A DNA stretch of 64,000 nucleotides from Eutreptiella sp. 'Long Island Sound 2002'. Its lineage: Eukaryota > Protista > Euglenida. A program made the translations under genes and the position numbers. The DNA lies in NCBI GenBank assembly GCA_964036045.1, contig OZ038378.1, forward strand, positions 137,888,001 to 137,952,000, written 5' to 3'. Within the stretch, counting starts at the first letter, position 1. Every line of letters starts with the position of its first letter. Below are positions 1 to 64,000 of this stretch, one piece after another. The notes under the pieces are model-generated. The model had not been told where the DNA came from. It saw only the letters and a list, made by a program, of their open reading frames with translations, and did no database searches.

Positions 1-141
1 CATGAAATTCGTGCGTATTCCGTACGAATTTGACGTGAATCTGCGTGAATTTCGTCCAAATTGTATGTTTCATTGGTGCATTATTCCATCGTTGCTCCCC
101 CTTCCTCCATTGGTGCCTTGCACACTTCTCCCCGCTTGTAG

Positions 142-965
142 GGCCCGTTTCACGCCTGGTCGCCGGACGTCCGGAACCAAGCCCGGCGGCGATTCACGCC
201 GCACCAGCGTGTGCAACTGCCCAAGCAGGAGAGCGAGGTGGCCCACGGCACTGGTTGTGGACGGGCCCCGAGTGCGGCCGGCAGTGAGCACAGTGAGGCC
301 TCTTGGGAGGCACTGCAGGGAGCCACAGCGAGGCCACCTCCGGTGCGGGGCATGGGCAGTCGGCTGTGCGGGAGGTGGTCGTTCCCATGCCGTCCCGCGA
401 GGACTTGGGTACCGCCCGCGTTGACCCCCCCCCCCCCCCCGTGCCCGGGTCACCCTCGCCCACGCAGCCGGATCCGGCCTGGACGCACAAGGTGGCGCTT
501 GGGCGCGACGGGCGGCAGCGGCATCTCTCTGCCGTGTGGGACCTGCCTTGGAAACCCCGTGGGTGCAGGCCGACCTCCGCATCTCCTTCTCCTTCCCCCT
601 TACGATCCAAGGTGGTTCCCACCTGCCCGATAGGCAGGAGCTGATCGGCATGTTTGCCTACCGGCTTGTAAGCGGGCACTAGCGGGTGCCGACAGGGCTG
701 GCGGGAATTGGGGACAAGGGGACGGTGACCAGGGGTGGGGTCGTTGGGCTGAATATGGTCACGGGGGGGGGGAGAAGCGGAAGCCGGAGTGGGTGGACGT
801 GGCATGGCTTGCCATGCGCGTCCACGTGGGGAGTCAGCGGAAGCGGAGGGTTGACGTCATTGACGTCGAGGGGGAGGAGCCCCCCCCCCCCCCATGCCCC
901 CTCCTCCTGGAAGCGGAAAGCCCAGTCCCCCCCCCCAAGGGGACACCGATGATGCCCCCCCCCCC
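142..965 (+). pseudogene. A1 gene 2, 5' part (unknown domain; frameshifts in C-runs)
   Basis: Follows a CTTGTAG acceptor at 141. Translated pieces (VVVPMPSREDLGTARVDPPPP; GRDGRQRHLSAVWDL; PEWVDVAWLAMRVHVG) match A2 26186-26940. Confidence 0.6.
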
Positions 966-980
966 CCCCAGAAGGCCCCG
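966..980. repeat. Left target-site duplication of the LINE (CCCCAGAAGGCCCCG)
   Basis: Identical 15-mer at 9252-9266. The uninterrupted paralogous site in A2 (~27011-27026) has one copy. Confidence 0.9.
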
Positions 981-984
981 TGTC

Positions 985-1905
985 CCAGGGATATGCGGAG
1001 ATTTGTCTGCAGCATTTTGGTCGGTCACTGCACCTTCTTTTGGTGCGTCAGAGATGCGGCTTTTGCGTGTCTAGTTACAGTAACTGGTTCTGGTGACGTC
1101 TGGGGCATCCTGGCCCGTTTCTGTGTGCTTTTGGGGAGTGCCAGTGAGCTGAGAATGGGTATGGCATGTCCATCAGGTGCCCTGAGACGGTCGTGGGCAC
1201 ACGGCGAACCACATGGTGGTGCATGAGCGCGGCCAGTTGCTGCTGGTGGGGTATCACTTGCTATCTCGTGTGCTGCGGTTTGTTTCTGGTGCCTGGTGCA
1301 GATAACACAAGCGCAGTGGTCAAGGCTTCTCAAAGGTTCCAGCGATATGCGGAGATCTATCTGGGACGTTTCGATTAGTCAAAGTAGCTTCTTTTGGTGC
1401 GTCAGAGATGCGGTTGCGTGTGCAGCTACAGTGACTCGTTTTGGTGACGCCTGGGGCATCATGGCCCGTCTCTGTGTGCTTTTTGGGGAGTGCCAGGATG
1501 AGCTGAACCTGGGTATGGAATGTCCATCGGGTGCCCTACGAACGTCGTAGGCATACGGAGGACAACATGGTGGTACAGGAGCTGTTGGGGTGTTGCTGTT
1601 GGGGTGTTGCTCTCTATCTCGTGTGCTGCGATTTGTTTCTTGCGATTGGTGCCGGTAACACAAACAATCGTCAGTGGAAGCGGGTGGATCCAGCAGCCTG
1701 TGGGGCATCATGGCCCGTGCTAGCAGTACTTCGGCTTTGCATCGTGCTGAGGTCTTACAGTAGTCCCAAAGCTACGCGGTGATGTGTCTGGGGCATTTTG
1801 GTCCGTCAATGTAGCTCGCGTTTTGTGCGTCAGCGATGCGGGATCTGCGGGTGCAGTGATTGCAACTGGTTCTAGTGGCGTCTGGGGCATCATGCCCCGT
1901 GCAGA
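985..1905 (+). repeat. About 2.4 diverged ~355 bp tandem units at the LINE 5' end
   Basis: GATATGCGGAGAT...TTTTGGTGCGTCAGAGATGCGG...TGGGGCATC recurs at ~990 and ~1346, and partially at ~1785. Confidence 0.8.
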
Positions 1906-1985
1906 GGTCCAGGCTTAGACATGTTCCTGCTTGCTCTTTGTCATCCTTTGCTGGTTGTGCCCGATAGTGCATGTAGTGAGACACT

Positions 1986-3923
1986 TTGGCTTGTTCGGTG
2001 CGGTTCTTCAGAGCTGGGCTTTACGGGTGCAGTTCTTTCTTATTCGCAATGGTGTTGGATTATTCAGCGTTGCCGCAGGCGGAGCAGGCGCAAGTAGTTG
2101 TCCCACGTCACGTATTTCCACTCATATCAGTGGGAAAAACCCCGGACACAGGGGAATTGGTTCTGGCAGCCAAGCTGTACGGTAAGGAGAAGAAAGAAGT
2201 CCACCGCATCCCGTACTCCGCATCAATTATAACAGGCGCCTGTACCTTTTTCCCAATGTTCATGGGTATGCTCCCTGCTACTAGCCTAGCCACTTTGGCG
2301 GTATCAGCTCCGGACATGAAGGTCGGTGATTGGCGGTCTTGGGGTGACTGGTTCACGGCCAACTGGCCCAAGTGGTCTCCAGATGCTCGGGTTTTGTGGC
2401 AAGCAGAAGTGTGCGATCAGGTTCGAGACATAGATCTGCAGATGTAATGGTCTGCCATGGCGACCGATAAATTTGTATCCATGGTATGCGGAGATCACCA
2501 CATACAGGGGAAACACAAATTGAAGGAGATTGTCCTGTGGTATGCCATTTACAGCCAGTGGTCCAAAGCGACAGCGAAGCTGCCGATTTATGACTTGTGC
2601 ATGGATGTGGAGGAGAGCGCGCTCGACGAGTGCCCGGTCAAAGCAGCGGACTGGACACGGCTGCAAGCAGGTGCGTTGAAGTCTTGGAAGGTATCACTCA
2701 ACAACAGACACGCACGTGATCCAGAGCCCTCGTGGAAGCGCATGTTGAACAGGTCGTCAAGTGCGTCAGACGGGCAGCCGTCAGCCGACGCCGCCCACTT
2801 AGACTCCGTGCTGGAGGACGTTCAACACTACCCTACAGCGGTCGTAGGCGACGCGGGAGCGGCATTGAAAGAACTGATGCTCGCGGCCACGGTGGACTCC
2901 AAAATGGTACGTGGCTTCGATAATATCAAGCAGCCCCAACAACTTCAGGCTGGGCTGTGACTATTGCTGTCCAGGATAACTCCGGCACAAAAGAAGCAGT
3001 TGAGTCCACAACTCGTAGAATGGAACGCCGCCTGCTCGCAGTTAGTCCCCGCAGAAGTCCACTCGTCGGATCGTACGGCGTTCTTGAAGTCAGCCGACGC
3101 AATCCTGACCAAGGCGACACCCTCGGTGAACTGGTTTGAGGTGGGAGCGCACATGCTCTTGGCCGGTATAGACCCGCCCGATAAGTGCGACGAATTTCAA
3201 GAAGTTACAGACGCCAAGTCCATGCGGCGAGCGGTAGCGCAAGTCGCACAGCATGCGCACAGCAAGGTGCAGTTCAGAGTGGTCCTCAAGGAGCTGGCGG
3301 AGGCTGTCCCGCAAGGGATGGATGCGGAGCATGAGGAACCGACTGATGAGTTTGATCGCTTTGGGCAAAGTCCGCAGAAACGCGCAGCCCAGGCACCGGT
3401 GGCCGAGGCAGAGCGTAGTCCTCTCCCCACGAAGGAACGAACAAGCAGCGGGGACACGGTAGCGGAGACATTCACGGCCGTTCCGCAATCTCAAGTCAAG
3501 GACGGAGTGGTGGTGCGGCTGTTTTCGCTCACCAATACACACACATCTCGCAGGTACAGACAGGCAGTCCAGGATGTTTTCGGTGTTAGCTGTAACCTGG
3601 ATGGCTATCAGGTGAATAGAGGGTGGTACCACATACAAGTGCCAAAGGTGACAGTGCAGCGGCTGTTTGGTACGGACACCATAATGACTTTCAAGAGCCC
3701 GAGCGGGTTCACGCTCAATGCGCGCACACACGACCAGCAGGGTGAGCCGTACAGGCAGTACAAAAGGCCCAGAAGCTCAGGCGACTGGGCAGACTAGTAC
3801 GATCGCCCGGCGGACACAGGGAACAAGCAGGCGTATCCCATTTCCATAGGTCAAAGCGCGACGCCAGAGTACATGTCGTATCAAGCGCCATGGGGGGGCA
3901 CGCGCTGGCAGTCTTGGTACTGA
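1986..3923 (+). pseudogene. LINE ORF1 (no recognised domain), 3 in-frame stops
   Basis: ORFs 1986-2447, 2457-2960 and 2964-3797 share one frame, separated only by TAA, TGA and TAG. Reading continues to TGA at 3921-3923. Confidence 0.7.
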
Positions 3924-3974
3924 CTGCCGTATCTGCCGCACGGTTACCCAGTTGACCCCATCACGCACTGGGTT

Positions 3975-6900
3975 GTGTATCAGTGTGCGTGCACTGTGTC
4001 ACGCAAGCATATAAAGAGTTTTTTGCAGTCCTGGTCGCGATTGGTGTTTCCCGAGTCCAGCCTGTTGCCACAAGTCTCCGGTACGAAGGAGGCACGCATC
4101 TGCTGGCAATGCGGTACCCTATGGCAGGCCGGGGGGCCTGCTGAATGTCCAGAGTGTGGCCTGCATGCGTGGTTTGAGGTGGACGGTGTGTCACTACCGC
4201 CGGTCCGTTGTGACCTAAGTTTCTTGCCGTCACACGTGATGTCAGTGTTAGAGAAATTGCCCAGTCCAGTGTTTGTGTTTGTGCTGCACAGACTGTCCAG
4301 GTGGGCGCGTTTGCTTCAGCGGCGCAGCTTGCGCTCAGTGCAGGATAGCAGGGCAAGGGTGTCTCCGCCAGTTTGGCATGCTGATGCCCCGTTGGTGCTG
4401 CACACAGAGCCTCCGGTGGGTGCTTACTCAGAGGGTTGCAAAGCCGTGAAGCCAGGGAGCCCCGAAGTCACAGCGTATCAATTTCTCGTGGGAACACAGC
4501 GGTGTCCTACTTGCTCCAGGGTTCGATGGTGCGACGTGCGTGTAGTGGGTCCAGTGTGTTCAAGCACGCCACGAGCAGTGTGCCTCTGCCGTGTCACGGG
4601 TGTATCGTACATGCAAAAGTCGCTGGCAGCGGCGAGTAGTGTGTGTGTGCGTGATACATATGTCGGCCGTGTGGTACCTCTGTACCTAGTGACGCACTAT
4701 GACTGTAGGAGGGAATGTCCATACGCGCCCAGTCCTGAAGTACTAGGGTGGGCTGATCAATTCGTTTTACCAGCGCAGTCGCCCACTGAGGGATCTGCAG
4801 CGAGTCTGCGAGTCATGACGCTCAATTGTGGCGGGGCTCAGGGTAAGTTAAGTGTCATGGTAGGGGTGGTACTCAGTCACGATCCAGATGTGGCGTTTTT
4901 ACAAGAATGTTGGGACGCAGACATAGAGAGCCGGTTTGCGTTACGGATGTATGTAGTGTGTATGAGTGCAGTGCAAGGACCTGGTAAGGGCATGTGCGTG
5001 TTGGTGCATCGCCGGCTTTGGGCGCCAGAAATGCAGCAGAGTTGTGATGTGCTCATTGATGAACGGTCGTGGCTAGCGGTGCTGCTACACCGTGACACCA
5101 ATGTCGCGACTCTGCTTGTGGATGTACATATGGATCCAGAGATCAATAGCACAGCGAAGGAGGAGATACTGAGTGCGGTGGGTGCCATGATTGACAGGGT
5201 GTGCCCGCACGAGGCAGTGGTATCGGGCGACTTCAATGTCCCCAGTAACAGCAAAAGTATGGTAGAGAGAGTGGTGAGCAAAGGGCACGCACTGAGTAAA
5301 CTGCATATACCGTACGACAGAGGGGAGAAGACCAACTATACGTCTTCAGGACACGCAACAGTGGCCACAGAGATAGATTATATCCTGGTCTCCAAGCACA
5401 TAGGAGTGGCATAGAAGGGAGTGTACCCAAGGGTTTCGACGCACATGGCCCTCGTTTGTACCCTCACGGGTATGGGTTGTCAGCCGGTGCCAGTGCAGAA
5501 GCGCTACAAACACCGAGTAACAACAGAAGACCAAAAGCAGCGGGCGGCGCGGCTGCTGGCCTTGTATTGGTGGTGGTTGGCAGGCACAGGGGCACATCGT
5601 GACGCTTGGGTGGCATGTTACTGGAGCATTGCTGATGGTATACTGCCCCCGAGCTCGCATCGAGTCAGTGCCCAGGCAATTCTAGACAGGGGGAAGGGTT
5701 TAGTAAACAAGGGGGTTGCACAGCGGGAGCTGCGGGCATGGCACGAGGAAGTGCAACAGCACCTGTATGTGCGTGGGGTGCGTATGAACGATCAGGTGCT
5801 GAGTACGGTCAGTATCACGTCACACACCACACGGGCCATACAGCCCACGACCAAAGCGCCACGTCCTTACCCACAACTCAAGTCCCGCGCAGATCAGCGA
5901 CAGGAGGTGCAGGAAGCGCTGCGCACCGCAGCAAGTCAGTTGGAGTTTTATCATATAACACGCGGGCAGTCAGTCAACGTGTCTGTTTTGGTGCATGCGG
6001 CTCAGCCGGGGAAGCAGTTAGCCGCGTGGGACGAACCACATTTTAACACCATCTTGCGCCTGCGCGCGTTGGGTCTCCCCACCAATCCCGCTGACGCACA
6101 GTCACAGCTTGCGGTCCTGCCGCGGGCCCCACAAATCAATGCGTATACTCTGAGAGGGGCACTAGACAGGGGTGGGTCAGACGCCACGTCACGAGACGAA
6201 ATACCGGTGAGCTTACTGGCAGCCATGCCGCACACAGGTGACAAGGCCATGTATACATATACACAGCGGCTGCGCCAGTATCCAAACGCCATTTCCAACC
6301 AGATTCTGCAACTTGGTATATATAAATCAGGCCTCCCGCACCTTTTTCAGTCGTACCGTCCCATCAAATTGGCGTCCGCAGCGAATTCCATGCAGGTAGG
6401 TATAGTACAACACGAAGTGAATTTTCGGGCGGAGGCGGACGGATCATGGGCGGGGAACACGTTTTCATATCGCAAAGGGCTGAGCCCTCAATATCTGGCA
6501 CTTGCAGCGAGAGCAATAGTTTGTGTCGCCCTGTCCGAAGGGGGGGAGGTGCACATAGTCGAGGGTGACGAGTCAGGTGCTTTTGACATGCCGATCAGGG
6601 AGGATGTCGCCAGATGTGGTGCCCACTGGCCCACACAGTGTGCCTACGGGGAGTGGGCAGCGGATTTTTACGGCCGGCAGAAGGTCCGGTTATGGACAGT
6701 GCAGGGGTTGGCACCGCAGGTCGTGCCACAGTTAGGCTTCTCACAAGGATGCAGGCTGGCTGCTACAGCGTACTTGGAGTATGGTAAGTACAGGACCAGG
6801 GGTCTGCAGTACCTGGGTGATTGCTCGTGGGTGCGGGGAGTCAGTCTGAGTGAGGTGGTGTTTAGTGACGATAGAAGGTGGTTCGGCAGAACAGCAGAGG

Positions 6901-9131
6901 AAGCCACGCGTTTGGCCACAGTGGCCCATGTGCTGTCGCAAGACGCTTGCGCCCCAAGCCACCAAGCTAAAATGCAGTACACCCGTTTGCAGCTAGCGCC
7001 ATCACGTATTGTACAGCGGACGCGCCATGTCATATACGTTCACGGCATGCCTGTGGAGTCAGCACAGAGTGTCCCCGAGGTTGTAGGCATAACACTGGAG
7101 CCCCACACAGCACCGCCACAGTTGCTGAGCCGCGTGGTCAAGAGTGCACGCCGTCTGCAGTACTTTATCACCAAGTACCAGCCGAATTTTTTACAGGCTG
7201 TGCGCTCGGTCATAGCGTATCTGGTGTCGCGTGCTGATTACGTGGCTAAAGGGTCCTAGCTGCCAGCACAGGTGCTGCACGACTCACAGGTGCAGGTGAA
7301 CCATTTGTATCGGCGCATCCTGGCCATGCCAGCCGACACGCCCCTGGTGATCTTGCACACTCCGGTGGTGTTTGGGGGATGGGGTTGTCCGCAGATCGCC
7401 ACGCGTGCGGCCTTGAATTTCGTGCAGGGGTCTTTGTCCGCCATCGATAGTCGCAGCTCGCTGGCTCAGACAGTGCTGCGGGAACAGGCCACATGTCCGA
7501 TGCCTTTGCGGCAGGGAGATTATGAGCAGTTCGCGGCTTGCTGCACTGAGGACGGCGTCGTCATACGGACGGTGTCGGAGCTTGCGCAGGGCTCCACCCC
7601 CCCAGTCCTGCGGGCAACACTATTACAGGCGGAGGCGCTGTATGTTACGACGGACGTCCCTGACGGTCCGTTACAGCCAGAATTCGCAGGGGTGGGGATA
7701 GTAGTCACGGACGGAACAGAGTGCCAGGAATTCAGTTTCGGTGTGGTGGCCGCTGCTGTGTCATCGTCTGCACTTGAGTGGCTGGCGAAACTTCTTGCCA
7801 TGTTGCTGCTGCAACACTGCAGAGGTGAGCTGTACATGTTCTGTGATAATGCGTCATTGCAGGTGTCCGCACATAGTACCATAGTTACCACGCAAAGTTG
7901 GGTAGATCGACTGGCCAGGAAGGTGCTGCAGCTCCCTGTGTTCAGCAAAGTCCGCGAGTGTTGGTTGCCAGCGCAGCATGACACACATGATCAGGGTCAG
8001 GCGGCAAGGTGGCAGGCGCAGTCGGACGCACTGGCCACATTTGCCAAGTCCCACCCATCAGCCGTGCCCTTGCCCTGGTCATTACTGCTGTCCTGCGAAG
8101 CGGACGTGTTGATTCCTTTTTTTCAAGATCGGTGCGTGTTTCATCGAGCGCGGTTCCTGTCAGCGCTCTACTCAGTAGCTGTAGCAAGCGCATCTCCCAT
8201 GGCAGACATGGTCCGGCGTCTGGACATAAACACTGACCACTGGGTCGCTGTATGTGAGTCTCATCAGATTACGCTGCAGCAGCACAGACAGGCAGCGTAT
8301 TTGCGCAGCATCGCGTATCTGCCGCTCATGTACTTCGACACACCGCCATGCCGGTTCTGTCACCTGGAGTCCGGTAATGAGGGGTCGCACCTGGACGACT
8401 GCTCGCAGTTGTACGTGCGTGCATTTGCCACCTTTGCACAGGTGGCTGAGACATTCACCGCGAGTGTTCGGGGTAATCAGCAGGCCCAGTGGGATCTGCA
8501 CGTCAGAGTCATGGTGAGCCACAGCGAGTACTGGTGCATGCTGGTGCCCGACTCGCGAGTGCATTTTTTCCAGCATGTCGCGTCACGCCACAGCGAGGCA
8601 CAGGTCCTGATTCTGACCTGGTCTGGCATGTCGTGGGTGAAGTACAAGCACAGAACCGACCACAGATACATTTCCGCAGCGGTAGTGCGAAGCCTTGTGT
8701 CTCAGGTGCTGTCAGGTACGGAACGCGGTCAAGACAGTGTGCCCGGGGTACGCTGGCCCTTGAAGGTGCCTGACGGGCAGCACAGTCCTTATAGTCCGCT
8801 GTCTGTCGCACCAGCAGAGGTTCCCTTGCTTGCACAGCAAATATTAGCTTGGCTGCTTCGATGGGATCCACGTCTGCGCTACACGCACACACGGCCTATG
8901 CACGTGTTTCTTCCCATTCACAACGGGAGTCACGGACCTCTAATGTACCATGTTACAGCTTGTACTCCCTTTTGCTGTCATCGTCAAGTGAGACCACAAT
9001 TACAGCGCCTAGTGGTAGTCTGCACCTGCCTTGGTCAGGCTCCAGAACAATGGAACGTGGTGCAGGCGGGGGTCGGATGGACAGTGTTCGCTGACTCGAG
9101 ATATTCCACGGCGCCGTTAGCGGATTATTGA
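3975..9131 (+). pseudogene. LINE ORF2 polyprotein: Cys-rich N-terminus, APE endonuclease, reverse transcriptase, RNase H, CCHC knuckle; 2 in-frame TAG stops
   Basis: APE: LRVMTLNCGG, FLQEC, GDFN, IDYILVS (4806-5393). RT: YRPIKL, GAFD, GFSQGC, FSDD (6861-6872). RNase H: FCDN, WLPAQH, QSDALA (~7640-8036). CRFC-x8-H-x3-C at ~8350-8403. The three ORFs are in one frame. Confidence 0.9.
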
Positions 9132-9235
9132 CTGGTTCCGCTGCTCGTGTCTTGTGCAGGGTAGGGGCAGGGAGCCACACGTAGAAGGGGGAGAGTGCAC
9201 AACGCCCCCGATCGGCCGTGCCTACGCCCGGGCAT

Positions 9236-9251
9236 ACCAAACCAAACCAAA
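9236..9251 (+). repeat. LINE 3' tail (ACCAA)3
   Basis: ACCAAACCAAACCAAA directly abuts the right TSD. Confidence 0.85.
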
Positions 9252-9266
9252 CCCCAGAAGGCCCCG

Positions 9267-9990
9267 CGTACGGGCACCCTGGCGGAGCGGGCGGAGCGAG
9301 CGGCAGGGGACCGGCAGAGGGGAGCTGCACATGTGGATGAGTGGGTGGAGCAGCAGCAGCAGCAGCAGCACTGCGGGGTGTGGGTGGTCCGCGCGATCAC
9401 TGCGGAGGCCACCAACCGCGACCTCGAGGCTCACCTGTCAAGGGCCAACGAGGACACGCGGGCCGCCGAGACGCAGTTGGCGGCCGTCACGCGGGAAAGG
9501 GACCGTCTCGCTTCCAGGGTGAAAACCCTGGAGCGCGTCTTGGGGACGGTGCGCAAGGCCGCGGGGGGTAGGCAACCGGCACAGACAGGGGAGGGTGCCG
9601 AGGGTGCAGAGGGCCCAACGGCCGAGAGGGCGGGGGGAGGGCACTCCTGCTGGCGTTCTTTACCTTTCAGCTGGCGCGCAGGCATGACATGCCCAGGCTG
9701 AGGGAGCAATAGGACAGATGTCGGCCGTCGCGACGGGGCTCCAGATGGCCCTGCCGGCTGGTGGCTAGTTGGTCGAGTTGGCGACTGTGGCACCCGACGT
9801 GGCCAGGCTCACTGCCGCCCGCGAGGACGTGGGTCGATAGTAACGCCCCCCGCCGCCTCACGGCGGCGGCGATCGACGCCTCTTTTGTCGAGCACGTGGA
9901 GCAGAGCTCCCAATGCTCCGCTAGCCGGAGCTCTGCTCCAGGGGGATGGGGGGGGCGTAGGACTTTGGGACCACCTGTCCCTTCTAACCT
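9267..9990 (+). pseudogene. A1 gene 2, 3' part (coiled-coil segment)
   Basis: ORF 9195-9701 (NRDLEAHLSRANEDTRAAETQLAAVTRERDRLASRVKTLERVL) is heptad-like. DNA matches A2 27020-27730. Confidence 0.55.
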
Positions 9991-10006
9991 GCACGGATGT
10001 TAATGT

Positions 10007-10009
<3 letters not shown>

Positions 10010-10055
<46 letters not shown>
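10010..10055. repeat. (TA)n microsatellite
   Basis: Direct reading; absent at the equivalent A2 position. Confidence 0.95.
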
Positions 10056-10369
10056 GAATGTATGTACATGCAAGTACTGCCTGCAACCGTGCAACCCCCC
10101 CCCCCCCCCCGGCATGGGCAGTTGGACCGACATGTGGGGTACCCCTCCCCACTTTGCGCAATTTTTTCAGCACAAATTTTGGCACGGTCTATATTTTATT
10201 TGCTCTCTCATGTGCCAGCCCTTATTTTACACTGCTGAGGGTGTTAGGCGAAACAATAACACAAGTGGACATTGGACTAGGTGTGCGGTGACCCCTAAGC
10301 TTCAGCCTCTGTTTGCTTTGTTAGGGCCAGCGATGGCAAGAGGAAGAGTCAAAATTTTTGTTTGAAAAA

Positions 10370-10525
10370 ATTTCGCTCAAATTCACGTGAAATTCGTACG
10401 AAATTGGTAAGAAAATCGTACGAAATTGGTACGAATTTCGTACGAATTTCACAGAACCTTCAATATTCACACACATTCATTCACCCCAAATTTGTATGGC
10501 AATTTCACGTGAACCTCACCAAATT
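10370..10525. repeat. Element A motif array (AATTCGTACGAATT-like, palindromic core TTCGTACGAA)
   Basis: Clusters at 1-70, 10370-10525 and 12380-12480 (A1), and at 24100-24210, 25940-26110, 27765-27860 and 29805-29900 (A2). All are non-coding. Confidence 0.85.
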
Positions 10526-10602
10526 TAGTCACCTTGTGCATGGGGATGGTAGAAACCTCCCATAAAATTCTCCTCATTTCCACAGGCTTTGTACTAGACA
10601 CC

Positions 10603-12290
10603 ATGCCGCGTGGTGATGGAGCTCGGGCCAAGGAGCCATTCCATTTGGTAGCCGATCGTACATGACGAAGGCGCCTACAAGAGCTGCAGCAAGTTGTTAC
10701 CACCGAGCTTGCATCACCCTACACCGTCAAGTACCTACCCGACACCGGGCAAATAGTGCGTACCTCGGAAACAAGAGTTATACTGGTTGTCCCGCCTGAG
10801 CCCACCATGGAGGAGAGGTTGATTATGGCCGCTTGGCGCATCCGGTCGTTGCACGTCTGTAGGACATAGGCACGGCACCTAGTGGGGAGCATGACGTACG
10901 GTGTGGTATGGGACCAGGTGTACGGCATGCTTCGGCAGCTAGCGTTACCGGAGTCCGGGGCGTTCACTACCTATACGGGAGACGACACAGCCATCCATGG
11001 TGCGGCCTGCTACCTACCCGACCGCATCGGCCACTTGTACAAGTGTCGACGACCCCCACCCTCAGACATCATGCAGCCCGGGGAGTGACGGCTGCATTGG
11101 TTGCCTATCACGGTGGATGGTACTTCGAGGCATGAGGCCTCGTACGTCCATTGCACGCTTGGTGGCACCGCCAGCCGCAACCAACTATCTAGTTGGTGGC
11201 TACTAGGGGGCAGTCAAAATCGGGAGACGCTCTACGCAGCCTCCCAAGAAATCGATTTGATGATTGTGCAAGGCCGCAACCGTAAGTTTTAAAGAAAAAG
11301 ATACGGAAGGCAATGATAGGCAGTCCCTTTTTTTTGGTGTGCAGATGGGAAAGTGCAGGTGCTCATGGCGGGCTTCCAAAACTGGAAGGCAGAATCTCCC
11401 GTGGCCACCGTGTGTTGGGTTTGCATGCGCCGTGCTGTTTGCCGTGCTACCTTTGGGACAACAAGTGCAATGTACGCCAACTGGATAGGGGGTGTCGCCA
11501 TAGGTGCTATATATAGGACCATTAAAAGTGATAGGCGAGTGCCTGATTATGGCCCCCATGGGGTCCTCCGTGTCTTTTTGTGTGGCATAAACACCAACGG
11601 GACCTAGTTGTATAATTGACAGGTAAGGCACCGTGCCTCACTAAACAATGACAAGGCAAACAGCAAGGGGAAGGTAAGGATGGAGTGTGATGCTGCCATC
11701 CATTTCAGGCGGAACAGGGGTTGGGAGCAGGTAATGGATGCTTGCCTACAACACCCTAGTGTGAGGCAGCATCAAGTAGGAGGAAAGGGTTGGCAGTTGG
11801 TGTGCAAAACATGGTGGGAGAATTTTGCAAGCATATGTGTATTCGTTTGGCGTTCCGCATGGTTCTCTGGGGCCCACTTGGGGCGGCTCCGGAAACCATA
11901 CCATAGCCATGGGCGACGCCCACAATGAGCTCCAGCGGGGCAAACTTCTGTGGACACATCTTTGAAACGACCACATATATCTTTTTTGCAAAGAAGTGGA
12001 GAATCTGGTCAAAGTTGTCCTGCTTTACCATGGAGGGAAGTCATCGGAGGCTGAAGCGCATGTTGCGCAGCACCGGGGGCCTAAGCCTCCTCCGGGGGAG
12101 ACTAGGGTTGCAAGTGGTTGTGGACAACCACACCATTGATGATAGCCTTTGGTCTCATGGGTGGGATGCGACCAAAAGGGCACAAAATGGGCAAGGGCCC
12201 ATAAGTGTACAAAGGTATGCAAGATGTACAAGCGGATGAGCACATTCATACTCTAGAGCGGCGGTTCTGGTGTCGCAAGAAACGGACATG
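10603..12290 (+). pseudogene. A1 DDE transposase (RAG1/Transib/Chapaev-like), stops and frameshifts
   Basis: ITVDGT (D1), CADGK (D2), CWVC, PDYGPHGVLR, HxxxxH region and FTMEGSHRRLK (E). Homologous to A2 27935-29710. Confidence 0.75.
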
Positions 12291-12673
12291 AGAACACAAC
12301 ACGAACTGAGAACGTTGTTGCCTGTGGCCAGGGTGCATGCACGGTTGCATTGGAGGGCGGACAAATGATGGGGGTGCACACCGGTAAATTTTGTGTAAAA
12401 TCACATCCATTCGTACCAAAATCGTGCGAATTTCGTACGAATTCACGTGAATTCACGCCTATGAATCGGCTACAAGCTTGCCGGGTTTTGGCCCCTCTCG
12501 TTTTGGGCGCGGTTTGGGCATGGGGCATGGTTTTGGGGCGGAACTTTCATAGGATGATGCCTAATGAAGCTGGGGGAAGAATTTTACCCCCTCAAATCCA
12601 TCATAGGGAACCAAAAATAAGGCGCCCCCCCAAAAACCTCGAAATTCGGGTTGATTCACGCGAATTTTCACGC

Positions 12674-12721
12674 CCCATTCAAACGGCCACTTATCCCCCG
12701 TTCACGAAGGGTACATGGTGG
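12674..12721 (-). repeat. A1 right terminal inverted repeat
   Basis: Reverse complement CCACCATGTACCCTTCGTGAACGGGGGATAAGTGGCCGTTTGAATGGG; near-identical end at 30116-30163. Confidence 0.75.
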
Positions 12722-12983
12722 TTCCCTATGGTCGTGCTGGGTAATGTAAATCCCCGGTAACAGGGCAGGAGTCACATGCGTCGTAACACTGCATTTCAAT
12801 TTTTTGCTTCCCGGTAACACTTTTCCCGGGTAACAGGGCAGCGGTTACATGGTAACACTGCATTTTGGATTTTTGCTTGTGGGTAACACTTTCGTCGGGT
12901 AACATGTAGGCAATTAGAATGGCGGTAACACTGCGCACTGCATTTTATATCCCCGGCAACATGCTTTCCACTCTTTGTCACAG

Positions 12984-14560
12984 TGAACATCAGGCTGGTA
13001 GAGCTCAGCTGCGACGGCTGCGTGGCTCTTAAGGACGCGGAGGATGATGATGCTAACGCCCCGAAGAGGCAGCTGGAGAGGCATGCGGAGGGCCCCACAG
13101 CAGCACAGCTGAAGGGAGGCCAGGAGAAAGCCCACAAAACTGACAGTGCATACTCATGTATGGTACTGCAATATAGGGGTGTGCGGTGGCCTTACGTTTA
13201 GTATTTACAATTTACTCTCTATCTGCAGGTTTGTCCCACCTCGAGAGGCTCCGTGCAGCCCTGCAGAGTGGTCCCACTATCCCCCGGTCGCTGCAGTTGA
13301 GCACCCAAGATCTGGCGGAACTCAGCTAGGAAGACGTGGATGCCAAGATCGTTCAAACCTGGCGTCACATTGGGGTAGTGCTGCATCTGAGGTCCATTCA
13401 CAACAACCCACCCCCACTGGAACTGCCTGGCCATTGGCGTCCATACCTTGTTGGGACCCTCCAGGACCAGCAGGAGAGGACGCAGAGGTACAAGCGGAAG
13501 TAGCACAAGGTCAGGAATACGCACCCCGGGGATGAGTTTGGGAGTGCAAGCAGCAGCAGTGACAGCGAGGAGAGTGAGGGACCCACATGCAAGCGAAGCA
13601 GCGGAGCAAGCAGAAGAGGGTGCGGAGGCGGGCCCGTGAGGAGGGGGCGCGGCAGCGGCTGGAGGCAGAGCGGAACGCGCTGCTGGCCAAGGTGCAGGCA
13701 ATGGAAATGGGAGGCAAACCACCAAGCCTTGGTATGTTTTTTGTGCTCTGTTACCGCCGGGTAACATGTTACCGCGGTAACATAGCAGCGGTTACATACG
13801 CAGTAACACATGAGGATCCCCGGGTAACAAAAATTCTCGGTAACGCCCCAACGGTTACACACGTGGTAACACTTTACAAAACCATGGTAACACAATTTTC
13901 GGGTAACACCCCAGCGATTACACAGGTGGTAACACTTTACAAAACCTTGGTAACACAATGTGTGGGTAACACCCCTGGGGTTCCACAAGTGGTAACACTT
14001 TGCAAAACTACTGTGTGTGTCTCCGTGTTTTCGGGTGGTTCGTTGGCAAAGCCCTACTCACCCCCCACGTCGAGGCAATTGACCACCGGGGAGCAATTTC
14101 ATATGCACGAACATCATGCCGCTAACGCCCCAAACGGCCCCGCAGAAGTCCCCAAGCCCGCCAGTGCCCAAGAATAGCCTACCGAGGTGCAAGAAACTCC
14201 TGCCCCTGCCCCTACCCCTGACACCCATGCGCTCAGGCTTCAGATCCGGGCAGTGGCGGGAGCACTGATGCCCCCTCCTGCAAGGCCGCCCCCACCGGCA
14301 GCCCCCCAGGCCACGCTGGCCACTCAATTGGTCCCTACCACCCAAGGCAGGCACCAGCCTGCATCAGAAGGGTTTGCCAAATCCCCTGGAGGCAACCTTG
14401 TCCACCCAATTGGCCCCATCAACTCAAGCCAGTGAGCAGACGTTGTGGTCGCAGGATGCACAGGATGCTGGCGAACATCTTGGGGAACCTGCGGAGACAC
14501 CGGTTGGGGAACCGCCACCGGACCCGGCAGCCGGGGCCGACGACGAGACGGCAACGTGAT
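12984..14560 (+). pseudogene. Spliced cargo gene of the piggyBac-like element (unknown; basic/coiled-coil and Pro-rich parts)
   Basis: Acceptors ending at 12983 and 13228; donors GTATGT 13732 and GTAAGG 14566. Exon-like ORFs such as 13587-13731 (KQKRVRRRAREEGARQRLEAERNALLAKVQ). Confidence 0.45.
13750..14005. repeat. piggyBac element motif array (GGTAACAC/GTTACC)
   Basis: Clusters at 12735-12965, 13750-14005 (63 bp sub-period), 14610-14820, 15020-15085 and 16725-16965. Confidence 0.85.
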
Positions 14561-15199
14561 GATGTGTAAGGGTGTGTTTCTGTATTTGTACCCTTGGTTT
14601 TGTGCATGGGCCCGTATGGTAACACGTTACCGGGGTAACACCCCAACGGTTACATGCGTGGGAACACGCAAGTATACAACCCCGGGGGGGATAGTGAAAC
14701 GTTACCCGGGCAACACCCCAAGGGCTACATGGGTGGTAACACACAGGTATGCACTTCGGGGGGTATGGTAACACGTTACCCGGGTAACACCCCAACGGTT
14801 ACATGCGAGGTAACAACATTCAGCAATGCTCCTGTGTTGTTCTCAGGCCCAAAAGTGAGTGGTGGTCGCTGTGCGTCGTGGACGTGATGGCGTGGGAGTC
14901 ATGGACAAGACGGAGCGATGCAGCGGCGACGTTGGATAGGATCTTTTATTTTATTCAGGCTGCTTTCGTGGCCTCTGTGTTTGTACAACCTTTCGATTGT
15001 CAGTGGTGAATGTTGCCACCCTTGTAACCGTTGCATGGTTACCAGTGGTTATTATTGGTTGCCATGAGTTTCTAGTTACCAGTGGTGTTACCTCGACGTC
15101 TTCATTCTTTTCAGCCGTTCCGTCGACTTTGCCTCATTGGTACGGTAGAGGGTGAATTTGTGAACGAGGTTTGCACGTGTGCAAGGGGGGGAATTTTTT

Positions 15200-16615
15200 C
15201 CTATCCACCCATTTTCCCATTTACAGCCACCATGCCCATCCGACCCAGCCGGCGTCCATTGCGGAGAGCAATGGTGTTCGAAAGAAGGGGACTACCCCCC
15301 AACCATGTGAGAGGGGCCCTATTAGCGGCTACCCTTGGGGGACATCCTAACAAGAAGTATGCCACCATTGCAAAGGCCATGGATGACATGTTCAACCCGA
15401 TTCTACGCTGCCTCAGTGAGGCTTTGACAAAAAATGGAACCAGGGAATTGATATCCAAGCTCACCAACTACATCGTATTCCGTATCCTTCTTGGGATGTG
15501 GTGGCCCAGAAGAGTCGATGACGTATGGCATCCGACGGCTTTGTGTGCTCACAAAGGCTTGGCCTCCCTATTAACCAAGGAGGAGTATTATAAGATACAC
15601 TGCTTGTGCAATTTTTTGTACCGACGACCTCCTAGAGGCTCTTAATGCCCATTGGACCAGCCTGTGGGCACGGGGGTGGGCTGCCGCAGGGAATGAATCC
15701 ATTGTCCCCCACAAGGGGAAAAGGGCTGGACCGATGCGGCAGTTCATCCCCAGAAAATCCCATAGCACACACATTAAATTGTATGTGTTGGGTGACCGAG
15801 TGCACCCCTTTATATCCGATATTTTTTTGTATGCAGGCAAAAGGTTCAGGGTCTTCTGGGATCAACCCGAGGTGGCTAGACCCCGTACCGCCCGGGACAT
15901 GGTACACCAATGGGCGGACGTACTCCCTACTCGTACTGCTGTTGTTTGCGACTCATACTTTGGAAGCCACCTAGTGGCAAACCAAATGGCACAGCGTCAA
16001 CACCCCTTCTTGTTCCTGTGCAAACGGGATGAGGAAGGGGTTTCCCTGGCTGGGGATGGTATGCGACCCTCCACTACAGCAGAACCGTATGTCAAAGGAG
16101 CCAAGTATAGCCTCCATGTGTACAAGAACCCAAAAGTGGGTAGCAAACCACCGCGTATGATTCCATTTCTGTCAAACTTTGTGTTTGACAGTGAGTGGCT
16201 GCGCCACAGAGGGCGTTATGAGCTCCCGCCTGTTGTGGCTGTGTACAGGCAGCTGCCCAACTGTGTTGATAGTGCCCATCAATCGGCACTGGAACAACGT
16301 GAGATAGGACAGTTCAAGAGCTCGACCCGTGCCTTGAAGGCCTTCTTGTTTAGGTACGCGATTGTAAATCCCTTTATAGTCCTCCGACTTCAGGGGTTTA
16401 TACCCAAAAAGAAATCCCTTTGGGACTTCCAATGGGATATTTCGGAAAATTTTGTCTCCCTGGGGCAGACTGTGCACACACCGGTGCTTGTAGATACCCG
16501 AGGCACTTGCAAAGTATGCAAGGGGCGCATTTGGTTCAAGTGTGCTCTTTGCGATGTTCATTTGCACTCCTACGGTGGTTGTTTCAACAAGTGGCATGGA
16601 GACCTGACAGCTTGA
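15200..16615 (+). pseudogene. piggyBac transposase (DDD catalytic core plus C-terminal Cys-rich domain), frameshifted near 15640-15730
   Basis: GNESIVPHKG (D1 mutated to N), IKLYVLGD, CDSYF (D2), CVDSAHQ (D3), terminal CKVC...CALCDVHLH...CFNKWH. Confidence 0.85.
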
Positions 16616-17066
16616 ACGCAGAAGAAACAGCTGTCCTACGGCGCAGTGTTGCTTCTTACAGGGCAGAGAGGGAAGGGACTGTGCATGCATGACCGTGTGC
16701 CCAGCCGCGATGGGGTAACTAGAAACAAAGTGTGATGGGGAAGGGGTTACATGAAAGGTAACACAAGGGGTACCTAGTGACAAAGTGCCATTCGAAAGGG
16801 GCATGGCTCCCCGGGTAACACCCCAAGGGTGGTAACAAAAACAAACAACAACAAGAGCGCTCGGGTAACACATACATGCTACCTGCAACATACGAAGTCC
16901 CTCAGGTAACGCATGGGTAACACCCGCGGTAACATGTGTTACCTAGGTAACGAGTGTGTTACCCCATCCGAAAAATACAAAAGGTCAAATATCTTCAGCC
17001 GTTTTCTGGGGCAAAAATGGGTTACCTAGACCATATGGATCCATGAGTACTAACCCTAGATAAGGG

Positions 17067-18280
17067 AATATGCTCATCTTGAAGCCAAAGCGAAGACTCT
17101 GCGCAATTATTTTCATGGTCCGCAGCACGGGGGGTGCGGGATGCTTAGAGGGGATGGCAAATCACCCGGCTTGGCCAGAGTAATGGCGCAGCTGGGTGCA
17201 GGAAGCATGCAGATGTTAACCACAACCTTAGCAGACCCAGCAAATTCGCTTCCCACATGCTTGCAGATGGCACGGGTAGGAGACTTGACGAGGCAATGGA
17301 TCTCTTGAGGCAGGACATACATAGGGGGCATCACGGAATGCATGTATCCAAGCTAAAAATTCCACAAAGATGCGTGTCTGGGGATCAAATCAATGCTTTG
17401 CATGCAACAAACGAATTAGAGATGGCGCATCTCAGAACAAAAGCCCTGATTGCCTTTCACCGTGAGCGGAAAAGACCAACTTCTCTATGCCGAAGCGCAT
17501 TCGGTCCATGGAACCCCGGGCCCTTATGGTACACATGACCCAATTTGAGCATTTTTACCTGGATCGTTGTGACTGTGTTTTTGAACAAGTCAATCAGCCC
17601 TGCGGGCAGGGGTATGGTGTCCGGCGCTTGCCGTACCATGTGCGTAAGCTTCGTTTGCTCCTAGTTCGGTCCTTGGGGGTCCGCAGTACAATCCTCCTCT
17701 GCACGCTAATTTTCATTTCCTGCTTCACTCTGCGTGCCACCAGTCTGAAAAGCCTCTCATATTGCTATGGTCCCACAAATTCACGTGCTTCGCGAAGTGA
17801 TTGTAGGAGCAGTGTCGTGGGTGTCCCTGTGACACGTGCAGCAGTGATCTGGTTTGTGCTACTTGTTGTGGCTCTGCATCGCGTGGGGAAAGCAATGTGG
17901 TTCAGGATACCTTCCCAAAACGCCGTGTGGAAGTCCCCTCTTGGTGGGTGTGTTCCTTTCTATCGAGTTTGCATAGCTTCGTGTTACACGCTGCATGGGC
18001 TGCATGCCCAACCGTGAAGAAATGTTTCTTGGCACACCATGGGTTGGCCTAAGAAAACATTGCCCTATTCAGTGTTTTTCGCTTAGAGGTTGCAAGTTGC
18101 ACAGAGGGTGCATCAAGTGGTTGCACAAAAACACCCATGGGTTGCAGAAGGGGTTGCATAAAGCGGTTGCAAAATAGGTTACCGGTTGCATAAGGCGGTC
18201 GCACAATTCAAGAAGTCCAAAAACGGGCGGTTGCAAGTGAAAAGTAGTATTTTGAAATAGCCAACATGGGGGTTGCATTC
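17067..18280 (+). mobile_element. Remnant of element D (decayed ORF followed by a GGTTGCA motif array)
   Basis: About 8 copies of GGTTGCA at 18060-18280. Decayed ORFs at 17257-18017 include a weak transposase-like C-terminal segment (LMVHMTQF...FEQVN). A possible right end ...TTGCAAGGGTCGCCAAGGGGTG lies at 36583-36604, beyond element C. Confidence 0.35.
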
Positions 18281-18999
18281 GGACTAGTCATGGAATGACG
18301 CAACCGAGATAAAGGAATATAATTGCCGTTGTGTATCGCCATGCGATATGTGGACCTCATGGATGTCATTTTGTCGTGCATGACCTCCCATGAGTCAATG
18401 GGGTGTTTTCAAAATTTTGCATCAAGGTTGTGCTAGCATGGCGTCATATGTCGGCAAGGTGTAACTACGAAGGACAATCCATATAAGTACGTTGGGACAA
18501 ACCCAAGGCAAACCAGGGGTAACCCATGGGTAAAAATTTTATTTCTGTAATGTGACTGTATTAGGGTGCCTTAAGTGCTTGCAATGCTTTATTTGCGTCA
18601 ATTGAAACATTTTTTTACGCTTGCTTACACGTTGGAACGGTGATGCTGCATGAAAACTTGAGCATAAAAGCGAACACATCGAACAATGTTTGGAAGCGCC
18701 TTCCAACCCTCTTTGTCCATACGAACAAGTTGCTTTGTCCCTACGGACAACGAGGGGGGAAAGGCGTTTGTGTCCCTGTTTGGATCGTTCGCTTTTATGC
18801 TCAAGTTTTCATGCAACATCACCATCCCAGCGTGCAACCAAGCGAACAAAGGTTTTTACTTTGTTCGGACGGACAAACCATGCGTTTTTTGCTTTTTTTT
18901 TGTGTTTTATTTTTCCCACTTTTGCGCCATTTAGACTGTTTTGTCACCATGCTTCCCCATGGGGCATAAGAAACAAGCCCGCTTTACCTCCCCCCCCAA

Positions 19000-20057
19000 A
19001 AAGAAGAAGAGGGCTACCAAGCCCGATGCCCTAGCTGCCCCTAAGAAGACATCGGCTCGGAGGACTTCCCTCAAGACTCTGGGAACAGTCCCCCATGGCG
19101 GATGCAGACGTGCAGGCCTATATCTCGAGGTTGTCACGAGATGCTGCATACACCCCGGAGGGTTACCTACGGATGTACTTTACCATGCGGCCGTAGGATG
19201 TCGATGGGCTTGGTGTAATGCAGGAGACATTAGGTGCTCGGTAAAAGGAGACGTTCCCGGAAGGATGCGGCACTGAGGAGGAGGAAGAGTCTGTGGATCG
19301 CAGTAGGGAGACCGAGGAGTTCCCAGATGAGGGGTCAAAGTACAGTGGTACAAGTGCCAAAGACGAGGAGAAGGATGTGCCCCCGGAGGAGGATGTGCAC
19401 CCGGAGGAGGATGTGCACCTGGATGGTGTGGAACCGATGGACCCACGGTTTCATCGGGAACTATGAGACATGGGCGAGACAGTATAAGATGGGGAGGGAG
19501 AAGACAATGTGCGCAGGCGTGCAACTGCAATTCCCCCTCCAGCAGAAGTACCAGCAAGCGCCGCCCCACCAGCAGAGAAGCCAAAGGAGAACAAGCTCTT
19601 TAAGGACAAGAGGTTCATCTTCATCATCAACGCCATCGCCGTTCCTCAATGGCCAGACAACCCCCCCAACCTCTTCGGCACTATTGTCCGCACCATGCAG
19701 AATCGGGTGCACAGCCGCCTTGATATGGTAGCGTTCCGCCTCTTCCGGCCCGTGCTTCAAAAGATCGTGTGTACCACTCGGCGGACCCTGCAATCGGGCG
19801 CCCCTTACAAGTACGTGTTGGAGCACACATTGGACTATAAGCGCAACCTCCCAAACCCCGTGGACACCCGCCCTGCGGGCGCCCGTGCTACGGATGGCGT
19901 TGCCACCTTTCCCACGGCCAAGTCAGCGACATGGGTTGCGGATGGCCCCATTCAGTCCTTCTTGGGGAACCTGGCTGCTCACGCCCATGCCGAGTGCACT
20001 TTCCCCTACTTCAACAAATGCACCTCCAAGTTTTTAGCCCTACGAATGGGTCACTAG
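19000..20057 (+). pseudogene. Element C gene 1, N-terminal part (acidic region plus unknown domain)
   Basis: Acidic stretch (EEEESVDRSRETEEFPDEG...EEDVHPEEDVH) and ORF 19509-20057, directly upstream of the dioxygenase segment. Confidence 0.45.
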
Positions 20058-20139
20058 CCCTCTTTGTCCAAGGTGCCTTCCCTGTGTCGCAGGAGGGGTT
20101 GGTCCCAGGCGTGTACCGCGCTTAGGGCCACGCCGCGCA

Positions 20140-20768
20140 AATGGCGTACTGCAAGCTGCCGGGAGTTGTGCCCGAAGATTTGAAGGGTGTGTTGGCAGCT
20201 TTGGAGGCGCCGGAGGTGGTGGTGGAGGAAATCACTTTGCAGAACCCTCGGGAACTGGTGTCCGATTGTGGCGGGAGGATGTAGACGTTACCTTCCCGGT
20301 GGGTGCCGTTGGACAACTTTCAAGTCGCGTGCCTGTTGGCAGCATTGCAGGACCACCTCGACGTTGACGTGACCGAAATGGAGGTTGGTGGTGGTGGGGT
20401 CAAGCTCCTATTGAGGGATTCGGTTAGACAAGTCACCACCGTGGCCCGGGTGCCACATATTGCACTGTGACTTCCTGCTGTCGCTGCCCGATGCTGCCGA
20501 CACTATGGCCCTCTTCTTCCCCATCGACGAGACGGCCGCCCCCTATGCCTTGCAGGTGCTGCGTGGGACGTGGTACACATATCACGCATCAGGCTGGGTG
20601 GTCATCATCCCGGGACCTTTGGGGGACGTCATCATCGTGTACGGCACCACGTTGCACAGAGCAGCAGGCAGCGAGCATGCCACCAAGCGCACGCTATTTC
20701 TCCCATTGGTCCACAAGGGTTTCCGCGTCCCAATCACCCACGTTGAGCCTGACAAGAGCCCCTTCTAG
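20140..20768 (+). pseudogene. PhyH-like 2OG-Fe(II) dioxygenase (cargo of element C)
   Basis: N-terminal AYCKLPGVVPEDL, HCD at 20463-20471, LQVLRGT, GDVIIVYGTTLH (His 20655) and Arg 11 residues later (20688). One frameshift just before HCD, plus in-frame stops. Confidence 0.7.
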
Positions 20769-21304
20769 CCTCCTGGGATGCCCTAGTTGCTAGACCAGAT
20801 CGTCGGATCGTCCTTCACGATCCCCAGTTGGGGAGTTGGGGTTCTGGCGAAACCTGCGAGTCACACCCCTATTGCGGTGACATCGTTGTAGCTGGTGCTG
20901 GTGTCGAGCGCCTGGCCGTGTACGTTGCCCCAGTTCGCACCCCTGCTCCACCTGATGGGTAGGACGTTGACTGCGCCTCCCCACGCCTGCAGTGCCACTA
21001 CTTGCCGGAGCCCGAGGCTGAGGACGTTACTTTGGGGATTTTTGGTACCGGGGCAGTCGTGTACACGTTTGGGAATGCCGGGGTCGCCTTGCTCCAGTAG
21101 GATGACCACCCGGCCATGGAGTTTTGGACCATGGGCCACGCTCCGGGAACGGTAGCACATGACATCAGCGTGTTGGTGGCCGAAGGGCTCGTCAAGCGGT
21201 GCAAGATGAAGAAGAAGGAGATGTGGGTTGCTACCTGTACCTATGAGGTGTGGCACCAGATGGCACAAACAACCCCCCTCCCATGTTTCTCCCTGTGGAA
21301 ACCG

Positions 21305-21455
21305 GGGTTTTCCGTACGGACAAACGGATTTGTCCGTATGGACAAATCCGATTGTCCGTAGGACAATTTAGTTTGTCCCTACGGAGAATTTACTTTGTCC
21401 GTACGGACAATGTACTTTGTCCGTACGGACAAATTACTTTGTCCCAGGGACAAAA
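21305..21455. repeat. Element C motif array (palindrome TTTGTCCGTACGGACAAA)
   Basis: Perfect 18 bp palindrome at 21416-21433 and 35905-35922. Clusters at 18700-18885, 21305-21455, 23020-23150 and 35900-36055. Confidence 0.88.
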
Positions 21456-21499
21456 TAGGGTCATTTACGGTTTAAATGCCGGCGTTTACGTTTTGGTTG

Positions 21500-22932
21500 C
21501 CAGAATATGAGGTCGCATGTACACATCGCCCTCCGTCTTGCCTGTGTATTACGCTACACGCCTATTTGGGCCCTGTACCCGTTCCCTGCTGTGCATCCTT
21601 GTCTCACAGCATTTTGTGGTGCCCTTCGTCTTCAAGCGCCCGGACGCAACAGAGAGGACTCAGGCCGGGCCTCGCCGTCCTGGTTACCTTCAGGTTGTTG
21701 TTGCCGTGGATGTGCCTAGCAGTAGTGGTGCCGCACATGAGCCGCAGCGGCAGCACAACCTCCTGGCCTTCCCGCTAACCACTTGGTTCACCCTGCTCGG
21801 GGCACGTACGTGCAGATCGCCAAGGGATCCATGGTTGACCACATCTTGTACCCGGATCGAACATGGTGCATTCACATCATGGGGCAATGTGAGCTGCTGT
21901 TCTCCCACAAGAGTAGTGGTGCCGGGCAGCAGAGCATTGGTGCCCCGTTCCGCGTCATTACGCCCGTGTGGCTATTGGTAAATCACCGCGACGAATTGAA
22001 GGTGGTTGTTGGTGTGTGTTTGTTTATACGGCGGTCCGATAGCCATCTGAACATCGTGTGTGCGGATAAGGGTGCTTGTACGCTGCGGAAACTGAAGGGT
22101 GTGAAGTGGCGGGAGGTGATGACCGGGTATTTTGCACCCCACACCCGTGGAGTGCCAGGCATTGCGCGACCACTGCGCTGGGGTCATTGCGGTGTGGAAG
22201 AAGGAGGTTGGTTCCCGGAGGGTGAAGACGGACAGTGCTGGAATCCCCTCCGAGGAGGCAACAATGGCCGCAGACGACAGCGCCTGTGAACGGGAGAGTG
22301 TCTACACACGCCATAGGGGCTGGTGGAGATGGGCACCAGCCAAGACAATGACGCAACCCCCCAAGGTGCCGGAGCTTACTGTTGCAAAACTGACCGCGCA
22401 TGCAGCATATGACGAGCAGAAGCGAGTTGCAGACATGGAGGCAGCGCAGTGGAATAACCGGAAGCACTCGGTGAACCAACGGAGCAGCTTGCTGCAGCAG
22501 CTGAAGGCAGCAGAGACAGCGCTGAGCAACGCTGAGGCTCGGGCCGAATGAGCGAGGACCTGGTTGGCAAGCGAGCGACGTGACCTACATGAGCAATTGC
22601 AGCAAGCACAACATCTCACAGGCGGGGGAGGTGCAAGCAAGGACAAGGACAACGGTGATGCAGACAAGGTTCGGTTCCTCATGACCGTCGCAAGCGAGTT
22701 CCGGGGGCAACTGGCTGTGTCGAGGGAAACCCTGCGGTCGACGGAAATGTGGATTAAGAACCTGACCAAGGACGACCACATTGCCCCTGGTGCGGACACC
22801 GTGAAGGACATTGCAGTCGTTTTGCGCAAGTACACCAATGTGGACATTCAAACGGGATTGCACATTGAAGGGGACAGTGATGCGGGTAGTCAAGATAGTG
22901 GGTTGTCCCGGAGACAGTGGAGAGAACGCTAG
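21500..22932 (+). pseudogene. Element C gene 2 (unknown domain plus coiled coil)
   Basis: QSIGAPFRVITPVWLLV...VVGVCLFIRRSDSHL resembles A gene 2. Coiled-coil ORFs 22132-22551 and 22564-22932 share a frame, split by one TGA. Confidence 0.55.
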
Positions 22933-23199
22933 GATATGCGCCGGGGACGTCGTAGGGGGGCCGCGGGGGCTGGTGTCGAGTGGTGTGGCAGCAACGTGCA
23001 CAAAACTAGCAATTACCCCCCATTTGTCCGCACGGACAAACAAAAAAATCTGTACCGACAAACCAAAAAGTCCGTGCGGACAAACAACAATGTACAAACA
23101 GACAAAACAAAAAGTCCGTACGGACAAACCAAGGAATCTGTGAGGACAAAGCTGGGAAAAGGGGGCGAGCGCAACAGCTGTTGCTGCGTATAACGTGCG

Positions 23200-23889
23200 T
23201 GTGTGCCATGTGCGGTCTGCGTGTGTCCTCGGATCATTTGTAACATGCGTCGGCCCTACAACCTCGTCTAAGATCCCCGTTCACGACGTGCACGCCGCGC
23301 GGAGTTGGTGGGCGCTGTGTACACGATTCTGGGCCCCGAGTTCGAAGTTGATGAACGGGCGAACAACCGGTGTGTGCTAGCAAACCACAATGCAGCCCCC
23401 AAGGAGAAAGCTGCACTGGACGACCATGCTTGTGTACTCCTTTGGGATGCACGAAAGGAAGGGCGATCCCTTTGTAGCCTGCGGTATGGGGCTAGTTTGA
23501 GAGCAATCACCTGTCTGACCCTGTGCTCCTCCAACAACGGCGTGAATTGTCAAAGCCGGATGTGTATGCCGACCTGTTAAGGAGCAGCCCGCAGTATCGT
23601 ATGATCTAACGGAAAAACTAAGGATAATGTTTGAGGCACGGCCCCCAGTGCCTCCAATCAGTAGTTCCGTGATTCTTGTTGGTGTATGCATCGGTGGTAC
23701 TAACCTTTGGAAAAAATCGTATGTGCACTTCACCGTGCGTGAACTGGACCCCGGGGAAACACCCCAAGACTCGTGGGCCTTTTACTAGGGTAGCGAAAAA
23801 CGCTCCATGCTCCACACTCTCAGTGTGGAGCATGGGCTTAACGACCAAGCAGTGGCTTTACGTAGTGCACTGTTCCTTGACAGTGCAGG
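23200..23889 (+). pseudogene. Element C transposase, 5' part
   Basis: VCIGGTNLWKKSYVHFT...SWAFYxGSEKRSML aligns with A's TVDGTSRHEASYVHCT...SWWLLGGSQNRETL; D1 is mutated GAT to GGT at 23693. Confidence 0.7.
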
Positions 23890-24289
23890 TTACCATGTAC
23901 CTTGCGCGAACCGGCCATTTGAATGGGAGTTTCACGCTAGCGTGAGTTTCACAACTTTTTTCCAGTTTTTTGCGCGTGACTTGGTGCCATCGTGTGTGTT
24001 TCTCGTGCTATCTTCGCGAAAAGCGTTGTACAATAAGTGTGTGCAAATTAGACGTTTTAACTAGGCACCTGGTTCAACATATTCGCTGGTGTTTGGTCGA
24101 ATTGGAAATTCACTCACCGAAATTCGCAAATAAATTCACGCTAGGTTCACACATTCACGAGACTGTGAAATTCGCTCGGAATTCGTACGAATTTCGTACT
24201 CGAATTTGCCCCAAGTTCCACTGTTTCGCTTTCTCACAGCTCTCAAACCCTTTGTTCGCCTCTTTTTGTGACCGGGGACGGGGGAGGGT

Positions 24290-25830
24290 CTAGGGATGCT
24301 GCCCAGTCCACTACATCGTCCACCGAAAATGCCCCCAACACATATGTCGCCTCCTCCATTTGGTGGCGGGCGATGGGGATGCCCACATCCAGGTGCACCC
24401 CACCACTAACCTGGTGCTAACCCCCCTGCCCCATTGCGACATGGTGTGCCCTCATGATTTTGTTGCAGGGGCAGCACTTGACCATTTTTTTTGCCCTTCA
24501 CCTGGCACCTTGCCAACCCCCGGTGGTGGGAGAATTTGGGCATGGCCCCTTTCCATCCCACCATCCACCATGGGGGGGTTCGGGAAGGGGTTCGGTGCGG
24601 AGGAGGGGTTCACTCGAAATGAAGGGGGGGGGGCACATGAGGCACCCCGGTACCATTGCAAAGAAGTGGTACTGCAGAAGGTAGGGTGGGTGATGTCAGG
24701 GATGTAACCCCGATCCCGACCCAACAGGGTTGGCCCCTCCCAGCCGCCTGTCAACTTCGTTGACGGGAACGGCTACATTGTGCTTTTGGGGGGTTGTCGA
24801 AGCACGGGATTGCGAAGTGGGGTGGAACAAGGTGATGAAGGCGTGGGGCAGCGACGACGAGAAAGTCGTCGCAAAAAACTATGAGCTGCCGTTGAACGCT
24901 GGGCGGAGTGAAGATCACGCAAGGGATCTTGATCTCCCCCGGCGTTGGCAAAGCAAAAGCTCGTTGGGGCAGTGGGTCAGGGGGCCCCTTTTCAAGAATT
25001 TCCACCCTCCCCCTTGTGAAAAGTGTCCCTGGGGTTGGGAAGCTCCACCAAATGACGCCGGGCAGTGTCATTGTGGCAAACGTGGCGAGTGGGTCCCAGC
25101 TCCCCCACACCAACGTCGCGACCCAACCCGAGGTACTTCCCCCCTACCACACGAACCATTTTGGGGTGTCACCTAAGTAGCTTGCTCTATTTTTGGGAGG
25201 AGTACCAGGTGCAGGTGCACGCGGGGACGGCCCTAGGGGAGGCGGAGGAGGTGCGCTAGGACACCAATCAGCTGCAGAGGGGGGACGCGCCGCTGATGGT
25301 GGCCACCAGCCCCCACCCTAGGATGCCTGCCCTCCCGGACTCGAAGGATGGGCTGCAGGGGGCTCTTTTTAACTTTTGGACTGCCGACGCCAAGCACCAC
25401 CACCACCAGCCCGAACGGCACGCACTTGGACCCCCCCCCCCTTGGCGATGCCCTGGCCGTTGCTGGGGATTTGTCCAGCTGGGACTGCCTCGGCGTGGAC
25501 CAAGTGTTGAGGGTGGTGAAGGGGGTGGTTGGGAGGGTGGGGTTGTGGGAGGGGGGTGCTGCCCAGCCCCTCTTCGCCGATGCCCCTGAGGCGGTCCCGG
25601 CCGGCCCCCCCTCCTTTCCCTACCACCCCATCTTGCTCTCCCGCTCCGCCCCGGCCACTGACCTCGCGGTCATCGAGATTGCCGAGCACAATGTCCTATT
25701 TTCTGTGGGCACCGTGCACCAGATCGAGATTTGCAAGGGGGACAACGTCGATGCGGAGTCGAAGATCCACATCGTCATCTCGGGCGTTGCGGCCCCCAAT
25801 GCGGCTGACCACGCTGTGGCACCTCCTTAG
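24290..25830 (+). pseudogene. A2 gene 1: Cys/His-rich segments followed by a PhyH-like 2OG-Fe(II) dioxygenase domain (~25300-25830)
   Basis: HLD at 25423-25431, QVLRVVKG, NVLFSVGTVH (His 25717, F+6 spacing) and a final strand KIHIVIS. Upstream CEKC...CHC segment. Confidence 0.55.
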
Positions 25831-26185
25831 CACTGCCCCAGCGTGGCGGCTGCCAAGTGCTCCAAGGCTGGGGCATGGTCAATCACCTGTCCATGTGATT
25901 GCAAGGTGTGCTTGAATGGGTGTTTGCTTGCTTCGTGGCCGAATTGGAGGAAGTTCGCACAAAATTTGTACGAACTTCGTATGAATTTCGTACGAACGAA
26001 AATGCTCGGCAAGTATGTGAACATGGAAGGTTCTGTGAAATTCGTAGGCAAATCGTACAATTTTCGCACGAATTTCACACGAATTTGTGCAAATTTCGTC
26101 CAATTTGTTCGTTTCATCGTTGCATTGCCGCATCCTTGCTCCCCCTTCCTCAAGTGCTATCTGGCACACTTTGCTTTGTCTGTAG

Positions 26186-27720
26186 GTCCCGTTCCACGCG
26201 TGGTCCCCGGAGTTCCGGCAGCACGTCCAGCGGCGGATCACGCCATACCATCGCGTGTCGGTGACGAGCGGGGAGAGCGAGCGGGTTCACGGCTCCAAGG
26301 GTGGACGGGCGCCGAGTGAGGCCGCAAGTGAGTGTGGCGAGGCGTCCGCGCGCTCGGGACGCGGTGCAGGGGGGCAGCAGCGAGGCCAACTCGGCTGCGG
26401 GGCGTGGGCAGGGGGCCGGGGGGGGAGGTGATCATCCCCATGCCGTCCCGCCAGGACTTGGGCACCGCCCACCTCGATCCCCCCCCCCCCCCCCCTTGGC
26501 CTGGGTCACCCTGTCCGCTAGGCAGCCGGATCCTGCCCAGCAGCAAAGGGTGGCGTCTGGGCGTGACAAGCGGCAGCGGCATCTTTCTGCCGTCTGGGAC
26601 CTGGCCATGGAGGCCCAAGGGGTGAAGGCCTTCCTCCGCATCATCATCCCCTACCCCCTTGTGATCAAGGGGTGTTCCAACCTGCCCGACGCGCAAGAGC
26701 TGGTGGGCATGTTTGCCTACCACCTGGTGAGCGGGCACTGGTGGGTGCAGACGGGGGTGGCGGGGATTGGGGAGGAGGGGACGGTGACCACGGCCGGCAT
26801 CATTGGGCCGGCCGTGGTCAAAGGGATGGAGAAGCAGAGGCCGGAGTGGGTGGATGTGGCATGGCTTGCCATGCGCATCCATGTGGGGAGGGTGTGGAGT
26901 AGGGGGGGGGTTGACGTCATTGACGTCAAGGTGGCGGGGGACGCCCCCCCCGCTCGGAAGCGGGAAGCCCCCGCCCCCCCCACCGCAAGGGGACATAGGT
27001 GCGCCCCCCCCCCCCTAAGACCCCGCGTACACTCACCCCCGCAGAGCGGGCGGCACGTGACCGGCCGAGGAGGGCTGTGGACGAATGGGTGGAGCAGCAA
27101 GAGCAACATCGCGCGACGTGGGAGGTCCGCGCGATCGGCGCGCAGGCCGCGCAGAGCGCCACCGGCTAGCCTGCCTCGGTAAGGCGAATGAAGACCGCCG
27201 GACCGTTGACACCGAGAGTGATGCTCTTTGCCGCGACAAGGATAACCTCACTAGCAAGGTGAACCCCTTGGAGCGGGACCTTGCGGCGCAGCGCAAGTCC
27301 CCGCGGGGTAGGGCACCGGGACCAAAAGCGGAGGGTGAGCCCGAGAGCCCAGTGGCCGAGAGGGGGTTGGGGGCGCCCAACCGCTGGCGCTCCGTTCCTT
27401 TAGGCCGGGTCGCAGGCATGGGATGCGCATGCTGAGGCGGCAGCGGGACAAATGAGGGTTGTCGCCACCGGCCTGCGCATGGACCTGCTAACGAGTGGCT
27501 AGTGGGTCGAGGTGGCGCACGTGGCGCCCGACCTGGCCTCGGTCGGTGCCGTTCACGACGACCCATCCCGGCAGTACTCCCCCCAGCGCCTTACGGCAGA
27601 GGCGATGGACGCCAATTTCGTGGAGGCGGTGGAGCAGAGCTCCCATGGCTCCGATGGGCGGAGGTCGGCTCCAAGGGGGGGGGGGGGGTAGGCTCCCTCT
27701 GACATCGCGACCTCCTGTCC
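26186..27720 (+). pseudogene. A2 gene 2 (unknown domain plus coiled coil)
   Basis: Starts after the TCTGTAG acceptor at 26185. ORF 26301-27182 contains QGVKAFLRIIIPYPLVI...LVGMFAYHLVSGHWW; conserved with A1. Confidence 0.6.
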
Positions 27721-27934
27721 CATCTAACCTGCACGGATGTTATTTGACTTCTCTATTAACACACATTCATTCACGTGAGATTCATACACAATTCGTACCA
27801 CTTTGGTACGAATTTGAAACCAATTTCGTACGAATTTCACGTGAATCTCACCAAATGTAGTCACGTTGTGCATCGGGATGGTAAAATCCTGCGACACAAT
27901 CCTTCCCATTTCCACAGGGTTTGTAGCACACACC

Positions 27935-29710
27935 ATGGGGCGTGGTGACGGGGCTCGGCCCAAGGAGCGGTTCCATTTGGTACTCGATCGCACGCGACGG
28001 AGGAGCTTACAAGACCTCGAGCAAGTTGTTACCAAGGAGCTTGCAGCACCCTACACTGTCCAGTACGTGCCCTCCACCCCGCAAATAGTGCTTACCCCGG
28101 ACACCAGAGTTGTACGGGCTGTCCAACCTGAGCCCAGCATGGAGGAGACGTTGATTATGGTTGTTTGGACGATCCGGTCGTTGCACCTCTCTAGGACATA
28201 GGCGCGGTACCTGGTGCGGAGCATGACGTACGGTGTGGTATGGGAACATGTGTACGGCATTCCTCGGCAGCTAGCCTTACCGGAGTCCCCGGCGTTCATT
28301 GCCTATACGGCGGAAGGCACGGCCATCTATGGCGCCTGCTACCTCCCTGACCGCATCGGACACTTGTACTAGTGTCGACCACCCCTACCCTTGGACATCA
28401 TGCAGCTCGGGGACCGACGGCTGCATTGGTTGCCTGTCGCCGTGGATGGTACATCGAGGCATACGGCCTCGTATGTCATTGCACGCTTGGTGGCACCACC
28501 AGCCCCAACCAACTATCTAGTTGCTGGCTACTAGGGGGCAGTGAAGTAGGAGACCCTTTGCGCGGCCTCACAAGGAATAGATTTTGATGATGAGTTGCGC
28601 AAGGGCGCAACCATAAGTTTCCGACATACGGAAGGGAATGATAGGCAGTCCCTTTTTATTCTGTATGCAGATGGGAAAGTGCAGGTGCTTATGGCGGGCT
28701 GCCAATGCTAGAAGGCAGAATCCCCCGGGGCCACGGTGTGCTGGGTTTGCATGCGCAGCCGTGCTCTTTGCGTTGCTACCTTTGGGACCACAAGTGCAAT
28801 AGACGCCAACTGGATAGGGGTTGTTGCCATAGGTGCCATATATAGGACCATTACAAGTGATGGGCGAGTGCCTGATTATGGCCTCCGTATTATGGTCCTC
28901 CGTGTCTTTTTGTGCGGCATAAACAGGACGGGGGACCTAGTCGTACAATTCACAGGTAAGGCACCGGCCATTGTGGCACGCACCATGCTCCCACCAGTTT
29001 TAGATGAGGCACGGCTTGCTGCACGAACTTGCACCCGTGCCTCATTAAACAATGACAAGTCAAACAGCAAGGTGAAGGTAAGGATGGAGTGTGCTCCTGC
29101 CATCCATATCCTGCGGAACAGGGGTTGGGAGAAAGTATTGGATGCTTGCCTACAACATCCCACTGTGAGGCAGCCTCAAGTAGGAGGAAAAAGTTGGCAG
29201 TCGGTGTGCAAGACGTGGTGGGAGACTTTTGCAAGCATGTGTGTATTCGTTTGGCGTTCCGCATGGTTCTCTGCAGCCGACTTGGGGCGGCTATGGAGCC
29301 ATAGCATAGCCATTGGCGCTGCCCACAATGAGCTGCGGTGGGGCAAACTTCGGTGGATGCATCTTTGGATCGACCACATATATTTTTTTGTAATCAAGTG
29401 CAGAATCTTGTCAAACTTCTCCTGCTTTGCCATGGAGGGGAGTCACCGGAGGCTGAAGCACATGTTGCGCCACAACAAGGGCCTAAGCCTCCTCCGGGGG
29501 AGACTAAGGGCGCAAGTGGTTGTGAACAACCACACCATTGATGATAGCCTTTGGTTGCATGGGTGGGATGCGACCCAAAGGGCACAAAATGGTCAAGGGC
29601 CCATGAGTGTACAAAGGTACGCAAGCCGTACAAGACGACGGCTTCTGACCGACATGGTGCACCTTCAGACCCTAGAGCGGCGGTTCCGGTGTCGCAAGAA
29701 ACGGCCATGA
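27935..29710 (+). pseudogene. A2 DDE transposase (RAG1/Transib/Chapaev-like)
   Basis: AVDGT (D1 ~28444), YADGK (D2 ~28670), CWVC, PDYGL, WMHLWIDH and FAMEGSHRRLK (E ~29434). Confidence 0.78.
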
Positions 29711-30163
29711 GAATACAACACGACCGCAAACCAGAGTTGCCTGTGGCCAGGGTTCATGCACGGATGCATTTGGGGGGGGGGGGGTACCCCGGGTGTTGGT
29801 ACAAATGAGGGGGAATTCGTACGAAATTGGTACGAAATTTGTGCAACCCCGGTAGGAAATTTGTGCGAATTTCGTACGAATTCACATGACTTCACACGCC
29901 TATGCATCGCTGCAGGCTTGCCGGGTTTAGGCACTTCTCGTTTTGGGCGCCGTTTGGGCATGGTGGATACTTTTGGGGCGGCACTTTCACTAGATTTTGC
30001 GTAATGAAGTTAGGGCAAGAATATTACCCCCTCAAAACCCTCAAAAGGAACCAAAAATATGGCGTTTTCCTCCGAAAACCTCGAAATTTGCCTCAATTTG
30101 CGTGAATATTCACGCCCCATTCCAACGGCCAGTTATCCCCCGTTCACGAAGGGTACACGGCGG

Positions 30164-30184
30164 AGGGCGGATTTATTTTTAGTG
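30164..30184 (+). pseudogene. 21 bp island of the element C transposase between A2 and B
   Basis: Reads (R)ADLFLV and joins in frame to ADTK at 34714 once B and one TG copy are removed. Confidence 0.65.
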
Positions 30185-30364
30185 TGGGGTGTGCTAGGGG
30201 CGGCATTCGGTACGAGCCCCCCCCCCCCCCACAATCCACACTTTCAAAGTATGGGTTAAACCCACGAAATGAACTTCCCACTTTCTAGGGGTGTTTTGGG
30301 GTCCATGTAGGTGTGTATGGCCTCACGGTGGCCCGTTGGGTAGAAGTTGAAAAAATGGCCGGGG

Positions 30365-30520
30365 AGGCTTCCTATTGGTGGGAACCCCTTCCCGGTTGCT
30401 AGTAGGAACCCCCTTCGTGGCTAGGAAGCCCCTTCCTACCATCCCCCAAGAATCGATTCCTACTATGTTCCTGGCCAGGAACCCCCTTCCCACTATGTTC
30501 CTACTACACTTCCTACCTAT
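30365..30520. repeat. Element B motif array (GTAGGAACC/GGTTCCTAC)
   Basis: Clusters at 30365-30520, 32440-32605 and 34360-34520, all non-coding. Confidence 0.82.
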
Positions 30521-31268
30521 TAATACTTGCACATTATTTTGACTTGTTTGCACGCTTTCAATGCCCGTGCGATGTTATTGCGCATGTGTGTCTGCGTCTC
30601 CCGTTGCCATTTTCTTCCCCTTTGTGCAGCACTTTTTCGGACATGTCAAACGCGAGTCGCTCCGGCTTTGGTGCATATCCTAGTGTGAGTCCGTTGGTGC
30701 ATGCATGTTGTACCACGGCGCGGCAATGGGGTTTGAGTGGTACCGTGATGTCAAGGATTTAACCCCTCCTACCTACATTACCTCCCCGGTGTCTTGTGCA
30801 ATTGCTCTTCCACTTACTTGCAACGAATTGCTTGTCACCCCATCTGACCTTGTTGTCACTCTACCCGCACAAGCACCAATCAACCACAACCTCAAGGACT
30901 TGAGACGGACTGGACATGCCCACTTGCTCAATTGCCCAACATTTGGATGGCGGAAAAGATGGATTTGGAGCAACGTTTCCTGTTGGAGAAGAAGAAGGTT
31001 GGGGTGTTCAATCATAACCCACCCCTTCCCGGCCGCCCTTCTGGCCCGCCTAGGGGGGAAATGGTGTATGGTGTTCCCTTCGATGGGCAGCACACACCAT
31101 CTCATGGCCAACGCATGCATGAGCTCCCTGCCATTGTAGCTTGCAGTCGCCGTTCTATTGGCAGGTGGCCGGTGCGCTTGTGGATGACCTTGAACGATCC
31201 GTGGCAGACATTTCCAAGGACCACCAGGACGTTTCCAAAGTCCGACAACATGTTGAATCAACTGCTAG

Positions 31269-31600
31269 GGTCGTGGTGGAGATGACCGCATTCATCGTGG
31301 CAGTGGTGATGACTACATCTATTGCAGCTAAGGTGACGACTACATCACTGGTGGTGCCGGGACAACTCCCTTTATGGAGATAGTGGAGACAGCAACCGGG
31401 CTGACTGTGGTGATGAATACACCCATGGCAGCCAAGGTAACGAATACAGCGCAGGTGGTGCTGGTGACGACTCCTTTTGTGGCGGTGGTGGGGATGACAA
31501 CATTCATGGTGGCAGTGGTGATGACTAAAGCCATGGCAGCCAAGGTGACGACTACATCACTGGTGGTGCTGGTGAGGACTCCATTCCTGGAGGTGGTGGA
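31269..31600 (+). pseudogene. RTX/hemolysin-type Ca-binding nonapeptide repeat region (cargo of B)
   Basis: In a frame not listed in the ORF track: GRGGDDRIH RGSGDDYIY CSxGDDYIT GGAGDNSLY ... GGAGDDSFC GGGGDDNIH GGSGDDxSH GSQGDDYIT GGAGEDSIP. 27 bp period, one 1 nt deletion and two stops. Confidence 0.78.
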
Positions 31601-32687
31601 AGTACTACTTTCACTTCCATTTTTAGGGCGGTGCTTTTGGTCAGCGGCACTGTGTGCCCAGGCGGAGGTTGCCCGCCTGCCCCAAGGAACTGCTCCTAAG
31701 GACCAGAGCTTTTGCTAGTGTTGTTGTTTTGCGTGTATTCTGGGTTCACAGCTTTGGATGCTTTGCGATGGGGTGGGTGTAACCGCCGTACTGTGTACCC
31801 GCGAGGAGTGGGGGTAGGCATCGGGGACAGGGCGCCTCAAGACACTATAAAGCAGGTGCCTACCTTGGGTTGGGTGCCCCACTCGCTTTTGGTTTGGTGT
31901 TGGGTTTGTGTGGTTATGTACTGCCTCTGCGGCCATGCCCCTTGGTGATGGCTTGTGCTGCACAGAAAAAAGACCTTGGTGTGCGGCCTTTGCGGGTTAA
32001 ATGCAAGCGTCAAGCGCTGGCTGTTCCCGCAATACTCTTGGTCCTTGTGCCGCCGGCATTGGAAATGGCCACAGTCCCAAGAAGTAGGACTAAAACCAAA
32101 AACACGACCAAGACAATGCACAATGCACGCACCTTGTCTTGGGCATCCTTGTGTTGCATCCTACCCTGCCATGTTGTTGAATCAGAAGTTGGAAATGATT
32201 CTCACTCCCATGCCGAGCCCCCTAACAAGGGTGCAAACCAATGCATGAATGTATTTGGGGCCTCGGTGTACTTGATTACCCCCACTTCCCTATCTGTGAA
32301 CAAACACAAATTGTACCCGCCAAATGAGTGGGATGGGTTTCCGGGCCTTTATCACAAATTTGTTTTCGGAAACAATGGTTTGAGACATGTGTTATGCCAT
32401 TGAACAAGTCCAACGCACTTTGATTGTTGTGCTTTGATTGGTAGGAAGGGTAATAGGAAGGGTGGTAGGAAGGGGTGTTTGTGGCCCAAAAAGACATTGT
32501 AGGAAGGGTGCTAAGAACAGTGTTCCTACCCAGAAACAGGGTTCCTATTGGGGTTTCTACCAGTGTTCGTGGCCCAGAAACGGGTGTTCGTACTGGGTTC
32601 CCACGACCTCCCGTCACTTCCTTACACTAGACTTTCTTGCATGGAAAAAATTGTAGAAGATTTCGAGCGGTAGCGGGTCAACTCCCC

Positions 32688-34265
32688 ATGAGTTCGGCGA
32701 AGGATCCGGCGGCACGTAAAAGAATGGAGTATGTGCGAAGGGTGGTGACGACAGTCGTCGGCGTACTCGTGACCGCTGAGACGACCGCACAAGGGTTCAT
32801 CGTCCGGGGCAACACCCACTGGGAGGAGATGTCCGACAGCGAGGAGGACGACGCTGAGGCGGTGCTAGAACGTGCACGCTCAATGCAATTTAGCGTGCGG
32901 CACATGTTGAAGATGCCGCGACGTTGCACTCGGGCTACACTTGATCGTGTGCGCGGAGATGTAACACCCCATCAGGGAAACCCATGCATTGTACAGGGTG
33001 CGGTTATAAGTAAGCGATCACCGGGTATCACATCACTGTTGGATGTAGTGACAACCCAAATTTCCCTTGCATAGCAATGTGGCGTCCTTGACGTTGCGAC
33101 CTCCCCAATACGAGTCATTGGGTGCCTTGACGCCACTCCTTTATCGAGCTCATCAGCCACACAATGTGACGTTTTTGTGGATTGTTGGGGGGATATAGAT
33201 GCCGCAAGTGATCCATGGCGGTGGGTCACTTGGTGGGCTTTAGATGGCCCTGATGATTCACGTTGCCGGAGTCGATCCGTGTGGCGCCTTCCACGATCAA
33301 GTAAAGGTGCTACAAGAGGAGTGTGATCTCTTAATGAACGGGGTCACCCAACGGTTCCACGTTTTTCTAACCGGTGATGGTAAATACATGGAAGTGTCCA
33401 ACAAGGACGTGGGGGGTAGCAAGTGTTGGTCATGTGACAAGGACGATTGTCTCATCCCCTGTCCAACGATTGACGGCACCATTAGGTGGGGTGCTTTTTT
33501 AAGAGGGATTCTTTGTTGTCGCAGAATTTGCGGTTGTGTACATGGTTGTTGCCGTGTCGCCACTGCGTTCGTCAAGCGGTTGGGTGCCACTTGCTTGGAT
33601 TGGATCCAAAATGACGCAGACGACAAGCGTTGGTTGGAAGAATTACGAGCATTGTGGCATGAATTAGTTCTCGATGCTCAACACATCCCCCATGCGCAAC
33701 GTTTGGCACCCCGCCCCCACAAAGCACCGCAAATGGATCTCACCGCGGCCCGGTTATTTTGGCAATGCAAGGAGAAGCAACGCAACTTGGTGCGCATTCT
33801 TGAACCTTGGTACGGGCACAAGACCATCGGTCTTGTGCGTGTTCACACTATTGTTACCACGTTTTTATATGCATTTGTGGTCTTGCATACCCCTTTCGCC
33901 TTGCGTCGTCCTCTTGTGGATGCCGAGGTACACCAAGCACCAGATTTGACGAGTAGGGTTTGCAAGGCCTGGGCCGCTCTAAAGTGGAAGCCCATACGTT
34001 GGGTCCATTAACTGTGTGCCATAGTGCATGTGTCTTCCGGATGCATCGGAGCATGCACATTTTTTCCAGTGTCCCCACCAACCATCGTAATTCGAAGTTC
34101 AAAGTAAGAATCGAAAACTCCATGCGGGGTTGGAGCTTGCGGAATCTGCGGCTCTTCAAAAGAGCCATGTGTCATGTTGTCAACATGGAAACATTGGATG
34201 TTGGCCTTCTCATGCATAAGGCATCAAAAGGCGAGGCCCTGGCACTTGTGACGCGCAAGCGGTAG
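32688..34265 (+). pseudogene. Element B DDE transposase (same family as A and C)
   Basis: GCLDATP (D1), LTGDGKY (D2), KCWSC, CVHGCCR, WVHxLCAH and FSSVPTNHRNSKFK (E position reads N). Confidence 0.75.
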
Positions 34266-34711
34266 GTCACTCGGGTAACACCATCACCTTCTTGATGCGA
34301 ATGTTCAGGTCTATTGTGTGTTCGTAGTGCTTCCCTGTCTTTGCGTGTTTCGTAATCTTGGTAGGAACCCTAGTAGGAACCCTGGTGGAAACCCCCTTCG
34401 TGGCCAGGAACACCTGGTAGGAACCTCCGTATGAACACGTTTTCGGGCCAAGAACCGTTGGTGGGAACCCTGTTCCTCCTACAAGGAGCCCAGTACGAAA
34501 AAGAAGGGGGTTCCTGGGTTTTGGGGGGGGGGGTGTTGGAAAAAATACACCACAGGTGACTTTTGCCCGAAAATTGAAGTTTTGCAGCTTAAGTGCACCA
34601 AAAGGGTTCTAGGCACATGGAAAAAGTGGTATGCCGTGGCATGGGTATCTACTTTTCAAAAAGTGGTAGGAATGGGGGGTTCCTACCAAATGCCGCCCCC
34701 GACACACCCCA

Positions 34712-35880
34712 TGGCGGACACCAAAGCCAATGTGGCTTGTGCCAATTGCCGGGGATGGGCGTGCAAAGACCCGGCAGCAGTTGTTTGTTGGGTGTGTGGG
34801 AAGAATCGGGAAACCTGCCTGAGGGAATTTGGTCAGGTGCTGGGGGTGGTGGCAGAGGCATGGGCTTGGCACGGGCATGTACTCTCCAGTGTCTGCCCCC
34901 CAACCGCCCTCTTGACTACCCCATGCATGGGTGCCACAGGGTGGTTCACAATAACCTGACGGGAGTACAAAGTGCACTCATGCTAAATCATCGCTGGTGA
35001 AAGGGTAGGGCACGAAGATTGGTGCAAATGCGTGTTGACAGCTTTCGCGTCCCCGCCTGCACAGGCACCCCAAGTGAAGATGGTTCTGAGGGGTGTAAAA
35101 CGAAGGGACTGCAGTTTGAACAGGGTGCCGCACTCTTGTGGGCCATGGAAAAGGGATGGGAGGGATTGGCTAGGGACTCGGATGATGATCGTTTGTGGCA
35201 GCATGTGGTGGAGGGTAGTGAAAAGTCGTGGGTGCAGGTGTATAGGGAGTGGGGGGCAGCATTTGGCACAACCTGTGTCCTAATTTTTCCACATGGGGAT
35301 TTGAACAGGACACAATTGGGTGAGCTCAAAGAGTGTATGCGTCAGCAGGGGGAACTCCATATTTTTACTGGGGTTCAAAAAAACGTTGTTGGCACATCTC
35401 TTGGTTGACCACCTCTGAGAATTTCGTGCAAGGTGGGGGGTGGTGCCAAAGTATGCGGCCTTCCGGGGGGAGGAGAGGCACAAGTTTTTGAAAAGTGAAC
35501 TGAGGTACTGCTCCTTCAAGGGGGGCAAGAAGGGCAAATAGGACAGTGGGGTACGGGGTAAAGGGGGGGGCGTATGCGGAGATCATCCGCAATGAGAATC
35601 TGGACGTGCAGCTGTGCACGCAGGAGGTAAATGTCTATGTTAGGGCGTGGACATGACAAGTGCGGTTCCAAAAGAGGAACGGGTATTGGAAGAGCTTGAT
35701 TGGACGAAAGGCTTAGTCAGGCACGATCCACATGATAGGTGTTGTATGGTGAGGAAACAACGAGGTGGTACGGAACATTGATGTGGTGCTGACCATGGAA
35801 ACAGGTGACAAAAAATGTCTCGGTGTTGCTTGTTTGTGCAATGTGCATGTTCCATACATGCGAGGAAGTAGTGGATTAGA
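34712..35880 (+). pseudogene. Element C transposase, 3' part
   Basis: ADTK (D2 at 34717), AVVCWVC, DYPMHGCHRV, LLAHLLVDHL and YAAFRGEERHKFLK (E at 35470); collinear with A's motifs. Confidence 0.75.
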
Positions 35881-36899
35881 GCCGAATTGAAGATTTAACC
35901 ATCGTTTGTCCGTACGGACAAATTGATTTGTTTGCGCGGGAAAACAAACCTTCTGTACGGACAAAAAGATTTATCCGCAATGACAAAAAAATTTGTCCAC
36001 ACGGACAATCTAATTTGTCCGCGGACAAAATAAATTGTCTGTGTGGACAAAGAAGGGGTAAACGTGCCATAGGCCTGACCACAAGGAGCAAAATTAGCGT
36101 TCCCAGAGAAAACACGGGCTGGTGGGGAACGGTGAGGGGGGTATAGGGGGTGCACTCAGGTAGACATGTTTATCCTCGGCCCGTAGCGCTACAAAAACCT
36201 CCGTAGAAGGCATGTGAAAAGGCACTTTTTTCATCAAAAAGTGGGGTGTATAGGTTTACCCTGGGGTTGTTCGCCAATTGTCCTTTGTATGTGTCCTTCG
36301 CAGTTACAAGGAACACTTAGTTCGAATGTGCATGGTATATAAATTGGTTCCTTGAGTAGGGATGCAACATCATCTTCGATGTTTGCCTATCTAACTCCAA
36401 GGCTTCTCTTCTCTTTGCCTTTCCTCCCCTCTTGCCCACCATCGTCATTATTTGTTGCCTCTCCATGATCATGTCCATGTATTTATGAGGGCGTACTCAA
36501 CTCAATTTGACTTTGCTGATCGGTTATTTGGACTTAATTGGTCGAGGTCAATCGAATTTATTGATCACGTTTCAGGATTTTATTGCAAGGGTCGCCAAGG
36601 GGTGTAGCTACATGAGTCGGTTGGATTTTACAAAACAATGAAGCATTGGTGAGGTCAAGGACAATGGGAGTCACGGAGAAGAGGGTGGAGAAATCAGGTA
36701 TAGGCGGTAGAGCTCGGACAATGGCCGGGGCCGGTCGTGCAAACCTTCTTTATGGTAGCAGAGGTTTACGTGCTGCCTACCGACACCCGGAGAGCTTGGG
36801 CCCTCATGAGCCCTGCCCAAGTGGACCACAAGTCATCATTCAGGATACCGTCGAATACCGTCAAAGGATCCTTGGTTGAAGCCTGACAAGACAGACGAC

Positions 36900-39395
36900 G
36901 TTCGAAGACAAGGACATCTACCGACATAGAGGACATTGTCACCTTTTATGAAACAGCATGTCAAAAACGCTGTCGTCTCCCAGTACCCGCGGAGGAATCA
37001 GAAAAAGATGGAATGAGCTGGGGCTCAAAGGCGCAGCGCTACCAAAACCATGCATGGAGAATGCGGACACGCAAATGGAAATGATGCCGAGCCCCGTCCG
37101 CCGTATGTTCAGTGCTCCGCCGGTTTCCGAGGGATATCATACTTCCTACCCTCCGGATAGTAACGGCATAAAGCCGGATTTCCGAGCGGGCCGGTCGTGA
37201 ATTTGCTCATGATTGAGAATGGGAATCTTTGCCGCAAAGGGCAACCACAACCAGACAAGACATGCAAGACTTACCGGGTTCGGGGCGACAGGAGCTTCCC
37301 CCGTGGGTGAGGCAGGAGATGGTGAAGAAGATCGGCGGATGGACAGTGACGGGACAGGCGACACCGTGATGGGTCGAGGAAAGGAGCGTGCAGCCTCGGG
37401 AGATCCGCCACGGCACAACCGGGATTTTCAAGAAGATGGTCGCCATCCTCACGAGGACGCCAAGGAAGTGGCGTGCGGGGACACTACAAGTGGAGATCAC
37501 TGCCATTGCCGGCATGTGGACTTCGTCACTGGAAGTTATCTCTGGGTGGGCAACGATGCCCTTATTCAGAGGATAAACAAGTTGTGACACCAACTCCGGA
37601 ATTGTTCAAAAGCAGGCAATCTTTGACAACGATTTGAGAAGAATCCGGTCACATCAAGAGGACTACGAAGCCAAGGTGGAGAGAATGCCGGTAGAGCAGA
37701 AGGGGAGGTGATCAACATGATCAATTACTTGGAGACCGTTAAAAGCAAGATGAGGGAGTTGGAGCGGCGTGGAGGACTTCCAACGCACGTCCCGGTACCA
37801 AGCCCGGACCTGCCACAGGATTAAGCCCCGGAATCTTTGTTGAGACAGCTGACGACCTTTACGATAGCCGCAGAAGGAGTGGCGCCCATGGATGGTCCCA
37901 TGGAGTCGGCCCCGTATGATCCGCCACAGGTTGACCCCTCCTTATTGAGGCACATCCCACTATTCTCTGCCAGTGTCATGTTGGGAGGGACGACGCCCGA
38001 GAAAGGCTCGAGGATAGGTACACACAAGTGTGATACCGGTGAGGACATCGTTGAGATTGACATGAGTAGTCCTCGAGCCGCGGTGACGCTTGACGCCAAA
38101 CCTGCTGATGCGTCACATGTGGACGAAGAAGCGTTGTGGTCAGCTGCTCGCCGAGATGGTTAAGTGCAAGAGCGGAGGATCCATGGGTGCGGGTCCCACG
38201 GTCAGGAATATGGACTATGGTAGGACCGAGAATGGGATAAGCTGAGCCCCGGCCGCGTGAAGACATGGAAATCGGAGGCGAAAATTCCACTCCCCGGGTA
38301 ATGGGAATTCGGGAGGAATCCGCCTCGGGGGCGTCACAGCTTCTGACGTCGGGGATGCAGTAAGGATCGAAGACCTCCGGGGTGTGAAAATTCTCTAATA
38401 CGACGCCCATCCCGCCATCCTATACGACTATATCCTCTACTGGGAAGATTTGGCCCAGCAAGTCGTGGGTGAGATGCGGAAGAAGGTCCGTGACAAGTTG
38501 GGATGCCACACTTTTGCACACCGTTTGCCCTCGGAGATGAAGGCGGATTTGCATGATCCAATTCAGGACAAAAGGATCAGTATAGAGGAGCAATGTTTGG
38601 ATTGGTCGGAGCAAGAGGAAAGAGTGGATGCCCCAAACAGTCAGGTGGATGATCTTTGGTCAATGCCCCTCAACTTGGAACGTGGGGAGTTGCGGTTGCG
38701 GGAGTGCAGGAGGTATATGTGCGAATACCGCCACCTTCTAAAGCAGGTCGAGGCTTGGTCAGAATCAAGCGAGATTCGCCTTCTCCTACGTGACGTCCTA
38801 CCGGCCTATTGGAGGAATCAAATGGAGGACGAAGAAAAGAGGCGGGCCAAGAAGCGCATGGCGCTATGCATTATGTTGCCAGAAGATCACCATCCAGGAA
38901 TCATGGAGTACTTCCGGCGCAACCTGGGAGAGCCGGACCGGACATGGTTGGAGGACATCTCTTACTGCTCAACAACGTCGAATGGAGACGCGGAGAGAAG
39001 ATGCGAAACCAGATGATTCCAGGCTGCATGAGCCTGGACTCACGAGTCCAATATATATATGTGTGCGTGTGTGTGTGTGTGTGTGAGCGTAGAATTGAAG
39101 CTTAATTCGAAAAACGAAGCTCATATTAAGGACCGTCATGGCCATGGGAATCACAATCGCCCGGAAGATGGGAGTCATCGAGAAATACAAGAAGCACCAC
39201 CGAGTCGAAGTTCGGGGTCTGAGGATGGAAGACGTCGTCCAGCGGGGACTACATGACAAGCGAAGAGCATGAAGATGCCCACTTCTTCGCCTTTGTGGCC
39301 CGAAACGTTAAAGGTCAACACAAGGCCAAGTGGAAGAAGGCACCACCGCGTCAAGGAAAGGAGCCGCAGAGAATTGGAAACCCCCCGTTGAGCTT
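36900..39395 (+). pseudogene. Decayed gag-like region of a retrotransposon
   Basis: Helical ORF 38450-39016 and coiled-coil segments. N-terminal IEDIVTFYET resembles LRDVVEFWKT at ~49470. No pol adjacent. Confidence 0.45.
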
Positions 39396-39399
39396 TATT

Positions 39400-39870
39400 G
39401 AGTACCGGACATAACTTGGTTCAAAGGTTCCTTCACATGTCGATATTTCATATTAACATCTGCAAAGTCGCGCGTGCTCGATGCGAGATCCCGCGTTCGC
39501 TGCTCTACTACTCGAAACCACAACATTCTCCTTGGGGACTTTTTCGGGGTGGGGTTGGAAGTATGCCCTTTTGTCCTCCTCGTACACTTTGCACGTTTTA
39601 TGGTCGTGCTTATGGCATCGCCCCTTCCCATAGTAGACCCGGCACCTGTCCAATGTGGCCTCCCCACCACCTTGGCTAGCTAGCAACTGCTCTGGTTGCC
39701 ATTTCTATCTGCCGAAACGTCTCGTTTTCCAAAGCTCGACAACCTCTCGCACGATCTTTAGGCGGGGCACCGATTCGAAACCAATCCACAATCCAACGAA
39801 AAAGGCCGCTGAAAAGACATCCAAGCATCTTACTGTATTCGATGTCTTCAGCTTACTTGATCGACCCGTC
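39400..39870 (-). repeat. Inverted, permuted copy of 49240-49530 (LTR-like end plus gag 5' region)
   Basis: Reverse complement of 39410-39560 matches 49268-49388; reverse complement of 39700-39850 matches 49386-49530. Confidence 0.6.
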
Positions 39871-39899
39871 AGCGCGCCAGCTACAACTTGATGGATACT

Positions 39900-42800
39900 T
39901 TGGATGAAAACACCACGTTACACTTTTTTCCAATTTCCTATTCCGACCGGAGTCACCGCTACGTTAGGAATTGTCCACCTCGTTGCATCAGTTAATTACG
40001 ACGGGTATCACCAACAGTAGGACATAATGGTTCCATTCGATGTCACATGACCTTCTCAGGCTTCACACATACAATGCGGAATTTTAAGAGTGACTTGCAG
40101 CGCAGGAAACAAGCTGGAAAGACTCGGCTTCAAAGCATGCGACGGCGGCTGATTTTCAGGTTAAACTTGAACAGCTGCGACAGAAAGCCAACATCTTGAA
40201 TGTGGCTACGGAGAATTCCACAAGAGCTGCAGGGGCTGCGACCGCAGACTCAAATGTAGCTGCCACGCGATGCCTACACCTCGAACAGGGTCTGGACGCC
40301 CACAAAGCGACTTCTACCACGTCAATCATGAAGCGGCAGGAAGACCTGTCGAAGACCCTACTGTTTTTCAATGACTACATTGGATCAGCATAGCCGTCAT
40401 CGACGTCCGCTGCACACCCGCCTCCGCCTCAACATCCACCTTCGACCGTACATCCACTCTCCACTAGCACTATTCCCAATGCGATGAACGAGCGCTTTGC
40501 CAAGCATCGATGGCACCACAAGGCGAATCCCTTCGACGGAAAGTCGGACGGTAAAGAAAGTTGATTCGAGCCTTCTCTGGGCGACCAAGATGTGGTGACT
40601 TCGACACCCGGGAAAAAGAGCTTTCGAAGACGCTTGTCCTCTCAGACAATACAGATCCCTATGAGCAAGTCACCCCCATACCATTCTTTTGTGAGTCGGA
40701 CGCCATCGATTATTATTGCAGCCTCACGAAGAGCGTTTAGGGTGATTTGTACGAATTGATGAAGGTGCTGGCACAACGTTTCGATTGCATGCCAAACGAG
40801 TTGGTGTATTTGTCGAGAACGTTAGCGTTGAAGGAGGGTGACTTCATTCAACATGGTGATTGTGTACGAGAGTTCCGCACGTGCGGGATCAAATCAAAAG
40901 TCAACGACAACGATATCCAAATTGGCTATCTTGTCAACTCGAGATTCGTGGAAGCACTTTCGAACGATTCGGTCAATCGGTAGTATATTGTCGAAGTTTG
41001 TGCAAAGTGGAACTCCGGGAGGCCGTTTGGCTTCGAAGAACTGGTCGAGACCGTTGCGGGAGCATACATTGCAACCGGTTATCAACTTCGAAGAAGTTCA
41101 GCAAGCCCAAATCGACTGGAGAGCCCACGGGCATTGCAGTCTCGAGGCCCCTGCCCATTATGGTACCTCCAACTTCGACGGCTACATCCACTCCTTCAAA
41201 GCCAATGCCAATTTCTGATGCCGTCCCGATGCCAGCTCCTATACCAGAACCGATGAATCTCGATCTCATCGCGAAACTTTGAGAAGAACAACATGCATAC
41301 ATTGGGGAAAGGCGCTCTGAGCATCGAGGAGAGGCCCTTGGATGCTAGAATTGTGGTGAACAAGGACACCTGGCACGAGATTGCCGCACGAATTGGCCAC
41401 CCTCCAGTATGAGAGATGCTCGGGGATCCAAGTTTGGAAGTCCCCGACGAGAGCATAGCCCAGATGGTGGCTGAAGTCGTCGAGAAGAGTTGCACTCCGC
41501 CACTAGCCCAAAACCCGAAGAAAATCTACGTTTGAAAGTGTCAAGATCGAATCGATCGAGCCAGAATTTGCGACTCTGTTCACGGTTCGAGGACGTCCCT
41601 CGACAGGCCAAGAGGACTTACGAGATTCAACGGGAGTACACGTGTTGCTCGATTGTGGAGCGACTAGCGATTTTATGTTGATGCAGACGGCAAAGCGGGC
41701 ACGACTTCCCCTCTATAAACTAACTACGCAGGGGCATGTCATGGCTACAGGAGATGTCCAAGTCGAAGTGCGATGTTATACCCGAGCTTACGCCGTATAG
41801 GAAGCTTCGTGCTTCGACATCACTTCGAGGTTCTTGAAATCCCGCCGGACGTCGTACTTGAACTGCCATGGCTTCCAAGTTACAATCCAATCGTCTATTG
41901 GCGAGAACGATATGCTTATGTGCGTCAAGGACCAACTTTATATCGACTGTTTTTTGACGGTTCCAGAGGATCTACCCGGTTGCAGTTTCAACCAACTTTC
42001 AACTTGGAGCTTCTTTCGATCGAGTACCTCGAAAATAGCTCCACTGGAGAGCCCAATATCAGCTGCCCAGGAACACCTGAACCCGAAACCATCGACCGAA
42101 GGAAGAAGCAACGTTGATACAAACGACGATTGTGGCCTGGAAGCCGGTGCCACTGACGAGGAACTGAGCCACGTGGAAATCGAATACATATCGCTGCCAA
42201 AGCTCAAACGGGAGAGCCGCCGAGCAGACCCCCGCGGCGACCAAGTATACCTATGCTGTATGCCACGACCCGCAGTGCCGGCCGACGACATGTACAGCAT
42301 GCAGGATGGGAATTGTGATAACATCAGTGGGCTTGAGGAAGTGCGACAAAAAGTGCCCTCTCGAAAACATAAATGTGCGAATCGCTATGACGGGTAACGA
42401 GCCGAATTCGGAGACTTCCCTCCACATCGACCTGGAAGAAACCATTGAATGCGCCTTGAAACAGATCAGAACCCTCCTTGGGCACACCCCTACAGGATGC
42501 ATCAAAGCCAACTGGATGAACTTCGACGTCAATTGGACACTATACAGCGGTCAAGCAGGATTCAACCATCATCGAGCGGGTACAGTGAAAGATGTCTACT
42601 GGTTAGAAAAGCGAATTGGAAGTCGCTCTCGTGTGTCGACTACCGAGCCTTGAATACCCGCACTCTTCGAGACGGATACCCGTTACCCTCCGTCCAATCA
42701 ATGCTCAATACCCTAGGCAACTCCACGATTTATTCCAAGATCGACTTGGTATCTGTGTTCCACCCGAACGGGGTACCCGATGAGGATATCGAGAAGACTC

Positions 42801-45550
42801 CCTTCAACACAAGCAATTTGGTCCCTTTGAATGGGTCGTTACGCCGTTTGGACTTTTAAACGCCCCATCATCATTCCAACGTGTGGTCAATGATGTACTT
42901 GGAAACTGCCTGGGGCTTTTTGTGTGGGTGTACATCGACGGCATCCTCGTCTTCTTGAACAATGCCGAAGAACATAAGAAGCATCTCGACCCGGTACATG
43001 AGTTGCCGCAGAAGCACCAATTGTTCCTTTGCATTGACAAATCGATCTTCTTCCAATCTCGCGATCCCTTCTGTGGATATGCCATCGACAATGATGGAGT
43101 ACAAATGGATCTCGAGAGGATTAAGGTAATCCGAGATTGGCTTGTCCCGACTACAGTTCATGAAGTTCCACAATTCATTGGCCTCTTGGGTTTTACGAAC
43201 AGTTTGTCGAAGGTCTTCAAGCCGTGGCCGCACCGCTGACCGTCTTGTTCAAGGCAGATTTCGAGTGGGAATGGACAGCCGTCCACCAAGCAGCCTTTCA
43301 AAAACTGAAGGAGGCCATGATAGGTGCGACACATCTGAGTCCAATCGACCCACAACAACCATATCACCTGTACACAGACGCGTCAAAGGATTGTGTCGGT
43401 GCTACACTGGTACAATGATGCGCTCATGGGCATAAGAATTGACATATTTGACCTATCGCGCTCACGTCACGCAAGATGCAGCCCGCAGAAACGCGATACC
43501 CCATCTGGGAGAAGGAATGCTAGCCATCGTATAGGCACTCAATCAATGGTTCCACCTTCTTTGAGGACCGCAGCAAGTTCATGTGCATACGGGCCATGAG
43601 AGTCGGCGTTACCTCAAGACGTGCCCTCGGCCCTTACCGCCACGGCAGGCACGCTCGTCACACTTTCTCGAAGAGTACAACCCCACCTTGGGGTATGTAA
43701 GTGGCCTCGAGAACTCTACAGTGGATGCATGCTCCCGCCTGACCTCGAAGCAGTTGATGGCACTTGGAATGCCACGCGCACACAACCTTTTGTGGTATCC
43801 TTGGCCGAGAACTTGGCACCGCCGCAAGGGGAACCAATCAATGAGTTCCTCCATGTCCTCGAAGACATGTTCTCCCATGACGAGATGTGGCCTCTAACAT
43901 ACGACCACTTGTATGTATCCCTTCGAAGTGGAGGCTCCGTGGGAAAGAATCCCGACGCTGAGACCCAATCGATGCGCAGGACCGACACTCAGCCAGCCGA
44001 CGAGCCACAGGTGATCGACAACTCCATGCCGGAGGACTTTGCAGACGACGAACCTGCGGCAACACCCGTTGACGAGGCTAGCACCGAGCCCCCGGACCAG
44101 TCACCTGAATCTGAGGACCCTCTGGAAGGGGACATGGATCACCCCCTTCGAATCACCTTCTGGAAAGAACATCGAGAAGATCCGCGCCAAAAACATGTCT
44201 GGGGTTGCTATCCGGAGGTGCGTGACGCGACACCACCTGAAGGATGCAAAATTGGCCTTCGACAATGGTAAGTTCGTCCATTTATCGACCACGGGAAAGC
44301 AAATCGTTGTGCCTCGAACGCTTGTAACATGTGTTGTGGCCATATACCACGAGTCCGAGTTTTACGGCTATTCAGGAGTTTTTCGCACTATGGCCTTGAT
44401 CAAGCTTGGCTGCGTGTGCTCTCGTCTTCAACACTATGTGGAGCACTACATCTTGAGCCGTGACGTGTGCCAAGCTTCACAATCTCGACATGTCAACACC
44501 GCTAGGCAACAGCAACCTCTTCCTGTACCCGACACCAAGCGGCATAGTGTATCTATCGATTGCTTTTCAAGGTTGCCTCCGACCATGCGAGGTCACGAAC
44601 CCATCATGACCCTGGTTGACCGGTTTCCGAAACGTGGTATGTTCATACCGTGCCGCAACGACATGACGGCAGAAGACCTCATGTACGTGTTCCTCGGTGA
44701 AGTAACCAGCCCGAAGGGATGCCCCCGACAGGTTATGTGTGTTCGAGATAAGATGTTCCAATCACAAGCCTGGAGGGATTTGGCACTTCAATTCAAAATT
44801 GAGCTGTAGCACATGGTGGCTAACCGCCCTCGAGGTAACAGTTTGGCGGAGCGATCCAATCAATCCATTCTTCCATGGTTGAGGACACATGGCGTTTTCG
44901 GCCATAACGAGTGGGAGGTCGACCTCCTATTTGCCGAAACCCAGTTCAACAACTTGACATCCAACCGACTCCAACTCTCCCCGCTCGAGATCGACGAAGG
45001 ATTCACCCCCAACTTTCCGCTCGACTTTTTGAGACCAGCGTCTTTTGCACACGAGCCCTCGACTTTGGATCATTATATACATTGAGCTGAACGTGTCCTT
45101 GATTACGTGCGTGCTATGCTCCGCAAGGAACGTCAACATCAGATGCATGTGGTTTTGTCGATGGATAGGCAGGTTCGAAAGCCCGAGGTAGGGGGACAAT
45201 GGTGGGTGTCAATGTTCAAGTACCGAAACACAGGGAAATTGGACCTTTTGTGCTGTGGACCGTACAAGGTCCTCGAGGTTTCCAATAAGGGCGACAACGT
45301 CAAAGTTGACAATCGAGCTTCCTTCGATGGCTTAAGAATTTTTAACCGTGACACCATAAAACCCTAGGTTCACCAAGAAGGACAACTAGTGTTGGAATTT
45401 TTGATGCCTCCCGTCAAGACTAGACCCTCCCCTCGACTTGTTAGAATCCTGGGAAGACGCCGTGTGTGGTCCCGGAAACTTTGAACGCGGTTGTACCAAT
45501 GCCAATAGGACGAAGACACATGGTCGTGGGAATCGAGTAAGGCCCTAGAT
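39900..45550 (+). mobile_element. Ty3/Gypsy LTR retrotransposon, decayed; LTRs not resolved
   Basis: gag (~40150-41500) followed by PR-RT-RH-INT-chromodomain order. Confidence 0.85.
41600..45545 (+). pseudogene. Gypsy pol: retropepsin, RT, RNase H, integrase, chromodomain
   Basis: PR: FEVLEIPPDVVLELPWLPSYNP. RT: CVDYRALN, YPLP, YSKIDL, VYIDGIL. RH: YTDASKDCVGATL. INT: H-x-x...C, SIDCF, LAERSNQ. Chromodomain-like ILGRRRV...YQCQxDEDTWSWES at ~45440-45540. Confidence 0.88.
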
Positions 45551-46559
45551 GAGGACGCACTGTGTCTTGTGTTCCTTCGACCCCACCTTGAACAGTGTCA
45601 CGTTGTTTGAAGACTCAAACATGGATCCACATCGACACCGCCATAGAAGTTCGGCCCTTGCATTGGTAGTGGCGATGTACCTTCGGTGTGTGCCTCGGAG
45701 TCTTGCCGGATATGGTGTGTTCGGTTTGGCAGTGGCACTGGTTGTTGGGTACCGTCTCGATGGCGTCGGCAACGGATTGACTCCGTTCGGGTCGGGGCAT
45801 AACGCACACCTACACCAACCGCTGAGCAAGCCGGGCAGGAGGATGTCGATGGGCATTCCCTACGAGCGCGCAGCACAACGAGCCGAGCGTCAAGGGCGAC
45901 CAGCCGTCCTCCTGCTTCTCGACCGCCTGCTTCTGCCCATCTCGACTATGAACGAGACGAGATGAGAGACGATTGGCTCGAGCAGCAGTCGTACGCCTCC
46001 ACTTCGTATCCTCCGCACTTCTACGCCTCAGCATACGAGAATTTTGGAAAAGGTAAAGGGACCCCGAGTCGAAAACCCGAAGGTGTGGCCTCTCCCCCCT
46101 TTACCGGAGGAAGCTTTGCTGGTATTGCGCCAAGTGGCCGGTCTATCATGGTAGGTGGCCCCCTAGAACGAGCGATACCCGACACGGCTCTCGCGAGAAT
46201 ACCACCTTCATCCTTGACTGAACGTTGGTAAGTGCCACTTGACATGGCACCGATCAAGCTGTGTCAAGCACCGCCACATGTTGAGTCCGAGTACCATCGG
46301 CGTCGTCCCGAATGGCTCCACCTGTGTGATGACGAGAATCTCGACCGCTACACGGGATATGACGGAACTAAGCGCAAAGTGGGTTGCGCTGTTCGACCGT
46401 CGGGCGGAATCATCTAAAATGCCAAGGACGCAAGCTTCGTCTTGGCATTGGCGGTAACAAAAGGCCTACATCGACGGTGACGAAGACATGCCTGAAGGCG
46501 TGATGGGGGACGACTGGATGTAAGGTCCCAGGAGTATTGCCTACAAGAATAAACCTCAT

Positions 46560-47400
46560 CAAGACCGCCGGACTATCGACAAGCCGTCAACGATCGACCC
46601 GAGGCACAGTGGCAACCTTGCCACCGGACTCGGTTTTGGGATGAGCTGCAGTCGGCATTGATGATGGTAACGCGAAGAGAGTATGGGTTCAACCCACCCT
46701 AGCGATTTTGGGACACGCCCTAAGGATCCTTTGGCGCCATACCATTCCATCCTTAGCCCCGTTGTCATGATTATTGAATCGCAGTCCAAATCGGCACATA
46801 AAACCCTCTCCGAAGGACATCATGCGCTCATCATGACAACCAAGATGGCATTTTCGGCCTCGTCGGACGTGGTGAATATCGACCCTTGGCATCTGCAAGT
46901 GCCCTTCCCGATTGAGCACATGCAAGCTGTGCCTGACACCTCTTTCGATGAAACGGGCAACCTGGGACAACTTGGATATCATTGATACGACCAAGTCGAT
47001 GAGGCATGTAGAGAAGTACGCCGTTCTCTTATCTGTTGGCACCAACACCTTGAGGAGGCCGACTACGCACGCCGGTGCAACATGGAAGACCAGGACCTTC
47101 CGACATCGATCAACTTCCACAATAGCATGGATCCAGAGATATGCGGCGTACATGATCTGATCCATGTAATCGATGTGGTGGACTTGGTCTTCAAGTATGG
47201 ATGGCTTTGGACATGGGATCAGAGGCGGCGTAATGCTCCGTCAGCCATCCTCTACCCTTGGACTCCTTCGAGACTTTAGAGATATTTGCATATTCGAAGA
47301 TTGGTTGTTTGAGGATCGAGCTCCGTTTTTGGCTTACAAGGCTGATCTGCTCCTTCGAGCACACCACCTTCGAAGTGACACCTTTCGACTTAGGTACAAA
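46560..47400 (+). pseudogene. Probable tyrosine recombinase remnant (DIRS/Ngaro/VIPER-type retroelement)
   Basis: Fragments ALIMTTKMAF..SDVVNI, TTKS, ICGV, HGIRGG (HxxR at 47212-47223) and ICIFEDW...FLAY. Spacing is short and frameshifted. Confidence 0.35.
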
Positions 47401-49389
47401 CGGTCCCAATGTGCTCCTGTACACACCGGTGAAATGATGGGAGAACTACAACAATTTTGTCGACTGGCTCAAGCCGGTGCAAGTTCGAGCAGCTGTACAA
47501 AAAATTGTATAAGAAGTTCTTACTCCAAGTGCGCTTGTCGATTTGATCAATCTGACGGCAACATATCAGGCACGAGTCAAAGTACAATACCATGATCTCT
47601 ATGCCAACATCAACAGGTAGGCCAAAGAGGGTGAACTGCGGTACTACTTGAACCATCATCGGTATTTCAAGTATTTCGAACTCCTCCCCTTTGACAACGC
47701 CGATGCCCTCATCGACCGCTTGGGAACTTCGAAGTATCTCATGGCTGCAACCGAGATTGGTATCCAAAAAGAAAGACGATGGACTAAAGCTGTCACGCAT
47801 AGATTGGATGAGTATTTCAACTCGCCGCAAGAGCCTGGCAAATGTGATCCTCTAGCCAAGGACCCATTTCATTCCGACACTTTGGTTCTTCGACAATTGC
47901 CCCTGAACTCGACTGAATACCAGCATCATTTCAACACTCCAATGATTAAGTATCTTACTGGACTCCAACGTGCTTATGAAGATGCGCACCAGCGAAGCGT
48001 GCATGACCGCAATGAGCCACAACTCTAGACCGTCATCGTCGATACAGCAGCGAGCCTCGTGACGGTGGAAGAAGTTCGATTCGCTTTGCAAAGCACGCTA
48101 CCCGAAGGACAGTATGTGCATCAGGACCTTGGTTGACTCCAGAATGACTCTCGAACAGAGATGTTGGAAGTTGTCAACCGATGCGGGTATGTGTACCGTG
48201 ACGACTTGACCGCGGTTATCACTGCTCGTCATGTTTCGATTGCCAATACTCGGTGGTGGCGTGTTGACACCCCGACCGGGCAATTCCACTTTGATAATGC
48301 GGTGGGCGTTTCCGGTCACCAATGTTATCAATGTACCGCCAGCCAAGCTTGGCGGGAGCTCACTTTGCAACGTCCAAAGCAAGCTGACAGCTGAAGTGAC
48401 GATTCCTGGCAACAATCGAGAGTGTGGCGCTTCTGCACCGATGGATGCTAGAAGCAAGCCGGAATTTCACAATATCCACCTCCTTCTCGACAGCACTTAT
48501 TCATTTTCGAGTACAAGGCCGCTCTCTATGGCAAGCTTGGCAACCCTGACCTTCGATTGGTGGCTCATTGAGCCAGTCTCCTCATCCACCAGACCGTCTT
48601 CAACAATCACAATGTCAATCGACACCATGTTGGACACGACGTCTATTGGCGGACTGCTGGGGTGATGAAAGAAGGTAATGCGACTTGCAGGCTCTCAGCC
48701 CCGGCCGACATTGCCTTTGCATGGGACTGGGACCGGTAGCTCGATCGATCCGAGGACCATCTGGAGATCCGGACATACTCTGCCGACCTGTCTTAGGTTG
48801 GTTTGTCCTCAGCCCGAGGAATGTATAGCTCGACAGGTTCACTGTCCCTGCACAACACTTGGCATTGATGGCGAGTGTTCGACGCCGGCCGTGGTGGCGT
48901 GTGTCTCTGTGATATGTTGACGTGCCCACAACATTGCCGTGGGTATTGCCGCACGATTTGGCGAGTTTGACAATCGTGTAGCTTTTGCCCAGACGCGGTG
49001 ACCGGTTCGATAATGGCGTATCAATTGGCGCCAACGACAGGTGACCCGCATGGGTTCCACTTTGGCCCAATCAGTTGTGGAACACTGGTCCGTGCTGCCG
49101 TGGTGTGGCACAACATCGGGAGCTAACTCTCCTGTGTTCAATCACTATTATGTTTTATGCTCACCGGCAAAGTTACAAAAGGCAAACCTTTTTTTTGTGT
49201 GTCTTTGGACAAGTGCACGCGCCCGCCCGCCCTCCTTGGTGAGATTTCTGTGAGGTCTGAGGGGGGGGATGTTGTTATGGTTTTGAGCAGCAAAGCAGCG
49301 AGCGTGCGATCTGGCATCGAGCACGCGCAACTTCGCAAATGTTAATATGAAACACCGACATGTGAAGGAACTGTTCAACCGAGTTATGT

Positions 49390-51041
49390 AAGATACTTCG
49401 ATGTCCATTGAACAGGGTTTATCTTTGGATTGTGAAATAGGTTTCGAATTGGTACCTCGCCTGAAGATCCTGCGAGATGTTGTCGAGTTTTGGAAAACGA
49501 GATGATTTTCAAGAGAGAAAGGGCACCCACGACAAGAAGCAGATTGAGGAACGGCAAAAGAGACAAGCTATTGGAGGAAATGTGGGACCGAGCCACGGGG
49601 GCAATCGCCGGATTTGGCAAATTAATGAGGTTGCCGAATTGCTGAAGAAGGCCACGGAGGATTCGAAAAAAATGCAAGAGCGAATCGGAGGTCAAGGCCC
49701 AAGTGATTCGGAGCAGGACGGTGCTGCGGTAAACCAGACCTAACTAGGCCCCCACGGGGATGGGACTCCGGAGGTCTCTTAGCTACGAATCGGCAAAATC
49801 AAAAGAAGGAGGGTACCCATCGTACCCAAGATGGTTCTAAAACAGCCGAATAAGCTCACCATTGCCAGTCCTAGCCCATGGCACGCCCTTCCAAGTGAGG
49901 TACATATGGGTTTGGGTCGCACACAAGTAAATGATTGAGAGACCACGGAGAGTCGCGTGGATGGGCATGACCTACTAAAGATCTGCATCATCTAGGATCA
50001 TACGCTTGAATTATTGAGGCGTCCAAGCATACTGGAGTTGCATGCTGTGCGAGTAGTCCATACTCGACACGGAGACAAACGGCTGTTGCACTTGAAACTG
50101 CGAGTAAGGTGTGGAAAGAAAGAAGTGAATGCGGATGTATTGTCGGATACGGCTGCGGTCGTTTCTGGATGAATTTCCGAAGCCCATGCAAAGACCGTTG
50201 CGCCTGAACGTTGCCGATGGCTAAATCATGGGTGGGGGTACCCATGGAGCCACTATTGGCATGGAATTCTGGGAACATGATTGCTTGAACTGTCCAGATT
50301 TGTCGAAGCGGATCGCGCTTTTTGGGAACTTTTATGCTGCAGATATTTACGATTGGGATATTATTATTGGGTATGATTTCATGGAGAGCAACGCCATTGG
50401 AGCTCTTCCTCATTGTGCTACATTGGTTCGAGAGCACAAGTAGCACGTGAGTTGGCGATCTATCGACCATGCCCAAAGATTATCTCAGTGGATGGGCGAT
50501 GAGGAGGACAGAATCGTGCGGGCAGTCAAGACCGTGAGTGCCAAGTTCAATGGTGACCGCGGAGGTAGTCTCATGGAGTATGGCATGGCGCCACAAATGG
50601 TTCAGCATGTTGGAGGCAAAAAGCCCGAGACGGAAGTTTTTTTTCGGGGATACCCCGCAGTCGAGGAAGTGTACGACGCATTGGCAACAGGGAGACTCAG
50701 CGTGGTCCAGGCATTGGGGATTGAAGCAGTGGGGGCCCATGTACTGGCATGGTGCTGAGGAAGATACCAAACGTACCGTGAACAAGATCATTGCGGATGG
50801 AAGCAAGGGTATCGTGCTGCTGACGAGCATAGGATCGAGCCCTCCTCCGCTGGAGGATCTCAAGTCGGCTTTGGACTCCATCAGCCTGCACGAGATGCAA
50901 GTTGGACCGGAGGAGGAGTTGTTCATCGACGCGAAAGGTATACCAAGGACACGTTACCATCGGGGCCTTGGGTCCATGGGTCATGCTGGGGCGGGCGCAC
51001 AAGCGCAGGCAAAGCAGTGGTCGCTTAGGGCATCCTCATAG
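49390..51041 (+). pseudogene. Truncated retroelement: deleted gag, aspartic protease (50130-50440), Dam-like methyltransferase domain (~50620-50940)
   Basis: ADVLSDTAA and WDIIIGYDFMESN (retropepsin). Then PETEVF/..GDSAWSRHWG..MYWHGAEEDTKRTVNKIIADGSKGIVLL, following the DxF...DAFxxxW...YxNPPxxxIxxVLxKI pattern. Confidence 0.55.
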
Positions 51042-51099
51042 AACATAGCGTTCTAGAATCTTTGCCACTGTGCAAACACACAAGCGAAGGTATGTACAA

Positions 51100-54000
51100 C
51101 AACGGCATATGTCCACACTACTAGGAGGGTCAGGCAACTCATTGGTTTGGGGACGCCTTGTGGCAATAGACACTCTATCCCTACCCACAACCCAACCTCA
51201 GGTTCCACACGCCTAGTGGCACGCAGATATGCACGCTTGAACAAAACCCACAGATCTGCCCAGAAATGACCCCAGAATAGTAATTTGGGAAGGGCGTTGC
51301 GACCATCTACGGGCGATTTCCCGGGAGTCATTGGGCTCCAAGGCCAACTGATAGTCGCTCCTCATGCTCCCTCGACGGCTCGGTCTAACACCTCTCTGAA
51401 CTGGCTATATGGCCCTGCCATTGTCCCATACGGGGTCCGGCGTCTTAAAATGGGTTGTTTTAGCGCACACCTTTTCTGGCCTAAAAAGTCCCGAATTGAC
51501 CCCTCCTTGAGGCCATATGAGGACAGGGTTGAAACAATCTACCACATACCCTTGGGGTACAATACCAGTAAGAAAAAGTCACTACCACGTCTTTTGTGGG
51601 GGACTTGTTCCAGGCCAAGCCACCCCTGTTGTTTGGGAATCACCGAAGAGTAACATTTGATCGTCGTCTCCATTCTTCTCAAGCATTAAGCACATTTTTC
51701 AAAGTCACTAGGATAATTACCCTAGCCCCCCCATGAAGTTCACCCCTACCACTCAAGGGAGCAGAGGTATTGTCCTTCATGGAGGTAATACTGAAAGAAA
51801 GTAGGCTCTTCACGCCTTTTTTCTTACAGGTCAAACCTAATGGTCTCCCACCTCAGGACCTAGATACTCAAAAGTTTCATCTACTTATTGTGGTCCTATT
51901 TTGTAACTGTTTCTGAATTCAGTTGCTTGGCCAAGCTGGCCAAGCCATCTTGTGTGTGTGCCCCAACCTACTTGCCCCAGATTCCTAACCAACTCCATTG
52001 CAACCAAAATAGTGCCCATCAAGTGCTTATCACTATCTCCTGGGCTGAATTGCTATCTGTTTACACGCTAAAATCATTTGCTTTGTTTGTAAACCATTGA
52101 AGTTTTGTACTTAAGCCTGCACTATCCTTTGCAGCCTCTTTTTGTTACATGCTTTGATTTGGAAGGAACTACATCCTGATTGATGCTAGCGTTCTCTTGC
52201 CGTTCCTGCTTGACTGCTTTGACTATTTGTATGCCGCTACTAGGCACCCTCGCCGCATCCATCCAACATGATGCCCTACCACATTTGAATGGCCGATGGG
52301 ATAAATGCCTCGCGCAACCTAACGGCCTTTGCACCTGCATGAGGCAGTTGCCGACGTACATCACCAAGTGCACGTGCAGGATGCACCTGCCGTTCGTTTC
52401 TGTGACATCGCCCCGGTGAATGCGTCTCCTCCATCATCCCACAACTCGCCGCCGCCACCGTCGTCCCTTCCTTCGGACTCATCATGGGATCCGGTGGCTG
52501 AAGAGTTGTCTCTACCACCATTTATATGTCCTCTTTTATCCAGGCACTATTTGGGCCCCCATCAATTCGATTGGTGCTACCCACAACTGTCATGTTTTGC
52601 GACTGCCAAGAGTTCGTGCCGAAAAATATGAGGGTCCCCGATATTTAGGAATCTCTAGGCCTCTTGCCGCAGTAATCAATTAACAACCTTGCCTCCTTGA
52701 TCGAAGTAACTTCGACACACCGAAGGAACTTGTGCCGTACGTGCATGTGCTTTGCTACGTGTCTCAATGGAACCAAACAGTTTACTGGGTGCAAGGTTAA
52801 ATTTTGGAAACAGCAATCCCAACCTAGGGTATACCTTGGTCATTAGTGAGGACGTGCCGACACGCTTTCATCTTGTACCCCGTTCGCTTCGCACCCACGG
52901 GCCCAGATTTCAGGATCATAATCGTTACGTACTGACAATTACGTAATGGAATCATGTCACAAAGCGTACCATGATGAAATGCCAATTTTAGGGCACAGCT
53001 CAGAGGGATAAATTAATCAATCCGTCAGCTTTTTGGTGGTCTCCTTTGACACAGCACTCACATGCATATTTCTGCATAGTGCTCTTCAGAAAGCAATGGA
53101 AGTGGCCGCTTTGTTGTGCTAACGCTTGCATGCAACTTACAGCCCTCCACGTGACGATGAAGTACACATGGTGAGCGCCGTGTCACCTCAAACAACAACA
53201 AACAAATGGTTATACACCAGTACAACTACCCGGATTAGCTTGCGTCGAAATTTCCCTCCTTCCACAAAGGTGCCGGGATCCGAGGTCCACTTGACCAAAT
53301 TTTGGGGTCTGCGTAGGCAGCAATGGCCGTAGTGAGTGCCGACCCAGTTCCGTCACCTAGCAAGAGGCCTGTCTGACGCATAGACCACACATGAAATTCG
53401 CTTTGTAAGCCGCCACCAGCCAGCATCGCCGCATACATACAACTTGATGCCCTACCACTGTTGAATGTTCAATGGGATTAATGCCTCGCCCAACGTGATT
53501 GCGTTTGCGGCGTGCCTGACGTAGTTGCCGGCTTACATAACCAAGTGCAGATGCAGGATGCACATACGGTTCGTTTCCATTACATCGCCCCGGTAAACGT
53601 GTCTCCTCCATTATCCCACACGTCATCGCTGCAAATGTTGTCCCTTCATTTGGGCGTGTCATGGCATCATGTGTCTCAAGATCGGCCTCTACGACCATTG
53701 ATATGTTCACTTTCATCCCGGCTCAATTCGGGACGCCAGCAGCTCGATTGGTGCTACCCGTGGATGTCATGGTATGCGAATGCCAAGGTTTCTTCCGAAA
53801 GATACGAGGATCCCCAATATTCAGATACTTTAGGCTTGTGCCATTGTAGACAATTTATGACATTACTTTGTGGACCGAAGTAACTTCGACACACCTAATG
53901 AAGTTCTGCCATACATGCATGTGCTTCGCTACATGTCCCAATGGAACCACACAGTTTGTTGAGTGCAAGGGGAAATTGCTGAATATCGATCCACCAGATG

Positions 54001-57000
54001 TACCTTGGTCAATAGTGAGGACCTCCCAATCCGCTTTCATCTTGTACCTAGTTCTCTTTGCACCCACGAGCCAAGATTTCAGGATGATCATCATTACCTA
54101 CGAACACTTATGTAATGGAATCTTTCCCCCAACCCTTACCATGATGAAGTTCCAACTTTAGAGAAGAGCTTAGAGCAATAAACTAATCAACCAGTCAATT
54201 TTCTGGTTGTCTCCTTTGCCGCAACACCCACACGCATATTTCTGCACAGTGTTCTTCAGAAACCAATGGTAGTGGCCGCTTTGTTGTGCTAACGCTTGCA
54301 TGCAACTTGCGACCCTCCATGTGACGGCGAAGTACACACTATGAGCGCCTTGTGGCCTTAAACAACATCAAGCAAATGGTTATCCGCCAGTACGACTACC
54401 CGGAGCAGCTGACTTTCAACTTTCCCTCCTTCCACAAAGGTGCCGGGATAACACGTCCAGTTCACAAAATTTGGGGGTCTGCCTAGGCGGCGATAGCTGC
54501 AGCGAGTGCCAATCTGCACTCCATCACCTAGCAAGAGGCGCTGTGCTGACACGTAGACCACACATGATTCGTTTTGTATGCCGCTAACAGCTAGCCTCGC
54601 CGCATACATCCAACATCATGCCCTACCACAGTTGAATGGCCAATGGGATAAATGCCTCGCGCAACCTGACTGCCTTTGCGACCTGCATGACGTAGTTTCC
54701 CGTACACCACCAAGTGCAGAATGCAGATGCACAAATGCTTTGTTTCTCTGACATCGCCCCGGTAAATGTGTCTCCTCCATCATCCCACACGTTATGGCTG
54801 CCAACGTCGTCCCTTCCTTTGGACAGGTATGCGTGCTTGGCCCCGGGTCCAATTGGGTTCCTTCTAACTGAGCGAGGGATGGGGTCCGTGGATTAGAGAT
54901 CAATGGGAGGTAGCAGGTTGGTACAATTCTGGTCGGCATATAGATGCTCACGGCGTGTGAGGACATTTGAATGACGGCAAAGTATATGTCGTACGTTATG
55001 AGCCGAGTGTCTTTGTCTTGCAGTGTGCAAGTGTACATAATGAACCACCGAACTTAATCAGTCTGAATGTTGTGTGAGGCCTTCCTTCGGACGTCTCATG
55101 GGATCGTGTGTTTGAAGAGCGGCCTCTACGACCATTCTTATGTCCACTTTCATCGGGCTCCCACGGGCCAAGATTTCATGATGATAATGGTTACGTACTA
55201 ATCATTATGTAATAGCATCCTTTTCCAAAAGCGTATAATCATGAAATGCCAACTTTAGGGAAGAGCTCAGAGCAATAAACTAAATAGTCGGTCAGTTTTG
55301 TGGTGATATCCTTTGCCACATCACTCACATGCATATTTCTGCACGATGTTCTTTAAAAGCCAATGGTAGTGGCCGGTTTGTTGTGCTAACGCTTGCGTGC
55401 GACTTGCAACCCTCCAGATGACGACGAAGTACACATGGTGAGCGCCTTGTCGCCTTAAACAGCAGCATTTAAATGGTTATGTGCTAGTACGACTACCTGG
55501 ATCAGCCGATGTTCAATTTTTCCCTGTTCCACAAAGTTGCCGGGATCACAAGTCCACTTGCCGAAACTCGGGGGTTTGTCTGAGCCGCGATGGCTGCAAT
55601 AAGTGCCAACCCCATTCCATCACCTAGCAGGAGGTGTCGTGCTCAAGCGTTAACCACATATGAAATTTGTTTTTCAAGCCGCTACCAGCCAGCCTCGCCG
55701 CATACATTAAACATGATGCCCTACTAGTGTTGAATGGCCAATGGGATAAATGCCTCGCCCAACGTGACCGCCTTTGCGACCTGCATGATGTACATGCCGA
55801 CGTACATCACCAAGTGCAGATGCAGGATACACATGCTGTCGTTTGTGTGACATCGTCATGGTAAATGTGTCTCCTCCATCATCGCACAGGTCATGGCTGC
55901 CAACTTCCTCCCTTCCTTCGGACTCATCATGGGATCTGGTAGTTGAAGAGGGCCCCTACTGCCATTTATATGACCACTTTCATCCAGGCACTATTTCGGC
56001 CCCTGTCAGTTTGATTGGTGCTACCCACGGCTGTCATGGTAGGCGAATGCCAAGTGTTTGTTCCGAAATACAAGGGCCCCCAATATTTAGACATTGTGGG
56101 CTTCCGCCGCAGCAGTCAATTACAAACATTACTTCCTGGACCGAAGGAACTTTGACACACCGAATGAAGTTTTGGCGTACATGCATGTGCTTCGCTACGT
56201 GTCACAATGGAACCACGCAATTTGTGGAGTGCCAGGTTAAGGTTGGGGAATGACGATCCCAACCTCAACTGTACTTTTGTCAATAGCGACGACCCCCCAA
56301 TCGGCTTTCGTCTTGTACCCGGTCCGCTTCGCTCCCACAGCCCAAGTTTCAAGATGATAATCGTTGCGTACTAACAATTATGCAATACAAACCCATTGCA
56401 AAAACGTACCATGTTGAAGTGCCCACTTTAGGGAAGAGCTCACAGCAATAAACTACGTAGTCGGTCAATCATCTGGTGGGCTCGTTTGCCACAACACTCA
56501 CATACATATTTCTGCACCGTGCTCTTCACAAACCAATGGTAGTGGCCGCTTTGTTGTGCTAACGCTGCATGCAACTTGCAACCCTCCTATTGACGACGAA
56601 GTACACATTGTGAGCGCCTTTTCGCCTAAATCAGCAGGAAGCCAATGGTTATCCGGCGTTACGACCACCTGGATCAGCCCACGTTCAAATTTCCCTCGTT
56701 GCCAGTACCAGCTCCCTGGCACCCACCTGGAGGCCGTGCACCCTCTGAGCCTGTTGGACACACCCACCACCAAGCGGGAGTGCGCCGCGGTGGTGTTTCA
56801 AATCAGATAGCAAACAAGCTTGTTTCGTTGCCCTGTCGTTCATCACACACTATGCACGCACAATGCAATCGACTAGCTAGTCGTGTGTCCGCTGTGTCTG
56901 CCTCTTGGTGCTCCAGCGCTGTCGGTGTTGGCACGCTCCCCTGTCGCAGATGGGTTCTACGCTAGTTGCGTTCAAAAGGTTGCGCCAATGCACGGCGACA

Positions 57001-58380
57001 ATGGGGAGGAGTAGTATAAGGTGCAGTTGATTCGGGCGGTGACGTACCACATGCACATGACAACGGTCCTTGGCCGTTTCATTCAACACACCCGGTCGGA
57101 AGGCACAATGGTGGTGACCATGGGCACGAACTGAGCGGGTAGTGTTTTGGAGTTTCGTCAGTGAGGACGTATATTTGGCACTTTTGTTCAAGTGCAAATA
57201 TTCCGTTTCTCCCAAAGGGTCGGCTTCCTCGGTATAAAGAACCAAGCTCCATGTCACACAGTGCCTGTTCAATTTTTAGGAGGAACCAAAGAGAAAAAGA
57301 CGAAGAAAAACACGGAGGAGAGCAAGGAGGAGGAGGAAGCCGAGAGGTACAGGGCAAGAAGAAGAAGAAGAAGAAGAAGCACAAGCAGCCCAACATGAAG
57401 GAGGAACCCATGGATGCACAGGAACGAGTCATCCCAAGTGAGAAGCCCGCGAAGGAGGTCGCAAGGTAATGTGTCCCCCCTCCCCTTTCCCTTCGTCACG
57501 CGAGTCGGCTGGTGCGGATGACCTTGACGTCACACTCTCATCGTGGCTCCGGTTTGTCCTCCGCGTTGGGCGCATCCTGCGTGCATGCTCCAAGTGTGGG
57601 CTCCGGTATAGCAGTACCCGTCCTACGCGTCCTTCGCGTCCTGCACGTGCTCTGTTTGTTCTGTTGGATGTCCAGCAGGAGAAAGACAGCCCCTCGGTCA
57701 ACCATACTACACCGGTCCCCAACGTGCCCCTTGGAGGCCAAAGGGGACGATGACGACATCGATCAGCTTGGGGTCACCGGCAATGGCGAAGAGGAGGAGG
57801 AGGAGGAGGAGGATCCCGTGGCAGCAAACCTGGGCAAGAAGGCGGCTCAAAACGCCATCTGCAACGGTCAAGAGTGAAGGAGTGAAGGAGAAGCACACCC
57901 ACTTCTTCATACACCGCAACGGACCAACGTACCGTGTTCCGACACATACAACACGTAGCGAGAAGTATGCCGAGGGGGACCGGCACAACAATAACCTCGC
58001 CATCATGGAGAGTTGCCTTGAAGGAGTTGACCTGACGGTACCACAAGTGCAGCACCACTACTCTGTGTGTTTGGATGGGACGCCGAATGCCAAAGGTGTG
58101 AGTGGAGCGACTGGGCTGTTTTCGGTGACCCTAACGTTAGGCTCTCATTGTCTTAGACGGCCCAAGTTGCCCACCCCGGTAAATCGGCCCAAAACACTCA
58201 AAAAGGGCCATTTTGGCTGGTGGGAAATTTCATAGCCTGTTTTTGGGTCATTTAGACGCGTACGTGAATTCGACTGCTTGACAGCCTGTTTTTGTGTTTC
58301 TCATATCCAGGCGCACACACCCAGGTGACCGCGCATGGTCAATTTTCACGCTTCAGTGAAGAAGTTTTGCTTTGTGCTGT
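51100..58380. mobile_element. Element F: long imperfect inverted repeats enclosing a tandem array
   Basis: Blocks GATATG, AAATGACCC, GGGC(C)GATTT.CCGGG and AGTCGCTCC at 51200-51365 recur inverted at 58095-58330. Termini not resolved. Confidence 0.4.
52250..56700 (+). repeat. Tandem array of ~4 diverged units of ~1.17 kb, probably a decayed coding unit
   Basis: Marker GTGGCCGCTTTGTTGTGCTAACGC at 53102, 54272, 55369 and 56542 (periods 1170, 1097, 1173). Recurrent + strand peptide RNFDTPNEVLAYMHVLRYVSQWNH. Confidence 0.88.
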
Positions 58381-58760
58381 GTTGTCTTTGTCCACCTATG
58401 TACCCTTCTCTTGGAATTTCGAAAAGTGTCTAGAACCAGATACTCTTTGAAATTCCAACCCTGTCACACCCAGTCTTTGACGTCGCAGTGTGTGTTTCCA
58501 GATAAACTAAACAATTTACAACCTTTACGGGGGGGGGGGGGTTCACGAGGTGTCTGTTCCCAGTGTCATACGTCCTATGTACACCGCCATAACATGGAGA
58601 ATGTGTCTAATTCCAGACATTTTGGTGAAATTCCGTGATTAAGATCCTCATTTGAGTGAACAGTGTCTGGTTCCAGACACTGTCCACCAATTATTTGGTC
58701 ACTGAGCAGGTTCGTTTCGTTGTTGTTCACCGCTTCGTTTAGTCTGGTTCTGTTCCACTG

Positions 58761-60513
58761 TTGATGAGCCAGGTGACCAGTGCTGCAACAGATCCCTTTG
58801 GTCTCCTGCGTGACTTCTTACGTGGAGCAAAGTATGGTACACCGCTGGAGCTTATCGATGCCCCTTTACGCGATGAGGAACCAGGTGCAGCCGTGCTTGT
58901 GGAGTTGTGCACACAAATGAGGGTCAACCGGCGAACCAGACGCAGTATGGCAGCGTTGACCAAAGCTCATGGGCAATCACCGTGGCCAAGGTGGTATGGA
59001 GTGTTTGCGCGCTGGGTGTACAGGATGATGCAATTGTGTCAAAAGATGCCTCTACCAGAGGAAAAGGCTGTTGGCTCAATGATAAGTGCATCCAGGGGGA
59101 TGCGGAGACAATTGTCACATGCAGGTCTTGCTGCGGGCCGGTTACCGCCTTTGGGGCAACATGCACATGCCAGAACAAACGCCATCTGGAGATCAATGGC
59201 AGGGAAGCACGTGGTGGTGCAATTTGACAACTGTTATCGCAGACGGTACTGCAGTGACCCGGTACGACCTGATTGCTGTCTGAACGTCACTGCCATGTCA
59301 GTGTTGCATGCAACTGCGATTGCTATGTACCCGGGTTTCCCTACACTTGACAATCTTCTCCACCGCATCCCGCAAACAGCACAGACCATAGCAGCTAGTT
59401 TCCGGGAGTTCCCACGAGCGGTGGACGCTTTGAGGCGAGATCCACCAGAGCTCCAATGCGTACGGGTTCCACTGGATGTGCGCTGAGATAACATTCGTTC
59501 ACTGCAATGGTACCCCCTGACGCTAGCCGATCTGGTCTCTAGCTCCAATGAGGACTTGCTCCACATCATGCAACAATGCCTAGCCATTAGGTTCCCAAAC
59601 GCCACGTCATGTTCGGACATACGACCCCTTTAAGTTGGGCGAGCACTATGCCACTCTCCCAATGCTGTATGGCCGCTGGCACCCTGATAAGTATGTGTGT
59701 ACCATGATGCACCGTAAGTTCTTCCCCATATTGGGCTACCTTGGGCAGCAAATGCCCGCGGTAGCTGAAGAGATCATGTGCCACCCGAAGCTGTTGCACA
59801 TTCAGAAGCCATTTTGTGCCCTATCGTTAGCCACACCCAACGATGAGGACCGCATCTTACACAAGGAGACTTCAATTATGCAGTTTCCGGAGGCATCCCG
59901 CAAGCTACCGCTCGTATGGTTGACTGGACTGAAGAACCTCGTGCACTTCTACATTCCGGTTGCGTTCCTCCTTGGAAACTTGGTTCGTCACTGCAACTGG
60001 GATGGTCGACCTGCACGGACAAGCCGTACGGCCCGCAAAGTATTGGAGTTGAGTTTGGTATTGATTGTAGCCTTGATAATGGACACTGACTGCAACGTCC
60101 CCTACATACGCACCCTTTGTGTTGCCCTTCTGTTGTGGTTACCTTGGAATGACGCCGTCCCGGGCTGTTGTTATGCTGAGGAGCCCCTGGAGGCTATGTT
60201 GAGTCGTCTCGGATCTACGTGCCGCGCATACCCCCAGATGAAGACTGTTGACCAGACATTGGACATGCTTTTGAGCATGGCACCACCAAAGCGCGGGGAA
60301 AAGAAGACGCGGGGGCAAATCCGCAGTGGACTGGTTGCGATTATGTCGTCACGGGTACGCAGGTTCCTGGTGGCCATTACAACGAACCACGTGGTCCACG
60401 TTGAGTGGAACAATGGAAAGAAGGTAGCATTCACTGCCTTCACTGAGGACTTGAAATTCCCAGCGCAACAAGTGGACAACGGCGGTGTGGCCCTCTCCCA
60501 GAGACTTGACTAG
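58761..60513 (+). pseudogene. Putative DDE transposase of element E
   Basis: ORFs 58761-59486 and 59635-60513: VVVQFDN (D1-like), LYGRWHPDKY (His signature), YIRTL...W...EEPLEAMLSRL (E-like). More distant than A, B and C; family not assigned. Confidence 0.45.
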
Positions 60514-61104
60514 ATCACTCTCCACATTGACACGTGCAGCGCGTTCGCCCACGGATGAGTTCTTACGGTTGCTGAGAACTATTGTTCCAGGCAGAGACCC
60601 CCGCGAGCATGCAGGCCGAGATGCACAGGCTCAGCGGTCGCGGGATGCAGCAATTGTGGTAGCAGATGATGACGATGAGGCCCCGGAAGCTGCAATTGTC
60701 TCGGATTCAAGTTCACACCCGTCAGTGGGGGACTTGATAGTGGACGTTGACGCACAAGATGATGAACCACCACTTGTTGTCCTACTGCAGGAAATGGAGG
60801 AGTATGAGGTTTGTGAGTGTGGAGGATGACTCGATCAACTGCTGACACCCCACCGAAGTGGCCAGGGTGCGTCAAAGGTGTGTGTCTGGAACGAGACACA
60901 GGGCTGGACTTGGTTGCTACAGCATCGGGGTACTCCCGCAGGGGCCACTAATGTCAACCAACGCAGTGCTGGACTGATGAGATGCGCGCGTACGTGCACT
61001 GTTGCATTGCTCTACATCCCTGTTTCTCCGCAAAACCACAGCATGCGACCCTGACCAACCGAATACCCTGTTCAGGAAGCCAGCAGAATAAACAACACAT
61101 GCAT

Positions 61105-61485
61105 GTGTGTCCGGAACCAGACACCAACTATTTGTGCCCCATCTAGTGCCCAGAAAAGTACCGTACCCGTCTGGAACCAGACAATTAATGGTTTTGCACC
61201 CATGTCATCTTCTCAAGTCAAGCTGTTGTGTCTGGAACCAGACAGACTGTGTTTTGTGCCCTCCATTGTCTGTAAGGTCATCTGGTTTGTTTCTGGAAAC
61301 GCTAGAATCACATTGGGTAGCCAGCTAAGTCGGAATTATACTGCATATGTGTCTAGGAACAGACAGTGACTGCTTATGCCCTGTCAATTGCCAGAACATT
61401 ACATGCTTGTTTGGAACCAGGCAATAAATTGTTTCGCTCCGGTTGCACACTCCAAAACCAAACTGTTGTGTGTGGAACCAGAAAC
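61105..61485. repeat. Element E motif array (TGTCTGGAACCAGACA palindrome, ~60 bp period)
   Basis: GGAACCAG-like cores at ~61113, 61173, 61234, 61294, 61356, 61413 and 61474. Other arrays at 58425-58685, 62565-62885 and 63920-63990. Confidence 0.88.
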
Positions 61486-61870
61486 ACTGTGTTTTTTACA
61501 CCCCTTTGTATTGCACATGATGTGGTCTGAGTGTGGAAACGGTATGCTCACGTCAGCAAGCCTGGAAAGTTGAAATCACATTGCCAAACGGCGCGCCCTT
61601 GTGTCATTTTGCGTCTTGCGCCCGGCTCGTGCCAACATGTCTGACCTTACGCAAGGTAGCATTGAACCCTCTACAGACCCCTCAATTGATCTGGCATCCC
61701 AATTCAGTGCCGTGCACGATGCCCCATCCAAGCACAAGCGGAAACGTAGTGACACATCAAAGGGGACAGATGGTCCAGTGAAACTTGGTGACCATACTGA
61801 AGACCAGGAGGTCCTGCTGCGCCTCAGCAGACTGTAATGGGACAAAAAAGGGGAGCATGGTCAAATCAGA

Positions 61871-62158
61871 GTGCTGGATGAAGATCTGGTCCAAGACAAG
61901 GTGACAGCGCTACACAGGAATCCACTAGGTGCAGCAAAAATCCGAATCATAGTGTGGCTTGACGCAGTGGGGCAGTACTGGATCTTATCGGGGCGGCATA
62001 TCGCCGAGGCCTGTCGACGCATCTCAAGGGAGTATATGAATGCCCATTTGGTAGTGCCAACATGGTCCGTGCATTTTCTTGCTCAAGTGGTTCGTACGGA
62101 TGTCCCTCTACACATACGGGAGTCAATCGCTGGCATGTCACAGGTATATCGACTGTGA
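61871..62158 (+). pseudogene. ParB/sulfiredoxin-like N-terminal domain (cargo of E)
   Basis: RVLDEDLVQ...NPL...IIVW...YWILSGRHIAEAC matches the ParB-N pattern YxIIxGxHRxxA. Confidence 0.5.
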
Positions 62159-62902
62159 CAGTGCGCTGCGACACTGCATGCCCACACCAGCGCACCAATG
62201 AAATATCCTGCGCCTGTGATGTCCATCTTGATCTGCCTCTTGTGCTGCGTGAATGGCCGCTTCGTCTGTGTTGGGGGGGGGGTAACTGCTGTGACCACCC
62301 GTCGCATCACAGGCTGTGCAGTTCGCCACGACCATGCCGAAGCTGTCTACACTGATGGAACTCCCGCGTGTTGAGCTTGACCGCGATGAACCGGAGGAGA
62401 AATCCATACGAGAACACCTGGGAGTGCTGTACGTGAAGGGTGGCTATACACTGAAGGAGGGGACACTGGTATGCCTGGTGTTGCACAGGGTGGCGGCACG
62501 GGAACTATGTGCACATGCGTCCCTGGCCATGAAAGTTGTTCCATGCAACAACGAAGGCTGTCTCAGTTGTCTGGAACCAAACACCTGATGTATTTCTACC
62601 ATCACCACACGTCCCATCCGTTCTGCTGCGTCTAGTACCAGACATTTAGCAGAATTCGATCATTCGCACACCAGACTGTGTCCTGTTTGTGTCTGGAACC
62701 AGACACAACTTTTTTTATCTCTGTCAAAGGGTGTGCTTGGACCTGCATGTCTGGAACCAGACAGCAACTCATTGATGCGGCCTGTCAAAGCAGAATTCCT
62801 CCTATTGTGTCTGGTACCAGACAGCACCTAATTATTGACAACCATGAGACGGAGATCAAGTCCCCTTGTGTCTGGAACCAGATAACAGTCTGATAGAACG
62901 CC

Positions 62903-63893
62903 TTGGCATTCGAAAATTGGCCACCACCGCTGTTCGCTATGCAGGAAACTGTCACGAAAGCCTGCTTTCCGAATGCCGCCTGGGTGCAAGTGATGGGGGA
63001 TAAGGCTGTAGCTGCTGTCGATGGATTGGAGAGGGGTGGATTGCCAGTAAAGTTGCACTTTCGGAAGTGCATCGAAGGCCTCATCCCACCAGACCTCGAG
63101 TAGGTTACGCAGTACCTGGGCTCCAGCAATGTCTCACTGCCAATGATTAAAAAAACGGCAAAGCAACTGAAGGCGTCACGTCCGTGGGAACATCATCTCT
63201 GCCCCCCGGACAACGACTTGGTTGACCCCAGTCGCCAAATGCCCGGAGAACGGGTGCTATGAACAGAGTCTATTGTCAAAGACCCATGTCACCTTCAAGA
63301 CGTACAATTGGAAGTGGTTTGAGCAGAATCGCTGGCCCCCATGGAAGTATATCGTCACTGCTGCAATCTTGAGTGACCCCACATATGCTCCCCTCCGTGA
63401 TGCCCTTAAACGTCCCCTTGTGAACCCTGAGGTCAAGATCGCTGCTGATGTCAACTTCATCACCGTAAATATTGGGTCTGAGGCTCCAGAGGCTGGGTTG
63501 ACTGACAGCAAGTCCCTGGATGGGGTCATGCATATCACTGGGATGGCATCTGGTACTCCGCTGAACTCTACGGTGGCCAACATGCCGTATTGCATGATCA
63601 TTGTTGAAGTTCCAAAGGGACATATAGAAGGCATCCATTCCAATGTCAGTCGCAATTTGGTGTCTGGGACGCTTGTTCTCATTGTTGGCTCGGCTTGTGA
63701 CGTCGTGGGAGTGGTTGATGGTCTCCGAAAGTTGCACGACAACGAGGGGTTGACAACAATTCGCGTGGCCTGCTTTATTCTGGATCTCTCACACAGTAAT
63801 AGTCGATGGGATTCACTGAGCTATGCATTTTTCCCAAAAATCCGCTGCCCAATATTGCTGTCAGCTGTTGCTACCTGCTGCCTGCTACCATAG
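62903..63893 (+). pseudogene. Cargo ORF of E; C-terminal part weakly Rossmann/methyltransferase-like
   Basis: ORF 63222-63893 contains CMIIVEVPK...VSRNLVSGTLVLIVG, loosely resembling DLIxxDPPY...RxLKxGGxxV. Confidence 0.3.
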
Positions 63894-64000
63894 TCACGTT
63901 GTGTGCACCGTTAAATCCTAAAGTTTGTCTAGAACCAGACACATACGAGGCAGAAGGGTAAATTGTGAGAAAGTGTCTGGAACCAGTGACATCGGCCAGT

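Follow-up and report, generated by a model that had tools for sequence, protein, structure and literature searches.

The window, by which we mean the whole 64-kb stretch of DNA that was analysed, holds a set of nested elements: a LINE lies within a first copy of element A, a second copy of A and element B both lie within the third gene (g3) of element C, and a piggyBac element is truncated where it meets the end of the first A copy. A and C are three-gene transposons, with the genes in the order g1-g2-g3 and in one orientation. The features given below are on the plus strand unless stated otherwise.

The left piece of the first A copy (1-966) begins within an array at 4-36, and the remainder is the 5' part of g2, as identified by tblastn with g2 and by a self-BLAST match of 18-966 to 26062-27015 at 75%. 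The homology of the two A copies is then broken by the LINE (967-9251), which has an Exo_endo_phos match, contains no arrays and stands outside the array system. A single frame runs from 1980 to 9698, interrupted by seven substitution stops, and since these in-frame stops are a mixture of TAA, TAG and TGA, an alternative genetic code was rejected. The right piece of A (9252-12714) comprises the 3' part of g2, an array at 10372-10454, a decayed g3 (10624-12288), an array at 12406-12449 and the right terminus GGGTAC at 12714. The second copy (23897-30156), recognised by TIR matches, tblastn and HMM, has g1 at 24279-25930, g2 at 26186-27688 and g3 at 27956-29707, with arrays, found by motif clustering, at 24163-24199, 25950-26090, 27775-27855 and 29801-29888. 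The substitutions between the two copies have no codon-position bias, which argues that both are decaying neutrally.

The left part of C (18480-23896, the left boundary being approximate) holds g1-like pieces (19488-20765), the 5' portion of g3 (23272-23890) and three arrays (18712-18877, 21307-21455, 23023-23150). The right part (34712-36290, with an approximate right boundary) supplies the 3' portion of g3 (34714-35538) together with a terminal array at 35905-36051. The g3 profile match in C halts at profile position 165 before the second A copy and restarts at 212. Element B (30185-34711) is delimited by 38-bp TIRs (30185-30222 and 34674-34711, an inverted match of 84% over 38 bp), and contains arrays at 30378-30504, 32521-32604 and 34361-34469 and a remote RAG1-like remnant at 33244-34008.

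The 5'-truncated piggyBac element (12732-17067), with a DDE_Tnp_1_7 match, is collinear with positions 6678-9874 of locus L005, in which its TIR and TSD are defined. Its GGTAACA arrays are at 12736-12960, 13749-14008, 14614-14815 and 16757-16963, and accessory ORFs occupy the gaps. The transposase spans 15361-16612, and ATAT follows the right TIR (17054-17067). Element D consists of a piggyBac-like transposase fragment on the minus strand (17257-17498, tblastn with P0148 and P0163) and a sole array of eight GGTTGCA units on the plus strand (18088-18277). Element E (58398-64000) continues beyond the window end, and its 16-bp near-palindrome forms arrays at 58428-58678, 60884-61483, 62569-62883 and 63927-63988 with a phase of ~60 bp; more arrays follow at the window-equivalent positions 65171-65232 and 66580-66641. 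The left tip of E is similar to the A tip. E and its ORFs gave no match to the g3 or g1 profile or to a Pfam family. In B and E the genes have either decayed or lack a family match. Rfam and tRNA scans of the window returned nothing, and no dinoflagellate spliced-leader relics turned up in a search for them.

The original prediction was that each multi-gene DNA transposon brackets every gene with arrays of its own short motif; it did not mention the nesting of the elements. Motif counts were compared with dinucleotide-preserving shuffles of the whole window. The A motif TTCGTACGAA occurs 8 times exactly (0.04 by shuffle), the 18-mer of C 8 times at up to two mismatches (0 by shuffle), the B motif GTAGGAACC 5 times (0.4), the piggyBac motif GGTAACAC 25 times (1.9) and the 16-mer of E 21 times at up to two mismatches (0.05). 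For GGTTGCA of D the window-wide excess is weak, 24 against 15.5, a count reached by 4 of 100 shuffles, with 8 copies packed into 190 bp. All six motifs are real and clustered, GGTTGCA being weak overall and locally dense. Grouped by position, the motif sites themselves fall at ~19, 10393-10446 and 12410-12441 in the first A copy, at 24182, 25965-26072, 27803-27834 and 29816-29880 in the second, at 18715-18874, 21310-21430, 23026-23125 and 35908-36006 in C, and at 12756-12930, 13749-13997, 14618-14815 and 16757-16963 in piggyBac; for B and E the groups coincide with the arrays given above. A de novo search of the window for clustered 8-mers returns these families only; the LINE, the Gypsy remnant and the 1.17 kb repeat yield nothing. 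The motif words are nearly missing from the 22 kb of non-transposon-like sequence and from the retroelements. Near-confinement to the own element holds for A (17 of 19 sites), C (14/15), B (5/5), piggyBac (34/41) and E (17/17), but not for D (8 of 24).

The coding bodies are free of motif sites in seven element copies (binomial p 2e-7 to 6e-18, with boundaries that are partly circular, some ORF ends having been trimmed where they read into an array). The arrays surround every gene as paired half-arrays, which form internal double arrays, and the internal arrays are placed 20-130 bp 5' of the start codons. They are phased at 11, 22 or ~60 bp, and most of the motifs are palindromes. Counts, positions and coding exclusion bear out family-specific arrays in non-coding DNA, both at the ends and between genes. 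The observation behind the prediction is confirmed, but D, which here has a single array and a piggyBac-like fragment and is not multi-gene, does not fit it.

Transposases and accessory proteins

The AF2 model of g3 (pLDDT 83.4) matches RAG1 in Foldseek with an E value of 1.3e-10, probability 1.0 and a TM of ~0.5, HzTransib with 3e-7 and BbRAGL with 3.5e-6 (the overall RAG1/Transib range being 1e-10 to 6e-6), as against just 1.8e-3 for Hermes, in a comparison whose competitors did not include CACTA, KDZ or Zisupton structures. D167, D243, C266/C269, H472/H477 and E497 are conserved in a 16-sequence alignment, and the spacing of these D, D, CxxC, Hx4H and E residues agrees with RAG1, whose positions follow published numbering and not a structural alignment; the counterparts we take to be D600, D708, C727/C730, H937/H942 and E962. 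The model indicates that g3 of A and C is a transposase with a RAG1/Transib-like fold. While fold and residue spacing resemble Transib, RAG1 and ProtoRAG, the elements here have two additional genes, and our searches found no Pfam or PDB match to the g3 sequence (single sequences or profile), no 5-bp duplication and no CAC-type terminus for A. The A ends read T/GTACCCTTCG...CGAAGGGTAC/A in 4-5 copies, and GTAC is a possible target or TSD. No RAG2-like partner was identified in the three-gene elements. When B is compared with the g3 profile in hhalign, the match has an E value of 1.2e-4 and a probability of 55%; B is a remote relative of A and C.

The piggyBac ORF of the window has a weak DDE_Tnp_1_7 match (E 2.8e-4, 20.7 bits against a cut-off of 22.4), and its intact relatives carry PF13843; these matches indicate a true piggyBac. 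The copy in L005, the sole informative one, has 14-bp TIRs and a 4-bp ATAT duplication, with an empty site in adjoining satellite units. By eye, the transposase has a cysteine-rich C-terminal tail.

Among ~70 ORFs, the broken ones having been searched piece by piece, Pfam matches are limited to the LINE endonuclease, piggyBac, RT and an integrase zinc domain, and PDB sequence searches with g1, g2, g3 and their profiles gave nothing significant. For the accessory proteins we found no Pfam family and no recognisable DNA-binding domain; a C/EBP bZIP match of g2 (E 0.26) is not significant and was not relied on. The single-sequence structure of g1 is poor (pLDDT 38), and the protein has, in a reading of the alignment alone, an HxD...H pattern like that of 2-oxoglutarate/Fe(II) oxygenases. 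A coiled-coil accessory protein is present in both the RAG1-like and the piggyBac families.

Recurrence and conservation of the arrays

The close relatives all belong to a single ENA assembly, ERZ25074135, which has Mb-scale contigs. The four-array, three-gene plan is shared by the A copies of L001 and L004, by C, by family F (on the minus strand of L004:1-5700) and by the L003 family, and the piggyBac array layout is repeated in L005, L006 and L007. In hAT elements arrays are seen at the ends only. Array-like clusters 5' of a gene also occur in L009 and L011, relatives from other metagenomes. A scan of JGI metagenomes gave two short loci only. The further families each have their own motif, and motifs change as families diverge: a relative with a 53-62% identical g3 has TTCGCGCGAA in place of TTCGTACGAA, and GGTAACA is replaced by GGATGCA in a 40% identical piggyBac.

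The arrays are parts of single mobile units: copies have common termini in different flanks, and the one informative piggyBac has one TSD and an empty site. The interpretation given with the original prediction is supported in part. It had also invoked convergence between unrelated superfamilies. Arrays are indeed found in RAG1/Transib-like, piggyBac and, at the ends only, hAT elements, but A, C and B are mutually related and not independent. Convergence of the RAG1-like and piggyBac arrays is plausible.

The arrays behave as selected parts of the elements. They are as conserved as the terminal repeats while the remaining non-coding DNA diverges, and between piggyBac families of 63% identity the transposase CDS, the arrays and the right end are all that can still be aligned. 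The 16-bp core of E is conserved and its phase of ~60 bp maintained, with spacers at ~0 bits. A non-autonomous relative (L007:116-5027) has kept its two internal double arrays along with both A termini, whereas its three intervening segments are unrelated to g1-g3. The words also extend to the termini: the B TIR includes the B motif, the piggyBac motif begins 2 bp inside the 14-bp TIR, and the A TIR bears TTCGTGAA and GTGAA/TTCAC units.

Possible functions of the arrays

The closest known arrangement is that of VANDAL21 and VANDAL6, multi-gene DNA transposons with a dense, family-specific short motif in non-coding DNA, including intergenic and terminal parts. In VANDAL21 such arrays are bound by VANC and lie in introns as well as in intergenic and terminal non-coding DNA; they are tandem repeats with rapid gain and loss, and the motifs of related families are ~2 bases apart (PMC5735166). 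The VANDAL transposases (VANA) are Mutator-like and the host is Arabidopsis, whereas the transposases here are RAG1/Transib-like and piggyBac and the host is a protist or alga from a water metagenome. Furthermore, no VANC-like protein was recognised among the accessory ORFs, and the motifs here, as read from sequence, are mostly palindromic, phased, and arranged as paired half-arrays at every gene. In En/Spm (CACTA) and AtMu1, clusters of at least four cognate family-specific motifs are bound by an element-encoded protein, and TnpA and a Mu transposase activate cognate copies via such clustered motifs (preprint 10.64898/2026.08.24.746577). Those clusters are subterminal or in TIRs of other superfamilies, whereas here extra clusters lie between all internal genes.

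Canonical piggyBac elements have one gene, repeats near the ends only and a TTAA TSD; the piggyBac elements here differ in their accessory genes with arrays between them, and in the one clear TSD, which is ATAT. They share with piggyBat, besides the cysteine-rich tail, short motifs repeated inside the ends, which in piggyBat are bound by the transposase core and the C-terminal cysteine-rich domain (PMC11707139).

We propose, with about an even chance of being right, that the arrays are clustered binding sites for an element-encoded protein, serving to recognise the ends as well as to turn on each gene; the reader and the effect are what we infer. Each family would encode its own sequence-specific DNA-binding protein, and the arrays would be its predicted sites. 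Since the recognition word is also in or beside the TIRs, the most economical candidate for the reader would be the transposase, the alternative being the coiled-coil accessory protein. The piggyBac families with a common motif also have a common accessory protein (48% over 172 aa), and as both proteins are conserved together, this comparison does not separate the two candidates. The end arrays would mark the element for transposition, and the internal ones would be private promoter or anti-silencing modules, such that an element's own product turns on, or keeps open, all genes of cognate copies only. The arrays would change by gain and loss of tandem units, with the word drifting along with the family. 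It is important to note that right-terminal arrays have no gene downstream, so that promoter function would not be the sole role. In some internal double arrays the first half adjoins or enters the 3' end of the preceding ORF, and a 3'-end role would also fit these.

A much stronger version, which we consider unlikely, is that every cut-and-paste family in the genome, irrespective of its transposase, depends on a private address code at its gene boundaries, its genes otherwise being silent. The RAG1-like code would consist of CpG-rich palindromes and g1, with its HxD...H pattern, would be an enzyme brought to the arrays to erase a silencing mark. The elements would then amount to a transposon-borne system of sequence-addressed demethylation, linked with a remote and hitherto unrecognised branch of RAG1/Transib-like transposases.

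Another option, somewhat unlikely in our judgement, is that the arrays are transposase sites for transposition only, in which internal sites help to assemble or loop the complex joining the ends of a 5-7 kb element, or damp its activity, with no role in expression. The position of the motif within or next to the TIRs and the retention of the arrays in the non-autonomous L007 relative are in line with this, and repeated subterminal sites are known to bind and restrain the piggyBat transposase (PMC11707139). However, this leaves unexplained why arrays occupy every spacer, just 5' of the start codons rather than anywhere in non-coding DNA, and subterminal sites suffice for classical elements.

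The arrays could also be a by-product of cassette exchange and replication slippage, providing homology for swapping the segments between them in gap repair, with no specific protein involved. The unrelated cargo between A termini and arrays in L007 would follow naturally, as would the variation in unit number among young copies and a duplicated gene-plus-array unit in E. In addition, identity between the window copies and L004 is 39-60% for g1 and g2 as against 76% for g3, which suggests a mosaic element. Slippage does not, however, yield a conserved core with unrelated spacers in fixed phase, as in E; nor does it account for a word kept across the 63%-identical families where other non-coding DNA is lost, or for its placement inside the TIR. 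We attach only a small probability to this scenario.

Recruitment of host transcription factors, a different one for each family, is equally improbable. Words with TTC-N4-GAA, GTAC-core and CACGTG-core forms resemble sites of common eukaryotic factor families, all A-type words share the TTC-N4-GAA form with differing centres, and the arrays lie just 5' of start codons. The differences at two central bases among close relatives nevertheless fit a co-evolving private reader better, and the near-absence of the words from the non-transposon-like sequence and retroelements and their presence in TIRs also speak against host factors.

Nucleic-acid structures, that is, hairpins or cruciforms acting as terminators, polycistronic processing sites or a source of small RNA, are very unlikely to be the explanation. 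The A and C half-arrays each form a long near-perfect palindrome with strong hairpin potential (z -7 to -12.7), and the first half-array directly follows the preceding ORF, but piggyBac (z +1.1) and E (z -1.1) have the same placement with no excess folding, which makes repetition of the word, not the fold, the common property. Finally, separately inserted MITEs with their own TSDs, named in advance as what would contradict the prediction, have next to no probability: an inverted pair does surround the first C array (18605-18675 and 18787-18857), but the internal arrays hold the same positions in independent and diverged copies and lack TIRs or duplications of their own, and the entire piggyBac unit, arrays included, has one TSD and an empty site.

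To date, private arrays with element-encoded readers are understood from Mutator-like and CACTA elements of plants. If the proposed binding sites for an element-encoded protein are correct, this logic would extend to RAG1/Transib-like and piggyBac elements of a protist or alga, and in a stricter form, with arrays paired at all gene boundaries; self-addressed activation would then seem to be a general, repeatedly evolved strategy of multi-gene DNA transposons. The predicted protein-DNA pairs are compact, the words measuring 10-16 bp and the gene sets being small, and they might find use as orthogonal regulatory parts. The three-gene family moreover adds a divergent lineage of RAG1-like transposases, of relevance to the history of the RAG recombinase.

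Motif words and their elements

The original prediction held that each multi-gene DNA transposon brackets every gene with arrays, that is, clusters of a repeated short word of its own. Compared with a dinucleotide shuffle of the window, five of the six words are indeed present far above expectation, with 8 occurrences found against 0.04 expected for A, 8 against 0 for C, 5 against 0.4 for B, 25 against 1.9 for piggyBac and 21 against 0.05 for E. The 7-mer of D is marginal over the whole window (24 against 15.5), yet eight copies of it lie inside 190 bp. The sites are grouped in discrete clusters spaced 0.6–2.6 kb apart, and according to a motif-by-element matrix 17 of 19 A sites fall in the two A copies, while the own-element share is 14 of 15 for C, 5 of 5 for B, 34 of 41 for piggyBac and 17 of 17 for E. 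The coding bodies of the seven element copies contain no motif sites, after trimming of ORF ends that read into arrays. Clustered and largely element-confined arrays are a property of A, C, B, piggyBac and E; the prediction does not extend to D, a fragment of a piggyBac-like transposase on the opposite strand with a single array.

An unbiased scan for locally clustered 8-mers recovered the same families and no others; neither the LINE (8.3 kb) nor the Gypsy remnant nor the tandem repeat (1.17 kb) yielded any. This shows that the arrays belong to the cut-and-paste elements and not to the region. The LINE (1980–9698, plus strand, with 982–1900) has a frameshift-free frame of ca 2570 codons with seven mixed stops (TAA, TAG and TGA), an endonuclease as its sole recognised domain, and three tandem monomers of ca 350 bp each at its 5' end. 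The Gypsy-like remnant (42449–44806, plus strand) consists of a decayed reverse transcriptase and an integrase zinc-domain remnant. Around it lies a pair of inverted arms of ca 125–140 bp some 9.7 kb apart (39401–39833 and 49273–49529), which may or may not belong to it. The tandem repeat (52226–56700) has four units that are 78–84% alike. Repeats of similar period that have the word AAAATGGG in common, and are possibly related to it, occur at two loci outside the window, L003:12755–19700, inside a transposon, and L004:17634–18960.

The window elements are partly nested. The profile of g3, the transposase gene of the three-gene elements A and C, matches C at 23272–23890 and then again at 34714–35538, and this interruption identifies A copy 2 (23897–30156) and B (30185–34711) as insertions in g3 of C. 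C follows the plan of A, with g1-like pieces, g3 and four arrays. B contains its own motif in its 38-bp terminal inverted repeats (TIRs) and a remote RAG1-like remnant inside. At 31273–31599 it also has a 108-bp tandem repeat, whose degenerate GGxGDDxIxG coding units recall the nonapeptide repeats that bind calcium; the units are divided between two frames, so the gene is broken. The two A copies are 75–84% identical in a self-comparison; the start of copy 1 is cut off by the window edge and the LINE splits its remainder. The piggyBac has lost its 5' end at the junction with the end of A copy 1. The left tip of E resembles that of A, although neither E nor its ORFs gave a match to the g1 or g3 profiles, and E extends past the window end, where at least two further arrays are found. 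In its interior (L012:16277–18579, window-equivalent 64026–66328) a gene-plus-array unit of ca 1.4 kb is duplicated in tandem.

Recurrence and movement as one unit

The array layout is general. Young A copies at L001 and L004 have common termini, three same-strand genes and four arrays built from perfect 11-bp units. A family on the minus strand at L004 has the order g1-g2-g3 and three CGTACGCG arrays, and a relative of A at L003, with g3 53–62% identical, shows the paired half-array layout of A with the word TTCGCGCGAA. Two piggyBac relatives, at 80% and 63% identity, have GGTAACA arrays in every spacer, and one at 40% identity uses GGATGCA instead. Related families have counterpart words, TTCGTACGAA/TTCGCGCGAA and GGTAACA/GGATGCA. 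A short derivative of hAT bears ordinary inverted arrays at its ends, and g3 relatives from other water metagenomes have their own palindromes clustered upstream of the gene. A further element at L005:12001–15028 contains dense arrays of the words GTGCACA and GCACGCA.

One of the cases named as refuting the prediction was that the arrays are separately inserted MITEs. The piggyBac at L005 has TIRs of 14 bp, an ATAT duplication and an empty site, namely adjacent units of the invaded satellite, which means that all its arrays travelled as one element. Together with the shared termini of A copies in unrelated flanks, this excludes separate MITEs as the source.

The arrays are also conserved. Between piggyBac families at 63% identity, only the right end and the transposase gene can still be aligned besides the arrays; in E a 16-bp core is kept at a fixed phase of ca 60 bp, with unrelated spacers. 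A non-autonomous relative of A retains the two termini as well as the two internal double arrays, even though its three inter-array segments are unrelated to g1–g3.

The three-gene family and its transposase

More than 100 relatives of the longest A ORF were found, every one of them in a single ENA assembly with Mb-scale contigs, which represents a large and repeat-rich eukaryotic genome. In young copies the products of g1, g2 and g3 have 677, 505 and 587 residues. An alignment of 16 g3 relatives, with identities down to 27%, gave a confident model (pLDDT 83), whose closest structures are the RAG1 core, the Helicoverpa Transib transposase and amphioxus RAG1-like (E 1e-10 to 6e-6), compared to only 2e-3 for Hermes. 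The conserved residues are D167, D243, C266xxC269, H472x4H477 and E497, with the spacing of the catalytic and zinc residues of RAG1, as numbered in the literature. Searches of Pfam and PDB gave no sequence-level match to g3, and the A ends have neither a 5-bp duplication nor a CAC terminus. We therefore name g3 by its modelled fold, as RAG1/Transib-like, and do not assign it to Transib.

At the A ends (window, L001, L004 and L007) GTAC is found with T always on the left and A on the right, compatible with a palindromic TGTACA target and GTAC duplication. GTAC is also the core of the array words of A, C and the minus-strand family.

In g1 and g2 the window A (24279–27688) is only 39–60% identical to L004:10001–13739, with g3 at 76% and the same array word, which suggests either that the elements are mosaics or that accessory genes evolve faster. 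The g1 proteins of several families (L004:10001–12034 and relatives) have a common pattern G-x-Q-L-P-H-x-D ... G-D-x-L-L ... H-H/R-G, whose HxD...H resembles iron/2-oxoglutarate oxygenases; database searches did not support this likeness and the single-sequence model was poor. On reading of the sequence only, g2 has GRP, AT-hook-like cores. The CGTACGCG family has an additional ORF of 188 residues between g2 and g3 (L004:936–1502, minus strand) with its own HxD...H-like pattern and no Pfam match. The three-gene RAG1-like family is an interesting by-product of the analysis.

A possible role for the arrays

Long hairpins are possible in A and C only, and not in piggyBac or E, which leaves the repeated word as the common denominator. 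In B, piggyBac and A the word lies within the TIR or beside it, and internal arrays stop 20–130 bp ahead of each start codon. Parallels exist in VANDAL, where VANC acts on non-coding arrays, in TnpA and a Mu transposase, which activate cognate copies via motif clusters, and in piggyBat, whose transposase acts on repeated subterminal sites. These observations favour the reading that the arrays are putative private binding-site clusters, which would serve both in end recognition and in gene activation or anti-silencing; we give it an even chance. The transposase and a coiled-coil accessory protein are conserved together, and these two candidate readers are hence not separated.

The principle has precedents in the Mutator-like and CACTA elements of plants. 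New here are the superfamilies and the host, together with the strict way in which paired, phased and mostly palindromic arrays bracket every gene, the palindromes being CpG-rich in the RAG1-like families.
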